Positions 1-64,000 of a stretch of 64,000 nt of DNA are shown here, one piece after another. A program made the position numbers and the translations under genes. The notes beneath the pieces were generated by a model, which worked only from the letters and a program-made list of their open reading frames with translations, had not been told where the DNA came from and searched no databases. How positions within the stretch are numbered: the stretch's first letter is position 1; each line of letters opens with the position of its first letter. Where the stretch lies: the sequence record HQ630627.1; one strand, 5' to 3'. The DNA comes from Pseudomonas phage PhiPA3.

Positions 1-953
1 TTGTAATAGCCATAGCGATAGCCATCACTATAAACTTTGTTACCTTTGGATTTCAAACGTTCATTTAACGTAGTGGGTTTTAAGAACATTGACGATGCGC
101 ACATGTGTGGAGATTCGAAGGCAATCCTTCTACCATTTTCACCAATCAACAGCACGGGTTTCTTCCCAGCTAAAGCCATGTCAAGGTAAGGATCATCAAC
201 TATTCGCCATTCATCGGTATCCCATCGAATCTGACGGAGACCAGGTATGATTGGTTGAGTTGGATCGTTTATCCATTGGCTAACAGTAGGTAATGCAAAC
301 CCAATAAATCTAGCTGCATCTGTGAGACTGACGAATTCAGTAATTTCACCGGAAATGAGACACTTTATTAAAACTTTCCGATGATTTAGGTTAGCTTGAA
401 TCTCTTTATCAATGTCAACTGGTATATACCAAGGTTTATCACTAATGCGTCGATACTGTCGTTTCTCGGGAAACACACGCTCCTGCCCGACTTTGACTCG
501 GTATGAGATAGCGTCTTTCGATAAACCGTAATATCGACCGCAGTCAATGTAACTGGGGAAAGTGCGAACTTCCCCTGTGATAGAATCCCTGACTTCAATT
601 GGAATACATTTATCAGAAATTCCAATCTCTCCAGCATGCTCAATATTGCGTTGAGCGGTTACCCATTCTAAGTTATCAAGGCGGTCATCGCCTTTTATGC
701 CGTTTTTGTGATTCACCACCAGTTTAGTTATATCTGAATCAAAGGGAATGTAGACGAATGCTAGTAATCGATGTCGTCCCCATGTAAGAGTAACTCCATG
801 ATCGTCCGTCAAACGTAGGTTAACGTAACCAGCTGGATTAACACTTCCCTCCATGAGAGAGCAAGTGTGAAAGCTGTATACATCCCCGTCCCTTGAAATA
901 AGATATTTACTGTAACCAGGAATCGGCGAGAAATCCTTTAAGTTTATAGCCAT
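1..953 (-). CDS. HNH homing endonuclease (HNH_3 / NUMOD-like), 3' end beyond window start
   Basis: Hand-translated minus-strand frame from ATG at 951-953 (RBS GGAGGA at 958-963) is open to the window edge. Motifs YSKYLISRDGDVYSF, GYVNLRLTDDHGV..WGRHRLLAFVY and NHKNGIKGDDRLDNLEWVT. The ORF track omits it because there is no stop inside the window. Confidence 0.7.
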   Translation of the reverse strand, partial: MAINLKDFSPIPGYSKYLISRDGDVYSFHTCSLMEGSVNPAGYVNLRLTDDHGVTLTWGRHRLLAFVYIPFDSDITKLVVNHKNGIKGDDRLDNLEWVTAQRNIEHAGEIGISDKCIPIEVRDSITGEVRTFPSYIDCGRYYGLSKDAISYRVKVGQERVFPEKRQYRRISDKPWYIPVDIDKEIQANLNHRKVLIKCLISGEITEFVSLTDAARFIGFALPTVSQWINDPTQPIIPGLRQIRWDTDEWRIVDDPYLDMALAGKKPVLLIGENGRRIAFESPHMCASSMFLKPTTLNERLKSKGNKVYSDGYRYGYY

Positions 954-971
954 GTCTATCCTCCAAAAACA

Positions 972-3900
972 CTATAACATTGGAGTATAGACTTCACAAA
1001 CATTCAATAAACAATAACAATCATCGTTCATTGAACCTACGGCCAACAATGCTGACGTAGACAGCATCTTAGCGTGACCGTCTGTTTCTTTATCGAACAT
1101 GCGGGTCGTACCACGCATGCTGACAAAGTTAGCGTCAGGCGAGAGGTAAGCAATTACACCCACGTCACCGGAGTCTACTGTCGATTCCGAAACCACACCT
1201 ACGTCAGCTTCACCGTAGATACGAGTACGCGCCACCATCGATGTTGGACCATGGCCACCATCACCACGATAGGTCATGGCTTCTTGCTCTCGCAAGTTGG
1301 CGATCGGGTTGGAGTCTTCAATCGTTGCGACAGTCGGATCCTGAACAATCTTGCGCCAGATTTCGTGTTGGTCAAGAATGATCTGTTGATCAGCAGAACC
1401 TTCACGGTTGTTGTACACCTTAGCGGCTTGGTTCAGAGACTTGTAAATGGCCCCAGCCATGCGTTCATAGCCACGATAACGCATGTAAGCACCGTCGACC
1501 TCACCCGGAGACCAATCGTTCATCAGAAGCTCTACAGAACGATACAGCAATCCTTCGAAGTCCGTTGGCTCACCCATCTCCTCCAAAATACCTTTGGTGA
1601 TGGGATCCACCCAGGAATTAAACAGATGGGTAATCTCTTTGGCGTAGCGACTAGACAACCCAGCCTCTTCCAGAACACGGTAATACACGTCACGACGGTC
1701 GAAGTCATAACGAGAAAACTTCTTCAGTGATTGATGATACCGTTTAAAGCCAGCGAGCACGAGTTGTGCTTTGTAGTCCTGACGAGAGAACACAAGGATC
1801 TCATCAGCAAAGGCTAACGTGTAGTCGTCTTGGGAGACCTGAATGCGAGTACCGCGCTGGTGTTTATCGTACTTGACCCCCAGCTTGTTTAACAGATTGG
1901 TCAGACCACCATGGAACCCAAGGATGAATGCTAGTGGAATCTCTTTGTTAGAGACCGACATAACAATCGCTTCTAACGGTGCCTTGGTCAGATTCAGCCC
2001 AACCATGTCAACCAGTGTACCCATTGGTTCGAGATCATTGCCATCTTGCAAGTAGAAGTTACCTGCTTGATCTAACATGATAGGTTGACCTTCACGGACA
2101 CCTGTCATGACGTAACCATCTTTCTCGAACTGCGTTACATCCAGATGGAACTTCTCTCGGAAGTAATCTACACGGTCAGCGTACTTGAAGTACAACTGGT
2201 TCTTACCATTATCGAACGCTTGGAACGCACCACCCATTGCAGAATACACACGAGGCAATACGTAAGCTGATTGATCCAGCTCAGCGTAACGGACGTTGGT
2301 GATCGATTGATCATTGGGATCCAGAGCACGAGCGGTGATCTGACGAACCAACCACACATCGTAGTTGTTGACAGCCAATCCAGAACGAGACACGAAAGTC
2401 TTGTTATAGTAGCTGGTCAATGCCACTCGGGTTGGGTTAACTTTACGGATCGGTACGTCTGCCCGCTGCATCCGTTGGCGGTAGGTGACCCCATTAGAAC
2501 GGAAACGACCATCACGATCAATCACCGGAATGCGGAAACGCAATTGGCTAGAACGACCACGAATCGGCTTCACTGTCACAGTGAATGATTGGTAATGGTT
2601 CATGGCGTCTTGCACTTCTTCCATCTTGATATCGGTCACTGCGATACCTTGCTGTTGAATAGCCAGGACCGAGTTCATGATGTCTTTAGGTAGCAACGTC
2701 TTGTTGTACTTACGCACCATCGCCTTGTGTTTAGCACCGAGCATCGACTTATCGAGGATCGTCGTTTTGTCGGCGAACTTCACTTCAGGGATAGCGTAGT
2801 CTTCGGCTGCATACTGCATGGCTTCCGCAATCGTCTTACCTGAACCAAAGGGATCCGGCAGGGACTTATAGCTGCTAGCGTCTTCTACAGCCTGTTCGAA
2901 GGTACGGGGTGAGATCATACCCACCTGATACAATTCAAACGCTTTAGCCCCTACACCATCGACCAATGGATCATCAGTCTCAAAACGAGGCAGAGCGGAT
3001 TTGGTAGCCTTACCGTCAGAAACGTTAAGGGTCTTCTCAGCTTCTACTTCTTTGACCAGTGGTGCAGTTTCTAACGGATCTTTCTCAATAACCAGCGTCG
3101 TGATTTCGAGCTCAGACTCCGGAGGAGGATTGTAGGTGACTTCCATCAAACCCAGGTCAAGTGTTTTCACAATCGACGAATCGTCTTTACTGGAGTCATC
3201 CACTACATCACCTACGTCAACGTCTTCAGCCTCTTCTTGAGGCTCAACGTCATCAGTGGGTTCAATGTCTTCATCTTCCGATACCACATCAGTGGGTTCT
3301 TCCAACGCGGTGGGGCTAATCGCTACATCACTACTGTCCTGTTCAACCAGAGTATCATTACCATGGTTGTATTCCACCAGCGTGGTCAGCAAGCTCAGGA
3401 TACGGCGTTGCATCACGTCTGGGGTATAGACGACTTCCAGACCCAGTTCGTCGACGTACGACTCTTGAGCAACAGTGAGCTGTTCTTCTTCAAACTCAGG
3501 AGACTTCCGCCATTCTTCCAGTAGACCCAGATTGATCACAAAGAACGAACCTTGTGCACGGATCAGGAAGTTGATCTTCTCGTAAGCTTCACGTGGCAGA
3601 ACAGACATGAACGAAGTTTCACGACTGTTACCAAAGAAGCGGTACAGATCAAAGATGTTCAATACCGCCGGCGTGCGGAACTTCTCCAGCAGGGCTTGAG
3701 TTTGACCTTTGGAGAACTGGACAAATTCTGAATACAACGGAATCGATTCTGGAATATGGATCTCGATGAACTGGTTCCAACCGAACCGTTTATGTGCATC
3801 TACCACGCCATCCCAGAAGGTAGCGGTGTTATTGACCCATCGATACCATCCAGCTTTATAGTTAGCTTGGTACTTATAAAGGTCATTGAGCATGTTGTAG

Positions 3901-4262
3901 TTGAACACTGCTACGTTTTGCAGGTTAAGCTTAACAGCCTCGTCTTTGCGCAGTGGTTTGAAGAAACGATGTTGACGACGGAACTCTTGTTCGAGTGTGG
4001 TCGCAATAACGCTGGTACGCCGTGCGTTACCATCAAGTGTCTTCAGTTCCAACTTGTGTTCAATGAACGACTTCCCCATCAACCGCGCAAAGATGGGATC
4101 CGATTGACTCGGACCCCGAACAGCGTAGTTGTCGTCGAAGAACTGGTAAACAGTCTCCAAAGGAAGCTCAAGTTTCTTGACGGCATGAAGTCTCGGCTTC
4201 TGCAACTCACTAGCCTGCTTGAGGCCATAGTTCTTAAGAAACTGTGCTATTTTTAAGCGCAT
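972..4262 (-). CDS. Multisubunit RNA polymerase large subunit fragment, beta-like C-terminal part (phiKZ gp180-like); beta-prime C-terminal part not excluded
   Basis: 1096-aa ORF immediately downstream of the beta-prime N-fragment gene (6-nt spacer). Weak GEME-like stretch (LEEMGEPTDFEGLL) near the C-terminus. Synteny with the gp181-like gene. Confidence 0.45.
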   Translation of the reverse strand: MRLKIAQFLKNYGLKQASELQKPRLHAVKKLELPLETVYQFFDDNYAVRGPSQSDPIFARLMGKSFIEHKLELKTLDGNARRTSVIATTLEQEFRRQHRFFKPLRKDEAVKLNLQNVAVFNYNMLNDLYKYQANYKAGWYRWVNNTATFWDGVVDAHKRFGWNQFIEIHIPESIPLYSEFVQFSKGQTQALLEKFRTPAVLNIFDLYRFFGNSRETSFMSVLPREAYEKINFLIRAQGSFFVINLGLLEEWRKSPEFEEEQLTVAQESYVDELGLEVVYTPDVMQRRILSLLTTLVEYNHGNDTLVEQDSSDVAISPTALEEPTDVVSEDEDIEPTDDVEPQEEAEDVDVGDVVDDSSKDDSSIVKTLDLGLMEVTYNPPPESELEITTLVIEKDPLETAPLVKEVEAEKTLNVSDGKATKSALPRFETDDPLVDGVGAKAFELYQVGMISPRTFEQAVEDASSYKSLPDPFGSGKTIAEAMQYAAEDYAIPEVKFADKTTILDKSMLGAKHKAMVRKYNKTLLPKDIMNSVLAIQQQGIAVTDIKMEEVQDAMNHYQSFTVTVKPIRGRSSQLRFRIPVIDRDGRFRSNGVTYRQRMQRADVPIRKVNPTRVALTSYYNKTFVSRSGLAVNNYDVWLVRQITARALDPNDQSITNVRYAELDQSAYVLPRVYSAMGGAFQAFDNGKNQLYFKYADRVDYFREKFHLDVTQFEKDGYVMTGVREGQPIMLDQAGNFYLQDGNDLEPMGTLVDMVGLNLTKAPLEAIVMSVSNKEIPLAFILGFHGGLTNLLNKLGVKYDKHQRGTRIQVSQDDYTLAFADEILVFSRQDYKAQLVLAGFKRYHQSLKKFSRYDFDRRDVYYRVLEEAGLSSRYAKEITHLFNSWVDPITKGILEEMGEPTDFEGLLYRSVELLMNDWSPGEVDGAYMRYRGYERMAGAIYKSLNQAAKVYNNREGSADQQIILDQHEIWRKIVQDPTVATIEDSNPIANLREQEAMTYRGDGGHGPTSMVARTRIYGEADVGVVSESTVDSGDVGVIAYLSPDANFVSMRGTTRMFDKETDGHAKMLSTSALLAVGSMNDDCYCLLNVCEVYTPML

Positions 4263-4267
4263 GGTTT

Positions 4268-5920
4268 TTAGTCTCTAGCGACTGGATCACCAGTCATGTA
4301 CCTGAGGGTGAGGTTCAGCGTGTGAATGTTGATACTAAACGCCAAGCCACCACCAGCTTTGATGTAAGCCAAACGAGATTTGAAGAACTTATCGGATTCC
4401 TCGATTGCCTCTTTGGAGTACACGGCATTAAACGATACCGTGTCACCATCGAAGTCGGCAGTGAGTGGAGCCAGGACCGCTGGCGATACCGACGTAGAGT
4501 CGTGCCACTGCGCAATTTCGTTGAGTTCAAAGACGGGGTATTCGATAGCTGGTTGTGCGGTTAGATCCCTCTCCCAGTTGTAATCCAATGGATAACGCAT
4601 CTCACCTTTTACAGTGGTCTTAACGTACATCTTCATCGGGATCGAACTGTTGTAGTTCTCTACTGGATAGCGGGTAACGAATGCGGAATTCTTGTACCAC
4701 ATAGGTAAACCAGCGAGGTAAACCAACTCGGAATAAGTAATCGGACGAACGAACTTCTTGTGACGATCTTTCGGTAGATCTTCAATGTCACGGAAGATCT
4801 TGTAGTTCTGTTGATCATCCAAATAAACCAGTGCTAGATAGTGATCAGCAATCTCAATCGGCCGACTACGTTGGTCAATAACCTTGAGTTCGTTAATGAC
4901 TCGCTCAAGCCCTTCTGGCGTACCCCAAGTATCGAGGTCTTCAGCAGTGATGTCAACCCATTCCCGTTTGAGCGTCTTCTTATTAACCAATTCAACGCGG
5001 TTAGAGATACTGTCAAAGATCTCACCGACCACTGAATTCCGCAGATGGAAGATCGTCTTGGGTTTAACAGAGACGGCGCCTTGATACAGACCTACCACCG
5101 CATCTTTAAAGCGTGGTCGGTTGGGCGCATCCAGATCCGCAGCGTTAGTATCCAATGAAGAGATCACGTTACGCGTACCGTTTTGTACACGACGGGAAGC
5201 CCACTTGGATTGGATGTAGCCGCCCTTACCAGAAATCAACCGTTCAAAATGACCATAGATCTCCAGTACTGTGTTCTGCATGGCAACACGTTTACGGTCG
5301 TAGATACTCAGGTCGTCGTTAGGACCAAAGAACTCAGGCACACCAAATGACTGGTTGAGTAGATAACGATATTTTTCGTTGATCTCATCCATCGATACTC
5401 GACCGTCAGCGTCGATCTCAGCTTCACGGTAAGCGGCTGGAACAACCAACACATCTTGCATGATACACCGATCTTTGTACTTCTCGATCAGCTGAAGACG
5501 GTTCAGACGGATACCGGATTTGGTACCCCCGAATTCAATCTTACGCCAGTTGTTAAAGAAGAATGTATAACCGGTTTGACCTTCGAGTTCATTAGACCGA
5601 GCGAAATCTCTCCCTATTGGATCGAACACAGCAAAGGCTTTACCCAGGATGATTTCTTCGTAGAATGCCCTGAGTTTGATTAAGTTTCGGTAGATTACTG
5701 GGTGGATAATATCAAGTCCTAAGTGGATGTAACCGAAGTTGCCTTCACGTTGCTTAGAGCCAACTCGCCCGAAGATCTCCACCGAGAACAAACCTTTCTC
5801 ATGGAAGTTACCACCGGTACCTTCAAAGATCTCATGACTGGTGACTTGTCCCACGCGTAGCAACTGAGCCTTGGTAGGGATCAGTAGATCAATGTTAAAT
5901 GGGACTAACGCTTTCCTCAT
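4268..5920 (-). CDS. Multisubunit RNA polymerase beta-prime N-terminal fragment (virion RNAP subunit, phiKZ gp178-like)
   Basis: C-terminal LTADFDGDTVSFNAV matches the NADFDGD catalytic aspartate triad of beta-prime. N-terminal GLFSVEIFGRV and FGYIHLGLDIIHPVIY resemble beta-prime GLFCARIFGPV and MGHIELASPTAHIWF. Confidence 0.75.
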   Translation of the reverse strand: MRKALVPFNIDLLIPTKAQLLRVGQVTSHEIFEGTGGNFHEKGLFSVEIFGRVGSKQREGNFGYIHLGLDIIHPVIYRNLIKLRAFYEEIILGKAFAVFDPIGRDFARSNELEGQTGYTFFFNNWRKIEFGGTKSGIRLNRLQLIEKYKDRCIMQDVLVVPAAYREAEIDADGRVSMDEINEKYRYLLNQSFGVPEFFGPNDDLSIYDRKRVAMQNTVLEIYGHFERLISGKGGYIQSKWASRRVQNGTRNVISSLDTNAADLDAPNRPRFKDAVVGLYQGAVSVKPKTIFHLRNSVVGEIFDSISNRVELVNKKTLKREWVDITAEDLDTWGTPEGLERVINELKVIDQRSRPIEIADHYLALVYLDDQQNYKIFRDIEDLPKDRHKKFVRPITYSELVYLAGLPMWYKNSAFVTRYPVENYNSSIPMKMYVKTTVKGEMRYPLDYNWERDLTAQPAIEYPVFELNEIAQWHDSTSVSPAVLAPLTADFDGDTVSFNAVYSKEAIEESDKFFKSRLAYIKAGGGLAFSINIHTLNLTLRYMTGDPVARD

Positions 5921-5984
5921 TTTACTTTCCTCTTAGGGGTTAGCGGTTAACGATATGACTGTTTAGATATCGATGGAGTTAACT

Positions 5985-8900
5985 ATGGCCAGCAAAAAGA
6001 CCACGCTGCCAAAGCCCAAGGGGATCAATCCCCAAGGGTCTATTGTTCAGCTTGATCTTGACGACTTTGATGATCTGTTTGACGAAGACTTCGGATTGCC
6101 CAAAAAGAACAGTCCGTATACGGACTTCAAATCGGGCCTGAAGAGTGGATTCCTCGACAAATTCAAGACCACCACGGTTCTCAAGAACTTCCTACGTCAT
6201 GCAGCACCAGATGGATTCAACCGCTTGTTCGGCGTGTATGATGATCTTGTTACCAGTGCAAAAGACATCAAGGATTCTGTTGAGCGTACCAACGCTGCTG
6301 ACTTGGATTATCTGGGTCGTAAGGCAAAGTCTTATTTGCCGTACCTGGAAAAACACATTCCTAATACGCTTTACAAATCGATGGACGAAGGTCTGTCGCG
6401 TAAGCTTGAGCAATATAACTACGAAATGGAAGCTGGTCGTGACCAGATTGCCATCCGTAAACGGGCTCAGCAAGCTGCTGATGAAAATGAAATCAAGGCA
6501 GCACTCGACCAGAACACCCTGGTAAGTAAAGAGAACTTCCAGCGCTCCGAGCAAGGCATTATTAAACGTGCCGCCATGGAGAAGGCTGAAAGAAATATTA
6601 GGGATAAGATTTCCGCAGGTCGTTTCGATTTTACATCTCGTGCAATGAGCATGGCTGTAGACAGCCTGACTCGGATCTCTGCTTATCATGAGCAAGTAAG
6701 CTACGGGATGCAACGTAAGAGTCTGGAACTTCAGTTCCGTTCTTACTTGGGTATTCGTGATCTGGTTCGCCTGACAGAAGCCAACATGGAACTTCAGGAC
6801 CGTGCTTTCCAAGCATTGGTTCGTAACACTGGCATCCCGGAACATAAGAAAGCGGGCATGGGTAGTGGTTTACTTGGCTTTGGTGACGGTAGAGGTAATG
6901 CCAGTTTCGCTAAAGCCTTGGCAGGAGCCGCTTTCTCCACTCTTCCTGGCTTCATGGGGAACTGGGGTGGTCAGGTAGAAGATCGAGTTAAGAAGTCTCT
7001 CAGTGGTCGCTTGGCAGACATCGTTTCGGCTGCTCGTATGGGTGAGGGGGCTGGTTCCTTCTGGGATCAGCGTTACAATCTTGCCGGTATGATGGCTGGA
7101 GAATTTGGTTCTGATGTAATCAATGATCACATTGCCCCATGGCTGGGTTCTAAACTCCGACCTGGTGCTACTAGGTTAGCCCAGCGATTTGGTGGGCGCC
7201 ATAACCAACTGAACTATACGCTGGACAATATCCCAGCCTTCTTGCAAGAGTTTGTTAACAACTCGCAAAACCAGTACGGTTGGAAAGGCACCGTCCGTGA
7301 CATGATAGCTCCGTTCATCCCTCAGTTCTCCTTAAAGGACCGACTGGATAATGGAACCTATCAAACAATTGACCAGCAAACTGCTTTTAACCAGTTGACA
7401 CAACGGTCGATCACTGAAGTCATTCCTGGCTTACTGTCACGTGCAGTACAGGAACTGCGTATGATCCGTACTGGCCGTAATGATGTTGAGCGGGAAGTCT
7501 TTGACATCACTACTGGTAAATTTACGGTTGAGAAAACTGCTCAAGACAACGTCATGCATCGCGTTATTCCCAAGACGGCTATTCGTAACACGTCCGGAAT
7601 GATCAATGATGCACTCAATAACCTCGATCAAGAAGGTCAGTTGTCTCCAGCGGCACGTAAAGCTCTCAGCGAGAGGTTACTGCGTGATGCTTCAACTAAT
7701 CGTCGTTTTGACCCTAACGCATATATCCGTGCTGGGGGTTACGCTGATGGTCTGTCGCCGGATGTTACAAACGAACTCAGTCAGTTCTTCCGTGGGAAAT
7801 TCCAGTTCGACGACAAAGGTAAGATGACGGATACCGCGGCCAACCATCAACTCCGTGATGAGTGGTCTCGGGCTTTCTTGGACATTCGTAGTGTTTCACG
7901 TGATCCGATAAAAGAGATTCATCGCCTGGTGAACGCCGGTCATACCGAATCTCTGCGTATGCTCGGTATCATCGTTACTGAACAAGGTCAGGATAAGATC
8001 AACTACAACCGCGTTTGGGAAATCCTGCGTAGTGGTGTTTCGGATAACAATCCGTACGCTGGTGGTCCGATGCCTGATCCGGAACAAACGGGTACTCCTG
8101 GCGATAAGGGTTTTGTTGGTCCTGCCTATCCAGGTGCTGCGAAAGCTGGTGCATTAAATGCGATGGTGAGATTCCGTCGTAAATATGCCCCTGAAGAACA
8201 ACGCGCTCGTGACGAGTGGAACAAGTTTGCAAACAACATGCGTGGTCGTTACGGTTCCGCTGCTGACCAAATCAGGGAAGCTGGCGGTTTCGGAGACTGG
8301 ACCAATTCGATGTATGGTCGGTATAGCCCGAAAGTATCCGGGATGGCCACCGACGTAGTCGAACGAGCTAAAGCGTTCGCTGAGCGCCATAAGCCCGGTG
8401 CTGTTGATAGCATGATGAGTCGAGCCAAGGCTCTGGCTGGAAACTTCTTCCCCAACGGCCTTAGTGCTGGCGGTGTGTTGGATGCAGCCATGGGTTATGG
8501 GAAGAGCGCATATAGCCAGGCTATGTCGCAGATGCCTGGGATGAACGACGCCGCTGGCTCGTACGTCCAAGAGGGAATGAATAAGATCATGGACTTGTAT
8601 TCCAAGTTCGATCCGAAAGTACCCCTTATCAAAGGCACCGATTTCATCCAAGGTAAGCTCATTGACCTGAACACCAAGAAAGTCATTACGAAACCCAGTG
8701 ATATCACAGGTGCTGTGATTAACATGGCTGGTATGACTGTCCTCACAGCTCAAGAAGCTGCAAACGGTCTGTTCGATATTACGGGTCAGATGGTCATTAA
8801 GACATTGACCAATAATGGTGATATCTCTAATGCCGTATCTAAAAATACTGGTGGAATGGGTGCTGCTGCGAACGACGCAGAAAATCCTAACGAGGAGAAA

Positions 8901-11900
8901 GACCTAGAGGAACAAGACTGGTGTATCGACGGTGATCCGGATCCGATTATCACATCCCGTGGTCTGAAGAACGGTTCGTATTTCGATTCGGTAACAGGTG
9001 ACGTGGTTACGAAGCTGAACGAAGTTAAAGGAGATATTCTTGACAAGTTCGGTAACATCGTAGCGACAGCTAAAGAACTTGCAGTTGGTTTGATCTCTCG
9101 GAAAACGGGTAAGCGTTGGCGTTTGAAGAAAGGCCCGAAAGCCATTCTGAACATCATGGGTAAACTGGGTAAGTTTGGTAACATGACAGCTCACCAAGCT
9201 GCCTGGGGTATGATTAAGTTTGGTGCTAAGGCTGCCTTAGGTATTGCCTCAAAAGCATTTAACTTTGTGGTGGAAACACAGAACGCTTATCTGCCTGATT
9301 CTGATGACCCTGTATTCGAACGTCGTAAGTGTCATAATGGCGAATACTTCGATGAGAAGGGTAATGTGATCGAGAACTTCGCTGATGTCTATGGACAAAT
9401 CTACGATGCCAAAGGAGAACCCATTCTACCATTAGAACAGTTCAAGGATCTCATTAACTACGACGGCACTAAACATATCCTGGCTAAGAACAAAAAGCTT
9501 ATTCGACGTACATTAAATCGCGGCATTCGAGCTTTGCGAAAGAAATACGTCAACATGTCTAAGCGTTATTGGAAATGGTTGGGACGCACCAGCGCCAAAC
9601 TTGCCCCCAAGGTGGGTAGAAAACTCCTCGGCGGTTTTGCTAGCGCCGGTGGAGCTATCATGAACCGTCTTGTGGAGCGAGTTCCTTACGAAGACTTTGA
9701 AACGACGGATCAAGTATTGTTGGGTCAGATCCTGGAGACTCTACGGGGTACTCAGGAACAGCAAGTCCGCGAAGGTAGCTGGCAAGATCAAGCCGCTAAG
9801 AAAGCAGAAGCCGCAGAACGAGAAAGCCTCTTTGGAAGCTTAGGTGGACGCAAAGGCGAAGGTGATCAAGAGAAAGCCCAGAACATCTTCATGAGAGGTC
9901 TAACCAAGGGACTGCAAAGTGTCTTTAGTAAGATCACTGGTAAAGATGCTGATGAAGATTCCGGTATCATGGATCTCATCTTGGGTGGTGGTAAGAAAGG
10001 CGGTGGTAAAGGTCGATTGGGTGGGATGCTGGCTCGTGCAGCTCCATACGCTGCGGCCGGTGCTGCTACAGCGGTAGGTACAGCCATTACCGCGAAGAAG
10101 TTCAATGATCAAGGATTTGACGGCAAGGAAAGCGGCTTACTCACCGCACTGTCGGCAACAGCTCCGGGCAAGTTAATGACGGACTGGATCATTGCTCCAA
10201 CCATGTTGAAATTCAAGAACGTTGACAAATTGACGAAGCCGTTCATTCTGCTTCGGATGGCGCAGTACGGTATTACTGACCTTGATCAACAGAGTAAGAT
10301 CTTTACTCTTGAACAAGAGTTCGAGAAATCCGCAACACGTGGTGAACGTTCTGACATCAGCATGGAAGCCGTAGGTGCGAAACGGGTATTTGAGATTCTG
10401 GATATCAAACCAGATGACAAAGCGCGTATCAAAGCGATGGCTGATTGGTTACAACTTCGTTTCCGACCGATCTTCAACGCCTATCTGAACGCTCTGCATT
10501 CAGTAGACAAAGATAATATCAATGTCACTGAGATGGACGACAAGCTCCCCAATGAGTTAAAGGGTGCTGTACTGGAAAAAGTGAAGTTCCCGATGCTTGG
10601 GGATACGCCGTACCAGTACCGGATGAGTCCGTTCGATCCAGAAGGCAAGCTGGAAGATACAACTGCGGATATCACGGAACGCTTTGAGAAGTACACCAAG
10701 ATGTTTGCAGGGGTTAAGGCCCTAGCTTTAGCGAATAAGAATAAAGTCGCTAGAGACAAGGCCATGGCAGGCGAAGCTGCCAGTACTGTTCAGGATGCAG
10801 CTAAAAAGGCTGTAGACACGGCAGTTAAAGGTAGCCCGCTGAGTATGGTTGCTCCCGGTGTTCCTTCACCATTGGCTCCAGTAGATCCGAAATCTAAGAT
10901 GCAACTCAAGACAGCCTTGGGTGGCACTGCGGTAATCACTGGTGTAGGTAAGCTAGGTAGTTCTCTGACTGGCCTACAGGCAATCCGTATGCGGGCTTAT
11001 GGTCTGCAAACGATGGCCTACTCTGACGTACAAGCGTTGCTGTCGTTGGAGGCCAGGTTTGTAGAAGGTCTGAAGATCAGTAACGGCGAGGCAAATTACA
11101 CAGGGGATACGGAAGATCTGATTCAGACTACCGCCCCACTGTTTGGTAAGGACCCTTCCGATGGATCGAAAGATAGAGTTGGGTACGTAAACTGGTTACT
11201 GTATCGCTTTGCTCCGGCATTCCGCGCATACATGCTAGCCTCTTCCCAGTTTGCCCCCAGCGCCAACCTAAATGGATTGGAATCCAAGCTCAAGCCTGGT
11301 GATAAAGTAACTGTTGCAAACGCTGTATTGGGTGCTGCTGATGGTGGGAATTCAGTCTGGAAACAAGCCAGTATCTTCGAGATCAAAGGAGACCCTGAAG
11401 ATCTTAAGAAATTGGCCGAAGCCGACTTGGAACACTTAAAGCAAGAAGCAGAGAAAGACATTGCTGCTTCCCCAACTCAATCAGCGGGTTCTCAGGCTGC
11501 TGGTAAGGCAGCTGCTGATGCCGGTGGTTCATTTGCCGACAAAGCAGTAAGCAGTATTAAGAATGCCTGGGAGAAGACGAAAGACACCGCTGCAACTGCT
11601 TGGCAAAATACCAAAAATGCAGTGAGTGCTGGCGTTGACAACGTCATGGACATGAAAGATGCGGCAACGTATCGCATGGGTCTGGCGGGCGAAGTCAAAG
11701 CAACAGGTAATACCTACGGGTCTCTAGCCCAAGGTAATGGTGGTCAGTGGGAACAAATCCCCATGCCTAAGCAAAACAAATCCGCAGCAGCTGCTCGTGA
11801 GACGCTGTCGGTTGTAGCGCAAATGGTGGGGGTACCTGTTGAACTGTTGATGATCTTCTGTGCTATCGAGTCCAGCTTCGACTGGAATGCTCGGGCAGGT

Positions 11901-12944
11901 ACGTCTAATGCATCTGGTTGGTTCCAGTTCATTAACAGTACTTGGGACGGCATGATCAAGAAGTACTCGGCTAAGTATGGTTTACCCGCCGATACGCCAC
12001 AGCGGAGTCTCCGGATGGATCCTCGGATCAACGCCCTGATGGGTGCCGAGTTCGTCAAAGAGAACTTCACGATCCTGCAAAATGCGTTGGGTCGTGCTCC
12101 GACTGACGTTGATCTGTACGTTGCACACTTCATGGGGCCATACGGCGCTAAGAAGTTCCTGATGAAAGATCAGAACTCCATCGGTGCCGCTGTATTCCCG
12201 AAAGAAGCCGCTGCTAACCGGACAATCTTCTACAAGAACAAAGGTACTGGTCCTGCCCGTACCCTTGGTGAAATCTATCAGACCTTCGAATCCTTGGTCG
12301 CTCGTTTCCGTAAGATGGCGGGTGGTACCGGTTCGGACGTTAAGATGCCACAACAGCCTGGTGAAGAGAAATCTTCTCAGGAACTTGCTGAAGAACAATC
12401 CAAGCAGGCTGCAAAATCTGGGAGTGCAGCAATTAGTGCATGGGATGTGGATACCTCTGACAATGCCAGTGATGCTGCCGTCGCAAGATCGGAAGCCTAT
12501 CTGGCAAATCAGGGTAAACCACAAGTACCGGTTTTACCGGGTATTACCCCCATGTCCACTGCGCCTGTACCGGCTGGCACTACATCGCCAGATGGTACGC
12601 AGACTGGTGCAACGCCATCTGCGGATTCAGGCGTGAGTGTGGCTGCTGCTGGTACGAATGCACGTGTGGAAGCTGCACAACAGCAAAACACCATTCGCCA
12701 GCATGAGATTCGTCAATCGCAACAAGTTCAACAGAAAGCAATTGATGTGCAAGGTGAGCAACTCGCAATCCTCATCCAGATTCGAGATCATCTCGCTATT
12801 CTGGTTGCCGCTGCACAATCAAAAGGTTCTATTGAACAGCAACAGGTACAGACCGGCAGTGCAGGAGGCGGTAATAATATGACCTCTACTCAACGCACCA
12901 GCCGGCCGGCCCTTGATCGGCCATCACCGCTGAAGCTGCAATAA
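5985..12944 (+). CDS. Giant virion-associated protein with C-terminal lytic transglycosylase (SLT/GH23) domain, phiKZ gp181-like
   Basis: 2323-aa ORF. SLT motifs CAIESSFDWNARA..SNASGWFQFINSTW..AHFMGPYGAKKF at about nt 11800-12250. Start ambiguous between ATG 5973 and ATG 5985; the latter has a GGAG 5 nt upstream. Confidence 0.8.
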   Translation: MASKKTTLPKPKGINPQGSIVQLDLDDFDDLFDEDFGLPKKNSPYTDFKSGLKSGFLDKFKTTTVLKNFLRHAAPDGFNRLFGVYDDLVTSAKDIKDSVERTNAADLDYLGRKAKSYLPYLEKHIPNTLYKSMDEGLSRKLEQYNYEMEAGRDQIAIRKRAQQAADENEIKAALDQNTLVSKENFQRSEQGIIKRAAMEKAERNIRDKISAGRFDFTSRAMSMAVDSLTRISAYHEQVSYGMQRKSLELQFRSYLGIRDLVRLTEANMELQDRAFQALVRNTGIPEHKKAGMGSGLLGFGDGRGNASFAKALAGAAFSTLPGFMGNWGGQVEDRVKKSLSGRLADIVSAARMGEGAGSFWDQRYNLAGMMAGEFGSDVINDHIAPWLGSKLRPGATRLAQRFGGRHNQLNYTLDNIPAFLQEFVNNSQNQYGWKGTVRDMIAPFIPQFSLKDRLDNGTYQTIDQQTAFNQLTQRSITEVIPGLLSRAVQELRMIRTGRNDVEREVFDITTGKFTVEKTAQDNVMHRVIPKTAIRNTSGMINDALNNLDQEGQLSPAARKALSERLLRDASTNRRFDPNAYIRAGGYADGLSPDVTNELSQFFRGKFQFDDKGKMTDTAANHQLRDEWSRAFLDIRSVSRDPIKEIHRLVNAGHTESLRMLGIIVTEQGQDKINYNRVWEILRSGVSDNNPYAGGPMPDPEQTGTPGDKGFVGPAYPGAAKAGALNAMVRFRRKYAPEEQRARDEWNKFANNMRGRYGSAADQIREAGGFGDWTNSMYGRYSPKVSGMATDVVERAKAFAERHKPGAVDSMMSRAKALAGNFFPNGLSAGGVLDAAMGYGKSAYSQAMSQMPGMNDAAGSYVQEGMNKIMDLYSKFDPKVPLIKGTDFIQGKLIDLNTKKVITKPSDITGAVINMAGMTVLTAQEAANGLFDITGQMVIKTLTNNGDISNAVSKNTGGMGAAANDAENPNEEKDLEEQDWCIDGDPDPIITSRGLKNGSYFDSVTGDVVTKLNEVKGDILDKFGNIVATAKELAVGLISRKTGKRWRLKKGPKAILNIMGKLGKFGNMTAHQAAWGMIKFGAKAALGIASKAFNFVVETQNAYLPDSDDPVFERRKCHNGEYFDEKGNVIENFADVYGQIYDAKGEPILPLEQFKDLINYDGTKHILAKNKKLIRRTLNRGIRALRKKYVNMSKRYWKWLGRTSAKLAPKVGRKLLGGFASAGGAIMNRLVERVPYEDFETTDQVLLGQILETLRGTQEQQVREGSWQDQAAKKAEAAERESLFGSLGGRKGEGDQEKAQNIFMRGLTKGLQSVFSKITGKDADEDSGIMDLILGGGKKGGGKGRLGGMLARAAPYAAAGAATAVGTAITAKKFNDQGFDGKESGLLTALSATAPGKLMTDWIIAPTMLKFKNVDKLTKPFILLRMAQYGITDLDQQSKIFTLEQEFEKSATRGERSDISMEAVGAKRVFEILDIKPDDKARIKAMADWLQLRFRPIFNAYLNALHSVDKDNINVTEMDDKLPNELKGAVLEKVKFPMLGDTPYQYRMSPFDPEGKLEDTTADITERFEKYTKMFAGVKALALANKNKVARDKAMAGEAASTVQDAAKKAVDTAVKGSPLSMVAPGVPSPLAPVDPKSKMQLKTALGGTAVITGVGKLGSSLTGLQAIRMRAYGLQTMAYSDVQALLSLEARFVEGLKISNGEANYTGDTEDLIQTTAPLFGKDPSDGSKDRVGYVNWLLYRFAPAFRAYMLASSQFAPSANLNGLESKLKPGDKVTVANAVLGAADGGNSVWKQASIFEIKGDPEDLKKLAEADLEHLKQEAEKDIAASPTQSAGSQAAGKAAADAGGSFADKAVSSIKNAWEKTKDTAATAWQNTKNAVSAGVDNVMDMKDAATYRMGLAGEVKATGNTYGSLAQGNGGQWEQIPMPKQNKSAAAARETLSVVAQMVGVPVELLMIFCAIESSFDWNARAGTSNASGWFQFINSTWDGMIKKYSAKYGLPADTPQRSLRMDPRINALMGAEFVKENFTILQNALGRAPTDVDLYVAHFMGPYGAKKFLMKDQNSIGAAVFPKEAAANRTIFYKNKGTGPARTLGEIYQTFESLVARFRKMAGGTGSDVKMPQQPGEEKSSQELAEEQSKQAAKSGSAAISAWDVDTSDNASDAAVARSEAYLANQGKPQVPVLPGITPMSTAPVPAGTTSPDGTQTGATPSADSGVSVAAAGTNARVEAAQQQNTIRQHEIRQSQQVQQKAIDVQGEQLAILIQIRDHLAILVAAAQSKGSIEQQQVQTGSAGGGNNMTSTQRTSRPALDRPSPLKLQ

Positions 12945-12948
12945 CTTT

Positions 12949-12979
12949 GAGGCCACTCCTTCGGGGGTGGCCTTATTTC
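12949..12979 (+). terminator. Intrinsic terminator hairpin GGCCACtcc-TTCG-ggGGTGGCC followed by TTATTTCG
   Basis: Perfect stem with UUCG loop and a T-rich tail, right after the stop of the 2323-aa gene. Confidence 0.65.
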
Positions 12980-12995
12980 GTCAAAGGAAACCAAC

Positions 12996-14972
12996 ATGGC
13001 AACCGATATAAAACCAATTTGGTTACGACAAGCCTTTCTGTTGCCCGTATCCGACAACAAGAAACACTTCGGCTCTGGCACTCGCCGCCGCTATGCTAAC
13101 TCAGCAGCATTTAAATTCACCAACACCACATTAGGTGGTAGCTTCGCTATTAACATGTTACCCCAATACACCAGGTATGCAGACATTCGTCAACCTGGTC
13201 GGGGTCGAACATACGAACAACGTTTCGATGGCATGGGGCGGTATTATTCCGAAGCTCATGATGACACCAAGCAAGAACTACACATGTCGTTCGGTGTGCC
13301 ACGTTTTAGTAGTTGGTCTGGATTCTTCACGAACTTCTACGACCGCTCAGCTGCTGCATTAGCCAACACCGGTGTAGCTGGTGGAGCTTGGTATAACTTG
13401 GGTAACGTTGGCGGGTTATTGGTTACATTACCACTGCAACCGTTTATCCTGGGTATTACAGGCGTTTCTAAAGTTATCTCGTTCCTGTCCAAGACTCAGC
13501 CCTCTAAATGGTTCTATTTCAAACCGACCATGCACGCATATTGGTCAGCGGTTAATACCTTGGCAAACGAATTTGCTATCGGCCTTGGTATCACCCCATG
13601 GGTTTGGGATAACACAGCTAAACCACTGACTGATCCAGGTCAATCGGTTTCGGAAGAAGACGTTAAAGGAATGCACAAAATCTTCCCAGGGTTATTCCGT
13701 GAAGATGGTGGTGTAGACATTATGGCTCTTGCTGGTCGTACACAGCGAATGTCTGACCAAGCACAGCAAAACTTTAAGGCCATCGCTGAGAAAGCCGAAT
13801 CCATTGAAGCACTGCAAGCGGCGGTGGATGAAGAATACTCCAAGATGCCTGACGACCCAGGCGCTGGTGCAGATGCTCGTAAATACTTCCTTGATTATCT
13901 AAAAGCAGATAACCGCGCAGCAGACGACTCTGGTATCGTAGATACGGAATCGTTTAGTACGTGGAAAGACCTCAAAGGAGTTTACGACTTCGTGGTCGGT
14001 GCACAACACGACGGCATGCAATTTGTTACTCTGCGTGCTGATTATAATGGGGAGGTTTCCGAATCTTTCAGCAACTCCACACGCGATGTTGGTGTCGCTC
14101 AAACCCTGAATACTAAGGTGGGGGAAGGGCGCGCCGCTTCATTTGACTTCATGGGTGGTAACATCACTGAAGGGGTTGGAGCAGCTGTGGACATGGTCAA
14201 GAGTTTTGTTTCTGGGGCACTGGATACTATCAACATGAATGGTCTGGCTACGTTAGCGGGCGCTGCATTTGTTGATGTACCGGAATACTGGGACAGTGCA
14301 ATGGCATCTTTGCCGTCAGCACAATACACGATTCCCTTGATCAGTCCGTATGGTAATGTTATCTCCCGTTTCATGAATATCTACATTCCGCTGGCTATGA
14401 TTCTCCCGATGGGCTTGCCCCGTTCGGCTGGTCGTTCAGCGTACACAGCTCCGTTCATTTGTCAGATCTACCACAAAGGTCGCGTACAAAGACAACTGGG
14501 CATCGTAGATTCTATACAGATTCGTCGTGGTGTAGGTAATGTCGGCTGGAACGCCGAGCATCAGATGCTCGGTTGTGAAGTTACCATCAGTGTCAAAGAC
14601 CTCTCTAAGCTCATGCACATCCCAATCAAAGGTGGCTTCGCTAGTCCGTCATGGCTAGGTACAGTTACTCGGGGTGCGGTAGCAGAGCTTGCTGACCTGG
14701 CTGGTGGTGAGGGCGCACAAGCTGCTGCCATTGCCTTAACCAACGGCGCGGTCTGGGATGAACAGAGTTTGTTCAACGACTACGTTGCAACACTGTGTTC
14801 TCAATCCTGGGCTGATCTGTATTACGCTGGAAAGCGTTTAAACCTCAATATCACTCGTGTAACGCAAGATTTCAAATCTTGGAAGTCCCCATCCAACTTC
14901 ATGAGTTGGGTACTGGACGGCGAGGTTGCACGGACGGTCTCTGCATTCATGCAGACAACTGATCGCTTCTAA
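12996..14972 (+). CDS. Hypothetical virion structural protein (658 aa)
   Basis: Long ORF with SD AAAGGAAACCAAC-ATG. Lies in a structural gene block after the gp181-like gene. No recognisable motif. Confidence 0.5.
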
Positions 14973-14982
14973 AGGAAAAACT

Positions 14983-15351
14983 ATGTCTCTTCTGAAAACC
15001 ATCGGTCTTAAACTCATTGGCGCCAAAGGCATTGCCGAAATTGAAAGCGCTGCCATTGCTTCGGCTGCAAGTGGCATCATCTCCAAAGCGGTAGATGAGG
15101 CAACCCCACGCATCACCCGTGAAGCTATTGCCGCTCAAACCTACACCGAACTGCGTGTACGCCTCCTTAGTAAACTTCTGGGTGGCGAAGACAATGTAAT
15201 TAGCTGGGCTGATAAAGTAGCCGAATCTAAGCTCCAAAACAAAAATCCGGTGGTGCTGCGTAGCAAGCTAGTGAAAGAACTCAAGGAAATCACAGGCGAT
15301 AGCACTCGTGCTGGCGCTACTGCTGATCTGCTCCTTGATTCCCTGAAGTAA
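14983..15351 (+). CDS. Hypothetical protein (122 aa, Ala-rich helical)
   Basis: ATG at 14983 with AAAGGAAAAACT upstream. The track ORF 14926.. extends it 5' in frame. Confidence 0.5.
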   Translation: MSLLKTIGLKLIGAKGIAEIESAAIASAASGIISKAVDEATPRITREAIAAQTYTELRVRLLSKLLGGEDNVISWADKVAESKLQNKNPVVLRSKLVKELKEITGDSTRAGATADLLLDSLK

Positions 15352-15362
15352 GGAGAGACCGA

Positions 15363-15848
15363 GTGCTTCATTTCATCACCCCAATGATTCAAGCGTGTCG
15401 AGCTGTATTTGACAAAGAAGCTCTGAAGAAGAGTATCACGAACAAATTGACGAAAGAAGACGTCAAGCAATTGGCGCTCCAACGTCTGTCTCGTGAAGAG
15501 ACTGCACAGCTGGCTGCGAAAGCACACGGTCACGCTAGTTTCGAACAACTGATCGAGCAGTGGAACACCAGTTTATTGGGGCGCCCTGAAGCACTTGAAC
15601 ATCAAGCTCGTAGTGTGATCCTGCGTAATTGTCCTGATGCTCGTGCTTCGGACTCCTTTGAGCAATTTACTCTCCGGGCATTGGTTAGCGATACACTACT
15701 CGCTGAGCAAACAATGAAGAACATGCTCAAGAAGAAATCCTATGTACTGACAGCAGTCAAATATCGTCTGCCAGGCATTACCAAATCCGAAGCAAACCTG
15801 ATGGTTGAACTCCTGGTTCAACTGTCCAAAACTTACAGGGGCAATTAA
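15363..15848 (+). CDS. Hypothetical protein (161 aa)
   Basis: GTG start with AAGGAGAG 6 nt upstream. ORF abuts the next gene. Confidence 0.45.
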   Translation: MLHFITPMIQACRAVFDKEALKKSITNKLTKEDVKQLALQRLSREETAQLAAKAHGHASFEQLIEQWNTSLLGRPEALEHQARSVILRNCPDARASDSFEQFTLRALVSDTLLAEQTMKNMLKKKSYVLTAVKYRLPGITKSEANLMVELLVQLSKTYRGN

Positions 15849-16417
15849 TGAAAGGCATGAATTGGGCACTGAGTCTTGAGGACCAAGAAGGTCAGGCTCA
15901 AGAAGTAGACGTGAATAACGTCGAATCGGAAACCGAGGTAAAGGATCTCGATCAGGGCAATCTGGATGTAGACAACGCCAACAAGGAATCTCAGCCTGAT
16001 ACGGTCCATGCGGATACTGAGGGCGATGTCTCCAACGAAGAGGCTACCTACGCTGCTGCAACGGGTGCATCTACTATCGAAGCTTTCGCTCCCGATAAAT
16101 ACGGTTGTCCCAAGCGTTTCGTCCTGTCAGGCTTTGATGCTTCCAGCAACCCGGCAGCTGATATCAATGACAACAAGCTCCAGTGCGTACTGCTGATGCA
16201 AAACGGTACGCTACCGGAAGTAGGTAAGAATGGTATCACTGCTGAAGATCTTCTGCGTGTTGTTGAAGAGCTTTTCGTGGGCTATCAATCAGGTCCGTTT
16301 GCGTGTGAAGAGAACGAGTCTGTTCTGTTCCATGTTCGTGCCGCTCAAGCGAAGATTCAGGCTCGTCTGTATCGTCGTCGTGAGGAAGGTACTGAAGGGA
16401 CCTACCAGGGTCACTAA
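15848..16417 (+). CDS. Hypothetical protein with strongly acidic N-terminal third (189 aa)
   Basis: ORF start overlaps the upstream stop (TAATG). Followed by a terminator. Confidence 0.5.
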   Translation: MKGMNWALSLEDQEGQAQEVDVNNVESETEVKDLDQGNLDVDNANKESQPDTVHADTEGDVSNEEATYAAATGASTIEAFAPDKYGCPKRFVLSGFDASSNPAADINDNKLQCVLLMQNGTLPEVGKNGITAEDLLRVVEELFVGYQSGPFACEENESVLFHVRAAQAKIQARLYRRREEGTEGTYQGH

Positions 16418-16427
16418 CGACATAAAT

Positions 16428-16450
16428 GCCCAGCTCAGGCTGGGCTTTAT
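16428..16450 (+). terminator. Intrinsic terminator GCCCAGC-TCAG-GCTGGGC + TTTATG
   Basis: 7-bp GC stem with a tetraloop and a T tract. Confidence 0.65.
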
Positions 16451-16463
16451 GCCATTGTAAAAA

Positions 16464-16482
16464 GTTTCAAATCTATATTACA
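16464..16482 (+). promoter_or_regulatory. Promoter-like motif copy 1 (GTTTCAAATCTATATTAC...TTTGAATTG)
   Basis: One of 4 near-identical AT-rich motifs, each 30-50 bp upstream of a plus-strand gene start. This copy is directly downstream of a terminator. Confidence 0.5.
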
Positions 16483-16512
16483 GATTTGAATTGAAACCAT
16501 TGAGGCTTTACC

Positions 16513-17046
16513 ATGGCACTGTCTGATTGCTATCAATGTTGGGAAACACCCTGTAAATGTGGTCATGACTACATGGATTGGACAGAGAAAGATCTGAAGG
16601 GGCAAATCGCAATGCTTCAAGGTGTTCTCCATTCCAAGCAAACCAAAGAAGCCAGCAAACTAGCTGGTGAGGAAATGGTGCGCTACGAGATCCGTGATCT
16701 CATTCCTGTCCGGGTGAAGTACTATCACGGCACCTCTGTAAAGGTACAGGCTCTGGATGCACCGACATACTCGATGTTTAAACACCGTCGTCTACAGGAA
16801 ACCTCTGGGCATTTCCAGTTCGATCCAGCTGATGGTAAATGCATATCTGGTTCCGGGGATAAACCCTGGGCTTTCTCGGTGTCGATCAAGATCGGCGAAG
16901 GACCTGACGATTGGACGTATTCGCTGAGTGCATTCAACACCAACGAATTCGCCGCGCCGCATTACGACGCTAATATTCGGGTAGAATTCATCATTCGGGA
17001 TCGTGTCGTGTACTTACCCAAATGTACCTTGCTGGAGCCGGAATGA
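16513..17046 (+). CDS. Hypothetical protein (177 aa)
   Basis: ORF with SD TGAGG. First gene after the promoter-like motif. Confidence 0.55.
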   Translation: MALSDCYQCWETPCKCGHDYMDWTEKDLKGQIAMLQGVLHSKQTKEASKLAGEEMVRYEIRDLIPVRVKYYHGTSVKVQALDAPTYSMFKHRRLQETSGHFQFDPADGKCISGSGDKPWAFSVSIKIGEGPDDWTYSLSAFNTNEFAAPHYDANIRVEFIIRDRVVYLPKCTLLEPE

Positions 17047-17405
17047 ATTCACAATTGATCATCTACATCGTGAATGGGGCATATACCCGAGAGCAGATTG
17101 AAGCGCACAGCAAAGTCCCTTTCGTGGAAAACCTATCCGAAGCGGCTGATCAACCAGTGGTGTTCACTCCATATACCCGAAGTAAGGTAATTAGGTACAG
17201 ACAAGAGAATAGAATCAATCTGTTTCTCACCCCGGACTTTGATAAGTCGATTTCGATGCTGCACGAGAACCATGGGCGTTACTTCCAGATAAGTCTCTTG
17301 GGTATCAAGGACTATAACGACAATTGCAATATGGTTCCACTGGGAATCGAACATCTGAATATGTTTGATGAAACATACGAACGGAAGATGAAGGAAAAAC
17401 GATGA
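17043..17405 (+). CDS. Paralog family member 1 (about 120 aa), hypothetical
   Basis: ATGA overlap with the upstream stop. N-terminus MNSQLIIYIVNGAYTREQIEAHSKVPFVENL is paralogous to the next two genes. Confidence 0.55.
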   Translation: MNSQLIIYIVNGAYTREQIEAHSKVPFVENLSEAADQPVVFTPYTRSKVIRYRQENRINLFLTPDFDKSISMLHENHGRYFQISLLGIKDYNDNCNMVPLGIEHLNMFDETYERKMKEKR

Positions 17406-17737
17406 CACTCAAAGCGATTGTCTACATCCACAACAATGCTTTCACTCCGGAGCAGATTGCTGAGTTCAGCAAAGTTCCGTACATGGAAGTCATTGACCTG
17501 AACACCACCCACCCCATGGTGTTCACTCCGTACAGCTCCGACCTGATCATCCAATACAAGAACACGATCCCGTACCAGATGATTGTTTCGGTGGACCCAA
17601 CCCCCGAGCAAGAAAAAGAGCTGCGGCAGCATACCCTGAAAGATGGGATTTACAGCCTGAGCTACGTCACGGGTGAGATCAATCAGGACCAGTTCCTGAT
17701 GTGGGACGCTGAATACGACAACATGGCGGCGGTGTAA
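17402..17737 (+). CDS. Paralog family member 2 (111 aa), hypothetical
   Basis: ATGA overlap. MTLKAIVYIHNNAFTPEQIAEFSKVPYMEV..PMVFTPY. Confidence 0.6.
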   Translation: MTLKAIVYIHNNAFTPEQIAEFSKVPYMEVIDLNTTHPMVFTPYSSDLIIQYKNTIPYQMIVSVDPTPEQEKELRQHTLKDGIYSLSYVTGEINQDQFLMWDAEYDNMAAV

Positions 17738-17739
17738 GT

Positions 17740-18096
17740 ATGAAACTCAAGGCAGTGCTGTATGTGGTCAATGACGCATTGACCAAAGAAGAGATCGTTG
17801 AGCACACGAAGATCCCATTCGTTGAGAACGTAGATCTGGAAACGGAACATCCGATCGTAGCTACGCCGTATAATGCGGAGAAAGTCAAATCTCACCAAAG
17901 CGTCGTACAGTATCAGTGCTTCATTGCCCACGAGTATGAAACCACTGAGAAACTGCTGAACGAGGAGCTGGGTGAACGTCCGCGTAATACCACTTATATC
18001 ACCTATCATGGGTCGGATGTACCTGGTAAACGTCTTAGCCCAGGTCACCTGGATGCCTGGAACTTTGAGTACGATCGTCTTCTGAATGAGAGTTGA
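17740..18096 (+). CDS. Paralog family member 3 (118 aa), hypothetical
   Basis: MKLKAVLYVVNDALTKEEIVEHTKIPFVENV..PIVATPY. Confidence 0.6.
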   Translation: MKLKAVLYVVNDALTKEEIVEHTKIPFVENVDLETEHPIVATPYNAEKVKSHQSVVQYQCFIAHEYETTEKLLNEELGERPRNTTYITYHGSDVPGKRLSPGHLDAWNFEYDRLLNES

Positions 18097-18119
18097 ACTA
18101 ACTCAACTCAGAGGCTACC

Positions 18120-18368
18120 ATGAAGGAATTCATTGTTCTCAACGAAGAAAAGATCCAATTCGAAATCAAGCGATTCCCTATTGAGAAGGCAGTAGAGGAA
18201 TCGGCCTGGCAGAACTTCGTTCACGATCTCAATAACGAGGTCGTGGAATACGAAGACTGGGAGGTGGAACAAGAGATCTACTTCGAAGAGGCAAGAGAAA
18301 TACTCACCAAGTTCGGGCAGAACTATATCCCAGAACCCGGTGAGTGCATCATCGCTGTACAACCATAA
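18120..18368 (+). CDS. Hypothetical small acidic protein (82 aa)
   Basis: ORF with SD AGAGGC. Confidence 0.45.
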   Translation: MKEFIVLNEEKIQFEIKRFPIEKAVEESAWQNFVHDLNNEVVEYEDWEVEQEIYFEEAREILTKFGQNYIPEPGECIIAVQP

Positions 18369-18398
18369 CACATCGATATAACACAAGGAATTACTCAC

Positions 18399-18809
18399 AT
18401 GTCCAAAGATCTGAAGAGCGTTGCTTTCGCGGAAGAACACCTGAAAGGCGTAGTCACCCTGGACGACGCCAATCGCCTGACCGGCCTCGATGACCTGTAC
18501 GAGAAGCACGTACTCGAACCCCTGGGTCTGACCCTGGAGATCGAGAACAAGCGTGAGAAGGCGGCCGCTGAGCTCTTCGCTGGCGTTACTTATCACGCCG
18601 GTGAACTCTTTGCCGGCGCCATGAAACAGGACCCGAACATCAGCGAACTGGCGTTCAGCTACCCCATGGGCAAACACGCCACCGCATCTGGCGTGTTCAA
18701 CCGTGAAGGCAGCCATGTCGTGCTGGCAATGACCAGCAAATGGGAAACCGCCGAAATGAAACGTGTGGTGGCCCACGTCAACACTCTGTTCGACGAAATC
18801 AGCAACTAA
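18399..18809 (+). CDS. Hypothetical protein (136 aa) in a GC-rich island (about 59% GC)
   Basis: ORF with SD AAGGAA. Strong G/C third-position codon bias unlike its neighbours. Confidence 0.55.
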   Translation: MSKDLKSVAFAEEHLKGVVTLDDANRLTGLDDLYEKHVLEPLGLTLEIENKREKAAAELFAGVTYHAGELFAGAMKQDPNISELAFSYPMGKHATASGVFNREGSHVVLAMTSKWETAEMKRVVAHVNTLFDEISN

Positions 18810-18816
18810 TGGTTGT

Positions 18817-18860
18817 GGGGTACCTTCGGGTACCCCATTACTCTTTTAATTTTTTGAAGG
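18817..18860 (+). terminator. Intrinsic terminator GGGGTACC-TTCG-GGTACCCC + T-rich tail
   Basis: 8-bp perfect stem with UUCG loop, followed by ATTACTCTTTTAATTTTTTG. Confidence 0.7.
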
Positions 18861-18867
18861 AAATACA

Positions 18868-19956
18868 ATGTTCAATCCGGCAGTTCAAAAGTTTGTTGTT
18901 CTGGAAGGTGATGAATTCTCTGGTAAGAGTTCGGTTCGCAAAGCGCTGGTCGAGCGACTGGAAGCTCTCAATGTCCCGCATCAAGTTTTCCGTGAACCGG
19001 GCGGTACTCCGTTCGGTGAAGAGATCCGTGAGATCCTGCTGCGCAAAGGCGATGAACAGATCAACCAAGTCTCCGACATTCTACTGCACCAAGCCTACCG
19101 TGCCCAGAATGTCCGTGAGATTATCAAGCCGGCTCTGGAAGCGGGTAAGCTGGTCCTGTCTGAACGCTTCATTATTTCCACTTACTGTCTGAACGTCGTA
19201 CCGTATCTGGAAACCAATCCAGAACTGCAAGACCTGTTCATGGGTACCCTGCCGTTCGTAACTCAAGGTATTCCAGAACCGATTACTTTCATGCTGCGTC
19301 TACCCGAAGAAGAGCGGATGAAGCGTGCTGACGGGCGCAAGCTCGATCGTTATGAAGATATGCCTGCCGATCACGTAGCTAAAGTTTCTAAGGCCTACCG
19401 TGAGCTGCAATTGCCAAGCATGGTTGAAGTTGATGCTACACAATCGATCGAAAAGATCGTTGACTTCATTCTGGACGTGCTGACCCAATTCGACGATCGA
19501 GAAACTCAACGGCTGGCGGACGAAGCGCAGCGTAAAGCACTAATGGCTGAGGCCGAAGTGCCGACCCCAGAAGAACCAGTTGCAAAAGGTTCCAGTGAAG
19601 CTGAAGAATCTCAGCCGTTTGATCTGGAAACCGCGCTGGAAGCCTACGCCCAGACCAATATCGTTCCTGAACTGTTCCCGCGTCTTACCCAAGAAGGCGA
19701 CGCTGAATATCAAGCCAATGCTATGAAGTACTGGCGCGAACTCGCTAAGAAAATCGTAGCCAAGATCTTCAAGCAAACCGGGGAGGACCAGTCGATCTTC
19801 CAACCTCACCGAGTCGGTCAACTGAACAGCGAGATCCATTCTCTGTTCCATTACCATGCACGCTTCGAGTACATGATGGATGAACTCCGAAAAGACGGAG
19901 CGTTCGGTGAGGACTCCACTGAGACTGGAGTCACGATTGAAGACCCTGCTGTCTGA
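18868..19956 (+). CDS. tmk: Thymidylate kinase with about 150-aa C-terminal extension
   Basis: P-loop VLEGDEFSGKSS, REPGGTPFGEEIR and a LID-like region. 362 aa against about 210 for typical Tmk. Confidence 0.8.
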   Translation: MFNPAVQKFVVLEGDEFSGKSSVRKALVERLEALNVPHQVFREPGGTPFGEEIREILLRKGDEQINQVSDILLHQAYRAQNVREIIKPALEAGKLVLSERFIISTYCLNVVPYLETNPELQDLFMGTLPFVTQGIPEPITFMLRLPEEERMKRADGRKLDRYEDMPADHVAKVSKAYRELQLPSMVEVDATQSIEKIVDFILDVLTQFDDRETQRLADEAQRKALMAEAEVPTPEEPVAKGSSEAEESQPFDLETALEAYAQTNIVPELFPRLTQEGDAEYQANAMKYWRELAKKIVAKIFKQTGEDQSIFQPHRVGQLNSEIHSLFHYHARFEYMMDELRKDGAFGEDSTETGVTIEDPAV

Positions 19957-19978
19957 ACCATACACAGCAGTACTTGCT

Positions 19979-20236
19979 ATGGATCGGCAAGATAACTATA
20001 AGCCAACGCCAATGACCACTAAACATGTTCGGCGGGACAATCTATGGCGCTTTATTAATGAAGAGTTCAAAGCCTTCGCTAATGGAGTGCCAGTTCGCGT
20101 CATCTTACAAGATGTAACCAAGCACAACGCCGTTGTGGCTAACTACTACCACCGCAGGGATTCGTACACAGTGAAGATTAGCTCTTTCCTGCAAAACTAC
20201 CTGCACGTCGATAAAAACATAGGAATCGTTAGCTAA
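19979..20236 (+). CDS. Hypothetical protein (85 aa)
   Basis: In-frame ATG at 19979. The track ORF starts earlier and overlaps tmk. Confidence 0.35.
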   Translation: MDRQDNYKPTPMTTKHVRRDNLWRFINEEFKAFANGVPVRVILQDVTKHNAVVANYYHRRDSYTVKISSFLQNYLHVDKNIGIVS

Positions 20237-20481
20237 TGAGTGACAAACTCTCTCTGAAGAAAAACGCCTCTGAATATACTCCGGCGACTGAACTAGGTGA
20301 TCTCACTCAGTACGTGGAGCGTACATTCGTTTGTAACCGTAACGGCCAAGTCACCGCAGTCAAATTGGCTGAAGTGAAGAACCGTAACGTGCGGCTCGAA
20401 TATCCGGGCGGTCGTGCTGACTCGTTCAGCCTTCCTCAGGAAAAGTTCCGTAAGCTCTATCAACTGGCACCCGCCGCTTGA
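20236..20481 (+). CDS. Hypothetical protein (81 aa)
   Basis: TAATG overlap with the upstream gene. Followed by a terminator. Confidence 0.45.
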   Translation: MSDKLSLKKNASEYTPATELGDLTQYVERTFVCNRNGQVTAVKLAEVKNRNVRLEYPGGRADSFSLPQEKFRKLYQLAPAA

Positions 20482-20487
20482 ATTTCA

Positions 20488-20518
20488 GGGAGCCTTCGGG
20501 CTCCCTTTCTATTTTGCT
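20488..20518 (+). terminator. Intrinsic terminator GGGAGCC-TTCG-GGCTCCC + TTTCTATTTTG
   Basis: Perfect 7-bp stem with UUCG loop and a T-rich tail. Confidence 0.7.
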
Positions 20519-20526
20519 AAGGAGTG

Positions 20527-21231
20527 ATGATGCGTTACATTCTACTTTGTTTGCTGGTACTGGCTGGCTCAGTATGGGGTAATCCGGTAAAAGACCCAGT
20601 GGTCTACAAACATGTACCGTATTGGTACACTGTCCAAACTCCAAAGGAAATCTCCTGTGTCTATACACCTGGAGCGAATATGGGGATGTGCGGTGTTCCC
20701 AATTATCCGGATGAAGTAACGGTATCTGTTACCCGTCGCTCTGATTACACCGAGGAACGCGCCTACAGGGTCGCAACGTATATCCAGTACGTCTGCATTG
20801 ACGGTGTGTGTTCCGATGCGTATGGAGCAATTGGAGGCGTTCTAGAGGGTGAAGTAGGCATCACGTACTGGGAGCTTCCTCGTGGTTACTATGTGACTAC
20901 CGAGCAAGGACAATACAAAGCTTACAAGCATGGGAACGGACCGCTGGCACAGCGATTTCCGATCCGGGATGTACTGCTCAACGGTGAATCCATCGATGGT
21001 TTTTACGTGTCGGTTGAACAAACACAAAATCTTTACAATGTACACTGCAATGTTCAAACACAACGCTGTGAATATCTGGGGCGTGAGCTGACGCTGTTGG
21101 AACTCGCTCAATTGGTACCCTTTGTGAAAACCGATATGTGCGATGCGTATCTGTGCTATATCAACAGCAACAAAGCCATGGTGGCTGGGATAAACCCTGA
21201 CCGTAAGGATATCTACGTAGGGCTACGATAA
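20527..21231 (+). CDS. Exported Cys-rich protein (signal peptide, about 9 Cys)
   Basis: N-terminus MMRYILLCLLVLAGSVWG then NPV looks like a Sec signal. Many Cys in the mature part. SD AAGGAG. Confidence 0.55.
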   Translation: MMRYILLCLLVLAGSVWGNPVKDPVVYKHVPYWYTVQTPKEISCVYTPGANMGMCGVPNYPDEVTVSVTRRSDYTEERAYRVATYIQYVCIDGVCSDAYGAIGGVLEGEVGITYWELPRGYYVTTEQGQYKAYKHGNGPLAQRFPIRDVLLNGESIDGFYVSVEQTQNLYNVHCNVQTQRCEYLGRELTLLELAQLVPFVKTDMCDAYLCYINSNKAMVAGINPDRKDIYVGLR

Positions 21232-21566
21232 TGGGTGAATTCTTTATTGACGACCGGCGTCAAATCGAGATGTACCTACTCAGTGAAATACAGGCTAAGG
21301 TCCGTGCATCTCATCTACGGGTAAAATGGTTAGCCGATTACAACGTGTTTGTCGAAACCGTCAGTGAAAGAATTGCTGTAGCCATTCTCATCACCAAAGA
21401 TAGTAAAATCTTGGTACTGACGTACGACATTCAACGTGATCCCACGATATGGAAGACATGGGATGACCATATCAACCCCGATACCGCCATTCACAAACAA
21501 CAATTCAATCGAAACGAGATTGATCCTGCTGCAACTGTGGTTATCTTGGAATTGATGTCCGTGTGA
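21231..21566 (+). CDS. Hypothetical protein (111 aa)
   Basis: TAATG overlap with the upstream gene. Confidence 0.45.
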   Translation: MGEFFIDDRRQIEMYLLSEIQAKVRASHLRVKWLADYNVFVETVSERIAVAILITKDSKILVLTYDIQRDPTIWKTWDDHINPDTAIHKQQFNRNEIDPAATVVILELMSV

Positions 21567-21574
21567 ACATAATA

Positions 21575-21620
21575 GCCCTCTCCCGAAGGAGAGGGCGTTA
21601 TGCCATTATTTTTTTACTTG
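21575..21620 (+). terminator. Intrinsic terminator GCCCTCTCC-CGAA-GGAGAGGGC + T tract
   Basis: 9-bp stem followed by TTATTTTTTTAC. Confidence 0.7.
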
Positions 21621-21652
21621 TTTCGTCACCTTATGTACCCAAGGAGAATTTA

Positions 21653-22012
21653 ATGATCAACTGGATCCGACGACACTATAAACGTAGACGCTGTAGTCGT
21701 GGTGAATTAATAGCTATTAATGAGTTGATACTCAAGGCAGCTCGACGACAGAATTATGACCTAGCTCACCTGATCTCTTACCTTGGTGATGGTAATGACC
21801 CAGTTGTACTAGACCAGATCAGAAATGAATTCTATAGTTTGTACCATCATTACAGATCGGTGTTTGATCCAGCTGACTTCGGTAAAAACTATCGAACCAA
21901 GTTAGGTCAGAACCTTATGGAAGCTGATCTAAAGATCGGTCAGTTTAAAGAACTGTGCGACAAGCATGGCATTGATTATTCCCACATTGTAGCAAACGAT
22001 ATTCCGTTCTAA
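21653..22012 (+). CDS. Hypothetical protein (about 119 aa)
   Basis: ATG at 21653 with AAGGAGAATTTA upstream. The track ORF 21563.. spans the terminator and is 5'-overextended. Confidence 0.5.
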   Translation: MINWIRRHYKRRRCSRGELIAINELILKAARRQNYDLAHLISYLGDGNDPVVLDQIRNEFYSLYHHYRSVFDPADFGKNYRTKLGQNLMEADLKIGQFKELCDKHGIDYSHIVANDIPF

Positions 22013-22021
22013 GGACACCCC

Positions 22022-22384
22022 ATGGATTTCCAAACTCTGTTTGAATTGTTCTTCCTTTTACTCGTTGGTCACGCTGTCTGTGATTACGCTTTACAAAACG
22101 ATTTCATGGCTATGGCCAAGAATCACACTACCGAATTGGGTAAGATATACTGGAAGTTCGTTTTGCCATCACATGGATTAATCCATGGGGGTTGGGTGTA
22201 TTTTGCTACAGGTTCAATTGCTTTTGGTGTACTGGAAACCATCATCCATTGCATCACCGATTACTTGAAGTGTGGTAATAAAATCAGCTTCAATACAGAT
22301 CAATGGATTCACATTGCTTGTAAAGTTCTTTGGGTTATCTTGGTTGGATTCCAGTTCGACTTCCTCGATTTGCTTCTTTTCTGA
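22022..22384 (+). CDS. Small integral membrane protein (120 aa, 3-4 TM segments)
   Basis: Hydrophobic segments FELFFLLLVGHAV, WVYFATGSIAFGVL and VLWVILVGF. Confidence 0.5.
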   Translation: MDFQTLFELFFLLLVGHAVCDYALQNDFMAMAKNHTTELGKIYWKFVLPSHGLIHGGWVYFATGSIAFGVLETIIHCITDYLKCGNKISFNTDQWIHIACKVLWVILVGFQFDFLDLLLF

Positions 22385-22389
22385 CTACG

Positions 22390-22412
22390 GCCTCCCCTCG
22401 GGGAGGCTCTAT
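22390..22412 (+). terminator. Intrinsic terminator GCCTCCCC-TC-GGGGAGGC + TCTATG
   Basis: GC stem directly after the stop. Confidence 0.55.
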
Positions 22413-22423
22413 GCCGCTATTCT

Positions 22424-22945
22424 ATGAATCAACGGCACTTTGGGGGACACATGCCTCTTACCTGTACCAAAGTCCCAGAGATAGACCAATTTGTAACCGA
22501 AGGGAAGCATATCGGCTATTTCGGAAAAGAGGACAATATAACCGACCTGCCGTCTGTGATTGGCGATTGGAATATCCGAGCGATCTATGATCGGGTGAAC
22601 CCCACAACAGGATACATCGTTGCGGTTCCTTCGAATACACGTACCCGCGTTATTTATAATACTGGGCGTGCAAATTGGCTGCAATCACTCGGCTACACTA
22701 GTAAACAGGCTGACTTGTATATCAGGGCGAGCACTATCGTGAATGGTCGTTGGGACCATCGCGTTGCTGAATTTGTACTGAAACATTTCCACATGGACGA
22801 TTACGTCATTGAGGAAGTAATACAGAGCGATCGCCCTAAGAAAGTTTGCCAAGAAAACAACATTAATACCAAACTCTCAGCGCGTAAGATTTTGACAGCC
22901 TGTCAGATACTTTACAACATGCGCTTTACTCTGGTAGGGGCCTAG
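22424..22945 (+). CDS. Hypothetical protein (173 aa; start may be 22451)
   Basis: ORF. Alternative ATG at 22451 has GGGGGA upstream. Confidence 0.45.
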   Translation: MNQRHFGGHMPLTCTKVPEIDQFVTEGKHIGYFGKEDNITDLPSVIGDWNIRAIYDRVNPTTGYIVAVPSNTRTRVIYNTGRANWLQSLGYTSKQADLYIRASTIVNGRWDHRVAEFVLKHFHMDDYVIEEVIQSDRPKKVCQENNINTKLSARKILTACQILYNMRFTLVGA

Positions 22946-22960
22946 GCCCCTATTTATTTC
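22936..22960 (+). terminator. Intrinsic terminator AGGGGCC-TA-GGCCCCT + ATTTATTTCG
   Basis: Stem plus T-rich tail. Confidence 0.6.
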
Positions 22961-23004
22961 GTCGTACGCTATTCTATGACTTTAAATCGTAAAGGTTTGA
23001 CCCT

Positions 23005-23439
23005 ATGAATTTTTTCGTTGATGCCGAATTCGACGTACCCACTGATAAACTAATCTCTTTAGCGATCGTCTCTGAAGACGGTAACCGTGAGTTCTATGAA
23101 GTTATAGACTATACTGGGATTCAGGATGAATGGGTAATGAAAAACGTTATTCCCATTCTTCAGAAGGAACCTGTATCGTTTGAAGAATTCCAAAACAGAT
23201 TGGCAAAGTTTGTGCAGCAATTTGCTGGCATGCACATTATCGTAAACCACCCGAATGATGTACTCTATTTCAACAGAGCTCTGTTGCAGGAGAAAGGTAA
23301 GTGGATTATGATTCAGCCATTGACTTTTGAGATCGACGACGACCTCAGCGGGAAAGGTTCCAAACTTTTACACAACGCGTTACATGATAGTCGAGCGACG
23401 CGAATCGACTGGCTAAAGAAGAACGGATTTCAGCCTTGA
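23005..23439 (+). CDS. DEDDh-family 3'-5' exonuclease-like protein (144 aa)
   Basis: FFVDAEFD (Exo I D-x-E) and C-terminal HNALHDSRAT (Exo III H-x4-D). Confidence 0.45.
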   Translation: MNFFVDAEFDVPTDKLISLAIVSEDGNREFYEVIDYTGIQDEWVMKNVIPILQKEPVSFEEFQNRLAKFVQQFAGMHIIVNHPNDVLYFNRALLQEKGKWIMIQPLTFEIDDDLSGKGSKLLHNALHDSRATRIDWLKKNGFQP

Positions 23440-23513
23440 AGCCTCTCGAATAGATAACGTCTAGACCGAATATATCTGGAACATTAAATGTTACCGTCTG
23501 TGGACTATTAAAA

Positions 23514-24185
23514 ATGTCTGTTTATGAGCAAATGACCAACCAACCAGATCGCAAGTGCAGATCTGAAACACTACTGCGCTTACTGATCTCCACAAGTTAC
23601 CCCCATGCAACATTAGCCGATCTCACCTTTGCTTTCTCCAATCATAGCGGTCAGAAAGATCTTGATGAACTAGAGAAGATTGCTATACAGATGAAGGACG
23701 TTGAGCGATCCTTCGATATGTTTGACTTCATTCGATGCATCGAGCTTAAACGCCAGGGTGAGCAAATTCAAATCCAGGTTAAACGTCTGGACTTTGATCC
23801 GACTATGCGTACGCTGGAAGACAGTTCCGATACACATGAAGCAATGGCAACCAGTTCAGTTCATCTGACCGATGAACGAGTGAATCTTGCCGATGTCGAT
23901 GTACTAGCTACCCGCTTGCTTGAAATTTTCTATCGTTCTCAAGTTAAAGTGAAGAAGAAAGGGAACGAGATTGCAACTACGGTTTGGAAGAGTCGAACCA
24001 AGCATATTGATCGCCGTAATCCGAAAGCAGAGACAAAAGTTGTAGAAGCTGAATTGGATTTCCAAGCAGCTATTGAAATGATCTCCACGTCTCTTCGCAA
24101 GCGCCGCTTCCACATCCTGTTGACACAGAATACAATTCTACTACTGGATCAGAAGAGCCGCATTTGGGGTGTGTCCAAAGCGTGA
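23514..24185 (+). CDS. Hypothetical protein (223 aa)
   Basis: ORF, no motif recognised. Confidence 0.45.
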   Translation: MSVYEQMTNQPDRKCRSETLLRLLISTSYPHATLADLTFAFSNHSGQKDLDELEKIAIQMKDVERSFDMFDFIRCIELKRQGEQIQIQVKRLDFDPTMRTLEDSSDTHEAMATSSVHLTDERVNLADVDVLATRLLEIFYRSQVKVKKKGNEIATTVWKSRTKHIDRRNPKAETKVVEAELDFQAAIEMISTSLRKRRFHILLTQNTILLLDQKSRIWGVSKA

Positions 24186-24364
24186 GTTAAAAACTTACAC
24201 TTTCCCCAATGATATAGCCAAGGCAGTACGCGTAAGCGCTGCACATTAAGGGGGTGATCCAGCCAATACTTAACCTGATACGTTAAGGCATTTGCGGGAG
24301 CAAAAGCGAGTATCTAACTACGGCGCCTTGGACTAGCTTGGAGCATCGATTCAAGCGGCATAAC

Positions 24365-24392
24365 AGCCCAGCTTCGGCTGGGCTTTATGTCG
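24365..24392 (+). terminator. Intrinsic terminator AGCCCAGC-TTCG-GCTGGGCT + TTATG
   Basis: 8-bp stem with UUCG loop. Lies in a 260-nt ORF-free region. Confidence 0.65.
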
Positions 24393-24446
24393 TCTTACTC
24401 GGGAGCCAATCTTATGACTTTCTAAAATCCTGACGGAATCACTCAC

Positions 24447-27400
24447 ATGTTCGATACATTTCGCACGCTCTTCAGCGGACTAGACGTAAAAGAAACCGAC
24501 ACGGAGATTATCATCAGTGGTGTAGCTGCTAATGAGATCATTCGTGATATGGACAAGTTCTGGAAGACTACCAAGTTGACTGGGAACATGTTCAATAATG
24601 TCTCTCGTCGCTCGATGAGCTTCTATAAGTTCTTTGCTCCAGAAGTCATGTACATGCTGGAGAACATCAAACACTACCGGAATCGTTGGACGTCTATTAA
24701 GGCGATCAATGCGATTCGCGAAGCGTTGATGGAACATACCTGGTTAAAGGGTACCATTCCAGTTGATCCCAATACTGTACCTGGTCGTTTGGATCTACGT
24801 AAGCTCCAGAACTTACATTTTGACGCAATGACCTACCAGATGGAGTATTTCCAGAACTACTCCTATAGACTCGACCAATACGGTTTAAAAGGTGATCTGA
24901 TCGCAGCTGCTGCCGGCACAGGTAAAGCCCAGCCGCTAACTTCCATGGTCAAAGTACCGGGTGGTTGGAAAGCCATGGGTAATATTCAAGTAGGTGATGT
25001 TGTTACTGCTTGGGACGGTACTCCAACTAAGGTAACTGGCGTTTATCCGCAAGGAAAGAAACAAACCTTTACCGTCACCTTCAAAGACGGCCGGACCACC
25101 AAAGCCTGTGACGAGCACCTGTGGAATGTGTACTGCCAAGATTGGACCCGTTACGGTGGAACCGGGTGGCGCGTAATCAACACCTTGGAGTTATTCGGTC
25201 GTATCCAAAGCGGGAAACAACGGCTGTATGTGCAGTTGTGCAAATCCGAGGAAGGTATTGATGTAGAACTTCCCATTGATCCTTACAACCTGGGAGTTAT
25301 CCTTGGTGACGGATGCATCAGCTCAAACTGTGTGTCGGTGACTAGTGGTGACCCGCAGCTCTTCACAGAGTTCGCTAAAGCCCTTCCAGAAAATCTGGAA
25401 TTGATCACCCGTGATGACATCACGATGGGCGTAATCAACAAAAAGGGTGAACGTAATCCGTATACCAGTGCGTTGCGTGAGATGGGGCTACTTGGTGAGA
25501 ACTCACTGACTAAGTTCATCCCGCAAAACTACCTGATGGCGTCCACTGCACAGCGTTTGGCTTTGGTTCAGGGGCTGATGGACACCGATGGTACTGTTGA
25601 TGTTAACAGTAGCCTGAGTTTCTCGACCAGCAGTTACATGTTGGCCAAACAATTCCAGTATCTGATTCGTTCGCTAGGTGGAATCGCGAAGATCTCGTTC
25701 AAGGAGCCAACCTACACCTACAATGGTGTTAAACAGTACGGGAACATGTCGTACCGGGTACTTGTCCGCTTCGATGTGCCATCAGCTCTTTTCCGACTCG
25801 ACCGCAAGTTAGCACGGTGCAATGACAATCATCAGTACACGGAGAATCTTCGGTTGCAGATCAAGCATGTGAACGTGTCAGACCGGGTAGAGTGTCAATG
25901 CATTCAGGTAGAGCATCAGGACCACCTGTACGTTACCGATGATTTCATTGTGACGCACAACACCTACATGACTTCAGCCATTGCAGAAATGCGCAGTGCG
26001 GAGTTGATTGTTGTAATCTGCCCCAAACAAGCATTAGAAACCGTCTGGTTAGAATCTATCCCCGATATGTTCAAAGCCAAACAGAGCGTCTGGAGTTCAG
26101 CGAATAAACACGCTCCCTATAAAGGTGAGCGTTGGATTGTTTGCCACTACGACGCTATGGATCGACTGATCGAACTACTCCGTGATCAGCGAGTCTATAA
26201 AGGTAAACGGGTTGTAACTATCCTTGATGAATCCCACAACCTGAACGATCCAAACTCGGCTCGGTCTTTGTACTATCAGACCATCTGTAAGATCCTAGGT
26301 AGCGAAGACAATCTGTTTGCATCGGGTACACCGGTGAAAGCACTTGGCTCTGAACTAATCGGTTTACTGCGTGTGGTGGATGACATGTTCACACCAGCGG
26401 TAGAAGAACGGTTCCGCAAGATGTACGGTAAAGAAGCCAGTAAAGGTCTTGATATTATCCGTCATCGCTTGGGTCTAATGTCCTTTAAGGTGGAGAAGAA
26501 AGAAACTGGTCTCCAACCTCCGATCATGAAGCCGTATCCAATCAAGATCCCCAATGGGGAACTGTTCACGCTACCGATGATCAAAAAGGACATGGAGAAA
26601 TTCATCAATGAACGCTGGGCTTATTATAAGTCCCGTCGTCCGAATGATGAGAAACTCTGGAACCAGATGTTGGATATCCATCGCAAGTCACTCAAGACAC
26701 GCGATCAAGTCAAAGCCTTTGAAGACTACCTGCGTTTGGTAGAACTCGTTAAGCGTACTCCTGACCCTCGTTACATCGGTGAGGAAATCAAGGCAACGAA
26801 CGTTTACGAGAAGCGGATCTTTGAACCGACCCTTCCACGCACGATGATCCATCAGTTCCGTGACATCAAGTCCGTGATCAAATACACCAACCTTAAGATC
26901 CAAGGTGAATGCCTGGGTCGAGTGTTGGGTGGTAAACGGATTGAAGCGCACGTAGCGATGGTTCCGTATATCGATTGGGTGGGGATTGTTGAGTCTACTG
27001 AGAAGAAGACGATCATGTTCACAAGCTTCGTTGAAGCGGTGGAAGCGTCTGAAATTCACACTACTAAACTAGGGATGAAACCCACAGTTGTGTACGGTAA
27101 GACGACAGGGGATCTAGCAGGCATCGTTAAACGCTTCGATGAAAATAAGTCCATCAACCCATTGTTAGCAACCTTCGCTTCGCTATCTACAGCTGTACGC
27201 TTGACCATGGCTGACACCATGATCCTATTGAACTCTCCATTCCGTGCCTATATTCTGGAACAAGCCATCGCGCGTATCTATCGCATGGGTCAAGACTCGC
27301 AAACTTACGTCTACCAATGCACACTTGATACGGGGGAGGTTCCGAACATCTCTACGCGATCCGCTGACATCCTGGCGTGGTCTACTGCTCAAGTGGAAGC

Positions 27401-27617
27401 GATCATGGGTATCAAGTCTCCTCTGCAAATGGAGGATGCGGCCAGCTTTGAAAATCTAGCTGAAGAACTCAAGTACGATGAGAACCGAATCATGCATCGG
27501 ATTCTGGCTAATGCTTTCGAAGCGTATGGTATTGAAATTTCCCAAGAAGACTTCATTGTGAAGTCTGTTGTTAAACACAAACCTTTAGTGCCCGCATACA
27601 TGCGGTTCGGAGGATAA
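24447..27617 (+). CDS. SF2 (DExH) helicase, intein-containing precursor
   Basis: Walker A AAAGTGK|(intein)|TYMTSA, motif II VVTILDESHNL, motif III ASGTPV. Confidence 0.65.
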   Translation: MFDTFRTLFSGLDVKETDTEIIISGVAANEIIRDMDKFWKTTKLTGNMFNNVSRRSMSFYKFFAPEVMYMLENIKHYRNRWTSIKAINAIREALMEHTWLKGTIPVDPNTVPGRLDLRKLQNLHFDAMTYQMEYFQNYSYRLDQYGLKGDLIAAAAGTGKAQPLTSMVKVPGGWKAMGNIQVGDVVTAWDGTPTKVTGVYPQGKKQTFTVTFKDGRTTKACDEHLWNVYCQDWTRYGGTGWRVINTLELFGRIQSGKQRLYVQLCKSEEGIDVELPIDPYNLGVILGDGCISSNCVSVTSGDPQLFTEFAKALPENLELITRDDITMGVINKKGERNPYTSALREMGLLGENSLTKFIPQNYLMASTAQRLALVQGLMDTDGTVDVNSSLSFSTSSYMLAKQFQYLIRSLGGIAKISFKEPTYTYNGVKQYGNMSYRVLVRFDVPSALFRLDRKLARCNDNHQYTENLRLQIKHVNVSDRVECQCIQVEHQDHLYVTDDFIVTHNTYMTSAIAEMRSAELIVVICPKQALETVWLESIPDMFKAKQSVWSSANKHAPYKGERWIVCHYDAMDRLIELLRDQRVYKGKRVVTILDESHNLNDPNSARSLYYQTICKILGSEDNLFASGTPVKALGSELIGLLRVVDDMFTPAVEERFRKMYGKEASKGLDIIRHRLGLMSFKVEKKETGLQPPIMKPYPIKIPNGELFTLPMIKKDMEKFINERWAYYKSRRPNDEKLWNQMLDIHRKSLKTRDQVKAFEDYLRLVELVKRTPDPRYIGEEIKATNVYEKRIFEPTLPRTMIHQFRDIKSVIKYTNLKIQGECLGRVLGGKRIEAHVAMVPYIDWVGIVESTEKKTIMFTSFVEAVEASEIHTTKLGMKPTVVYGKTTGDLAGIVKRFDENKSINPLLATFASLSTAVRLTMADTMILLNSPFRAYILEQAIARIYRMGQDSQTYVYQCTLDTGEVPNISTRSADILAWSTAQVEAIMGIKSPLQMEDAASFENLAEELKYDENRIMHRILANAFEAYGIEISQEDFIVKSVVKHKPLVPAYMRFGG
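24927..25961 (+). mobile_element. Intein (about 345 aa) with LAGLIDADG homing-endonuclease domain, inserted in the helicase Walker A motif
   Basis: Hint blocks: MGNIQVGDVV; block B GRTTKACDEHLW; two LAGLIDADG motifs LGVILGDGCI and LVQGLMDTDGTV; block F/G VEHQDHLYV..FIVTHN then +1 Thr. Extein junction rebuilds GTGKT. Confidence 0.7.
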
Positions 27618-27619
27618 TA

Positions 27620-28006
27620 ATGGCACGTTCTACAGCCGCAACAATGCTGGCAGCACTTCAGAAGTACTTTACTAAAGTTGAAGAGCGATTAGATAGTGGT
27701 GGCAGTGGTGGGGTGAATGCCCTGTATTTTGCAAATGGCTCTATTGCAGCCGGTGCTACCACTCAGAAAGATCTAACTACGATTACTGGTGCACCGACTG
27801 GCAAAGATTGGCGCTCGGCAATTGTGCAAGTACTGGTCAAAGATGTAACGGCCGGTTCCCCTACTCTAAACTGCTGGTTAGATGGTAGTGCATTATTCAC
27901 GTATGGCATTGATGAAGCTGGGGTATTCAAGATCACTAACTTGAGTACGACCGGACAACTCTACGCTGTCACCATTCTTGCCCCCTCTTCCGCTAAAATT
28001 GGTTAG
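27620..28006 (+). CDS. Hypothetical small structural protein (128 aa)
   Basis: SD GGAGGATAATA-ATG, abuts the helicase stop. Gly/Thr-rich. Confidence 0.45.
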   Translation: MARSTAATMLAALQKYFTKVEERLDSGGSGGVNALYFANGSIAAGATTQKDLTTITGAPTGKDWRSAIVQVLVKDVTAGSPTLNCWLDGSALFTYGIDEAGVFKITNLSTTGQLYAVTILAPSSAKIG

Positions 28007-28013
28007 GTGATGT

Positions 28014-30494
28014 ATGGTCTACGCCATTCCAGATAAAGCCGCAGGGAAATATGCATCGGCTCAAACGGTAAACTGGACGTTCGCCGCTGGCGTGGTAGGT
28101 TATACTTGGAACACCGGGGATACTCCCCCGGTGATTTCCGAGTATATTGCCTACGATAACCAGACTCCTCAGAATCCTTTCATTGCTGTTACTCAAGATG
28201 GTAGCGGTAAAGTGGTTTACGATGGCGGTTTCCCTAAGTGGTTAAACAATCAGTTAGGGTCAACTACAACCACTACACCGTTTGCTAATTTGACGATTGG
28301 TCAGAAATACTTCGTTAACGCGTTGAACTTCATCGCTAGTCCTGATCGACCTAAGAAAGTTCTATTCTTAGGAGATCGCCTGTTTACTAACAGTGGTGGA
28401 AGTTACCAGATTAAAGAAACGGCTCCTGGTGGATTCAAGACTTTCATTGAGACGCTTTCCGCCGTTGCTGGCTATATCCCCACTATCAAAGATTCGGGCG
28501 ATTATGGTGGTTCATCGCTTAATCCAACTTTAGTTGAGATGGACCAATACGCCGCCGTTGTGTTGGTAGCTACAGACACAACTAAAGTAGCTGGATGGTT
28601 CACTGCGAATGCTCTGTTAGATATCCAGACATATCGCCGTAATGGTGGTGGTATATTCATCATTACCGATGATGGTCCGGAGATTTCCGACATTGCTAAC
28701 GCATCACCGACTCCAACAAACGCTTTCTTCTGTACAGCCAACCAACTGGCGGTAAAGTTTAATTGCTGGTTCTCTGGTAATTACAACCGCACGCCTATCC
28801 TGGTCAGTGAACTAAAAGCTAATTACGGTGATCATCCGTTATGGCAGGGTATGGCCGATACAGATATGTTTCCAGCCGGTGGTTCAGAGTCACGTGTTTA
28901 CGTAAACTCGGTAGCACTGTCAGCTCCGTCTGCATTGGCTACGCCTATCGCCAGTTCAGCATTGACCAAAGTTAACTTCTTGGTAAAGTTGGCAGATGGA
29001 TCATTCCACACGGAGACATATGGCTATACCACAAATGGATCGGACATTGTCCAATACCTTAACCGAGCAGCCAACAACGTCGTGGTTACCGCCCTGGATA
29101 CGGGCGTAAACAATAGCGCGGCCCTAGACTTTAACATCACACATACCACATCAGGTACGTTGGTGGCGTATATTCGACGCTACAAAATTGATAGTCAGTC
29201 TGTAGTGAATGTGGGTGAGGTTCGATACGTTCCTGGACAAGGGACAGTAACATCCTGGTATGCCTATAATGGCATCGTTCCCGTTCGAAATGGTGATAAG
29301 ATCTATGTTGATTTTATCGCGCCGTTCGAATACCACTCGGAATTGCCCGTAACACGTTACATGCCTCCAATGCATGGTATCGTTAAGACACTAGCTGATG
29401 CAGCGAAATGGATTCGTCCACGCTATTCGACTGGTTCGTTAATATCGGTTATCCGTAGGGCTGTAGAAGAAGCCGCTGGTCAACACCCAGCTATGGGGAT
29501 GGATCAGTGGACAGGCACTGCTCAACATGTAATGGGTTTGGCCAATTTCTATGCTGATCTATTGGATCGTCCACGCACTCAGGCAGTAGCCTATTCGACA
29601 ACCGCAGCTATTACAGCAGCATTGCCGACTCTGACGCCTCCTGATGCATCAGCCATCTTTAACAAATGGGCACGTTTTTCTAACAATGCCTATTATCCGG
29701 CTGGCACTACCCCAGAAGGGGATGCCGCATCTTGGACATGGGATGACACGACTAAGCAGGCAATTCAGACAGTAAATTCGGGGACGTATAACGGTTTCTT
29801 GTCTGATGAAACTCCTATGGTGTGGACGTTAGATGTAACTCTCCAGAGTAACAACATTGACGATGATTTCAATGGTATCGTGATCTGTTTTGATCGCGAT
29901 GAATCAGCGGGTATCAACCGTACATTAAGTGTTGTTGTTAACCGTGGAGCTATGGGTTTTGGTACCCTACCACATCCATGGCCTAACTTAATGTTACTAA
30001 CGGGTTTCGAACGTGGCAATCCAGCACATGCTGAATGGAAAGTCTTCGGACAAAGTTCAGTGGGTGATCCAACTGATACATCAGGATGGAATGGTTCTTA
30101 TAGACGTCTGTTCATTTCCCGTCGAGCAGATCAGATAACCGTACAGGCATCTGATTGGAACTCTACGGTACTCAATAATGTTCACACCCTAACACTGGAC
30201 CTGACATCTGATCCCCTACTGGCTCGCTTTCGTGGACCTAAGAGGTACGGCTTGAGTAACCAAAGCCAACCTGATTCGTTTTTCAAGAACATCAACTATG
30301 TTGGTGAACTGCAACGAAATCTGGCATTGGACATGCAAGCGAACAAAGTTTACTTCTACACCAGTAATGGTTGGTTGTTATTGAACGGAGTACTCATCCA
30401 CGACCTCTATGGATGGCCTCGTACACTGGAATCTTCAGTGGATGGTTCTGTGTGGCACTTGAACCAAGATCGAACAATCACCCGCATTTCGTAA
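28014..30494 (+). CDS. Large virion protein, putative tail fibre/spike (826 aa)
   Basis: Long ORF, no catalytic motif recognised. Followed by a bidirectional terminator and convergent with the FN3 paralog array. Confidence 0.4.
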   Translation: MVYAIPDKAAGKYASAQTVNWTFAAGVVGYTWNTGDTPPVISEYIAYDNQTPQNPFIAVTQDGSGKVVYDGGFPKWLNNQLGSTTTTTPFANLTIGQKYFVNALNFIASPDRPKKVLFLGDRLFTNSGGSYQIKETAPGGFKTFIETLSAVAGYIPTIKDSGDYGGSSLNPTLVEMDQYAAVVLVATDTTKVAGWFTANALLDIQTYRRNGGGIFIITDDGPEISDIANASPTPTNAFFCTANQLAVKFNCWFSGNYNRTPILVSELKANYGDHPLWQGMADTDMFPAGGSESRVYVNSVALSAPSALATPIASSALTKVNFLVKLADGSFHTETYGYTTNGSDIVQYLNRAANNVVVTALDTGVNNSAALDFNITHTTSGTLVAYIRRYKIDSQSVVNVGEVRYVPGQGTVTSWYAYNGIVPVRNGDKIYVDFIAPFEYHSELPVTRYMPPMHGIVKTLADAAKWIRPRYSTGSLISVIRRAVEEAAGQHPAMGMDQWTGTAQHVMGLANFYADLLDRPRTQAVAYSTTAAITAALPTLTPPDASAIFNKWARFSNNAYYPAGTTPEGDAASWTWDDTTKQAIQTVNSGTYNGFLSDETPMVWTLDVTLQSNNIDDDFNGIVICFDRDESAGINRTLSVVVNRGAMGFGTLPHPWPNLMLLTGFERGNPAHAEWKVFGQSSVGDPTDTSGWNGSYRRLFISRRADQITVQASDWNSTVLNNVHTLTLDLTSDPLLARFRGPKRYGLSNQSQPDSFFKNINYVGELQRNLALDMQANKVYFYTSNGWLLLNGVLIHDLYGWPRTLESSVDGSVWHLNQDRTITRIS

Positions 30495-30502
30495 CGACAT
30501 AA

Positions 30503-30525
30503 GGCCCCTCCATTACGGAGGGGCT
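30503..30525. terminator. Bidirectional terminator between convergent genes (GCCCCTCC-ATTA-CGGAGGGGC)
   Basis: Perfect 8-bp stem between the stop of the 826-aa gene and the stop of the minus-strand paralog at 30535. Confidence 0.6.
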
Positions 30526-30534
30526 CTATGACAT

Positions 30535-31503
30535 TTAACGCACCAGTTCTAAGAACGGTAAATAACCGCGTGTAGTTCCGCCAGTTGCCGTCGTTGTAGA
30601 TGCTAACGTACCGAAGTTAGTAGTCGTTCCACGTTGAACAGCCTGACCATTCGACAACACAGCTCCAACTTGGAACGTCACACCAAACCCTGAGTTACGG
30701 TTATACGAAGTCGTAATGTCCTGACTGTTGTATTTGTCGCGCAACCACGAGTACACAAACGACGAACTCTGTACAGTGTACACTCGGTCGATCGTACTGG
30801 TAACTTGGTCACCAATAACGGCCATACCTGTTGCAGCATCCGTTAGGTCAGTGTAAACAATGCGATCACCCAAACTAGGTGCGTACACCTTGTAAACATT
30901 CGACCCGTTGGTGTAGGTCTTACCCTGGACAGTAGCCGTTAACGTACTGGTCACAGTGGACGGTAGATCACTGAAATAATCCCTTGCTTCAGGGAACATG
31001 ATACCGGCTTCGTAGGTAGCTTTCCAGTTCACCCCAGAGAAGAAGCTATGGTCTGGGATATAGATCGTCTTACCATTTACTTGGAACTTATGGCAGTTGA
31101 CCGGCAGGTTAGTACTATCGACGAAGTTACCAGTGGACAGAGCTAACTGACTACGGAAAGCGGTTCGATCTACGATACTGGTAAAAGCTACTGTACCAAA
31201 ATAACCATTCCAGAAATCGCCCAGGAGTGGCGTAGTTCCACCAGGGCCAGGATTGGTGTACTCGGCAATAGCAAAACTACGACGCATCGCTGCTACCGTG
31301 CGGCTATCAGGCAACACGTTGACGATGTAATAATGGTAAACGGTGTCCTTTACAGCTGTCGTGTCATCCCATGTTGTGGTGCCTGCTGCTAGGGTAGCAA
31401 TGGGAGGTTCCACCACTTCTGTAATAGAATTCACTCTGACAGAACCACGGTAGATTTTGATGCTTGACACGGTCCCGAAACTACTAAGATTGAGTCTAAT
31501 CAT
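30535..31503 (-). CDS. FN3-like domain paralog 4 (322 aa), putative fibre/receptor-binding or decoration protein
   Basis: Shares YxYxV (FN3-like), NPGPGGTTPLLGDFWNGYFG, HKFQVNGKTIYIPD, AGIMF and a C-terminal GYLPFLELVR with three neighbours. Confidence 0.5.
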   Translation of the reverse strand: MIRLNLSSFGTVSSIKIYRGSVRVNSITEVVEPPIATLAAGTTTWDDTTAVKDTVYHYYIVNVLPDSRTVAAMRRSFAIAEYTNPGPGGTTPLLGDFWNGYFGTVAFTSIVDRTAFRSQLALSTGNFVDSTNLPVNCHKFQVNGKTIYIPDHSFFSGVNWKATYEAGIMFPEARDYFSDLPSTVTSTLTATVQGKTYTNGSNVYKVYAPSLGDRIVYTDLTDAATGMAVIGDQVTSTIDRVYTVQSSSFVYSWLRDKYNSQDITTSYNRNSGFGVTFQVGAVLSNGQAVQRGTTTNFGTLASTTTATGGTTRGYLPFLELVR

Positions 31504-31511
31504 AACTCACC

Positions 31512-32474
31512 TCAGAAGTCGAGTTTCAGTACGGGAAGGAAGCTTGCCGATGTGTTAGCCGAGATAGCCACAGATACCATGTTTTGCATGTTACCAGTGC
31601 TGCTGCGAACGAAAGCTTGCGCAACGTCAGTACGGTAAGTAGCTAGGTGATAGCCAGTAATACCGCCAGAAGTGATATCAGCCGGCCAATCGTTAGAGTC
31701 CCAACGTACCTGACTCCACGACTGCGCTATGTTACCTGTCGCGCCGTACGCGTACAAGCGTTCGAAAGTACGGCTGATGAAATCCGTACCGTCTACAGCA
31801 GCTGTACCGCCGGCAGAGTTGTAAGCATCCGCTGGCATCCACGGGAGACAAACTCGGAACAGATGCCCCTTAATCTCCCACTGACGATATTGCTCAGATT
31901 TATTCGCTGTAGTCAACGCGGTTTGCATACCGGCATTCAAACGATCCCAGTTATCGCCGGGTGCATTAAACGCCATCCCCATTCGGTAGATATCTTGCCA
32001 ACTGGCGCGAATGAATCCTGCGGTGGGGATAAAGTAAATAACCCCATCGACGATAAACTTGTGCCATTCAAATTTGGTTGGTGCGTTAATCGAGATGGAA
32101 TTGATAGGTGTGTAATCCGCAATCTTCAACACCGAATACAATTCACCGACTGTAACAAAGTCAGTTGTCGACTTACCGAAGTAGCCGTACTTGTAATCAC
32201 CGAAGAGAATATTCTGACCACCGGGACCAGTATAAGGCATGAAAGATAGAACTTTCTGTTCGCTGAACGAACTACCATCAGGAGACAGACACTCGATGAT
32301 GTAATAGTACAGTTGATTACGGACAGCAGTGGTATCATCGTAGTTGCGAACAGCAGCGCCGACTGTTGCCAATGCCGCTGGTAGTGCCGTCACGTCCATG
32401 GGTGTGTTACTGCGGTACACTTTATAGCCGGTCGCATTGGGGGCCATACTAGCCCAAGATACTTTAGTACCCAT
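31512..32474 (-). CDS. FN3-like domain paralog 3 (320 aa)
   Basis: YTGPGGQNILFGDYKYGYFG, HKFIVDGVIYFIPTAG, MGMAFN, C-terminal FLPVLKLDF. Confidence 0.5.
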   Translation of the reverse strand: MGTKVSWASMAPNATGYKVYRSNTPMDVTALPAALATVGAAVRNYDDTTAVRNQLYYYIIECLSPDGSSFSEQKVLSFMPYTGPGGQNILFGDYKYGYFGKSTTDFVTVGELYSVLKIADYTPINSISINAPTKFEWHKFIVDGVIYFIPTAGFIRASWQDIYRMGMAFNAPGDNWDRLNAGMQTALTTANKSEQYRQWEIKGHLFRVCLPWMPADAYNSAGGTAAVDGTDFISRTFERLYAYGATGNIAQSWSQVRWDSNDWPADITSGGITGYHLATYRTDVAQAFVRSSTGNMQNMVSVAISANTSASFLPVLKLDF

Positions 32475-32476
32475 GA

Positions 32477-33466
32477 TTAGCTCCCAATGTTAACTACGTT
32501 AATCGGCACCATTTCAAGAATTGGGTACCAACCGGCCACAGTGGCGCTCGCGGCGCGGGCGTTTGGTTTACCTGCGGCACTAGCAGTTGACGTGAAGTCA
32601 CGGAAAACAACGTTGGTGCCATTGTACTCACGACAGATTACATAGTTTGTGCCGGTCGGCCATGTTAAGTTACCTTGTGCAATGTACGGCGCAATTCGTT
32701 CTAGAGAACGGTTGTTTGTGAAGTAGTTACTCAGCGGCATTATGAACATATCAACTGCTGAGTTAGTCAGACGAGAGTCAACGTTTGCCCAAGACCCGAA
32801 CGTGGAGTCAACCACATATCCAGCTGGGTCAGCATCGTGTGCAACAATGCCAGTAGGACAGGAAACGATAAACTCATAACCACGGATGGTGACACGTTTG
32901 TTCTGGGGTACTTCTGCGGCTGCACCCAGTGGAGTCGGCTTCACAGTGGGTACTTTATCGCCAAACATCAGCCCGGCGTTGTAAATAGTCAACCAGGTAA
33001 AGGTTGTTGTACTAGATACTCGGCGATCAGGGACATAAATCGTTTTCCCTTTATAGGAGAACTTATGCCATTTTTGCAAAGCGTCTGTATCAGCTGTCCA
33101 GGATTGGCCACACGCTGTAATAAGAGCAGCGTTACTGATGAAATCAAGTGGGTTAACGCTACCATAGTAACCGTAGTTTACGTTACCGAAGAGCAGTTTC
33201 TGGGGACCAGGACCGGTGAACGGCAACGCATCAAACGAGAAGACTTTACTCTTACTAACGTCGGTACCTTTTACGGATTCCCACATGTAGTAGTATTTCA
33301 GACCGAACGTGACGTTAGTGTCATCGTAAGTGGTTTCACCATTAGTAAAGGTAACGTATGGAGTACCGGGGTTACTACGATCGATGTTCGACGTACTACG
33401 GTACAGATTGACCGTGACGCCAGCCCCGTTCGGGTTGACCCATTTCAAATGGATTGTGTACGACAT
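32477..33466 (-). CDS. FN3-like domain paralog 2 (329 aa)
   Basis: LKYYYMWESV, FTGPGPQKLLFGNVNYGYYG, HKFSYKGKTIYVPD, AGLMFG, C-terminal WYPILEMVP. Confidence 0.5.
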   Translation of the reverse strand: MSYTIHLKWVNPNGAGVTVNLYRSTSNIDRSNPGTPYVTFTNGETTYDDTNVTFGLKYYYMWESVKGTDVSKSKVFSFDALPFTGPGPQKLLFGNVNYGYYGSVNPLDFISNAALITACGQSWTADTDALQKWHKFSYKGKTIYVPDRRVSSTTTFTWLTIYNAGLMFGDKVPTVKPTPLGAAAEVPQNKRVTIRGYEFIVSCPTGIVAHDADPAGYVVDSTFGSWANVDSRLTNSAVDMFIMPLSNYFTNNRSLERIAPYIAQGNLTWPTGTNYVICREYNGTNVVFRDFTSTASAAGKPNARAASATVAGWYPILEMVPINVVNIGS

Positions 33467-33477
33467 TAATCGTTACC

Positions 33478-34449
33478 TCAGACAAAAGTATAAGAATCTA
33501 CGATGGTACCGGCTAAAATGTCGGTACCACCACCGACTGTAGAATAGTCGATAAGTGTTTCAGTTGGCGGAGTAATATCGGTGAAGCCCATTACGTAAGC
33601 ATTATTAACGTTCCAGACATCAGTAAGACGTTGTGCAATAGCCTCACCAGTGTAGTCACCCCCAGTGATTTGAGATACCGTACCCTGAGAACCCTGCGGA
33701 AGTGCGTCCACTAATGTGATCGGTACGATCTTCAGATGGTCTTGTGGGATGACTTCCAGCACGGGACGCCAGTTGCCGTTAGCACTGGTAAAGCTGTATA
33801 GGCTACCTACGTACGGCAATGTACCGTTCATCTGGAACCATGGTGCTCCAGCTGACGCTGTTGCTGCTGCCATCCAAAGGATGCTACTTGCACCCAACTG
33901 AGCTGCCGTATAATTACCCCAAGACCCATCGCTAAGCTTAATGAAGATTTTATAAAGCTCAGTCAGATAAGACGTTGTAGAGTTAACTTCCGGTGTGAAC
34001 GGGTTAGCTGGGGCTGTGCCCAGACGCAGCCTAAACTGCCAGTTCTTCCCGTTATTATCTTGCATTGCGTAGATCTTATTCTGTGCAACACTGTACCCAG
34101 CCGGGACGTTTTGTCCAGTGCCATCATCGCCGAAGATAAGTCCTTTATCGTACAGCATTTTCCACGAGACTATGTTAGTCAAAAAACTCATGGGGGTGAA
34201 ACAAACCTTATTTTGATACATGTACTTAATCCACTGTACAGTATTAAAATTGGGGTTTATTTGCGATATCCAGTCTGCAATATCAGCTTGTTCAATAAAA
34301 GCGCTATCCTGATAAATGTCAGACCCATTAATTACCCCGAAAAAACCTAGGGTGGTATCGCCTTTAGCGAGCGTTGTCGGTCCAGGACCAGAGTACGGAA
34401 AGTCCAACGCACTCTTTTTTCCGACCGTACTTAACAGCAATTCAAACAT
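33478..34449 (-). CDS. Paralog 1 (323 aa), lacks the N-terminal FN3-like domain
   Basis: YSGPGPTTLAKGDTTLGFFG, KYMYQNKVCFTPMS, GLIFGDDG, C-terminal WRPVLEVIP. Confidence 0.5.
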   Translation of the reverse strand: MFELLLSTVGKKSALDFPYSGPGPTTLAKGDTTLGFFGVINGSDIYQDSAFIEQADIADWISQINPNFNTVQWIKYMYQNKVCFTPMSFLTNIVSWKMLYDKGLIFGDDGTGQNVPAGYSVAQNKIYAMQDNNGKNWQFRLRLGTAPANPFTPEVNSTTSYLTELYKIFIKLSDGSWGNYTAAQLGASSILWMAAATASAGAPWFQMNGTLPYVGSLYSFTSANGNWRPVLEVIPQDHLKIVPITLVDALPQGSQGTVSQITGGDYTGEAIAQRLTDVWNVNNAYVMGFTDITPPTETLIDYSTVGGGTDILAGTIVDSYTFV

Positions 34450-34518
34450 TGCTTTTTCACCTTCAGGTTGCTGTTAGGATTTATCTACTCAATAAATGAA
34501 TACTATACCATTGGACCA

Positions 34519-34552
34519 TTAAATTTTATTTCAAATCTATATTACGTCTTTG
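34519..34552 (+). promoter_or_regulatory. Promoter-like motif copy 2 (TTAAATTTTATTTCAAATCTATATTACGTCTTTG)
   Basis: 34/34 identical to the copy at 53271-53304. Lies in the divergent intergenic region 29 bp upstream of the 34581 gene. Confidence 0.55.
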
Positions 34553-34580
34553 GAGTGCGCGCCAAAGTTAGGAGTTTATA

Positions 34581-35408
34581 ATGTCGTCTGAAGTCCAACC
34601 GAACATTCTCGGTGCACGATATACCCATTGTTTTATTCGTATTACTGGGGACCTGGAAGGAGCACGTTCTTTCTTCTACATTGAGGACGTTGATGGCTTA
34701 GGTTTACGGAAAACTGAAGAGCAACAAGAAGCTAAAGTCTTCCGCAATGATTTCGTGGATACTCTGTGGCTACCTTTGATTAAGAAACACCTGATGGCCA
34801 GCTACGATCGTACTAAAGGTAATCACATCTGGAGTATTCACGTCGTACCTCTGGTAGTTGTTGAAACTGATACTCGCCATTTCCACCTAGAAGTAAACGC
34901 TGATGAATCGGCTGAGTACGTGACTCCAGAAACCGAGATTGATCCGAACAAACTCGTTGTTGCCGAAACGTTCTCTAATGAACATCTCAATGAACTGACG
35001 GTTGAAGGTGAACTCAAACCACTGGATCCAGAATTGCTGTACAGCAATAGCTCGTTCATTGAAAAGAGTATCCGTAGTGTTGCGCAAGTTCCTCCACCTG
35101 ATGCGTTTGAAACCTACGAAGAACATTCAGCTTATGACGTGATCCAAGCATTGCGCCGAGTAGGCGAGTTGTCTAAAGTACAATCAATCACCGGTTCTCA
35201 TCAGCATACCTTCCACATGGAAACCAATGATGAAGGTAGCTTTGTTATTCACAAAGTCAGTATCCCTGGCATTGTATCGCCGACTGAATGGGGCGACCTA
35301 ATCGAGAAAGCAAAAGCATCCGGTTGGTATAACCTGTCTGCCGAGCAGTATGGTAAAGGTTCCGCGACTTACCAGGTTCTAAATCTCTGGCGAAAGCTGG
35401 ACATCTGA
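34581..35408 (+). CDS. Hypothetical protein (275 aa)
   Basis: SD TAGGAG. First gene after the promoter-like motif. Confidence 0.55.
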   Translation: MSSEVQPNILGARYTHCFIRITGDLEGARSFFYIEDVDGLGLRKTEEQQEAKVFRNDFVDTLWLPLIKKHLMASYDRTKGNHIWSIHVVPLVVVETDTRHFHLEVNADESAEYVTPETEIDPNKLVVAETFSNEHLNELTVEGELKPLDPELLYSNSSFIEKSIRSVAQVPPPDAFETYEEHSAYDVIQALRRVGELSKVQSITGSHQHTFHMETNDEGSFVIHKVSIPGIVSPTEWGDLIEKAKASGWYNLSAEQYGKGSATYQVLNLWRKLDI

Positions 35409-35443
35409 CAGATCGTATGTAACTAACCCATTGAGGCATTATA

Positions 35444-35815
35444 ATGGCTTTCCCGACGTACGAATCTCTGCTAGATATCATTCAAGCAGATCAACCTGAT
35501 TACGCTACCATGCTTGCTGCTTTGCAAGCTGACATGGCAGACAATGACAAGGTGCTGGCCGGCTATCGCGTCCTCACCAAAGGCAACAAAGCGAGCCACG
35601 GTTTTGCTTTTCATGTCAAGGGCTGGTTCAGTGCCGCTGACTTGAAACAACTCAAAACCGATGTAGAAGCCGGTGGCGATATGACGATCTTTGAAACTAC
35701 GGCGTTCCAATGTCCAATGCCGCCCAACAGTGCTACGTTACCGCTGGCAGCTGAGGACAGTGTAGGTTATTCAACTACCCGCTGGACTCGTGTGATCCTG
35801 ACTGCCAAAGAGTGA
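35444..35815 (+). CDS. Hypothetical protein (123 aa)
   Basis: ORF followed by a terminator. Confidence 0.5.
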   Translation: MAFPTYESLLDIIQADQPDYATMLAALQADMADNDKVLAGYRVLTKGNKASHGFAFHVKGWFSAADLKQLKTDVEAGGDMTIFETTAFQCPMPPNSATLPLAAEDSVGYSTTRWTRVILTAKE

Positions 35816-35821
35816 TAAAAC

Positions 35822-35850
35822 GCCTCCCTTCGGGGAGGCCTTTATTTCGC
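35822..35850 (+). terminator. Intrinsic terminator GCCTCCC-TTCG-GGGAGGC + CTTTATTTCG
   Basis: Perfect stem with UUCG loop and a T-rich tail. Confidence 0.7.
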
Positions 35851-35860
35851 AAGGAAGATT

Positions 35861-36307
35861 ATGACTTGGGATAAAGAGTTCCTGAACACCATGAGTAAGG
35901 AAGAAGCTTTCCGACTCTTGGATGCTCAAGGTAAGTTCCGCAAGGATTTACAAAAGAGCCGTTATTGGATGCTTGATGAATCCACCGGGGAGTACGGTTG
36001 GTTCTGGGACATTCAAGGCGTTAAACCAAGGATCGTGGCGGCCTGTAACCGTTGGAAGGATGTGTATTTCATCGCCTCTCGTCATTCCTCCGACGTGATG
36101 ACCACACAGCAACTGTTATACGGCGGTATCCACGTTCTCCATGAATACGCAGGAGAAGATCACGATCAAGGTTTCATCGACCAGTTCGATGTATTCCACA
36201 CTCGTGAACAGGCTGCAATCATCGCTAAGGAAAACGGACAACTGTTCCGTGCCGATCGTGATGATCGCCACGTGGGTAATAATCTCTTCTCCGAAGATCT
36301 CTACTAG
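35861..36307 (+). CDS. Hypothetical protein (148 aa)
   Basis: SD AAGGAAG. Confidence 0.5.
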   Translation: MTWDKEFLNTMSKEEAFRLLDAQGKFRKDLQKSRYWMLDESTGEYGWFWDIQGVKPRIVAACNRWKDVYFIASRHSSDVMTTQQLLYGGIHVLHEYAGEDHDQGFIDQFDVFHTREQAAIIAKENGQLFRADRDDRHVGNNLFSEDLY

Positions 36308-36471
36308 GTAAATCCATGACCATCAACAACAAACGACCATCTCATTTCCGAGCTGACATTATTTTCCATGGGATCAACCTGATCCTAGAGAAATGTGCAG
36401 ATCTCTGCGATCGGTAGTAAACCCGGTCAGATGTTCGTACACCTGCAAAAGACAAGCGTAACGAGTTCCAA

Positions 36472-36747
36472 GTGATCCATACCAATTCCCCCATCCTCCT
36501 TAACCTACAGGACCAAGGACGAATTGTGCTGGAGTTCGATCGGACGAATCCCGATTGCCCTCTGTTGAAATACCCTGACGATGACATGGTTATCCTGGCC
36601 ATCGTTAAGGCTGCAAAGATTCACGTTGATAAACCGTTCATGTTCCTCGATCAACTCGAAGAAGAATTCGGCTACCGACTCAACTGGAGCTCTGGATTGT
36701 TCGATGAGACCAAGGACATCACCAGTATCGAACTGCGGAAACACTAA
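36472..36747 (+). CDS. Hypothetical protein (91 aa, GTG start)
   Basis: ORF only; weak start context. Confidence 0.3.
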   Translation: MIHTNSPILLNLQDQGRIVLEFDRTNPDCPLLKYPDDDMVILAIVKAAKIHVDKPFMFLDQLEEEFGYRLNWSSGLFDETKDITSIELRKH

Positions 36748-36778
36748 TTTCGCTGATATCAGCAACTAGGATATTCCA

Positions 36779-37171
36779 ATGCAGATTAACACTCCCGCTG
36801 AAGTTTACAACCTGATCAAATTCGCCAAGGCTAATCCAACTATTACTGAAGAAGACTATTATCTGAAACGGTCATTGATGTTGGCTGTCGAAGAAGCTCT
36901 CAGTAATCCAGCTACAGTGGAGCGCTGTCAGTTCACCAAGGATCATTGGGGGCACTCGGGCATTGGCGTTGAACTAGAGTTCACGATCAGTCGACATTAC
37001 ATTCAACCAGAAGCGGTTGATATGATCAAACAGGCACTGCGTGACAGTGGTTGGCCTTATGTTGACCTCACCCAGATCAAACGGTTTGACATGAATAACG
37101 GTCCATCTAAGTACACTGTCAAGATCACTCTGGCTAATAAGCCGCTGGAGAACAATGGAACAGTATCCTGA
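36779..37171 (+). CDS. Hypothetical protein (130 aa)
   Basis: TAGGATATTCCAATG initiation context. Confidence 0.5.
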   Translation: MQINTPAEVYNLIKFAKANPTITEEDYYLKRSLMLAVEEALSNPATVERCQFTKDHWGHSGIGVELEFTISRHYIQPEAVDMIKQALRDSGWPYVDLTQIKRFDMNNGPSKYTVKITLANKPLENNGTVS

Positions 37172-37340
37172 TATCGATGAGTGGAATAATCCCGATTGGG
37201 AAGCTGGTGGTCGGATCCACAACTGGCGGCGTTACGCCGGGCAGGATCTTCGTTTGGTGTGGAATACGTTCTCACTGGACCAGAAACAAGCCATCTACAA
37301 AACACTCGATGAAGTAGCTGGTAACGAACACTGGGATTAA
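37155..37340 (+). CDS. Hypothetical small protein (61 aa)
   Basis: SD GGAGAACA-ATG; overlaps the upstream 3' end. Confidence 0.4.
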   Translation: MEQYPDIDEWNNPDWEAGGRIHNWRRYAGQDLRLVWNTFSLDQKQAIYKTLDEVAGNEHWD

Positions 37341-37411
37341 GGAGTCTAGCATGCCAGTCTATGAACAGGTCTATACGCGATTTAGTAGATAGTGCCAAAG
37401 GAGGCAATCTC

Positions 37412-37573
37412 ATGTCGCGTAGTTCCCATTCAAAACATCAGTGGTCCAAAGAATTTTGGTCCCGTCGTCCAATGCGTTATTTCATCTCCTGTAAATGGGC
37501 TAAGGTGAAATGCCACCGGATCGAAAGGATGGAAGAGCGTAAACTCATCCATACCGAAATGCAACAGCTGTAA
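37412..37573 (+). CDS. Small basic Cys/His-containing protein (53 aa)
   Basis: Strong SD AAAGGAGG 7 nt before ATG 37412. The track ORF 37361.. is a 5'-extended version. Confidence 0.4.
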   Translation: MSRSSHSKHQWSKEFWSRRPMRYFISCKWAKVKCHRIERMEERKLIHTEMQQL

Positions 37574-37577
37574 AATA

Positions 37578-37607
37578 GTGGGAGGCTTCGGCCTCCCACT
37601 TATTCCA
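37578..37607 (+). terminator. Intrinsic terminator GTGGGAGGC-TTCG-GCCTCCCAC + TTATTCC
   Basis: 9-bp perfect stem with UUCG loop. Confidence 0.7.
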
Positions 37608-37623
37608 TCTCAAGGTGAATACA

Positions 37624-38058
37624 ATGGCTATCCCAAGTCCACAACAGGTATACCAACACGATAAACTGTTGGATCGTCAGTACCAACAGGTAGAAGATTA
37701 CCTCGTTGAATTCATGCACGATGATAAAAGAATGAATGAGGTTCTCCACAGGAACACCAGTTATCGTCATGGTCAGGAAGTGGTGTACAGCATCCCAGTT
37801 CCAATGAGCCGCTTCCCTTTCATGGACGAGATCTATGGCGCTCGTTTAGTGAAAGCATTCAAGGTTGCCGGCTGGAACGCCGAGTATAAGGCCGTCGATA
37901 TGGAATCGACAATGCGACTGGCATCGGCAGGCAATGCTGTAATTGAAGGCGACTCCTATTTCCACATCTATCGTCCTAAGGAATCTCTGAGTGAAGAACT
38001 CCTGGTCCGACTCTTCAATGAACACTCACCCATCGTTGTTTGTGCGCCTCATCGATAA
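37624..38058 (+). CDS. Hypothetical protein (144 aa)
   Basis: SD AAGGTGAATACA-ATG. Confidence 0.5.
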   Translation: MAIPSPQQVYQHDKLLDRQYQQVEDYLVEFMHDDKRMNEVLHRNTSYRHGQEVVYSIPVPMSRFPFMDEIYGARLVKAFKVAGWNAEYKAVDMESTMRLASAGNAVIEGDSYFHIYRPKESLSEELLVRLFNEHSPIVVCAPHR

Positions 38059-38383
38059 ATCGAAAATTGAGGGTATCCTAACGAGTATTAGAGAGCGGGG
38101 AATCAATGAGGGTGACACGGTATACGCTAGACACCTGATTGGTCGTAAGGCTTGCTGTGAAGCCCCAGCTGCTCTGTTTTGTCGTCGTAACGATGTGCTT
38201 ATCGTTACTGGAATAGAAGTTGACAGTACCGGTAAGATCTGGTACAGGGTACGACATGCTAAAGGAACTGGCGAATGGTCGGTTGGCTTTCGTGATATCA
38301 CGAAGATGAAACCATTTAGCCACAACTACAGCGACGAACAGAAGTACTACGATTCTCAGCGTGAACAAGATTACGTGGGGTAG
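38018..38383 (+). CDS. Hypothetical protein (about 121 aa; start uncertain)
   Basis: ORF overlaps the 3' end of the previous gene. Confidence 0.35.
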   Translation: MNTHPSLFVRLIDKSKIEGILTSIRERGINEGDTVYARHLIGRKACCEAPAALFCRRNDVLIVTGIEVDSTGKIWYRVRHAKGTGEWSVGFRDITKMKPFSHNYSDEQKYYDSQREQDYVG

Positions 38384-38386
38384 TAA

Positions 38387-38941
38387 ATGAAAGAGAACCG
38401 CGATAAACATCAAGTAGTCATGGCCACTGAGGTGTTTAACCGTCTATTGGCTTTTGCCGAAGATGGCGCAAAGATGGCTGGGGTTAGCTTGGCTGATGAC
38501 AAGCGACATATCCGTAAGTTCAATCTTCACTTACATCAACAACGTATCCAAGAAGTTGCCGAAGATGATCGGCAACGACGAGAATGGTACAAGCGCGCCA
38601 AGGAAATCGTTAATAAACACCGGGGTGAGCAGATTGTTTACCATGACGGTAAAGGTCACTACCGTTATGTCAAGGTCATCGGTTTAGGTAAACCCAAACA
38701 CATGCTTCGGGTAGGTCACAATGTAGTCGACCAATCGGTGATCGATCAGCAGAGTACGCCCCATAATTACAAGCATGACTGCTGGGTTGCTGAAGTACCA
38801 GTGTGGCAGCTGGGTGGTAGCATACCGGATGATTACAAAATGATGTTCTCTGGCCCGTACACCGGTTGGTGGGTTTCCCCCGAGCGGAAAGCCGTACTGG
38901 AATCGTGCCAGTCGCTGGTAGTGAGCCTCTGGTATGATTAA
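38387..38941 (+). CDS. Cassette protein A1 (184 aa), paralog of 41194..41787
   Basis: QVVMATEVFNRLLAFAEDG / HIRKFNLHLHQQRIQE / NKHRGEQIVY align with A2. Confidence 0.55.
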   Translation: MKENRDKHQVVMATEVFNRLLAFAEDGAKMAGVSLADDKRHIRKFNLHLHQQRIQEVAEDDRQRREWYKRAKEIVNKHRGEQIVYHDGKGHYRYVKVIGLGKPKHMLRVGHNVVDQSVIDQQSTPHNYKHDCWVAEVPVWQLGGSIPDDYKMMFSGPYTGWWVSPERKAVLESCQSLVVSLWYD

Positions 38942-39194
38942 CCCAGCACATCATCCGCTGGCTCCTGTGACCAGTCATAAGCTCTTCGACATTTTCAGGA
39001 AATGTGCGGAAACGTCAAAAGGTAGATGGCGTAATCTACAGGAGTCTAAAGGGTATATTAGCCTCACCATACCCCACCAGGACTACAATGCGTATTTCTG
39101 GGAACTCATTAGTCTGTATAAGTGTCGGATAGTTCATACACATTCAGTTAATGAACAATTCATTGATATCGTGATCTCTAAAGAATCGGAGTGA
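38934..39194 (+). CDS. Hypothetical protein (86 aa)
   Basis: 8-nt overlap with the A1 stop. Confidence 0.4.
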   Translation: MINPAHHPLAPVTSHKLFDIFRKCAETSKGRWRNLQESKGYISLTIPHQDYNAYFWELISLYKCRIVHTHSVNEQFIDIVISKESE

Positions 39195-39197
39195 ACC

Positions 39198-39851
39198 ATG
39201 GACCGTAAGGGTTACGTTGCAATAGTCGAGTCACGCACTGTTCCCGAAACTGTACTGGAGCTGATGATTCGACTGGGACGTACTCACACGGACCATGGTT
39301 GGGCTGTTAGTTCTGGTGACGCCTACGACTCCGATCGTGCAGGTTGGTACGGCGCTGTGCAGTCGAAACACTACGATACAGTGGGTTCACGGATCTACCT
39401 GGCCAGTGGTACTGGTCGGAACTGGTATCGTATCCGTGACCATAAGAACTTCATGGATGCAACTCAGTTTACCGATACGTGGGCTGATGCTCGTGCAATG
39501 GCTATAACGGCGAGGGGTTCTTTCGGAGGACTGAATGAATTTTGTCAGGCGTTGCACACCCGTAACGTTTACCAAATTCATGGACATACCCTAGATGAAC
39601 TGGTAGAGCGCCTGTTCTATTACGCTAAACCCATAGGGAAACGTGAGAATGAACGAGTTGACGGTGGCACTAATACCGCTTTGCGTTTGAGCGTAATGGC
39701 GGGTGTACCCATCCGAAAGAATCTCTACTTCGAAGATGATCGTCAGTGGTGCCTTGATTGGCTAGCTGAAAATGAACTGGACTACCCTTATCAGGAGATT
39801 GATTGGAATGCAATCCATAACCCACGCGACCCAAGAGTCCTCGATTTCTGA
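39198..39851 (+). CDS. Hypothetical protein (217 aa)
   Basis: SD GGAGTG. Confidence 0.5.
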   Translation: MDRKGYVAIVESRTVPETVLELMIRLGRTHTDHGWAVSSGDAYDSDRAGWYGAVQSKHYDTVGSRIYLASGTGRNWYRIRDHKNFMDATQFTDTWADARAMAITARGSFGGLNEFCQALHTRNVYQIHGHTLDELVERLFYYAKPIGKRENERVDGGTNTALRLSVMAGVPIRKNLYFEDDRQWCLDWLAENELDYPYQEIDWNAIHNPRDPRVLDF

Positions 39852-39896
39852 ACGTGGTATTTTATCACAAGAAGTTCTGGATGGAGTGAAGACGCT

Positions 39897-40256
39897 GTGA
39901 AGGACTCTAAGCTAAAAGATCCTACCCCTGTGCTGGATTTCATTGCCAGTATCCATGCCCCACTGAAAATTAAAAACGGATTGGTAGCTGACAATATCGA
40001 ACACCGCGTGAGAGAATCGATGCGGAGCATGCTCTGCGATATAGGTGCCCGTAACGAGAAATTCGCGCACCACATCATCGATCGGATTCGGTTGGAGGAA
40101 GCAGATCGGGATGAACGTATCCAGTTCGACCGTAATATTCGATCCAAGTCCATGGATGAGTTGATGGTGTGGGCTAACGTTCAGCTGTGCATCATTGGGG
40201 GTGCACCTGCAACACTCGCTATTGATAAAGCCTGTAGGAGGTTGATGTGGGCTTGA
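39897..40256 (+). CDS. Hypothetical protein (119 aa, GTG start)
   Basis: ORF only. Confidence 0.35.
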   Translation: MKDSKLKDPTPVLDFIASIHAPLKIKNGLVADNIEHRVRESMRSMLCDIGARNEKFAHHIIDRIRLEEADRDERIQFDRNIRSKSMDELMVWANVQLCIIGGAPATLAIDKACRRLMWA

Positions 40257-40597
40257 ACGTTTCTCGCAATAAACTGTTCCGGATGGTGAGCATTATCCGT
40301 CGGCAAGTTCCGGTAGCTGCCCATCCGGTTCAGGAATACGAGGCTACCATTGAAACGCAGATGTTGGAGCGTATCTCTGGTAAACCACGTTGGATGAAAG
40401 CTCAGACCATTAAAATGTCAGATGCTTACGCCAAGCGGCTAATGGATAAGCTGACATATTTACCTCCACCGGGTTACGATCTGGCGAAGATACAGGAATA
40501 TAAGCCAGTGGAAATCGATCCATGCTTTAAACGGTTTAATACGGATATTTCCGTTCGAATTGAACCTCACTACAACGCAATCCTTAAAGGTGTGTAA
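40247..40597 (+). CDS. Hypothetical protein (116 aa, GTG start)
   Basis: SD TAGGAGG 6 nt upstream of the GTG. Confidence 0.45.
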   Translation: MGLNVSRNKLFRMVSIIRRQVPVAAHPVQEYEATIETQMLERISGKPRWMKAQTIKMSDAYAKRLMDKLTYLPPPGYDLAKIQEYKPVEIDPCFKRFNTDISVRIEPHYNAILKGV

Positions 40598-41184
40598 TGA
40601 ACAAGTCTAAGATTCCGGTAGTGGTTCCTGATTTCGCATTGGATGCTCCGAAGCCGGCGGCATGGCATAGTCCAGTGGTATTCCGTCAAGGTCAGTCCAT
40701 GGGCAAATCAACCGATGGTGATCAAGTTTTTAATGACTACTTAAACCACGTTTATATGCCAGCGTACCATGATCTTATTAATGGCCGCCTTAACGGTGGT
40801 CTTAAACATGGTGAGCTCTTCGTACTACAACATGGCTTGAATGTCGGCTCCGGTCGCCATAACCCCAACAAAACGAACCTCTACGCAGAACGTCTTATGG
40901 CCGAGCGTTTTGCACAGCAGAACAAACTGCGGGAACTGGAAGGCAGTCCTATTCCGGAGGTTCGTAAGAACCCGGTCACCGCTGCTGTACAGATGGTCGT
41001 TCAAGGTCGCTTGTCTGCACTGCGTGACTGGTTTGAAACCAAGCACGAAATGTGGATCACTTGGATCAATGGCTTGGTAGCTTCGGGTCTGGTACATCGT
41101 ACCAACGAAGGTAACAGTATCTACTGGTACGACATTGAAGGTAATATGTCAGAACTGCTCGATCCCAACAAAGTTTATTGCTAA
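40597..41184 (+). CDS. Cassette protein B1 (195 aa), paralog of 41797..42263
   Basis: MNKSKIPVVVPDFALDAPKP..NPVTAAVQMVVQGRLSALRDWFETKHEMWITWIN aligns with B2. Confidence 0.55.
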   Translation: MNKSKIPVVVPDFALDAPKPAAWHSPVVFRQGQSMGKSTDGDQVFNDYLNHVYMPAYHDLINGRLNGGLKHGELFVLQHGLNVGSGRHNPNKTNLYAERLMAERFAQQNKLRELEGSPIPEVRKNPVTAAVQMVVQGRLSALRDWFETKHEMWITWINGLVASGLVHRTNEGNSIYWYDIEGNMSELLDPNKVYC

Positions 41185-41193
41185 GGACTCAAC

Positions 41194-41787
41194 ATGGAAC
41201 GCAACCACAACGAACAACAAGTAATCCTTTCCCTAGAGATGTACAATACGCTGCTAGCGATGGCTGCCGACAGCCCCCGCTATACAACCAAACGGATTGA
41301 GAAGCATGTCCGTAAGTTCAACCCGTATCTGCAACTTCCACATCAGCTCAGGGTTAAGGAGTTCGAAGCTTATCGCTCAAAGGAGATCCGTGAAGCACGA
41401 GCGTTCTTCAATAAGCATGTCGGCCAAACTGTTTATGCTCTAGTGAATATGGGCTCTTCCCGTGTGGAAGGCGAGAACGTATTCTGTCCCGTGGTGGTGA
41501 AACGACTGGACAAAGACCGTCGGTTCATCCGAGTCGCTGAAGTAAGTGATATTACGTTGGGTCTAAAGTGCACTGTTCGCGTATCGGCTAGTTCGCTTGC
41601 GCTGGAAATCCCTGATGACTTCATTGACGGAGTTGGAGCTTATCGTCGGTACAGGATTCGTGAGAACGGTCCGTTTGATATCCGTAAGAAAGAAGCCGAA
41701 GCGCAAGAAAAACGCCTATTGGATTCGCAAACGCACGTTCAATCCGAGATGTGTGATGAAGACATCCGCGTCGAAGTACGTGACTAG
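41194..41787 (+). CDS. Cassette protein A2 (197 aa)
   Basis: QVILSLEMYNTLLAMAADS / HVRKFNPYLQLPHQLRVKE / NKHVGQTVYA. Confidence 0.55.
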   Translation: MERNHNEQQVILSLEMYNTLLAMAADSPRYTTKRIEKHVRKFNPYLQLPHQLRVKEFEAYRSKEIREARAFFNKHVGQTVYALVNMGSSRVEGENVFCPVVVKRLDKDRRFIRVAEVSDITLGLKCTVRVSASSLALEIPDDFIDGVGAYRRYRIRENGPFDIRKKEAEAQEKRLLDSQTHVQSEMCDEDIRVEVRD

Positions 41788-41796
41788 GAGACTAAC

Positions 41797-42263
41797 ATGG
41801 CTAAATCGCGTATCCCTGTAGTAATTCCCGATTACGTGCTGGATGCACCGAAGCCCATGGCGACTGAACCGTTCATGGGTGCTTATGTAACTGCTTATCG
41901 TGGTTCGGCCATGGGGAAATCGGAACACCTCAGTCACCTCAAGGATGGCTTACATCCAGGTGAATTGGCGAAGATGAATGATTATCTAGAATACCTGGGG
42001 AGACTCCGCGATCTGGGAGGCACTGAATATCCACAGGTTAATCGTAATCCACTGGCACACGCGGTTAAGCTGGTAGTACAGGGGCGCTTGGATGATCTAC
42101 GTAACTGGTTTGATGTCAAAGAGAAAATGTGGTGGTCCTGGATCAATTGTACAGAATATTCCGGCGTGCGCCATCGTTTGATTTCATGGTTTACGTATAC
42201 CTGAACATGGAAGCCAACGGCGATGACTTGATGGATCCAAACAAGATTTACTGTGGTAGATAA
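41797..42263 (+). pseudogene. Cassette protein B2, frameshifted relative to B1. Frame 0 stops at 42204; the +1 frame continues to 42263 and restores the conserved C-terminus.
   Basis: MAKSRIPVVIPDYVLDAPKP..VVQGRLDDLRNWFDVKEKMWWSWIN in frame 0. ..EANGDDLMDPNKIYC (cf. B1 EGNMSELLDPNKVYC) is only in the +1 frame. Confidence 0.45.
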
Positions 42264-42294
42264 TCAGATAGGCTAAAACAAGGAAAGCTCTTAA

Positions 42295-42873
42295 ATGTCT
42301 GTACTCTCTGATAAAACTATTGCCCGCCTGTGCAATGGTGACCTCCCGATGATCGAACCGTTCTTTGCGGAATCGATCAAGCACGCTGAGGATGGTCACC
42401 GCATTGCTTCGTACGGTGTGAGCAGTTACGGTTATGACCTTCGCGCTGCTGGGGAATTCAAACTCTTCAAAGGTGTCCCGGAAGGGCAGGCTGTAGACTA
42501 CAAGAACATCACCGAAGACATGTTCGAAACCGTAGTTGGCGATAAGATCATCATCCCACCGCACGGCTTTATCCTGACTCGTTCTGTGGAGTACGTCCGT
42601 ATTCCGCGTAACGTACTGGCACTGTGCATCGGTAAGTCGACTATCGCCCGTGTGGGCATCAACTGTCTGTGCACTCCGATCGAACCGGAATGGGAAGGCC
42701 ACATCACCTTCGAATTCCACAACACTCTCGATCAACCGAACACCTTCTATGCCAACGAAGGTGTACTGCAACTGGTCTTCATCGAAGGCGATGAGCCGTG
42801 CATTACTTCGTATGCCGATCGTGGCGGTAAGTACCAGGGTCAGGGCGCCAACATCGTTCTACCGAAAGTGTAA
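42295..42873 (+). CDS. dcd: dCTP deaminase (Dcd/dUTPase-fold family)
   Basis: SSYGYDLRAAG, GKSTIARVGI, IEPEWEGHITFEFHN. Length 192 aa. Confidence 0.8.
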   Translation: MSVLSDKTIARLCNGDLPMIEPFFAESIKHAEDGHRIASYGVSSYGYDLRAAGEFKLFKGVPEGQAVDYKNITEDMFETVVGDKIIIPPHGFILTRSVEYVRIPRNVLALCIGKSTIARVGINCLCTPIEPEWEGHITFEFHNTLDQPNTFYANEGVLQLVFIEGDEPCITSYADRGGKYQGQGANIVLPKV

Positions 42874-42905
42874 AAACTTTTAGATCTATATCACGCCTTT
42901 GAATT
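42873..42905 (+). promoter_or_regulatory. Promoter-like motif copy 3 (AAAAACTTTTAGATCTATATCACGCCTTTGAATTG)
   Basis: Shares the ATCTATAT-AC core and the downstream TTTGAATTG with the copy at 16464. 30 bp upstream of the 42935 gene. Confidence 0.45.
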
Positions 42906-42934
42906 GATTCCAAATCAACAAAAGGAAAATATAA

Positions 42935-43417
42935 ATGGCACGTGTACAAATCAACTCTTTCAAAGGTCTTGGGGAATTGATGGGCAAACCGGTTGAAGTT
43001 AAACCGGAACCGGTTAAGAAAAAGAAACCGAAGCCTGTCAAACGTGAAGATCTGAAGAAGGTTGAGGCGCCGAAGCCTGCTGAATCCGCTAAAGCAGAAG
43101 AGCCTCCTAAAAAGGCTCCCAAACGAAAGCGGGTGCCGCCGCCTCCGGAGAAGCGGGTTGTATATAAAGCCCCCACGACCATCAAGTTTGAAAAGTCCGC
43201 ATCGGAGCGGGCACTCCCAGATACGCGTGGTGTGTCGGAGCTCTGTAAGTTCAAACAAGAACTTTCGAAACACAGTTTGGAACTATTTGGTGGTGTGGTA
43301 CGACGTGTTAAAGACTGGAGTGATAGTCTGTTCCCTATCGAAGAGACCAAGTTCCAGAAAGAACTGATTGCTCAGTTTCAGTTGATCTACAACACGAAGT
43401 TCGTGCAAAAGGTGTGA
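42935..43417 (+). CDS. Lys/Pro-rich basic protein (160 aa), possible nucleic-acid-binding
   Basis: KPVEVKPEPVKKKKPKPVKREDLKKVEAPKPAESAKAEEPPKKAPKRKRVPPPPEK; SD AAAGGAAAA. Confidence 0.5.
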   Translation: MARVQINSFKGLGELMGKPVEVKPEPVKKKKPKPVKREDLKKVEAPKPAESAKAEEPPKKAPKRKRVPPPPEKRVVYKAPTTIKFEKSASERALPDTRGVSELCKFKQELSKHSLELFGGVVRRVKDWSDSLFPIEETKFQKELIAQFQLIYNTKFVQKV

Positions 43418-43426
43418 CGGCATATT

Positions 43427-43465
43427 GGGGTTCCTTCGGGAACCCCTCTATGACTATTTTCTTTA
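43427..43465 (+). terminator. Intrinsic terminator GGGGTTCC-TTCG-GGAACCCC + TCTATGACTATTTTCTTT
   Basis: 8-bp perfect stem with UUCG loop and a T-rich tail. Confidence 0.7.
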
Positions 43466-43475
43466 GGAGAATCCA

Positions 43476-46023
<2,548 letters not shown>

Positions 46024-46038
46024 GACTTTGGGGATACC

Positions 46039-46293
46039 ATGCTTAATATCATCCGCCGTTTCTTCTTTCAACGTAAGTACAACCGCCTGATGCGTGAACA
46101 GTGGGACGAACGTGAAGCGTTCACCTCTAAAGTTCTCGATCAAGGTCACATGATCATCGCACCGGGCAAAGTGATACCCATTTCCGGTGGTAAGCGTACA
46201 GAAGTAACTGTCGATCTGGACGTCGAATACAAGACCATCCTATGGGAGCAGAAGCGTGCATTAGAGGCGCTGGTGGCGACCAAAAAGTTCTAA
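46039..46293 (+). CDS. Hypothetical protein (84 aa)
   Basis: ORF only. Confidence 0.4.
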   Translation: MLNIIRRFFFQRKYNRLMREQWDEREAFTSKVLDQGHMIIAPGKVIPISGGKRTEVTVDLDVEYKTILWEQKRALEALVATKKF

Positions 46294-46310
46294 CAAAAAA
46301 GGATTGGCCC

Positions 46311-46529
46311 GTGAAAACCCTCCTCAGGCGTGCGCTACTCATTATCAGGCATGTACTGTGGTTGATCGGATTCAGTTTTCGGGTAGGTAGTGATCGCATG
46401 GGAGACGTACGTCGGAAATTCAGCGCTGATCGCGGTGGGTACATCCGTCCACTCCATAAAGATCGCAACATGGAACTGAGTCTGCATCAGCTTCACTTTG
46501 AATCTGATTGGCAGTTGGCAAAATATTAA
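46311..46529 (+). CDS. Hypothetical small protein (about 72 aa, GTG start)
   Basis: AAAGGA 8 nt upstream of an in-frame GTG. Ends 6 nt before a terminator. Confidence 0.3.
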   Translation: MKTLLRRALLIIRHVLWLIGFSFRVGSDRMGDVRRKFSADRGGYIRPLHKDRNMELSLHQLHFESDWQLAKY

Positions 46530-46535
46530 GGACTA

Positions 46536-46562
46536 GCCTCTCCTCCGGGAGAGGCTTTATCC
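46536..46562 (+). terminator. Intrinsic terminator GCCTCTCC-TCCG-GGAGAGGC + TTTATCC
   Basis: 8-bp perfect stem. Confidence 0.7.
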
Positions 46563-46579
46563 CGTTAGGAGAATACAAG

Positions 46580-47677
46580 ATGCAAATGCTTAAAGATATC
46601 TACAACCATTTTCGTACGAAACGTGTTCCCACCATGACCACGTTCCAAACCTTATTCAAGAACGGTGCAACGGTCATCCGTATTATCGATGGGGAGAAAA
46701 AGTTCTGGGTGTACGGTACAGGTGAGTTGATTGGCGACACCTACGAACTGTACTACTATTACATGAACGAGGAATACGATCGCGTAAAAAATGTAGTTAT
46801 CACTCCGTTGGATACACGAGCTTTCTTTGACTTGGATCTGGTAAGTGATTGGCCCAATGCCAAGGTTCGGGTACAGCATAATAGAGACGCCCAGGATGAA
46901 TTCATCCTAAAAACTATCTGTGAACGTAGTTTCGAGAACTGGCTCGTTAGTTCTGCCTACGTGAAGGCGTGGAAGACTTGGTTGGAAAAACCGTTGTATG
47001 AGCGTATACCTCGTGGCCATGGGGTTAAAGTGGGTAGTATCAGTAATCGTGACCTGTTTGCTATGTCCAACGTGGCTGATGGCGCAGACTACATTACCCT
47101 GTACGACTGTAAGGGTGAAATGTTCCAGATGCCGTATGCCATACTGGACTCGGACTTCTGGCATCATCACGAGGATAGCTTGGGCTATCCAGAATACATT
47201 CCATTGACCGTACCGCCCAAGCGACAAGCTTTGCATCACGATGATCCTCGTCGTTGGGTTGTTATCGAGCGTGTAACGGATCATGGACTGGATTACGCTG
47301 TACGTGGGCGCTACGCCGGTGAAGCGCTCCTGAAACCTACGGAAATCTTCAACATCACCATCGAACTAGATGGTCCTAACCTTGCTGGCCGTGATATCAA
47401 CCTCCAAGACATGTTGTTATTGGCTATTCTGCGTGATCCGTCCATGCAAGAGTTGGATCAGTTCCGAGTGTATCTAAACAACATTCGGATCAAGCATGCT
47501 GGGTTTGATGCTATCTTCTCTGCGTGGACCACCCGCCAGAGAGATAACAGTGAATGGCGTAATACTCATCCGTACATCTTCATCAAAGATAATGGTCGAC
47601 CTCAGGTTATCCATGATGAACGGACAGTGTATGTACGGTACGTTAATGCTGAAAGCGTGGAGACTGAACTTGATTAA
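46580..47677 (+). CDS. Hypothetical protein (365 aa)
   Basis: SD TAGGAGAATACAAG-ATG. The track ORF is 5'-extended across the terminator. Confidence 0.55.
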   Translation: MQMLKDIYNHFRTKRVPTMTTFQTLFKNGATVIRIIDGEKKFWVYGTGELIGDTYELYYYYMNEEYDRVKNVVITPLDTRAFFDLDLVSDWPNAKVRVQHNRDAQDEFILKTICERSFENWLVSSAYVKAWKTWLEKPLYERIPRGHGVKVGSISNRDLFAMSNVADGADYITLYDCKGEMFQMPYAILDSDFWHHHEDSLGYPEYIPLTVPPKRQALHHDDPRRWVVIERVTDHGLDYAVRGRYAGEALLKPTEIFNITIELDGPNLAGRDINLQDMLLLAILRDPSMQELDQFRVYLNNIRIKHAGFDAIFSAWTTRQRDNSEWRNTHPYIFIKDNGRPQVIHDERTVYVRYVNAESVETELD

Positions 47678-48134
47678 ACGGCTATTGAAGAAACTCTTCA
47701 GGCCCGTTGATCCGTATGCTCACTACGAGAAGGAACTAAAGTTCCTCGCATCCTGTGATCCACATGGCCTGATTTTCAATCGTTGGATTGTCAAAGTTCC
47801 GTTGTGTGCTCTCCCCTACATGACACGAGTGGGGAAGATCTTCGGACCTGCTGTAGTGACATCCATCATCGCTAAGGTACATAACAGTCCGTTCCGTAAG
47901 GAGTTCTTTACGGACCTGGCCAACTGGTTAGATAGCCCAACGTCCATTGAAGTCTTCAACAGTGGGCATTACACTGATCGAGCTAAAGCCATCCATTTCG
48001 CTAGTTTCTTAGGCGGATACTGGAATGATTCTACTGACCAGTATTTATGGTACAGTCAATTGCGTTTTGGTTTGAGTTCGATGAGTGCGGCTAACGCTAA
48101 GATCCGTGTTGTTACGGAAGATCGTTTCGCATAA
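47646..48134 (+). CDS. Hypothetical protein (about 162 aa; start uncertain)
   Basis: ORF overlaps the 3' end of the previous gene. Followed by a hairpin. Confidence 0.4.
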   Translation: MLKAWRLNLIKRLLKKLFRPVDPYAHYEKELKFLASCDPHGLIFNRWIVKVPLCALPYMTRVGKIFGPAVVTSIIAKVHNSPFRKEFFTDLANWLDSPTSIEVFNSGHYTDRAKAIHFASFLGGYWNDSTDQYLWYSQLRFGLSSMSAANAKIRVVTEDRFA

Positions 48135-48139
48135 GACCT

Positions 48140-48170
48140 ACGCCCTTGACTTAGGTTGAGGGCGTTATGT
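48140..48170 (+). terminator. Terminator-like hairpin ACGCCCT-(11-nt loop)-AGGGCGT + TATGTCGC
   Basis: 7-bp stem with a larger loop; weaker than the others. Confidence 0.4.
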
Positions 48171-48186
48171 CGCCTAGGAGAATCCA

Positions 48187-48603
48187 ATGAACAAAAATAT
48201 AGCCATGGCGGTGATGCTCCCCACCAGCCCAAATTCAGGAAACTACGAAAGTATTCGTCGTTCCAATGCTGAACCTATGGATCTGGAGGAGTATTACACG
48301 CGCCTTCATGAAACTCCGGAAACCAGTTCTCTACCAGAGAGGTTTGCTGAGGTGATCAGACAGCGGTATTCGACTCGCCGTGGTAAACGTAAGTATTACC
48401 GTAAAGAAGACCTCAATGACTTTGCTATTTGGTTGGCAGACTTCCGTTATTTCCTAATTGAGGCATGTGACGGTAATGAAGATCTTCGCATTATCCGGCA
48501 ACAATTCAAGGATCGTATGAAGACCAGTGAGAGGCGTAACTCTTTCTTCAAAGTCACCCGGATGCAGCAATACTTTAAGGAAGCAAAAGGGGACATTCGA
48601 TGA
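48187..48603 (+). CDS. Hypothetical protein (138 aa)
   Basis: CCTAGGAGAATCCAATG initiation context. Confidence 0.55.
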   Translation: MNKNIAMAVMLPTSPNSGNYESIRRSNAEPMDLEEYYTRLHETPETSSLPERFAEVIRQRYSTRRGKRKYYRKEDLNDFAIWLADFRYFLIEACDGNEDLRIIRQQFKDRMKTSERRNSFFKVTRMQQYFKEAKGDIR

Positions 48604-49031
48604 ACAGTACTCAAAAGGTACTCATCATTGATGGCGGTTCACTAACCACACAAATGACAGCGGCGCTGATCGCGACCTGCAAGAGAGAGTGTATCGAGAT
48701 AGAGGAGTACAAACCCTGTGAAAAGGGTTATCTACCTTATCCCGATTTAAGCGGTCTTAACCGCAACCTTATACCGTACTTTGAAACCGAAGAGTCGGGT
48801 GAGTACGACCGTGTGCCTACGTCCACTTACGAGAAGAGACAATTCAAGAAGTCGGACAAACAGCAAGAAGCAGCTGCATTGTGGCTAAAGACAGCCTATG
48901 CTTTAGACCACGCTAAAACAAAAGAAGAACGACACCACATTGTGAAGGGATACAAAAGTCAAAGACGTATTTTGCGTCTACAACACGCTGGGGTGATACT
49001 CACTCGTCTCCACGAGTGTACTTTGAAATAG
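48600..49031 (+). CDS. Hypothetical protein (143 aa)
   Basis: ATGA overlap with the upstream stop. Confidence 0.5.
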   Translation: MNSTQKVLIIDGGSLTTQMTAALIATCKRECIEIEEYKPCEKGYLPYPDLSGLNRNLIPYFETEESGEYDRVPTSTYEKRQFKKSDKQQEAAALWLKTAYALDHAKTKEERHHIVKGYKSQRRILRLQHAGVILTRLHECTLK

Positions 49032-49074
49032 TGGGTACCGCGTTGGTACTTCACGTCTGGAGGTACTAACCCCA

Positions 49075-49395
49075 ATGGAACTCCTGATACCCCTTAAAGA
49101 AGACAACGACTTCCAGGACGATATCTTCAAGTATGGGGATCTTTCTGGTTGCATCAGCGTCGTCGATAAGAATGGTAATAGTGATTATGACTACCAAGTA
49201 TCAGTTGAGGAAGACCGTGACTTCCCGAATGAATGGACGGTTGTAATCCAACAAGCCGTTCCGGATACCGCTAAGTTGAATCTTAAATTCAAGCGATATT
49301 GGTTTAAGTACAACTCTGTGTCTGGTCATTTTGCGGGCGAACCATTCTTCTACTCAGGATTGAGTAAAAGGCTAATCCGCGTCGAAGTGCCGTAA
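49075..49395 (+). CDS. Hypothetical protein (106 aa)
   Basis: ORF followed by a terminator. Confidence 0.45.
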   Translation: MELLIPLKEDNDFQDDIFKYGDLSGCISVVDKNGNSDYDYQVSVEEDRDFPNEWTVVIQQAVPDTAKLNLKFKRYWFKYNSVSGHFAGEPFFYSGLSKRLIRVEVP

Positions 49396-49403
49396 GGCAT
49401 AAT

Positions 49404-49435
49404 AGCCTCCCTTCGGGGAGGCTTTATATTTCCCC
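49404..49435 (+). terminator. Intrinsic terminator AGCCTCCC-TTCG-GGGAGGCT + TTATATTTCCCC
   Basis: 8-bp perfect stem with UUCG loop. Confidence 0.7.
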
Positions 49436-49526
49436 TAGGTGAATCCAATGCCCCATCGTAAAGTTCTCAACAATATCATGGAGCTATAGTAGAACAAGGT
49501 ATGAGGTTATAACCAACAGGACTCTT

Positions 49527-49922
49527 ATGAGTACACGATTACACACCACCATTTTTAACTTACCGTATCACTACAAAGGCAAGTATTCAGAACGCTTTAA
49601 AGAGATGCGGGAGGTTGGTGTAGAAGCTCTGGAATTTACCGACATGGACATTGAGGGAATTATCAATGGTGATACCCAACGTGATCATGATGAGCTTAAG
49701 TTTTACAAAGAGACCTGGCTTGAGAAACCCAGGCACATCTGTTTCACAATCTTTGAGAAACGGCGCAACCGTATAGTTGTTGAACTCCATGTAGAACTCG
49801 ATAAGAAACGAGTCTACTGGGTAAAACCCCGCATGAGATGGGGACTGCCAAACATGATCGTCAAACTCAAAGTGATCCAAGACCTGTCTAAACAACAATG
49901 GATTGGATCAATGCAGGTGTAA
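49527..49922 (+). CDS. Hypothetical protein (131 aa)
   Basis: ORF with weak SD. Confidence 0.4.
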   Translation: MSTRLHTTIFNLPYHYKGKYSERFKEMREVGVEALEFTDMDIEGIINGDTQRDHDELKFYKETWLEKPRHICFTIFEKRRNRIVVELHVELDKKRVYWVKPRMRWGLPNMIVKLKVIQDLSKQQWIGSMQV

Positions 49923-50344
49923 CCATGACAGTACGAGTCGTAATTCCGTTGTACAAGGGCGTTAGAGGGAACTTGAAACAGTTCTTTTATTCTAGGAATG
50001 GGGAGTTTGATAAGCGATTCGTCTGGTGGATTACGCCGATCGCGTGCTATATGCCAGATGGTTTAGCTGTGGGCGAACTGAAAACTGTACCTACAGTTAG
50101 TCGCTATGAAGGGCAGATCGAATTCGAGGTATGGGATAAGCTGCGTAGAGCTACACCAAAGTTAGTAGCCAAGGTAAAGATCGACGCAGATGACGATACT
50201 TATGAAGTCGAGCTTGAAGACTATTACATGACTCAACGACTACAATTGGAATTTAATCTCCATCAGTCAAACACCGTACATGAGTCTCAAGCGTTCAGGA
50301 ACAAGACTCACCATGGCGATTGGAGCTACAGAGACAAGGTCTAA
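49898..50344 (+). CDS. Hypothetical protein (148 aa; alternative start 49925)
   Basis: ORF only. Confidence 0.4.
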   Translation: MDWINAGVTMTVRVVIPLYKGVRGNLKQFFYSRNGEFDKRFVWWITPIACYMPDGLAVGELKTVPTVSRYEGQIEFEVWDKLRRATPKLVAKVKIDADDDTYEVELEDYYMTQRLQLEFNLHQSNTVHESQAFRNKTHHGDWSYRDKV

Positions 50345-50640
50345 TGCGGTTGAAGAAGACACTTAAGCGTAGATGGCGCCGCTGGCGTCGAGAACACCGG
50401 GGACGGGTGTTGGAATCCATTTCAAGTTCCCTACCTTTTTGTCAACTAGAACCTAAGGCAAAGCGTATGTCAGAAAAACAAAAGAACGCCGAACGCATCG
50501 CTGACTTGGAACAACTGCTAGATACCCAAGCCGAGCAGATGACGCAGCTGTGCACCAAGCTTAGTGAGCAAGGGAAACTGCTTGCATCCATGGGTGAGCG
50601 TCTAGCTAAGCTAGAAAACGAATGCCGACTCGGACAGTAA
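50344..50640 (+). CDS. Small protein with Arg-rich N-terminus and C-terminal coiled coil (about 98 aa; alternative start 50467)
   Basis: TAATG overlap with the upstream stop. C-terminal heptad-like ERIADLEQLLDTQAEQMTQLCTKLSEQGKLLASMGERLAKLENE. Confidence 0.4.
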   Translation: MRLKKTLKRRWRRWRREHRGRVLESISSSLPFCQLEPKAKRMSEKQKNAERIADLEQLLDTQAEQMTQLCTKLSEQGKLLASMGERLAKLENECRLGQ

Positions 50641-50642
50641 TT

Positions 50643-50672
50643 GGGAGTCCCTTTGCGGGACTCCATTTATCC
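50643..50672 (+). terminator. Intrinsic terminator GGAGTCCC-TTTG-CGGGACTCC + ATTTATCCC
   Basis: 8-bp stem. Confidence 0.65.
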
Positions 50673-50685
50673 CTCTGGAGGAATT

Positions 50686-51378
50686 ATGATTTACATTGGC
50701 GTCATTGATTGGAAGAAGTTTACCTTTTTCTGTGCGGAACTGAAAACTCCGCAAATCAGCAAGTTCGTTGCCGAGAAAGGTAGTGATCTGTATAAAGCCT
50801 TCGACCAATTCATTCGCGACAATATCGAGTGGATTCCACAGACGGCTTATAATCGGGAAACTCAAGTCATTGTACGTGTAAGCTGCCGACCAAACGATGT
50901 GATTGAGAGCAGCTACAACTACATCGTCAACTCCGACCTGTACGGTTATAAAGGTCGTGGTGTAGTTACCGAAAACCCTGCACTGGCGATGGTTGAACGC
51001 TTCACTGAACGGATGGAAGAATCTTTCGAGGTGAAGCTGGTTGATGAAGCTAATCCGTATCTCTTCGGTTTGGACCTAGCATGGCGTCCGGAAGCTCAAG
51101 AGTGCATCATTCGTTACACGGCTACTCTGAATATCGAGAAGGCCTGGGTGTTTAGGGCTACTGTTTATAATCAGGCCATCCCGGAAAATGAAAACGCGCC
51201 TTTCGCGATGCTCCGTAAGAAAGAACTAGGTGCACCAGATACAGATTGGGAAGACGTACGCGAACTGACTGAAGCGGAGTTCAATGAAGAATTCGCCAGT
51301 CCTACCTCGGGTGAAGTCGATCGTGTTATTGACGATATTCCGGCAGAGATTCGTCCGGAAGACGTAAACCCAAAATAA
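50686..51378 (+). CDS. Hypothetical protein (230 aa)
   Basis: SD TGGAGGAATT-ATG. Confidence 0.55.
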   Translation: MIYIGVIDWKKFTFFCAELKTPQISKFVAEKGSDLYKAFDQFIRDNIEWIPQTAYNRETQVIVRVSCRPNDVIESSYNYIVNSDLYGYKGRGVVTENPALAMVERFTERMEESFEVKLVDEANPYLFGLDLAWRPEAQECIIRYTATLNIEKAWVFRATVYNQAIPENENAPFAMLRKKELGAPDTDWEDVRELTEAEFNEEFASPTSGEVDRVIDDIPAEIRPEDVNPK

Positions 51379-51384
51379 CTTCAG

Positions 51385-51412
51385 TGGAGCCTTCGGGCTC
51401 CCTTTTATTTCG
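51385..51412 (+). terminator. Intrinsic terminator GGAGCC-TTCG-GGCTCC + CTTTTATTTCG
   Basis: Stem plus T tract. Confidence 0.7.
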
Positions 51413-51427
51413 ACAAAAGGAAAATGT

Positions 51428-52655
51428 AATGAGCTTTTTCAAAACCCTTAAAGATATTTTCTTCCCTGCTACGTTTTCAGAACGTGAAGAACTCAGTCGC
51501 GCCGAGATCCGGGCACAACACATTGCGGCTGAGGCAGCTGCTCAACAGGTATCGGTGGATGATCGTACCCGTCGAGAAAAAGCCGCATTAGAAGCACTCA
51601 ACGGCGACCTCCCTGTTGAAGTTTGCTATGGTGATGACATTATTGGCGTGTTCACCAAAGATGGTTATTTTGGAGCATATGACCGTAATACTTGGAAAGA
51701 AGTGGCTAGGGTAAAGGGCCTGAAGGAAGTTCCTTTCCAAGTACGCGATGTATTCATGACTCGAATCAGCGTAGTCAAGAAGGACACCACCCATACCCGT
51801 CAGCGCCCATCGGAACTCGAAGATGGATGGAAGCGAATCGTTAGCGCCTTTGATCACCTCGGTGTTAAAGTGGAAGTCGGCAAAAGAAAGGATGATATCC
51901 ATTGGATCCATCGCAGCTGGGAACACCTTAGTGCCAGAGAGCACTATAGCTTTATTCCCCAGGGAGCGGGTGTCCCTTGCCGTCGTAACGGTCTTTGGTT
52001 TGTGACGGGTTATGACACCGCGAGTAAAGAGCTGACCGTCGTGCGTTTAGAAGACGGGGTGATTGTGGACAAACGTACTCCGGCCGCTTGGGTATTCCAG
52101 GAACTGGAGTTCCAGAAAGATGAACTTGCCGATACATTGATTTGGTTCGATAACCCCATCAAGAAACTCAATGGCTCGATGGCCACTTACCTGATCTCGC
52201 ATCATGATGTTCGGGTTAGTCTGTATCCCATCGTAGATACCCAACTAAATAAACGGGCAGCATTCAGCTATTGGCGTAACCAGGGTTTGATGCGGTATCG
52301 CTTTGACTACGACGTAATTATCAACTTCAACAACCTCGGTATCATTCCTGGCGTAGATATCAGCGTGATGAAAGCAGAAGAGCTGATCGCTATGATTAAG
52401 CATTACATTCCTGCTACCGGGAATTGGATTGCAAATGGTGAAGTATGCCTGGAGCGCGTGAAGGTCAGTATCGATGGAGAGGTGTTCGATGGGGATCTGA
52501 GTGAAGCACTGAAAAGCAAGGATGTTGTACTGGATATCGATCTGGATCACGCTGAACTGACCGAAGAACAACAGCAAGTCATAGATCACCTACGTCGCGA
52601 AGAGTTCGATAAACAGGCTGTAACTTATACCTACCGCGGTAAGGTACTGGAGTAA
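51428..52655 (+). CDS. Hypothetical protein (409 aa)
   Basis: SD AAAGGAAAATGTA-ATG. The track ORF is 5'-extended across the terminator. Confidence 0.55.
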
Positions 52656-52719
52656 TAATGGATAAAAGGTATCGTTCCTACCTTTATATTCTGACCTAAC
52701 AACCAAAGGTACCAACGTG

Positions 52720-53088
52720 ATGCAATGTTTTACACACGTAACGCGACTTCTGGTTGTAGCGGCCCTTGTGGTACTGCCGTTGCAAGCAAAGTCAGCTGAG
52801 GTGGTTGATACGGATGGGATTTGTCATATGACTGCCCTCCTGGATCAGGCTACTGCCGAAGCACGGGATCGAGGTGATACCGTGAATCAGCAGCAGGGCG
52901 CCCTCCTCGCCCTTCAAAAAGGGTACGGCGTGAAGAACAAAGATAACGTTCTTTACAGCGTCTTACCGAAAGCGATACAAGAAGTCCGTAGTGTCTATCA
53001 GAAGCGACAGCCTCCGAAAGAAGCTTATGTGACTGCTTATAACGCCTGTATGTCAGACCGTTTCAACCGGATGGTTGCAGCGCAGTAG
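52720..53088 (+). CDS. Exported small protein (signal peptide; 122 aa)
   Basis: MQCFTHVTRLLVVAALVVLPLQA then KSAEV looks like a Sec signal. Confidence 0.5.
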   Translation: MQCFTHVTRLLVVAALVVLPLQAKSAEVVDTDGICHMTALLDQATAEARDRGDTVNQQQGALLALQKGYGVKNKDNVLYSVLPKAIQEVRSVYQKRQPPKEAYVTAYNACMSDRFNRMVAAQ

Positions 53089-53097
53089 TATCATACT

Positions 53098-53122
53098 GCC
53101 TCCCTGCGGGGAGGCTTTATGT
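53098..53122 (+). terminator. Intrinsic terminator GCCTCCC-TGC-GGGGAGGC + TTTATG
   Basis: Perfect stem directly after the stop. Confidence 0.65.
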
Positions 53123-53227
53123 CATCTTAGAGAAAAGTTACCCTCCATTGAAATAACATGCACGCGTAGCAAGGAACAAGCTTTCGGCCATTCGTTCGAA
53201 GCTGGGCTGGATGTAAGCGGTATAAAG

Positions 53228-53268
53228 CGGGAGCCTTCGGGCTCCCTGCTTTTCCTTTTCTTTTTTGC
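53228..53268 (+). terminator. Intrinsic terminator GGGAGCC-TTCG-GGCTCCC + long T tract (TGCTTTTCCTTTTCTTTTTTG)
   Basis: Strongest T tract in the window. Sits about 105 nt after the previous terminator. Confidence 0.75.
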
Positions 53269-53270
53269 CA

Positions 53271-53304
53271 TTAAATTTTATTTCAAATCTATATTACGTC
53301 TTTG
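53271..53304 (+). promoter_or_regulatory. Promoter-like motif copy 4 (TTAAATTTTATTTCAAATCTATATTACGTCTTTG)
   Basis: Identical to the copy at 34519. 31 bp upstream of the 53336 gene. Confidence 0.55.
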
Positions 53305-53335
53305 CTGAACCAACACTCAATCATTAGGGGTAATC

Positions 53336-54124
53336 ATGATCACGCTTAAAAAGTCGCTGACCCAGTGCACGCTGGATAGCTGGTATACCTTCATGGCTGA
53401 GAACAGCCTGTCTCGTTTTGATTGTCTGATTGATATTGGCTATCTGGATGAACCACTGCGTAAGATTCTGGAGAAGCACCCGATGTACCGTGGGGATGGT
53501 ACCATTCTCCTGAACCTGTCTGTGAATGCCTGTAAGCACATTAACTACAGAGGCGATGCATTTACCGGTGAGATCGGTCTTCAGGGTCGTCCGACTTCCC
53601 TGTATATCCCGTACCATGCGTTCGTTTCATTGCAGATTCCGCTGTCGGAAACGGCTACAGTAGAAGCCAGTTTCCCGATCTACGACCGACTGGTATTCGA
53701 TGCTCAGAACCCCACCTTCGTACACCCGTACGCTGAAGCTGGGCAACAATCGCTCCTCACTATTGCTCCTGAAGCTGTAGTGAAGTGGATGCACAATGAA
53801 GGCCACACTGAGTGTAATGTCCACAACGTCGGTGAGTTCATTAAGTACGTATGGCCTAATGGTGTACCGATGGAAGTCCAAGAATATTTGGTCGAAGAAA
53901 CCGCCAATATGCTCCGCGACCATCAAATGGCTGTACTGCAAAAGCAGTCTGCACAAGCTCCGGTTCCTTCGAATGACGATCGTATCCCGTTTGAAGAAGC
54001 TGAAATCAAACCCCTGCTGGAATTCCCTGATCTCTCGGCCAATAAAGTTGTTCTGCAACAGCCGGTGGCGTCGAAGTTCAAAGGCAAGCCAACCCTGACT
54101 CTGATTAAAGGAGGTAAGAAGTGA
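53336..54124 (+). CDS. Hypothetical protein (262 aa)
   Basis: SD AGGGGTAATC-ATG. Confidence 0.55.
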   Translation: MITLKKSLTQCTLDSWYTFMAENSLSRFDCLIDIGYLDEPLRKILEKHPMYRGDGTILLNLSVNACKHINYRGDAFTGEIGLQGRPTSLYIPYHAFVSLQIPLSETATVEASFPIYDRLVFDAQNPTFVHPYAEAGQQSLLTIAPEAVVKWMHNEGHTECNVHNVGEFIKYVWPNGVPMEVQEYLVEETANMLRDHQMAVLQKQSAQAPVPSNDDRIPFEEAEIKPLLEFPDLSANKVVLQQPVASKFKGKPTLTLIKGGKK

Positions 54125-54390
54125 GTGCTTCTGTCGTTGTAGGTCTTCCGACTGTTCTGCTTAGTACCATTCTCACTGCTGGGGTACAAGGTCCTGCGGG
54201 TAATAGTCAACTGGCCCAGGACTTCGAGTCTAAGGAAGCTTGCTGGCAAGCAATAGGTGCAATTCAACAAGCAACAGGTACCAATGGCGTAAAAGTACAC
54301 CAGATCGAACAAGGTGTTGTCCTTGAATATAGTTTTGAGGGCAAGAACATCCGTCGTGAAATGGTTTGTGTTAGCAAGCACAAACAGTGA
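54121..54390 (+). CDS. Hypothetical small protein (89 aa, GTG/ATGA-coupled)
   Basis: Overlaps the upstream stop. Confidence 0.4.
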   Translation: MSASVVVGLPTVLLSTILTAGVQGPAGNSQLAQDFESKEACWQAIGAIQQATGTNGVKVHQIEQGVVLEYSFEGKNIRREMVCVSKHKQ

Positions 54391-54394
54391 ATGA

Positions 54395-54425
54395 GGGGAG
54401 TCCTACGGGACTCCCTTTATATCCC
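54395..54425 (+). terminator. Intrinsic terminator GGGAGTCC-TAC-GGGACTCCC + TTTATATCCCC
   Basis: 8-bp stem. Confidence 0.65.
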
Positions 54426-54448
54426 CTTCTCTTTTAGAGGCTTTAACA

Positions 54449-55201
54449 ATGAACCGACACAATTCCGAGGAAGTTCGCCAACTGATCGCCGATACGGCTG
54501 TGCAACTGGATACGCTGATGGAGAGTAATCACCTCAATGGCATCCGTTTCACTTTCGTGGCACCCAGTGAGGAGACCTTCAACGAACTGTCCAAGATCAT
54601 TCATGAAGTTGAAAACCTGGGTCACACCATGCGTGTGCTGCGTGGGTCTCTCCATGACTTCAAAGAAATCATGGACGCTCAAGACTTTATCGTCACCGCT
54701 GGTAACAGTTACGGACACATGACTGGTGGTCTGGATGGTGCTCTGGCTGATATCTATCCTGATCTGATCAAACGCGTTCCATCTACCATTGCTCTTAAGT
54801 GTCATGGCGAGCTCAATGTGGGTGATGGTGTACTGGTGCATCGACATATCCAAGAACCCATCTACGAGAAGATCGTGTACAAGGATCAATACCTGGTTTA
54901 CGTGCCGACCATGCGTACTCCACGTCGGTTGGCAAAAGGTAGTGATGTACCTTATCTGGCTACCCACAAGGCCCTGAGTCTGATTCGCCAAGGCCTGATC
55001 CAACATCCTACCTTCCGTAATGTGTTCATGACCCTCATGGGTACTGGCACTGGTAACATTCCCGTGAAGGTAGCAGTCGAGCAATTCCTGCTGGCTCTTC
55101 GGAAAGCTACTCGGATTGTCAATGTTAAGAAGCTGTTCGATGATGGTAAAGACGTCGACCATGAACTGGTTAACATTTGGAAAAGGTATGGCAATGAGTA
55201 A
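54449..55201 (+). CDS. Macro-domain protein (ADP-ribose binding/hydrolase fold)
   Basis: DFIVTAGNSYGHMTGGLDGAL matches the macro signature (D-x-IVNAAN-x-L-x-GGGG-VDGAI). Downstream TLMGTGTGNIP matches the diphosphate-binding loop. Confidence 0.7.
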   Translation: MNRHNSEEVRQLIADTAVQLDTLMESNHLNGIRFTFVAPSEETFNELSKIIHEVENLGHTMRVLRGSLHDFKEIMDAQDFIVTAGNSYGHMTGGLDGALADIYPDLIKRVPSTIALKCHGELNVGDGVLVHRHIQEPIYEKIVYKDQYLVYVPTMRTPRRLAKGSDVPYLATHKALSLIRQGLIQHPTFRNVFMTLMGTGTGNIPVKVAVEQFLLALRKATRIVNVKKLFDDGKDVDHELVNIWKRYGNE

Positions 55202-55589
55202 GGACAACGTGGGGTTAACGGTCGCACAGCGCAAGATTTACTTGGATGCGCTGGATCCAGTTATTCAAAAGATCGCATATGTCATCGATAAGGATCACAA
55301 AGGTTACGAGCCTGAAGTGCAGGTGAACTTAGCTAATCGCAGCTATGACATTATCTGCACGGAGTTCATGAAGTTCAATATGCAGCGTCGAGATGACAGT
55401 CCGCAATGGCAGTCGTTCTTCGACCAGCTCAAAGTGCCTCGTGAACTTCCCCCACGTGAGTCTGAGCAAACTGAGTACGAATGGCTGTCGATGGCTGCCC
55501 GTTCTCAGAAAGCCAAAGAGATGCAAGCAGCAATGAAGTTAGACTCTGTTGACAGAGACTACGTCAATACTTGGACGGGAAAAGTATGA
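55188..55589 (+). CDS. Hypothetical protein (about 133 aa)
   Basis: In-frame ATG at 55188/55194 overlaps the macro gene stop. Confidence 0.45.
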   Translation: MAMSKDNVGLTVAQRKIYLDALDPVIQKIAYVIDKDHKGYEPEVQVNLANRSYDIICTEFMKFNMQRRDDSPQWQSFFDQLKVPRELPPRESEQTEYEWLSMAARSQKAKEMQAAMKLDSVDRDYVNTWTGKV

Positions 55590-55837
55590 GCGAAGAAGAT
55601 TACGTCGCATCTCAAATTCAACATGGTATTTGTCAGGAATTCCGTAAGGCTTACAAAGCAAAGATTGCTGTCTACAACTGCGAAGACATGCGAGTCAGCT
55701 TGGTCTACGAAGATGGCCGTGTTGAACACTACCAACTCCAACACCCGACCGTCGTTTGCGATCCCGATGCTAGTCGTATCGTAGATGTCACCTACGACTT
55801 CTCCATGATTGTCGGCAACAAACCAACTCTCCACTAA
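55571..55837 (+). CDS. Hypothetical small protein (88 aa)
   Basis: Overlapping start. Confidence 0.4.
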   Translation: MDGKSMSEEDYVASQIQHGICQEFRKAYKAKIAVYNCEDMRVSLVYEDGRVEHYQLQHPTVVCDPDASRIVDVTYDFSMIVGNKPTLH

Positions 55838-55846
55838 GGAAATACA

Positions 55847-57277
55847 ATGCACGCTTATCTCCAGCTGTTGGAAGACATCAAGAAATACGGTGTCTTCAAA
55901 GGAGATCGAACCGGGACTGGTACTCAGTCCCTTTTCGGTCGTCAGTTCCGTTTTGATCTGAAAGACAACAACCTGCCGGTTGTGACCACCAAGTTCGTTC
56001 ATACCCCGTCGGTTGAAGTCGAACACGTCTGGATGAAGAACGGTCTCACTAACCTGAAGTTCCTGCTCGATCACAACGTGCGGATCTGGAACGAATGGTG
56101 CAAGCCGGGTACTGAAGTGCGCGTACCGGTGGACGAAGGTGAGCTGGTTGATCTGGTTCAACGCAAGTTCAAGTACGTTGACTTCGAAATGCACCACAGC
56201 AATGAAATCGAAGAAGACTACAAGTTCATCCTAGATGGTGCTCGTACCAACGGCGAGAAAGGTGCGGTACTGCTGATGAGTGGTAAAGCCTGGATGGATG
56301 TCGAGCGTTTCGGCCCAGGCCCCACTACTTACGACTTCTATGGTCATGCTCGTCGAGTCTGGCAAATCGTCTGCGGAGAAACTACTACCCTTAAAGTAGG
56401 GGAAGACGGCTTTGTTTACCGTCTCGTAGATGGTGATCTGGGTCCGGTGTATGGTAAGACCTGGCGTAATATCGAGGACACTCGGATCATCAAGAAGGCT
56501 GAACTCCAGAACTTCTTGGATCGTAAGTTCACATTCGTGGTGGATGTACCGGGTACATCTCTGGAAACCGATCGAGCTGTAGTTACCCGTAATATCGATC
56601 AACTGGCTGAACTGCTCCATGACCTGGAACACAATCCGGATTCGCGGCGTCTGATCATCTGTGCCTGGGACCCGGCTCTGGTTGATGAACAGGCATTGCC
56701 TCCGTGCCACGCATTTATTCAGTTCTGGACTCGTAAGCTGGAACTGTCCGAACGTCTGAGTCTGTGGGTTTCCAATAATGCCAATGAATTCATCAAGCAT
56801 CTGTTGGATTATAAGGGGGATTGGCCGACTCAAAACGTTATTGACATCGTCAACACTGGCGAATACCAACAAGTCATTACTCAGGTAGCCGAAAGTGATT
56901 GGCTGAAGTTTGTAGAAGCATCGGGTATTGATCTGACTGGTATTCCTGAACGAGGCATTAGTTGCCAACTCTACCAGCGATCAGTTGACGCATTCCTTGG
57001 TTTGCCCTTTAACATCACCTTCTACTCGATCATGACTCATGCACTGGCCAACCAGTTCAACATGGTTGCAGAAGAGTTCATCTGGACTGGGGGTGATTGC
57101 CACATTTATTCCAACCACCAAGAACAGACTGATCTACAACTGACTCGGAATACGTTCCCGACTCCGAAGATTCATTTCCGTGAGAAAGGTAAACCGTATC
57201 TGGAACTGGACGTAGGTGATTTCGTGATCGAAGGTTATGAGTATCACCCACACATTGCTGGCAAGGTAGCCGTCTAA
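55847..57277 (+). CDS. thyA: Thymidylate synthase (ThyA family) with three large insertions; dUMP hydroxymethylase not excluded
   Basis: N-terminal DRTGTGTQSLFGRQFRFDL. Catalytic LPPCHAFIQFW, CQLYQRSVDAFLGLPFNI, WTGGDCHIYSNH. 476 aa against about 265-320. Confidence 0.75.
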   Translation: MHAYLQLLEDIKKYGVFKGDRTGTGTQSLFGRQFRFDLKDNNLPVVTTKFVHTPSVEVEHVWMKNGLTNLKFLLDHNVRIWNEWCKPGTEVRVPVDEGELVDLVQRKFKYVDFEMHHSNEIEEDYKFILDGARTNGEKGAVLLMSGKAWMDVERFGPGPTTYDFYGHARRVWQIVCGETTTLKVGEDGFVYRLVDGDLGPVYGKTWRNIEDTRIIKKAELQNFLDRKFTFVVDVPGTSLETDRAVVTRNIDQLAELLHDLEHNPDSRRLIICAWDPALVDEQALPPCHAFIQFWTRKLELSERLSLWVSNNANEFIKHLLDYKGDWPTQNVIDIVNTGEYQQVITQVAESDWLKFVEASGIDLTGIPERGISCQLYQRSVDAFLGLPFNITFYSIMTHALANQFNMVAEEFIWTGGDCHIYSNHQEQTDLQLTRNTFPTPKIHFREKGKPYLELDVGDFVIEGYEYHPHIAGKVAV

Positions 57278-57537
57278 TGGAAAAGACCACGTTATCGTTG
57301 GAAGAACGTTGTACCTATGGAGCTCGTCAATCGATCCGTAAGGAAAGTGAGGCATCCAATGGGTATTTTGTTTGCAACAGTTTCACAATCGGTAACGTGG
57401 CTTCTCTCAAGATCTGGCAGAAGCCCAATGTCACCGATGAAGAACTACACGTCAAGTTAGATCAGATGGGTTATCCGAAATATCTGGAAGACGTGGATCC
57501 TGTTGACCTTGTTAAACAAGAAGATACCAATGTATAA
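57277..57537 (+). CDS. Hypothetical small protein (86 aa)
   Basis: TAATG overlap. Confidence 0.45.
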   Translation: MEKTTLSLEERCTYGARQSIRKESEASNGYFVCNSFTIGNVASLKIWQKPNVTDEELHVKLDQMGYPKYLEDVDPVDLVKQEDTNV

Positions 57538-57757
57538 ACATGTAGTAGATGGAAATGAATTGAGCAGTGCAGCCATTGATGTATTCCGCAGACTGTTCAA
57601 GAAAGGTTCCCAAGATGATGGTGATCTACCGTCCAAGTCGGGGATGCTGGAACTGATCCGTTGTGGCTTCGCCATGAAGGATTACACTATGGAATTACCT
57701 AACCGGCTGACGGTGGTAGGTCAGGAAGCTGCTGAACGTTTCTTTGGAGTACGTTAA
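57530..57757 (+). CDS. Hypothetical small protein (75 aa)
   Basis: ATG overlaps the upstream stop. Confidence 0.4.
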   Translation: MYKHVVDGNELSSAAIDVFRRLFKKGSQDDGDLPSKSGMLELIRCGFAMKDYTMELPNRLTVVGQEAAERFFGVR

Positions 57758-58062
57758 TGCTTGAACAATCCCAGAACTGCTTCAAAATCAACTACGCTGA
57801 AATCATCGGTAACGAAGGTAAAACCGACGGTAAGCCGCTTACTGCTTTCGGTGATGAAGCCGAAGTTCAACGTCGGCTGCAAGAGCTGGTTGACAAAGAC
57901 ATCCTGCGTTGTTCGATTCATTGGGGCGCGCATGACTACGCCACCTTCGATATCGATGTTCCGGGTACCGACCAGGTTCAAATCCTGAAGCCCGGTGACC
58001 GTGTGAATTTCGTTGGTGATTCGTACGAAATCGTTATCGATCCATCTAACAAGGAAGAGTAA
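57757..58062 (+). CDS. Hypothetical protein (101 aa)
   Basis: TAATG overlap. Confidence 0.45.
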   Translation: MLEQSQNCFKINYAEIIGNEGKTDGKPLTAFGDEAEVQRRLQELVDKDILRCSIHWGAHDYATFDIDVPGTDQVQILKPGDRVNFVGDSYEIVIDPSNKEE

Positions 58063-58748
58063 TGTCTACGACTAGACTGGAATACATCCTCGAAAAGATT
58101 GCCATCTCTGGTAATGGTGAACAATTCAAGCACAACTTCTGTACTTACCGAAATGGTCAAGTACTTGGGTTGGGTCGTCCTGGCGTCACCAGTCGGAAAC
58201 TACGTGATTGGTTGTTCACCCAGAATGCTCACCAGTTCCTGAGTGAAGAGGACATTAGTTATCTGATTCACTGCATGGACGCCTACAGCGCAACTGTGCA
58301 TGATGACCTCAATGAGTTCCTTTGTGAGCTGGGTCTGTGGTCTCCGGGGAAAGAATCTCCTGTGGATTGTCTGGCTGCGTTCACCTACCGTCTGTTCCAT
58401 GGAGACTTCGTTTCGTACGAGCGTTTCCAGCGTAACAGTCGTTTTGCTGAGGCAGCTTATGGCGCTGATATGGCTACTGAGGTATCTTACAGTAAGCCTA
58501 TACCAGTATTCACCAAGACACTGGAAGAGGCTGACCTCTGGTACGAATTTGGACAAGAGATCGCTCCGATCAATGAAGATGGTATTCGCCGTCTACCTGA
58601 GGACAAGAAGATTGTCCGGGACTGGTTGAACCAGCACAATCTCCCGTTGGTGTACACCTGCTTCGACTTCAGTCCGGAGCCTGTACCCGAGGTTGATGCA
58701 TCCGATGGTGAAAAGGTTCAGGAACACAAGTGTGCCATCTGTCAATAA
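58062..58748 (+). CDS. Hypothetical protein (228 aa)
   Basis: TAATG overlap. Confidence 0.5.
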   Translation: MSTTRLEYILEKIAISGNGEQFKHNFCTYRNGQVLGLGRPGVTSRKLRDWLFTQNAHQFLSEEDISYLIHCMDAYSATVHDDLNEFLCELGLWSPGKESPVDCLAAFTYRLFHGDFVSYERFQRNSRFAEAAYGADMATEVSYSKPIPVFTKTLEEADLWYEFGQEIAPINEDGIRRLPEDKKIVRDWLNQHNLPLVYTCFDFSPEPVPEVDASDGEKVQEHKCAICQ

Positions 58749-58784
58749 CTACTCAAGTAACGACATGAGGCTAAGGAGAACTCC

Positions 58785-59009
58785 ATGGGTACTCTGAAGA
58801 CGGACTACATACGCTGCCCCACTCCGCAAGGGGGTGGGGGCGAATGTGAGTCAATCAAATGTCAAGCGACAAATCCAAAAAGCAGTATCGTCATCACCAT
58901 GAGCAACGCCACGTTAAAGCACAGGTGGCTATCTGGCGGTTCTACAACCAACAGGCAGCCAGTCTCGACGACCGCCGGCTCGGTCGGATGCGTAAAGAAC
59001 ACGCATTAA
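58785..59009 (+). CDS. Small Cys-containing protein (74 aa); the overlapping alternative-frame ORF 58859..59116 may instead, or also, be coding
   Basis: Strong SD AAGGAGAACTCC-ATG. The alternative ORF ends 2 nt before the terminator. Confidence 0.4.
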   Translation: MGTLKTDYIRCPTPQGGGGECESIKCQATNPKSSIVITMSNATLKHRWLSGGSTTNRQPVSTTAGSVGCVKNTH

Positions 59010-59118
59010 ACTGTGGTCGCTCTCACTGTATGCTCTGTGTGAATCCTCGTCGGACTTGGGGTCGTAAGACTCTGGCCGAAAAGGTAGCGGATATTCGCTT
59101 TAAGGAACAACAATAATA

Positions 59119-59146
59119 GAGGGGGCTTCGGCCCCTTCTTTTATTC
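59119..59146 (+). terminator. Intrinsic terminator GAGGGGGC-TTCG-GCCCCTTC + TTTTATTCC
   Basis: Stem with UUCG loop and a T tract. Confidence 0.7.
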
Positions 59147-59162
59147 CCTCAAGGAAAATACA

Positions 59163-59471
59163 ATGCGGATAAATGATGACATGGGTTACGGGAATCTGAT
59201 TGACTTCCCCGAAGAGAAATTCATGAAAGCGGGTGAGTTGGTGCTGATCCGCAAAAGAACTGCCTACGCAGGTGAAACCCCCATTGGGCTTTACCAAGTG
59301 GCGGAGGATTGTTCTTTACCCAGACGCTACGAAGGGGAAGTCCGTGCAGACCTAGTATGGTCTGCCAAGGATAACGAGAACAGAATGCTGATCGAAGACG
59401 TTGAGAACCTGGTTGAACAGGGTAAGCTCAAGCCAGTCGAACATACATCTATCTACTATCGGGACGAGTAA
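59163..59471 (+). CDS. Hypothetical protein (102 aa), paralogous to the C-terminal domain of the next gene
   Basis: VENLVEQGKLKPVEHTSIYYRDE against VQTLVDQGKLKPIKCTSVIYKAEI. Confidence 0.5.
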   Translation: MRINDDMGYGNLIDFPEEKFMKAGELVLIRKRTAYAGETPIGLYQVAEDCSLPRRYEGEVRADLVWSAKDNENRMLIEDVENLVEQGKLKPVEHTSIYYRDE

Positions 59472-59472
59472 C

Positions 59473-60183
59473 ATGTCAATCACAATTATTGTTTTCTCTA
59501 AGGAAGAACCGAGTGATTCCGACATCATGACGTATGTCGGTGCTATCCCTGGACTCAGTGGAGAAGATTTCCGTTACCGTCTGGCATGGAGACATCGCTG
59601 TAATAATGACATTCACAGCACCTTGTTTCAGATTTACGATGACGAGCATCATTCCGATAACTGTCATCTGTTGTTCAGGAATGGCCTGGTTACTGTCACA
59701 ACTATGACCGAAATTGCAGAGTTCACTCAGAACCTGCAAGACGAAATTAACTTCTACAGTAGTAACTTTGAGGAAGGGGTTAAAGCCGAAGTTTACTCGA
59801 TCAGCAATGGCGATACCTTGTACATTTTCCCTGATCAGGCCCATCGTGTTCATCATCTTCTTAAAGAAGATCTGAAATTGGTCTCCGACGACGAGAAAGA
59901 AGTAGCCGAATATACGTTGCTGGATAAGGACTATGAACTCAAAGCTGGGGAAATTGTCCAGGTGTACACCCACGTTAAATATGAAGGTGTATACGGCCAC
60001 GAGTTATACGAGGTCATCGAGGACTGCGTTATTCCCAAACGTGCTAGCGGTAGCGTTCTGAATCGCTACTTTGAAAAGGATGGTCGTAGGCAGAGAAACT
60101 ACGATGACGTTCAGACCTTAGTGGACCAAGGCAAACTGAAACCTATTAAATGCACCAGTGTTATCTACAAGGCCGAAATATGA
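59473..60183 (+). CDS. Hypothetical protein (236 aa) with C-terminal domain duplicated from the upstream gene
   Basis: ATG at 59473. Confidence 0.5.
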   Translation: MSITIIVFSKEEPSDSDIMTYVGAIPGLSGEDFRYRLAWRHRCNNDIHSTLFQIYDDEHHSDNCHLLFRNGLVTVTTMTEIAEFTQNLQDEINFYSSNFEEGVKAEVYSISNGDTLYIFPDQAHRVHHLLKEDLKLVSDDEKEVAEYTLLDKDYELKAGEIVQVYTHVKYEGVYGHELYEVIEDCVIPKRASGSVLNRYFEKDGRRQRNYDDVQTLVDQGKLKPIKCTSVIYKAEI

Positions 60184-60380
60184 GAAATCCATTTAGTGGC
60201 AGCAGTCTGTTCGACCTCCCTGAAGAAACCCCTGAAGAGAAGCTGCGTGCGATGTTCCATCCCTTCGGCGGTGCTTTCCGCGGCGAGATGAAATCGGATC
60301 ATGGCGAACGTACCAACCGAAAGATCAAAGATCAGCCGTTCTATCAACGTGGTCCGAAGAAGCAGATGAGGAAATACTGA
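60180..60380 (+). CDS. Hypothetical small protein (66 aa)
   Basis: ATGA overlap. Confidence 0.4.
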   Translation: MRNPFSGSSLFDLPEETPEEKLRAMFHPFGGAFRGEMKSDHGERTNRKIKDQPFYQRGPKKQMRKY

Positions 60381-60646
60381 TGTATCCGTTCGCTATTGCG
60401 GTTAGTCACGTGATCGCTGTATTCCTCGTCGTCTACGCTGTTGGTGGTATGGTCATTACAGCTCGTCACGTCATTGCCTTCGAGCGAATAAAACGTTTGT
60501 TCGCTGAAGGGAAACTCCAGGAGGTTATCGCCTTTCGAAAGATGACTAAGTACGATACCCAGATGGATGGCCTGACGTATTGGTGTTGTTGGGGGTTGGG
60601 TATTACAATCGCGATGTTGATCATTGCTGCGGGGTTAGCGCCATGA
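60380..60646 (+). CDS. Small membrane protein (88 aa, 2 TM)
   Basis: IAVFLVVYAVGGMVI and WCCWGLGITIAMLIIAAGL. Confidence 0.45.
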   Translation: MYPFAIAVSHVIAVFLVVYAVGGMVITARHVIAFERIKRLFAEGKLQEVIAFRKMTKYDTQMDGLTYWCCWGLGITIAMLIIAAGLAP

Positions 60647-61026
60647 GATATGAAACCTGGATTAACGCCTATCTAGCGGCTATTGAAACGTTGCGCAAGC
60701 GTCATGGATTGCGTGCGTATTACGACAAGCCGCTGGTTGAGCCGTACTACGAGCTGGAATTCAAAATGTTCAGTAAGCCTGATGAACCTCCAGCATACCT
60801 GGTCGCTTTCATGTACGAAGGACAACGGATCCAACTCCTGGTATTTGAGAATGATTCAGGTATTCAAGGACAGTTGTATAGCCTAGCTGCTGAACTTGGC
60901 GTTGCGATCGATTTTGACCGTGATCCTTTTGGGGCTGACACTGTATTGGTTAATACACTTGGTCCATTCGTTAAGTTGATCCACCATCTGGTATTGGATG
61001 GTTACGGGGGACGGAATGCACTATAA
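60643..61026 (+). CDS. Hypothetical protein (127 aa)
   Basis: ATGA overlap. Confidence 0.45.
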   Translation: MRYETWINAYLAAIETLRKRHGLRAYYDKPLVEPYYELEFKMFSKPDEPPAYLVAFMYEGQRIQLLVFENDSGIQGQLYSLAAELGVAIDFDRDPFGADTVLVNTLGPFVKLIHHLVLDGYGGRNAL

Positions 61027-61369
61027 GCTCAAGTTCTATGACATGCTCTTCCAGAACATCGTTCAGTTCCATCTGGAGGAGGGGAGTAGCTTCAAGGACT
61101 TCGAGGTTGAAAGTACCCTTGGACATAAACTCCTCTTCCGCCGTATTCGAAATGATGGCGTGGATAAGATGTCATGGGAAATCAGGATCTCTCATGAAAC
61201 TGTAGAAATTACAGCCGATCTCAACGTCCCTGGTTACGATATCAAGATCAATAAGATCCTTGACTATGAATGGAAAGAGGTTAGTTTGGATGATCCGCGT
61301 GCGGTATTCATCGCCAGTCGGTGTTGTGCGGTTTTCGTTCGATTAATGGAGGACCAGTGGTATGTCTAG
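61016..61369 (+). CDS. Hypothetical protein (117 aa)
   Basis: Overlapping start. Confidence 0.4.
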   Translation: MHYKLKFYDMLFQNIVQFHLEEGSSFKDFEVESTLGHKLLFRRIRNDGVDKMSWEIRISHETVEITADLNVPGYDIKINKILDYEWKEVSLDDPRAVFIASRCCAVFVRLMEDQWYV

Positions 61370-61829
61370 AAAGGTCAAGTTCTATTCGCGCTTGGCTGCA
61401 ATGGCTGTGACACAACCACATTACGTGATCTCCATTGGGGAAGCAAATGACGGCTGTGTATTGGACCCCGAACACAAATCGGTACTGCGTCTGGAGTTCG
61501 ACGATATCCCTTATCACGTCGATGGGTATCGTCTGTTCTCGTTGACTGACGCAAGACGAATTTTAAGGTGGCTACGAGACGTTCCTGAGAACGAAACCGT
61601 TATAGTCCACTGTGAGGCAGGGGTCAGCCGATCGGCTGCTGTAGCGCAATTCATGGTCGATCACCAGGGGTATGAACTGGAGAAAGATCAGTACTGTAAT
61701 GGGAGCTTCCTGTGTGCCAATGGCCATGTTTACGGCACACTAAGAATGACTGCGTTGGAAATTACTGACCAGTACCTTCTTATGGAAGCTGAATATGATC
61801 GCAAAGTAAAGGGTATTCCCCAATGGTAG
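61362..61829 (+). CDS. Cys-based dual-specificity / protein-tyrosine phosphatase-like protein
   Basis: VIVHCEAGVSRSAAVAQFMV matches the HC-x5-R(S/T) P-loop signature. Confidence 0.65.
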   Translation: MSRKVKFYSRLAAMAVTQPHYVISIGEANDGCVLDPEHKSVLRLEFDDIPYHVDGYRLFSLTDARRILRWLRDVPENETVIVHCEAGVSRSAAVAQFMVDHQGYELEKDQYCNGSFLCANGHVYGTLRMTALEITDQYLLMEAEYDRKVKGIPQW

Positions 61830-62035
61830 CATCACGCTTAGCGCCACCTCCTCCACCGGGTTCTATTCTGGTGAAGGATGTACGAGATCACATCCAGGAG
61901 ATGGTTGCATCGGAAATGGGTCCGATCGAGAATGCTTGGAAATTGGAAGACTGTAAGTACATACCCAAGGCTGGGCTGGCTCTACTACAGGAAGACATCC
62001 ACAAGCTTCTACGTAAACACTTTCGAGGAGAATAA
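61823..62035 (+). CDS. Hypothetical small protein (70 aa)
   Basis: Overlapping start. Confidence 0.4.
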   Translation: MVASRLAPPPPPGSILVKDVRDHIQEMVASEMGPIENAWKLEDCKYIPKAGLALLQEDIHKLLRKHFRGE

Positions 62036-62037
62036 CC

Positions 62038-62397
62038 ATGAGCATCACTCTGAACCAACCGCTGGTCCCTGCACTCCGGGAATTCATGTGGGACGTAAGT
62101 CGCTCCGAAGGGGGTATGGTGCGAACCCAAGCCGACCAAAGTGCGATCATCGATGTCGGTAGACCTGATGAAGATTTAATTGAGAATCCGACGGTCCGCG
62201 AAAACGAAGCCTACAACTACGGGGTAATTGCGGGTTCCCTGGGGTTGATGGATTACTTGGTTGACAAGGGGTATTCCATTATTGATCCGGCTGGAATCAA
62301 GGTGGAGCGAGCAGAGAACAAAAGCTTCCTGGAAACCTTCTCTGAGAAAAACTGGCTTAATGTAGCTACTGGCGAAACCGACGACGCGCCTTTCTAA
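62038..62397 (+). CDS. Hypothetical protein (119 aa)
   Basis: SD AGGAGAATAACC-ATG. Confidence 0.5.
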   Translation: MSITLNQPLVPALREFMWDVSRSEGGMVRTQADQSAIIDVGRPDEDLIENPTVRENEAYNYGVIAGSLGLMDYLVDKGYSIIDPAGIKVERAENKSFLETFSEKNWLNVATGETDDAPF

Positions 62398-62436
62398 GAC
62401 TAATGGCGTCGTAACTAATCTAAATAAGGAAAATAC

Positions 62437-63828
62437 ATGGAAAACGTACTGGCCGAACTGAAACCCATTAAGGAAGGTTTCGGTGTCGTTGAAGAGACTC
62501 GCAAACTAGCGCGTATCGTCGAGATCGATGACGTAATCAAACACCCCAATGCCGATGCACTTGAACTGGCCATCGTTGGTGGTTGGCAACTGTGTGTGAA
62601 ACTCGGTGAATACAAGAAGGGTGATCGCGCGATTTATTGCGAGATTGATTCTCTCCTGCCCCTGTCCAATATCGAACTCTTCGGTTTCCTCGAAGCGCGT
62701 CGTTCGGACAACCGTCGTGTTAACGGCGTGAACTACCACCGGCTGAAGACCATCAAACTGCGTAAGGAACTTTCGCAGGGTCTGCTGGTGCCGGTACCGG
62801 CTGAATTCAAAGATGAACCAGTTGATACCAACCTGACCCTGAAGCTGGGTATTCTGAAATATGAATCCGCTCCGCAGATGGAACCCAAGGCTCGTATCGG
62901 TCGTGACGCCCCGTTCTTCGTGAAACTGGGCGCTCGGCTGATCGGTGATCTGGGCGGTGCTCTGCTCCCGTGGCCGAGCATGCTGACTAAGTCGGACCAA
63001 GATCGCATTCAGAACAAAGGCGTAGCTTTCCATACTGTCAAGGAACAAGGTGACGACATGGAAGTCACCTACAAACTCGACGGTAGCTCGATGACCGTGT
63101 TCTGTGTGAATGACAAGGTTGTCCGCACTGGCGTCTGTTCGCGTAACTACGAACTGGGTACCAGTGAAGCCAACTGGACCTTCACTGAACAAGTACGTTA
63201 CTGGCTGGGGAACTTCCTGATCCGTAACCGTAACGTGTTCAAGCTGAGGACCTGGTTCCGTCGTGAAGACGGCGTCCTGGAAGGTCCGCGTAAACCACGT
63301 TGGGGTCTGATCATTCCGGAATGGGTGAAGCGTGTCGATACCTCCGACAACAACTTCATCCGCGTTACTCGTGAACTTAAGATCCGCGAGAAGCTGGTGG
63401 ACTACCTCCAGGCTACTGGTCGCTTCATTACTGTTCAAGGTGAACTGATTGGTCCGGATATCCAGGACAACTTTGAAGGTGTGGACAAGCCCGAATACTA
63501 CGTGTACTCGGTGTACGAAGATGGTAACATCGTACTGCTCCCGAAAGAAGCACGTAAAATCGTAGCTGAACTCGGTCTGAACTACGTACCGCTGTTTGAT
63601 CCCGAGTGGAAACCTACCGCTGAAACCACCGGCAAAGATGTTCTGGCGATGGCTGAAGGTCCGTCTGCGTTCAAGAACAAACGGGGCTACCGGGAAGGTC
63701 TGGTGTTCAAGTCCAATCAACGAGTACTGTCTTGGAAGGCAATCTCGAATCGCTACCTTCTGAAGCAAGAAGAAGAGCTGGAAAAGAAAGCCAAAGCCGA
63801 AGAAGCAGCTGAAGCTGTAGTAGCCTAA
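62437..63828 (+). CDS. ATP-dependent RNA-ligase-like nucleotidyltransferase with N-terminal tRNA-binding-type OB-fold domain
   Basis: N-terminal KHPNADALELAIVGGWQLCVKLGEYKKGDRAIYCEIDSLLP resembles the tRNA_bind (EMAP/Myf) fold. Motif I TYKLDGSSMTVF (KxDG), motif IV EGLVFK, motif V WKAISNRYLLK. Confidence 0.5.
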   Translation: MENVLAELKPIKEGFGVVEETRKLARIVEIDDVIKHPNADALELAIVGGWQLCVKLGEYKKGDRAIYCEIDSLLPLSNIELFGFLEARRSDNRRVNGVNYHRLKTIKLRKELSQGLLVPVPAEFKDEPVDTNLTLKLGILKYESAPQMEPKARIGRDAPFFVKLGARLIGDLGGALLPWPSMLTKSDQDRIQNKGVAFHTVKEQGDDMEVTYKLDGSSMTVFCVNDKVVRTGVCSRNYELGTSEANWTFTEQVRYWLGNFLIRNRNVFKLRTWFRREDGVLEGPRKPRWGLIIPEWVKRVDTSDNNFIRVTRELKIREKLVDYLQATGRFITVQGELIGPDIQDNFEGVDKPEYYVYSVYEDGNIVLLPKEARKIVAELGLNYVPLFDPEWKPTAETTGKDVLAMAEGPSAFKNKRGYREGLVFKSNQRVLSWKAISNRYLLKQEEELEKKAKAEEAAEAVVA

Positions 63829-63836
63829 CGGCATAC

Positions 63837-63868
63837 GGGGAGGCTTCGGCCTCCCTTTCTATTTAACA
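63837..63868 (+). terminator. Intrinsic terminator GGGAGGC-TTCG-GCCTCCC + TTTCTATTTAAC
   Basis: Perfect stem with UUCG loop. Confidence 0.7.
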
Positions 63869-63881
63869 AGAGGCCATTACA

Positions 63882-64000
63882 ATGCGTTTAGTTTGGAAAG
63901 ACCAAAGCGATGTGATGCTCGACTCCATCACGAAATTGGCTACACCGATTCCCATGGATCTAATACCCATGATCCGACGTGCATTGGAGGGGTTTGAAAA
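63882..64000 (+). CDS. Hypothetical protein, 5' end only (continues beyond the window)
   Basis: SD AAGAGG 8 nt upstream of the ATG. Open to the window end. Confidence 0.4.
   Translation, partial: MRLVWKDQSDVMLDSITKLATPIPMDLIPMIRRALEGFE

What the first reader, a model, noticed from the sequence alone, without database searches (positions are those of the whole stretch)
16464..53304. Four copies of a conserved AT-rich promoter-like element (core ATCTATAT(T/C)AC), two of them identical over 34 bp
The copies are TTAAATTTTATTTCAAATCTATATTACGTCTTTG at 34519 and 53271, AAAGTTTCAAATCTATATTACAGATTTGAATTG at 16461, and AAAAACTTTTAGATCTATATCACGCCTTTGAATTG at 42873. Each lies 30-50 bp upstream of a plus-strand gene, either just after a terminator or in a divergent intergenic region. 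From memory, phiKZ-like early promoters recognised by the virion RNAP have a TATATTAC-type core. These would then be vRNAP early promoters. Weaker look-alikes lie upstream of the 18399 and 52717 starts: ATCGATATAAC at 18375 and TTTATATTCTGAC at 52684.
Basis: partly seen in the sequence, partly recalled or inferred. Interest (0 to 1): 0.6.

Follow-up and report, generated by a model that had tools for sequence, protein, structure and literature searches.

The report
phiKZ-type early promoters, new jumbo phage
The four repeated AT-rich elements are very probably early-gene promoters read by the RNA polymerase that a phiKZ-like giant phage carries in its virion; this promoter class is already well described in related phages, so the finding is correct but ordinary.

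Summary
ATCTATAT(T/C)AC occurs four times, all on the + strand, against 0.03 expected. Two copies are identical over 37 bp, not 34. The window comes from an unsampled phiKZ-like jumbo phage (Chimalliviridae). It is syntenic with phiKZ gp178–gp235 and encodes virion-RNAP subunit homologs.

A weight matrix trained only on phiKZ early-promoter sites picks out exactly these four sites: 35.6, 30.9, 20.5 and 9.8 bits (13.6 if T/C is allowed at box position 6). The next best site scores 3.8, and the shuffled maximum is 10.7–11.9.

The sites share the published three-block architecture: CAYTAAA near −31, TTTnARA near −20, TATATTAC at −14 to −7, then N5-TG. All four are intergenic and co-oriented with the downstream gene (p about 1e-7). 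None resembles a σ70 promoter. Each lies at a position where phiKZ, PS119XW or 201phi2-1 carries the same motif. Site 1 sits 56–57 bp after the gp184-homolog stop codon in all four phages.

Predicted TSSs are the G at 16488, 34552, 42901 and 53304, which is an inference. The two "weaker look-alikes" are not supported. Transcription itself is untested.

Verdict: interpretation supported; a new member of a known kind; low interest.

The parts
16452..16488 (+). Early promoter 1. It has CCATT at about -36, TTTCAAATC at about -20 and a TATATTAC box at 16474-16481. The predicted +1 is the G at 16488. It drives 16513-17046 and five further small genes, up to the terminator at 18815-18838.
   Evidence: It scores 35.6 bits with the phiKZ-only matrix. 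It sits 57 bp after the stop codon of the gp184 homolog, the same distance as in PS119XW, 201phi2-1 and phiKZ. No sigma70-like site was found.
16428..16445 (+). Hairpin terminator (GCCCAGC-TCAG-GCTGGGC, then TTTAT) that ends the gp184-homolog unit just before promoter 1.
   Evidence: Found. The same GGGCTTTAT-to-promoter junction occurs in PS119XW, 201phi2-1, phiKZ and the metagenomic relative L129.
34516..34552 (+). Early promoter 2, a 37-bp block identical to promoter 4. The TATATTAC box is at 34538-34545 and the predicted +1 is the G at 34552. It lies in the divergent region between four minus-strand paralogs and the operon 34581-35815 (an unknown 275-aa protein plus the gp244 homolog). A terminator follows at 35822-35839, with the gp245 homolog just beyond it.
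   Evidence: It scores 20.5 bits. It is 29/37 identical to phiKZ 237287, the motif upstream of gp242-245. PS119XW has ATCTATATTAC in the same divergent region.
42865..42901 (+). Early promoter 3, with the box variant TATATCAC at 42887-42894. The predicted +1 is the G at 42901. It lies between the dCTP deaminase gene (gp214 homolog) and the gp216 homolog (42935-43417). The unit probably runs through the NAD-dependent DNA ligase gene to the terminator at 49404-49423.
   Evidence: It scores 9.8 bits with the strict matrix and 13.6 bits when T/C is allowed at box position 6, against a shuffled maximum of 11.9. phiKZ has the same TATATCAC variant upstream of gp216 (220781), and PS119XW has TATATTAC between its dCTP deaminase gene and gp251.
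53268..53304 (+). Early promoter 4, a 37-bp block identical to promoter 2. The TATATTAC box is at 53290-53297 and the predicted +1 is the G at 53304. It drives 53336-54124 and the genes downstream.
   Evidence: It scores 30.9 bits. It is 32/37 identical to phiKZ 228592, which also lies downstream of gp229, while the gp229 proteins are only 45% identical.
53229..53246 (+). Intrinsic terminator (GGGAGCC-TTCG-GGCTCCC followed by a T-rich tail) immediately upstream of promoter 4.
972..5920 (-). Genes for two virion-RNAP subunit homologs: phiKZ gp178 (972-4262) and gp180 (4268-5920). This is the enzyme inferred to read the promoters.
   Evidence: They match PHROG RNA polymerase beta subunit families with E = 0 and 3.6e-224. 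They are 58% and 75% identical at the amino-acid level to phiKZ gp178 and gp180.

Best explanation
The four elements are early promoters of a phiKZ-like, nucleus-forming (Chimalliviridae) jumbo phage. The multisubunit virion RNA polymerase is injected with the DNA, and two of its subunit genes lie in this window. It is inferred to recognise a roughly 37-bp, three-block promoter: CCATTAAA near -31, TTTCAAATC near -20 and TATAT(T/C)AC at -14 to -7. It is inferred to start about 7 nt after the box, at the G of a conserved TG, which predicts +1 at 16488, 34552, 42901 and 53304. It would then transcribe short operons of mostly small proteins of unknown function, plus a DNA ligase, without using the host RNA polymerase.

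Shown here: the sequence match, the positions, and their conservation across relatives. Inferred: the start sites, the timing and the identity of the polymerase.
For: 1. Non-random motif. There are 4 hits against 0.03 expected. The extended 24-mer is unique to these four sites.
2. Independent recognition. A matrix built only from 26 phiKZ sites scores the window sites at 35.6, 30.9, 20.5 and 9.8 bits (13.6 when T/C is allowed). The next best site scores 3.8, and the shuffled maximum is 10.7-11.9.
3. Same architecture as published. PMC8244752 describes an extended -10 box plus a T-rich block upstream of -19. PMC11512511 describes conservation at -10, -20 and -30. PMC7598289 describes a roughly 10-nt AT-rich element centred at -10 and attributed to the vRNAP. 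PMC7058600 Table 2 gives the consensus strings.
4. Correct genomic background. The window is syntenic with phiKZ gp178-gp235 and encodes gp178 and gp180 homologs.
5. Position. All four sites are intergenic, co-oriented with the next gene and 25-34 nt (from the predicted +1) upstream of a start codon with a Shine-Dalgarno sequence. Only 1.8% of strand-positions qualify, so 4 of 4 has p about 1e-7.
6. Orthologous positions. Site 1 lies 56-57 bp after the gp184-homolog stop codon in the window, PS119XW, 201phi2-1 and phiKZ. Site 3 lies between the dCTP deaminase gene and the gp216 homolog in PS119XW and phiKZ. Site 4 lies after the gp229 homolog in phiKZ (32/37 identical) and weakly in PS119XW. 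Site 2 lies ahead of the gp244/245 operon.
7. Whole-genome check in phiKZ. The same matrix finds 30 sites, all on the + strand. For 27 of them an ORF starts 6-73 nt after the predicted +1. This agrees with the published 28-32 early promoters (PMC8244752).
8. No sigma70 architecture. No -35/-10 pair was found at any site.
9. The 37-bp identity ends exactly at the predicted +1, and the downstream proteins are unrelated.
Against: No transcript data exist for this phage, so the start sites, the early timing and vRNAP dependence are inferred by homology. The supplementary TSS tables of the phiKZ and 201phi2-1 studies were not available, so I could not confirm that the specific orthologous phiKZ sites (199217, 220781, 228592, 237287) are among the mapped ones. 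Only PHIKZ054 is named in the text. Site 3 carries a T-to-C change in an otherwise invariant box position and scores near the noise level with the strict matrix. Only 64 kb of the genome could be examined. To my knowledge, promoter-specific initiation by purified vRNAP in vitro has not been reported, and none of the papers read here reports it.
Confidence: 0.9

Rival explanations
1. They are host sigma70-type promoters. The TATATT part of the box would serve as a -10 hexamer, and the host RNA polymerase would use them right after infection.
For: TATATT matches TATAAT at 5 of 6 positions (read from the sequence). The upstream region is AT-rich and resembles an UP element.
Against: No -35/-10 pair with 16-18 nt spacing was found at any of the four sites. 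Sigma70-like matches across the window are about half the shuffled expectation. The conserved blocks at -20 and -31 and the TG at +1 are those of phiKZ early promoters, not sigma70 promoters. phiKZ infection is rifampicin-insensitive and independent of host RNAP (PMC13282480, PMC8244752).
Confidence: 0.03
2. They are middle or late promoters used by the non-virion RNAP, rather than early promoters.
For: The window contains many structural and DNA-metabolism genes. In 201phi2-1 some promoter assignments did not fit the expected timing (PMC11512511).
Against: Published middle promoters have a TACT motif near -22 preceded by an A-run. Late promoters have only TATG at the start site (PMC8244752, PMC7598289). 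The window sites have neither, and they match the early motif over about 37 bp. The structural genes in the window, such as the gp181, gp182 and gp201-203 homologs, lack the motif.
Confidence: 0.04
3. The repeats are remnants of recent duplication or of a mobile cassette, not elements maintained for function.
For: Two copies are 100% identical over 37 bp.
Against: The identity stops abruptly on both sides. The flanks and the downstream proteins are unrelated (E = 1.6). The same motif is kept at orthologous positions in phages whose neighbouring proteins are only 30-60% identical. All copies have the same orientation and the same distance to a start codon.
Confidence: 0.02

Closest known systems
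phiKZ early promoters, mapped by primer extension/5'RACE (Ceyssens 2014, as cited in the papers read), dRNA-seq (PMC8244752) and ONT-cappable-seq (PMC10914365). About 28-32 sites.
   Same: The TATATTAC box is the same. So are the TTTnARA block about 2-3 nt upstream, the CAYTAAA block about 30 nt upstream of the start, and the TG 5 nt after the box. The sites are intergenic and co-oriented, with a 25-70 nt leader, and often sit directly after a terminator. They are up to 32/37 nt identical, and three to four of the window sites lie at orthologous gene junctions.
   Different: The window phage is a different genus-level lineage: 48% GC against 37%, and 38% identity in the gp181 protein. All four window sites have ATC before the box and TTTG at the start, whereas phiKZ uses several sub-types (cag, atc, att, ata). 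There is no experimental mapping for the window phage.
201phi2-1 (Serwervirus) early promoters, consensus TTAWTAVAA_HYWTTTRARR_BTATATTACDWHDGTG (PMC7058600 Table 2; ONT-cappable-seq in PMC11512511).
   Same: The three-block layout and the box are the same. A promoter lies at the same distance after the gp184 homolog (gp280), at L128 17840.
   Different: 201phi2-1 prefers GTG at the start where the window has TTG. No gp216 homolog follows its dCTP deaminase gene, so site 3 has no counterpart there.
Pseudomonas phage PS119XW / PA1C group (Pawinskivirus), the closest sequenced relatives.
   Same: The synteny is the closest found, with 51-71% protein identity. The motif is present at all four corresponding junctions. 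ATCTATATTAC or TATATCAC boxes are shared.
   Different: The counterparts of sites 2 and 4 in PS119XW are degenerate (weak upstream context; TACATCAT box). The T/C variant of the box sits at a different promoter: site 1 in PS119XW and site 3 in the window. I did not look for any published promoter annotation of this group.
OBP / EL / N1M2 predicted early promoters (TTTYARRYAKATATTAT; PMC7058600).
   Same: They share the TTTYARR block followed by an AT-rich box at the same spacing.
   Different: The box ends in ATTAT rather than ATTAC, and these phages are more distant.

Membership tests
phiKZ-type (Chimalliviridae) vRNAP early promoter | The genome is a phiKZ-like jumbo phage that encodes virion multisubunit RNAP subunits. 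| tested here: met
   gp178 and gp180 homologs lie at 972-5920. Synteny with phiKZ gp178-gp235 and best hits to Pseudomonas jumbo phages.
phiKZ-type (Chimalliviridae) vRNAP early promoter | A conserved AT-rich box TATATTAC centred near -10. | tested here: met
   Three sites have TATATTAC and one has TATATCAC. The TATATCAC variant also occurs in phiKZ (4166, 220781) and PS119XW within full promoter context.
phiKZ-type (Chimalliviridae) vRNAP early promoter | Additional conserved blocks near -20 (T-rich, TTTnARA) and near -30, at fixed spacing. | tested here: met
   The 50-nt matrix trained on phiKZ alone gives 20-36 bits for three sites and 9.8-13.6 bits for the fourth. The shuffled maximum is 10.7-11.9.
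phiKZ-type (Chimalliviridae) vRNAP early promoter | Intergenic, co-oriented with the downstream gene, and a few tens of nt upstream of it. | tested here: met
   All 4 sites qualify, p about 1e-7, with predicted leaders of 25-34 nt. phiKZ shows the same pattern at 27 of 30 sites by ORF calling.
phiKZ-type (Chimalliviridae) vRNAP early promoter | Location conserved relative to homologous genes in related phages. | tested here: met
   Site 1 is conserved in 4 phages plus L129; site 3 in 2 relatives; site 4 in 1 relative strongly and 1 weakly; site 2 in 2 relatives with weaker context or looser correspondence.
phiKZ-type (Chimalliviridae) vRNAP early promoter | Primary transcripts start about 7 nt after the box, appear within minutes of infection, and are rifampicin-resistant and vRNAP-dependent. 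| not testable with these tools
   No transcript data exist for this phage. The +1 positions 16488, 34552, 42901 and 53304 are predictions.
Bacterial sigma70 promoter | A TTGACA-like -35 hexamer 16-18 nt upstream of a TATAAT-like -10 hexamer. | tested here: not met
   0 matches at each of the four sites.
phiKZ middle/late (nvRNAP) promoter | Middle: TACT near -22 after an A-run. Late: TATG overlapping the start site. | tested here: not met
   Neither motif is present in the four sites as read. Definitions are from PMC8244752 and PMC7598289.

The most novel reading that the evidence does not exclude
The early promoters may fall into sub-types that differ in the -20 and -30 blocks. The same sub-type appears at orthologous junctions in different genera: window sites 2 and 4 match phiKZ 237287 and 228592 (the 'CATTAAATTTT..TTT.A.AT' type), and site 1 matches phiKZ 199217. 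The exact 37-bp identity from -36 to +1 could mark the full recognition footprint. This would imply graded or sub-staged early expression set by the promoter sub-type. It could also imply a co-injected specificity factor that reads the upstream blocks. The perfect 9-bp dyad at site 1 could be an operator for shutting off early transcription.
Probability: 0.1. Interest if true: 0.5.

Novelty: new member of a known kind. Interest (0 to 1): 0.2.

Why it matters
The result gives a ready annotation of four early transcription units, with predicted start sites, in an unsampled lineage of nucleus-forming jumbo phages. It also shows how strongly the vRNAP promoter is conserved. The promoter is up to 86% identical over 37 bp, and sits at the same gene junctions, in phages whose neighbouring proteins are only 30-60% identical. 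This is useful for genome annotation and for building expression cassettes for jumbo-phage engineering. It does not reveal a new mechanism.

Tried and rejected
1. Source genome. A near-identity DNA search of the phage collection found no match. An exact-protein look-up found nothing on record. The genome-wide test could therefore not be run on this phage.
2. Viral-contig scan with the 17-mer. It returned about 120 mostly unrelated chance hits and was uninformative.
3. Specific 24-mer scans. In viral contigs only L129, a true 310-kb relative, and L130 matched. In metagenomes there were 14 single hits, none of them a relative by tblastn.
4. The search for related loci with single proteins. It gave 0 relatives for one query and 1 for the other.
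5. Supplementary TSS tables of the phiKZ and 201phi2-1 papers, and Ceyssens 2014 itself, are not held.
7. The sigma70 reading was rejected.
8. The duplication reading was rejected.
9. Rfam and tRNA scans of the window found nothing.
Full report
**Observation.** The core ATCTATAT(T/C)AC occurs exactly four times in the 64-kb window, all on the + strand, at 16471, 34535, 42884 and 53287. Dinucleotide-preserving shuffles give 0.03 on average. The 34-mer reported for 34519 and 53271 is identical. The identity actually spans 37 bp (34516-34552 = 53268-53304), and the flanks on both sides are unrelated. An extended 24-mer built from the four copies, TTTYARATCTATATYACNNNTTTG, matches only these sites. 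The next best positions have 4-5 mismatches, which is what shuffles give.

**What the window is.** No near-identical DNA exists in the phage collection. The 2323-aa ORF at 5973-12944 is the giant tail-associated protein of phiKZ-like phages (phiKZ gp181). It is 51% identical to the PS119XW/PA1C group, 42-43% to 201phi2-1 and Phabio, and 38% to phiKZ-like phages. ORFs at 972-4262 and 4268-5920 are homologs of the virion RNAP subunits gp178 and gp180. Gene order follows phiKZ gp178-gp235, including gp182, gp184, gp188, gp214 dCTP deaminase, gp216, gp229 and gp235 thymidylate synthase. The window therefore comes from an unsampled Chimalliviridae jumbo phage with 48% GC.

**Comparison with known early promoters.** Published consensus strings are phiKZ TATATTAC, 201phi2-1 TTAWTAVAA_HYWTTTRARR_BTATATTACDWHDGTG and OBP ...TTTYARRYAKATATTAT (PMC7058600, Table 2). 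dRNA-seq in phiKZ describes an extended -10 box plus a T-rich block upstream of -19 at 32 start sites, with leaders mostly 31-40 nt (PMC8244752). ONT-cappable-seq in 201phi2-1 describes conservation at -10, -20 and -30 (PMC11512511). A review attributes these roughly 10-nt AT-rich elements centred at -10 to the virion RNAP (PMC7598289).

I fetched the whole phiKZ genome and listed its TATATTAC sites. About two dozen share a long context, for example gcattaaattttttttgaaatcTATATTACatatttg at 228592. The window has gccattaaattttatttcaaatcTATATTACgtctttg. A 50-nt weight matrix trained only on 26 phiKZ sites scores the window sites at 35.6 (16474), 30.9 (53290), 20.5 (34538) and 9.8 bits (42887, box TATATCAC). 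The fifth best position in the window scores 3.8, and shuffled windows reach at most 10.7. If box position 6 may be T or C, the fourth site scores 13.6 against a shuffled maximum of 11.9. This relaxation is justified, because phiKZ and PS119XW carry TATATCAC boxes in full promoter context.

**Position.** Only 6.3% of the window is non-coding. Only 1.8% of strand-positions are both non-coding and within 60 nt upstream of a co-oriented start codon. All four sites qualify, which gives p of about 1e-7. Sites 1 and 4 follow GC-rich TTCG- or TCAG-loop hairpin terminators. Site 2 lies in a divergent intergenic region. Site 3 starts 14 bp after the stop codon of the dCTP deaminase gene, with no terminator. 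None of the sites has a sigma70-type -35/-10 pair.

**Orthologous positions.** Site 1: the box starts 57 bp after the stop codon of the gp184 homolog in the window. The distance is 56 bp in PS119XW, 57 bp in 201phi2-1 and 56 bp in phiKZ. Each time the box follows a hairpin ending in GGGCTTTAT. A 310-kb metagenomic relative, L129, shows the same junction.

Site 3: the motif lies between the dCTP deaminase gene and the gp216 homolog in PS119XW (41119 in L127). In phiKZ it lies upstream of gp216 (220781), and phiKZ carries the same TATATCAC variant there.

Site 4 lies after the gp229 homolog. phiKZ has its motif at 228592, two small genes further on. It is 32/37 identical to the window block, although the gp229 proteins are only 45% identical. 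PS119XW has a degenerate copy.

Site 2 lies ahead of the operon that contains the gp244 and gp245 homologs. phiKZ has a 29/37-identical motif upstream of gp242-245, and PS119XW has ATCTATATTAC in the same divergent region.

In the complete phiKZ genome the matrix finds 30 sites, all on the + strand. For 27 of them an ATG-start ORF begins 6-73 nt after the predicted start. This agrees with the published 28-32 early promoters. The matrix was trained on those sites, so only their placement is independent evidence.

**Mechanism and predicted start sites.** The published logos place the box at about -10. phiKZ and the window share a TG 5 nt after the box. From these I infer that transcription starts at that G: 16488, 34552, 42901 and 53304. 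The predicted leaders are 25, 29, 34 and 32 nt, each with a Shine-Dalgarno sequence. The 37-bp identity between sites 2 and 4 ends exactly at this predicted +1. The two downstream proteins are unrelated (E = 1.6). This pattern fits selection on a promoter footprint from about -36 to +1 better than a recent duplication.

Using the strong terminators, the predicted early units are as follows. The first runs from 16488 to 18838 and holds six small genes, including two phrog_26097 paralogs and the gp186 homolog. The second runs from 34552 to 35839. The third runs from 42901 to 49423 and holds the gp216 homolog and the NAD-dependent DNA ligase gene. The fourth runs from 53304 onward. Most products have no known function, which is typical of early genes in this family. 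The polymerase identity, the timing and the start sites are inferred by homology and were not measured.

**Rivals.** A sigma70 promoter is rejected. It has no -35/-10 architecture, sigma70-like sites are depleted across the window, and transcription in this family is independent of the host RNAP (PMC13282480). A middle or late nvRNAP promoter is rejected, because TACT/A-run and TATG are both absent (PMC8244752, PMC7598289). A duplication remnant is rejected.

**Novelty and score.** This is the known phiKZ-type early promoter, found in a phage lineage not present in the collections searched. The conservation of regulatory-element positions relative to homologous genes has already been reported for 201phi2-1 against phiKZ (PMC11512511). 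The finding is correct and useful for annotation, but it is not surprising. It is a new member of a known kind, with interest of about 0.2.

Noticed in passing
window 12900-32800 and 34400-54300: Sigma70-like promoter matches are about half the shuffled expectation: 13 against 26.6±4.9, and 14 against 27.7±6.2. This fits a phage that does not use the host RNA polymerase.
   Followed up: no
window 1-4262 (-): The vRNAP gp178 homolog (972-4262) is 1096 aa long. It aligns only to residues 1-1074 of PS119XW gp212, which is 1453 aa. Nothing in window 1-971 matches the C-terminal ~380 aa of phiKZ gp178 or PS119XW gp212. The subunit may be truncated here, or its C-terminal part may be encoded elsewhere.
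   Followed up: partly
window 24447-27617 (+): The gp203-like SNF2 helicase, a virion protein in phiKZ, carries an in-frame insertion of about 330 aa (roughly residues 174-502). The insertion contains a LAGLIDADG domain and looks like an intein. It is shared with PS119XW gp231 and absent from phiKZ gp203 and 201phi2-1 gp300.
   Followed up: partly
window 24447-30494 (+): The gp203-gp202-gp201 module lies on the + strand here. In phiKZ, PS119XW and 201phi2-1 it lies on the opposite strand relative to the same neighbours. This indicates a local inversion.
   Followed up: no
window 30535-34449 (-): Four tandem paralogous genes of about 320 aa each encode proteins with virion-structural-protein-like PHROG hits. 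PS119XW gp232-235 has the same arrangement. They are transcribed divergently from promoter 2.
   Followed up: no
window 53098-53246 (+): Two strong terminators (53098-53115 and 53229-53246) are separated by 113 nt with no ORF. phiKZ has two small genes (gp230 and gp230.1) at this place. The spacer may be a remnant or a small non-coding unit.
   Followed up: no
window 16466-16490 (+): Promoter 1 contains a perfect 9-bp inverted repeat, TTCAAATCT / AGATTTGAA, flanking ATATTAC. The repeat is absent from the orthologous promoters of PS119XW, 201phi2-1 and phiKZ. It may be chance or a site-specific operator.
   Followed up: partly
window 16428-53246, several sites: The strong terminators share a recurring form: a GC-rich 7-10 bp stem, a TTCG tetraloop and a (C)TTTAT tail. 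Examples lie at 18815-18838, 20487-20506, 35822-35839, 49404-49423, 51386-51401 and 53098-53115. This recalls the conserved terminator motif reported for phiKZ and 201phi2-1 (PMC11512511).
   Followed up: no

Follow-up and report, generated by a model that had tools for sequence, protein, structure and literature searches.

Class 3 inteins lack an N-terminal nucleophile and are defined by a Trp at B:12, a Cys at F:4 and a Thr at G:5 (WCT), with Ser or Thr at the +1 position (PMC2807308, PMC5222942). Their presence in phage helicase P-loops, those of SNF2 helicases included, is a textbook case (PMC2807308, PMC5050341). It has been known since 2010, and a count from 2020 gives 1701. The prototype is the MP-Be DnaB intein of phage Bethlehem (gp11 residues 141-481; Tori et al. 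2010, PMC2807308). It resides in the large protein gp11; it is absent from the DnaB-like gp62 of the same phage, and a tblastn search of the right half of the Bethlehem genome returned nothing. For Msm DnaB-1 and Mle DnaB the class 3 mechanism has been shown by mutagenesis (PMC5222942). The Snf2 intein of Deinococcus radiodurans is described as class 3, with detection of its Block F branched intermediate, in later accounts (PMC7664689, PMC5222942) of the work of Brace et al. 2010. Grafting of WCT onto the class 1 intein gp41-1 gave no productive splicing (PMC7664689), and the WCT triplet alone is therefore insufficient proof of activity. Concerning phiKZ-like phages, we found in the literature a generic mention of inteins in one review and nothing on inteins in gp203.

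In this study, we describe an intein in Pseudomonas phage PhiPA3 (HQ630627.1), found in a window of 64,000 nucleotides, the whole stretch of DNA that was analysed. The phage is a Pseudomonas-like chimallivirus, a nucleus-forming jumbo phage. The intein interrupts the Walker A motif of a virion-type SNF2 helicase between Lys and Thr, and we put the probability that it belongs to class 3 (WCT-type) and houses a LAGLIDADG homing endonuclease with two motifs at roughly 85%. An original prediction from the letters alone had already read it as a likely class 3 intein. It is not unusual, but one more ordinary representative of a huge, well-described family.

The precursor is encoded by a single unbroken ORF, in which the intein occupies residues 161-505 (Table 1). 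The host gene is the orthologue of phiKZ gp203 and 201phi2-1 gp300, to which the extein is 58.5% and 67.5% identical, respectively. In Pfam, Helicase_C, SNF2-rel_dom and ResIII score above threshold in the precursor. A tblastn search with the spliced extein found 203 phage records, with 58-69% identity to Pseudomonas chimalliviruses; 189 phage records were matched by the spliced sequence at a coverage of 80% or more, each in a single place. When the phage collection was searched by megablast with the gene and with a 25-kb stretch, the sole match at the DNA level was 215 bp in phage Noxifer. A query for an exact copy of the 1056-aa protein returned no entry. Walker A (GTGK/T, the slash marking the insertion site), DESH, SGTP, QAIARIYRMGQ, Helicase_C and the orthology all place the host among the SNF2/SF2 helicases of the gp203 group. 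Since the host gene retains DESH, SGTP and motif VI, a working P-loop is under selection.

Table 1. Features of the intein-containing helicase gene of PhiPA3, in positions of the window.
Feature	Position	Strand	Description	Basis
Precursor ORF	24447..27617	+	1056 amino acids plus stop; SNF2-domain helicase with intein	ORF list, Pfam, tblastn
N-extein	24447..24926	+	160 amino acids; its last residues, AAAGTGK (24906-24926), open the Walker A motif	
Intein	24927..25961	+	345 amino acids, Ala1-Asn345; HINT splicing domain split by LAGLIDADG endonuclease domain	clean in-frame insertion
Block A	24927..24965	+	AQPLTSMVKVPGG; no nucleophile at position 1	'AQP' start typical of subfamily
Block B	25089..25130	+	GRTTKACDEHLWNV; Cys61 (B:7), His64 (B:10), Trp66 (B:12, W of WCT; codon 25122-25124)	conservation, MP-Be alignment
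LAGLIDADG motif 1 (block C)	25290..25316	+	LGVILGDGC; catalytic Asp128	conservation
Endonuclease block D	25512..25523	+	KFIP; Lys196	K196 and P199 invariant in homologue alignment; K in 77/80
LAGLIDADG motif 2 (block E)	25563..25595	+	LVQGLMDTDGT; catalytic Asp221	PF14528, conservation
Block F	25887..25934	+	VECQCIQVEHQDHLYV; Cys325 (F:4; codon 25899-25901), predicted initiating nucleophile; Tyr335, conserved aromatic	conservation, class 3 alignments
Block G	25941..25964	+	DFIVTHN/T; Thr343 (G:5), His344, Asn345, then Thr+1 (25962-25964)	conservation, TIGR01443
C-extein	25962..27614	+	551 amino acids; first residue is the Walker A Thr	Pfam Helicase_C, SNF2-rel_dom
Helicase motif DESH (C-extein)	26226-26237	+		
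Helicase motif SGTP (C-extein)	26322-26333	+		
Helicase motif VI (C-extein)	27261-27293	+	QAIARIYRMGQ	

The boundaries are fixed by three intein-less orthologues, namely those of HPP-Temi, 201phi2-1 (gp300) and phiKZ (gp203), which align without gaps on both sides. Since all three read GTGK/T, followed by Tyr or Phe, across the site, Ala is intein residue 1. The junction cannot slide, because Lys(-1) differs from Asn345 and Ala1 differs from Thr+1. The insert is thus in frame and missing from orthologues, and its removal restores a conserved Walker A motif, as expected of an intein. The original prediction had placed an intein in the helicase P-loop, starting with Ala (AQPLTSMV) instead of a nucleophile and rebuilding the Walker A motif AAAGTGK/T upon splicing. 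Its position proved correct to the base, precise alignment gave no Cys or Ser at position 1, and the rebuilt GTGK/T is that of the orthologues. The junction DNA without the intein, GCCGGCACAGGTAAA/ACCTACATGACTTCA, is the putative target of the endonuclease. In a tblastn search of the window with the intein, the only match was to itself (next E=0.22), and no second intein was found. The GC content is about 49-50% in the intein and about 46-47% in the extein; we rejected a foreign origin argued from base composition, as this gap is too small.

Within these boundaries the class 3 signature is complete, comprising Ala1, His64, Trp66, Cys325, Thr343-His344-Asn345 and Thr+1, the Thr of Walker A. Neither Cys, Ser nor Thr stands at position 1. 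The Trp follows two residues past the block B His (His64-Leu-Trp66, aligned with HQW of Msm DnaBi1), and Cys at F:4 is joined by Thr at G:5, the subsequent His-Asn and Thr at +1. MP-Be and the PhiPA3 intein align over their full length in BLASTP (E=8e-31, 29% identity), and H65, W67, C320, T339, H340, N341 and Thr+1 of MP-Be fall on the signature residues of PhiPA3. Both are phage inteins with a LAGLIDADG endonuclease and of similar size (341 amino acids in MP-Be, 345 in PhiPA3). They differ in their host proteins, large protein gp11 as against an SNF2 helicase, and at B:7, which is Ser in MP-Be and Cys in PhiPA3. Moreover, Pro1 of MP-Be aligns with Pro3 of PhiPA3: relative to PhiPA3, where it follows GK, the junction of MP-Be is shifted inwards by two residues and comes after VSQDQ (C-extein TKNTF). 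In MchDnaB1, Ala1 likewise comes after a P-loop GK ('SVGK preceding Ala1', PMC7664689).

Among the sequences of solved structures, Msm DnaBi1 (E=5.9e-7) and MchDnaB1 (E=1.2e-5) are matched by the PhiPA3 intein, and Cys118 of Msm DnaBi1 aligns with Cys325. Msm DnaBi1, Mch DnaB1 and Mle DnaB (PDB 6bs8, 6rix) carry WCT as PhiPA3 does, but they are endonuclease-free mini-inteins of bacterial DnaB. The D. radiodurans Snf2 intein, compared by description only, shares with PhiPA3 a host of the Snf2 family but is located on a bacterial chromosome. Relatedness to the validated inteins MP-Be, Msm DnaBi1 and MchDnaB1 and the aligned signature bear out the predicted class, together with the Trp at B:12 and the THN end before Thr+1 on which the prediction had been based. 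Its Cys in block F needed refinement, as there are two. Only the second Cys of VECQC, Cys325, is conserved as F:4, and Cys323 varies in relatives. The blocks lie where they had been proposed, though B:7 is Cys rather than Thr.

Conservation was counted in two alignments, one of 120 database homologues and one of 80 bacterial loci. Ala1 is found in 185/193 relatives (109/113 and 76/80), with Q2 and P3 nearly invariant. The block B His is present throughout (121/121 and 80/80), Trp at B:12 in 200/201 (120/121 and 80/80), and Cys at B:7 in 104/121 and 67/80. All 199 relatives covering these positions have Cys at F:4 (119/119 and 80/80) and the terminal Thr-His-Asn. The +1 residue is exclusively Thr or Ser (102 and 17 in one alignment, 76 and 4 in the other), and the -1 residue is Lys or Arg preceded by Gly. 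By tblastn, relatives of the intein occur in 885 phage records; 596 proteins match it at E<=1e-3. With these numbers and a PF14528 match at E=2.5e-11 the intein is far beyond chance.

Sequence models of the HINT fold are weak: PF05203 reaches 17.5 bits on the intein, under its cut-off of 32.1, and TIGR01443 (intein_Cterm) scores block G with 19.0 bits, above its cut-off of 15.6. The AlphaFold (AF2) model of the intein (pLDDT 96.5, pTM 0.93), however, retrieves by Foldseek TliVMA, PI-SceI, PI-PfuI and the class 3 inteins MchDnaB1 and MsmDnaB1 (best E=2e-17), and model and search together support a HINT fold. The TM score is 0.74 against PI-SceI and, for the splicing domain and normalised on the target, about 0.8 against MchDnaB1/MsmDnaB1. 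All class 3 structures in the search of solved structures were mini-inteins.

We infer splicing, its route through Cys325 and cutting by the endonuclease from the sequence. The 1056-aa precursor, with its broken P-loop, would have no intact ATP-binding site. Cys325 at F:4, positioned by His64 and Trp66, would attack the peptide bond between Lys(-1) and Ala1, and transfer of the N-extein onto its thiol would form a Block F branched thioester. Thr+1 would take over the N-extein by transesterification, giving a Block G branched ester. Cyclisation of Asn345, assisted by His344, would release the intein, and an O-to-N acyl shift would restore GTGK-T in a helicase of 711 amino acids. During co-infection with related phages, the excised intein would then cut their gp203 alleles site-specifically where these have no intein, and the intein would be copied in by recombinational repair of the cut allele (homing). 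As the phage forms a nucleus, the endonuclease would need access to the DNA enclosed there.

As had been predicted, both LAGLIDADG motifs are intact, with their catalytic Asp residues and, in addition, Lys196 of block D. Residues 209-265 match PF14528 with 44.1 bits (cut-off 22.5). In motif 1, G123 and G127 are invariant and D128 and G129 conserved in at least 90%, D128 being present in 73/80 bacterial loci and replaced by Glu in 6. In motif 2, D219 is invariant and D221 and G222 are again conserved in at least 90% (D221 in 78/80). Compared with the phiHQ allele, the endonuclease domain has a pN of 0.119 and the intein one of 0.127, and pS is saturated at about 0.8; the low pN at saturated pS indicates purifying selection on the endonuclease domain.

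Alleles of phiHQ, BRkr, phiLBG22, PA1C, PS119XW/HHBS36_1 and SL2 share with PhiPA3 the host gene and the GK/T site. The phiHQ type is 82% identical to the PhiPA3 intein at the amino acid level, the PS119XW/HHBS36_1 type, which starts with Ser1, only 64%. In contrast to the intact motifs of PhiPA3, the SL2 allele has a degenerate endonuclease, with a deletion of ~70 amino acids and mutated motifs, and in the PA1C allele a 1-nt deletion causes a frameshift inside the endonuclease domain. HPP-Temi has no intein, yet it shares 93% identity with phiHQ in the extein; likewise, phiKZ is without the intein that SL2 carries. The exteins of phiHQ and HHBS36_1 are 98.1% identical in nucleotides, their inteins only 61.6%. 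With even sampling, about 5-8 of 60 orthologues are interrupted. Loss, degeneration and frameshifts of the intein at this site, and its exchange between near-identical phages, indicate a mobile element.

Two divergent lineages, one with the Ala1 'AQP' start of PhiPA3 and one with Ser1 'SLR', occupy one P-loop site in helicase genes of Pseudomonas chimalliviruses that are otherwise 98% identical. Relative to its closest allele, the PhiPA3 intein shows 82% amino acid identity and the extein 68%. We rejected this difference as proof of recent transfer, because synonymous sites are saturated in intein and extein alike; the higher identity of the intein may reflect constraint instead.

Of the competing explanations, the one that survives best accepts a splicing-competent class 3 intein and regards its LAGLIDADG domain as inactive, so that the intein, having completed its homing cycle, would be a fixed passenger passed on vertically. 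The decay of the SL2 and PA1C alleles points in this direction, as does the synonymous saturation against the nearest allele, which shows no trace of the PhiPA3 copy having been transferred recently. D128, K196 and D221, however, are intact here and conserved in some 200 relatives, the pN of the endonuclease domain speaks for long-term purifying selection, and the high-confidence model shows a complete PI-SceI-like fold. The exchange of intein alleles between near-identical phages also argues against it, and we regard an inactive endonuclease as possible but unlikely.

Much less probable is a dead pseudo-intein, whose unspliced precursor would leave the helicase non-functional or be used as such, tolerated because gp203 is dispensable. 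In a genome-wide screen, phiKZ gp203 tolerated transposon insertions (PMC12676376), and the argument that the host gene is essential and the intein must therefore splice is weaker here than for DnaB or TerL. The frameshifted PA1C allele fits this explanation too, and what PMC3196547 states of Arth_1007, a WDT-type pseudogene intein, offers a precedent. Against it, all catalytic residues are present in the PhiPA3 intein, the pN of the whole intein is low at saturated pS, and the extein has kept every helicase motif and is conserved in the 203 phage records. Furthermore, several close class 3 inteins that start with Ala1 in a P-loop do splice (PMC5222942, PMC6195587). We therefore consider a dead intein highly improbable.

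Even less credible is a class 2 (KlbA-like) route, in which Thr+1 would attack the N-terminal junction directly, with no Block F intermediate. Ala1 is common to KlbA inteins, and either route is in principle open to signature-bearing inteins as long as Cys F:4 has not been mutated (PMC5222942). Class 2 inteins, however, by definition lack WCT (PMC2807308), which is present here. Once Cys F:4 is mutated, both splicing and N-terminal cleavage are blocked in MP-Be, Msm DnaB-1, Mle DnaB as well as Bvi IcmO, i.e. in every WCT intein tested (PMC2807308, PMC5222942), and some 200 relatives all have this Cys. A class 1 intein with a misplaced boundary and a true first residue Cys or Ser can practically be dismissed: the sister allele of HHBS36_1/PS119XW does start with Ser and the best sequence match among solved structures is the class 1 intein gp41-1, but the intein-less orthologues fix K/A and N/T with no room for sliding, the first five residues past the junction contain no Cys or Ser, and F:4 is Cys and not the Asp typical of class 1.

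The match to gp41-1, from a cyanophage-like DnaB helicase (PDB 6qaz, 6riz), has E=1.3e-8 for the wild type and 1.3e-10 for the WCT-grafted variant. There is 35% identity over the first 75 residues, and the THN end is common to both. gp41-1 differs from the PhiPA3 intein by Cys1, Phe at B:12 and Asp at F:4, and it is naturally split and without an endonuclease.

Two further roles of the intein can be envisaged by analogy, and together they seem to us rather doubtful. Beyond being a selfish passenger, the endonuclease might be a weapon between co-infecting nucleus-forming phages. In analogy to the PhiPA3 intron endonuclease gp210, cutting of a rival's intein-less or differently occupied gp203 could lower its yield; for such a role the excised intein would have to enter the phage nucleus. 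Secondly, the unusually conserved Cys61 (B:7) is predicted to lie beside Cys325, and a reversible disulfide between them could make helicase maturation redox-dependent. A redox disulfide has been described for Msm DnaBi1 with a different partner, Cys48, which lies outside the blocks; its B:7 is Asp (PMC6195587), as opposed to Cys in PhiPA3.

Nothing is changed in what is known of the class 3 mechanism. With the PhiPA3 intein, a class whose solved structures retrieved here are all mini-inteins gains a full-length member that is well defined, apparently intact and equipped with its endonuclease. It comes from a phage family in which the part of homing endonucleases in competition is being actively studied. 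Because its alleles at one site may be occupied, empty, swapped or decayed, this family would offer a convenient natural system for the intein homing cycle. Standard Hint-domain models miss this intein. The finding is chiefly of value for annotation. The gene should be annotated as one intein-containing SNF2 helicase; in GenBank the sister alleles appear instead as 'hypothetical protein', as 'DarB-like antirestriction' or as two helicase CDS, and not as inteins.

The insert lies within a single ORF, in which SNF2-related, ResIII and Helicase_C domains make up the outer parts and a LAGLIDADG_3 domain the middle, where Hint matches stay below threshold (Pfam). The two extein flanks were joined and used as a tblastn query against the phage collection. 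Relatives were found in 203 phage records, 189 of them with one place covering at least 80% of the query, and most of the matches listed run as one unbroken piece straight over the junction. The orthologues comprise phiKZ gp203, 201phi2-1 gp300 and their counterparts in chimalliviruses (nucleus-forming jumbo phages) of Pseudomonas, Erwinia, Vibrio, Aeromonas, Serratia and Klebsiella. When the proteins are aligned, intein-less HPP-Temi, 201phi2-1 and phiKZ read GTGK-T(Y/F) at the site and leave a clean gap of 345 residues. Because Lys-1 differs from Asn345 and Ala1 from Thr+1, the junction cannot shift, and by sequence the first intein residue is Ala. The original prediction proposed this Ala start and would have been refuted by Cys or Ser as the first residue on precise alignment; neither was found there, for the intein-less orthologues place the junction at Lys-Ala, and the unshiftable junction gives Ala1. 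DESH, SGTP and motif VI are all retained in the extein. The position of the insert, between Lys and Thr of the Walker A motif, is known as the 'classic' site of P-loop inteins (PMC5050341).

Features of the window and splicing blocks of the PhiPA3 intein (residues numbered from Ala1)
Feature	Coordinates	Strand	Remarks
Virion RNA polymerase beta-like subunit	972-4262	minus	
Tail protein with transglycosylase domain	5973-12944		2323 aa
Precursor ORF	24447-27617	plus	single ORF, 1056 aa
Intein	24927-25961	plus	exactly 345 codons; left flank AAAGTGK, right flank TYMTS
Block B			G55-RTTKAC-DE-H64-L-W66
Block F			VEC-Q-C325-IQVEHQDHLY335V
Block G			DFIV-T343-H344-N345, then T+1
Virion structural protein	28014-30494		

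Class 3 inteins are defined by the lack of Cys, Ser or Thr at position 1, by Trp at B:12, Cys at F:4 and Thr at G:5 (WCT), and usually by Ser or Thr at +1 (PMC2807308; PMC5050341; PMC5222942). In order to tie the block numbering to an experimentally studied intein, we located the prototype, the MP-Be 'DnaB' intein of mycobacteriophage Bethlehem, which proved to be residues 141-481 of gp11; the native extein residues in the defining paper (VSQDQ/TKNTF) agree with this placement. Bethlehem gp62, annotated as DnaB-like, was rejected as its host. MP-Be matches the PhiPA3 intein over its full length (BLASTP, E=8e-31), and in a multiple alignment its H65, W67, C320, T339, H340 and N341 correspond to H64, W66, C325, T343, H344 and N345. 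The splicing-relevant I321, D324, H328 and F330 of MP-Be align with I326, E329, H333 and Y335. Thus, the predicted Trp at B:12, Cys in block F, THN end and Thr+1 are all present and aligned with the class 3 residues of the prototype, and the sequence supports the class 3 interpretation. In the VECQC segment the second Cys (Cys325) is conserved in relatives, but the first is not.

A sequence search of solved structures ranked highest gp41-1 and two class 3 inteins, Msm DnaBi1 and MchDnaB1, whose HQW and C-V-E-V...THN segments align with the PhiPA3 intein. An AlphaFold2 model built from a 64-sequence alignment reached a mean pLDDT of 96.5 and a pTM of 0.93. Foldseek against the PDB ranked intein-endonucleases first (TliVMA, E=2e-17; PI-SceI, TM 0.74; PI-PfuI); behind them came MchDnaB1 and MsmDnaB1, two class 3 mini-inteins that match over the splicing domain at a target-normalised TM of about 0.8.

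The signature extends to a large family. A search of a large protein database gave 596 significant relatives of the insert, hosted in P-loops of PhoH, DnaB, SNF2, terminase and other AAA ATPases; relatives are encoded in 885 phage records (tblastn) and at no fewer than 421 loci in bacterial genomes. In several EL-like jumbo phages of Pseudomonas (such as EL, MIZ-Pa99 and HHBS8_1) four separate places per genome match the intein, and these genomes therefore carry multiple copies of one intein family; the genes annotated at these places are RNA polymerase beta subunit, terminase large subunit and helicase.

Conservation in the best 120 of the 596 proteins and in 80 bacterial loci (fractions over residues aligned at the given position)
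Position	120-protein set	Bacterial loci
Position 1 = Ala	109/113	76/80
B:10 = His	121/121	80/80
B:12 = Trp	120/121	80/80
F:4 = Cys	119/119	80/80
Thr-His-Asn	119/119	80/80
+1	T 102, S 17	T 76, S 4
-1, always after Gly	K 88, R 23	K 67, R 12

Position B:7, usually Thr, Ser or Asn in inteins, is Cys61 in PhiPA3 (25107-25109), in contrast to Ser in MP-Be and Asp in Msm DnaBi1. Cys is found here in 104 of 121 database homologues and in 67 of 80 bacterial loci of the 'AQP...THN' subfamily. Cys61 should adjoin the predicted nucleophile Cys325, and from this expected place a role as its activator or disulfide partner is conceivable.

Based on signature and homology, we infer the following pathway. In the precursor the intein splits the P-loop. 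Cys325 would attack the Lys-Ala1 bond to form a Block F thioester branch, the N-extein would pass to Thr+1 as a Block G ester branch, cyclisation of Asn345 would free the intein, and an acyl shift would restore GTGKT. The excised intein may then cut intein-less alleles during mixed infections. The WCT triplet alone is insufficient for splicing in a foreign scaffold (PMC7664689). The phiKZ helicase gp203 undergoes proteolytic processing and is packaged with the DNA in the head; it was dispensable in a transposon screen (PMC12676376), and selection for splicing is thus less strict than it is in DnaB or terminase.

Both LAGLIDADG motifs are intact as predicted, each with its catalytic Asp (LGVILGD128GC, LVQGLMDTD221GT), and the block D Lys is present (K196FIP); D128, D221 and K196 are invariant or nearly so among relatives. 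Compared with the closest allele, that of Pseudomonas phage phiHQ, the endonuclease domain shows a pN of 0.119 with saturated synonymous sites (pS about 0.8), which indicates long-standing purifying selection. The SL2 allele (locus L007, 325-3234) encodes 274 aa, with about 70 residues deleted in the endonuclease domain, both LAGLIDADG motifs mutated (LGKTLGENK; LMDTCGEV) and the splicing blocks intact; this resembles an endonuclease in decay, at a late stage of the homing cycle. The PA1C gene (L005, 301-3455; 97.6% nucleotide identity to that of phiHQ) is split by a 1-nt deletion at position 977 of the gene, within the endonuclease domain, hence the two overlapping 'SNF2 domain helicase' CDS in GenBank. 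Either the deletion is an error of sequencing or the gene has been inactivated.

Occupancy of the site varies among close relatives. It is empty in HPP-Temi and in phiKZ, whose exteins are each 93% identical to those of intein-bearing phiHQ and SL2, respectively, and of 60 orthologue records drawn evenly from the 203, about 5-8 carry an interruption there or close by. Between phiHQ (L001, 3521-6676) and HHBS36_1 (L006, 301-3450) the exteins are 98.1% identical in nucleotides and the inteins only 61.6%; judged from these sequences, the difference can only mean that one intein allele has replaced another in near-identical genomes. Ser1 opens the HHBS36_1/PS119XW type (SLRLD...), which retains W, C and T. 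A single site is contested by two intein lineages in phages that are nearly identical. A recent transfer of the PhiPA3 copy is not established by its higher amino acid identity to phiHQ in the intein (82%) than in the extein (68%), which stronger constraint explains equally well because synonymous sites are saturated in both parts; the base composition of the PhiPA3 intein gave no transfer signal.

The 2010 definition of class 3 inteins already placed them in helicase-type proteins (DnaB, RecG, SNF2, terminase), for the most part at the P-loop (PMC2807308). A 2020 survey counted 1701 of them, and Dra Snf2, in a Snf2 helicase, is cited as biochemically studied in PMC7664689 and PMC5222942. Our literature search turned up no published account of an intein in a gp203 orthologue. 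An exact-sequence look-up returned no identical record for the 1056-aa protein, and DNA-level relatives in the phage collection were confined to 215 bp matching phage Noxifer. New are only this protein sequence, the source phage DNA lacking a counterpart in the collection and the unannotated intein alleles in related phages. In GenBank the orthologous intein-bearing genes are 'hypothetical protein', 'DarB-like antirestriction' or split, and not annotated as inteins. The Pfam profile Hom_end_hint scores 17.5 bits on the intein (cut-off 32.1), and NCBIfam profiles gave no N-terminal intein model match; this failure of the standard Hint profiles probably accounts for the mis-annotations.

The window is chimallivirus-like jumbo phage DNA, and no tRNA genes were found in positions 1-64000. 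Four tandem ORFs of 320-329 aa at 30535-34449 (minus strand) all match phrog_1062 and phrog_3589 (virion structural protein) and form a tandem array of paralogues.
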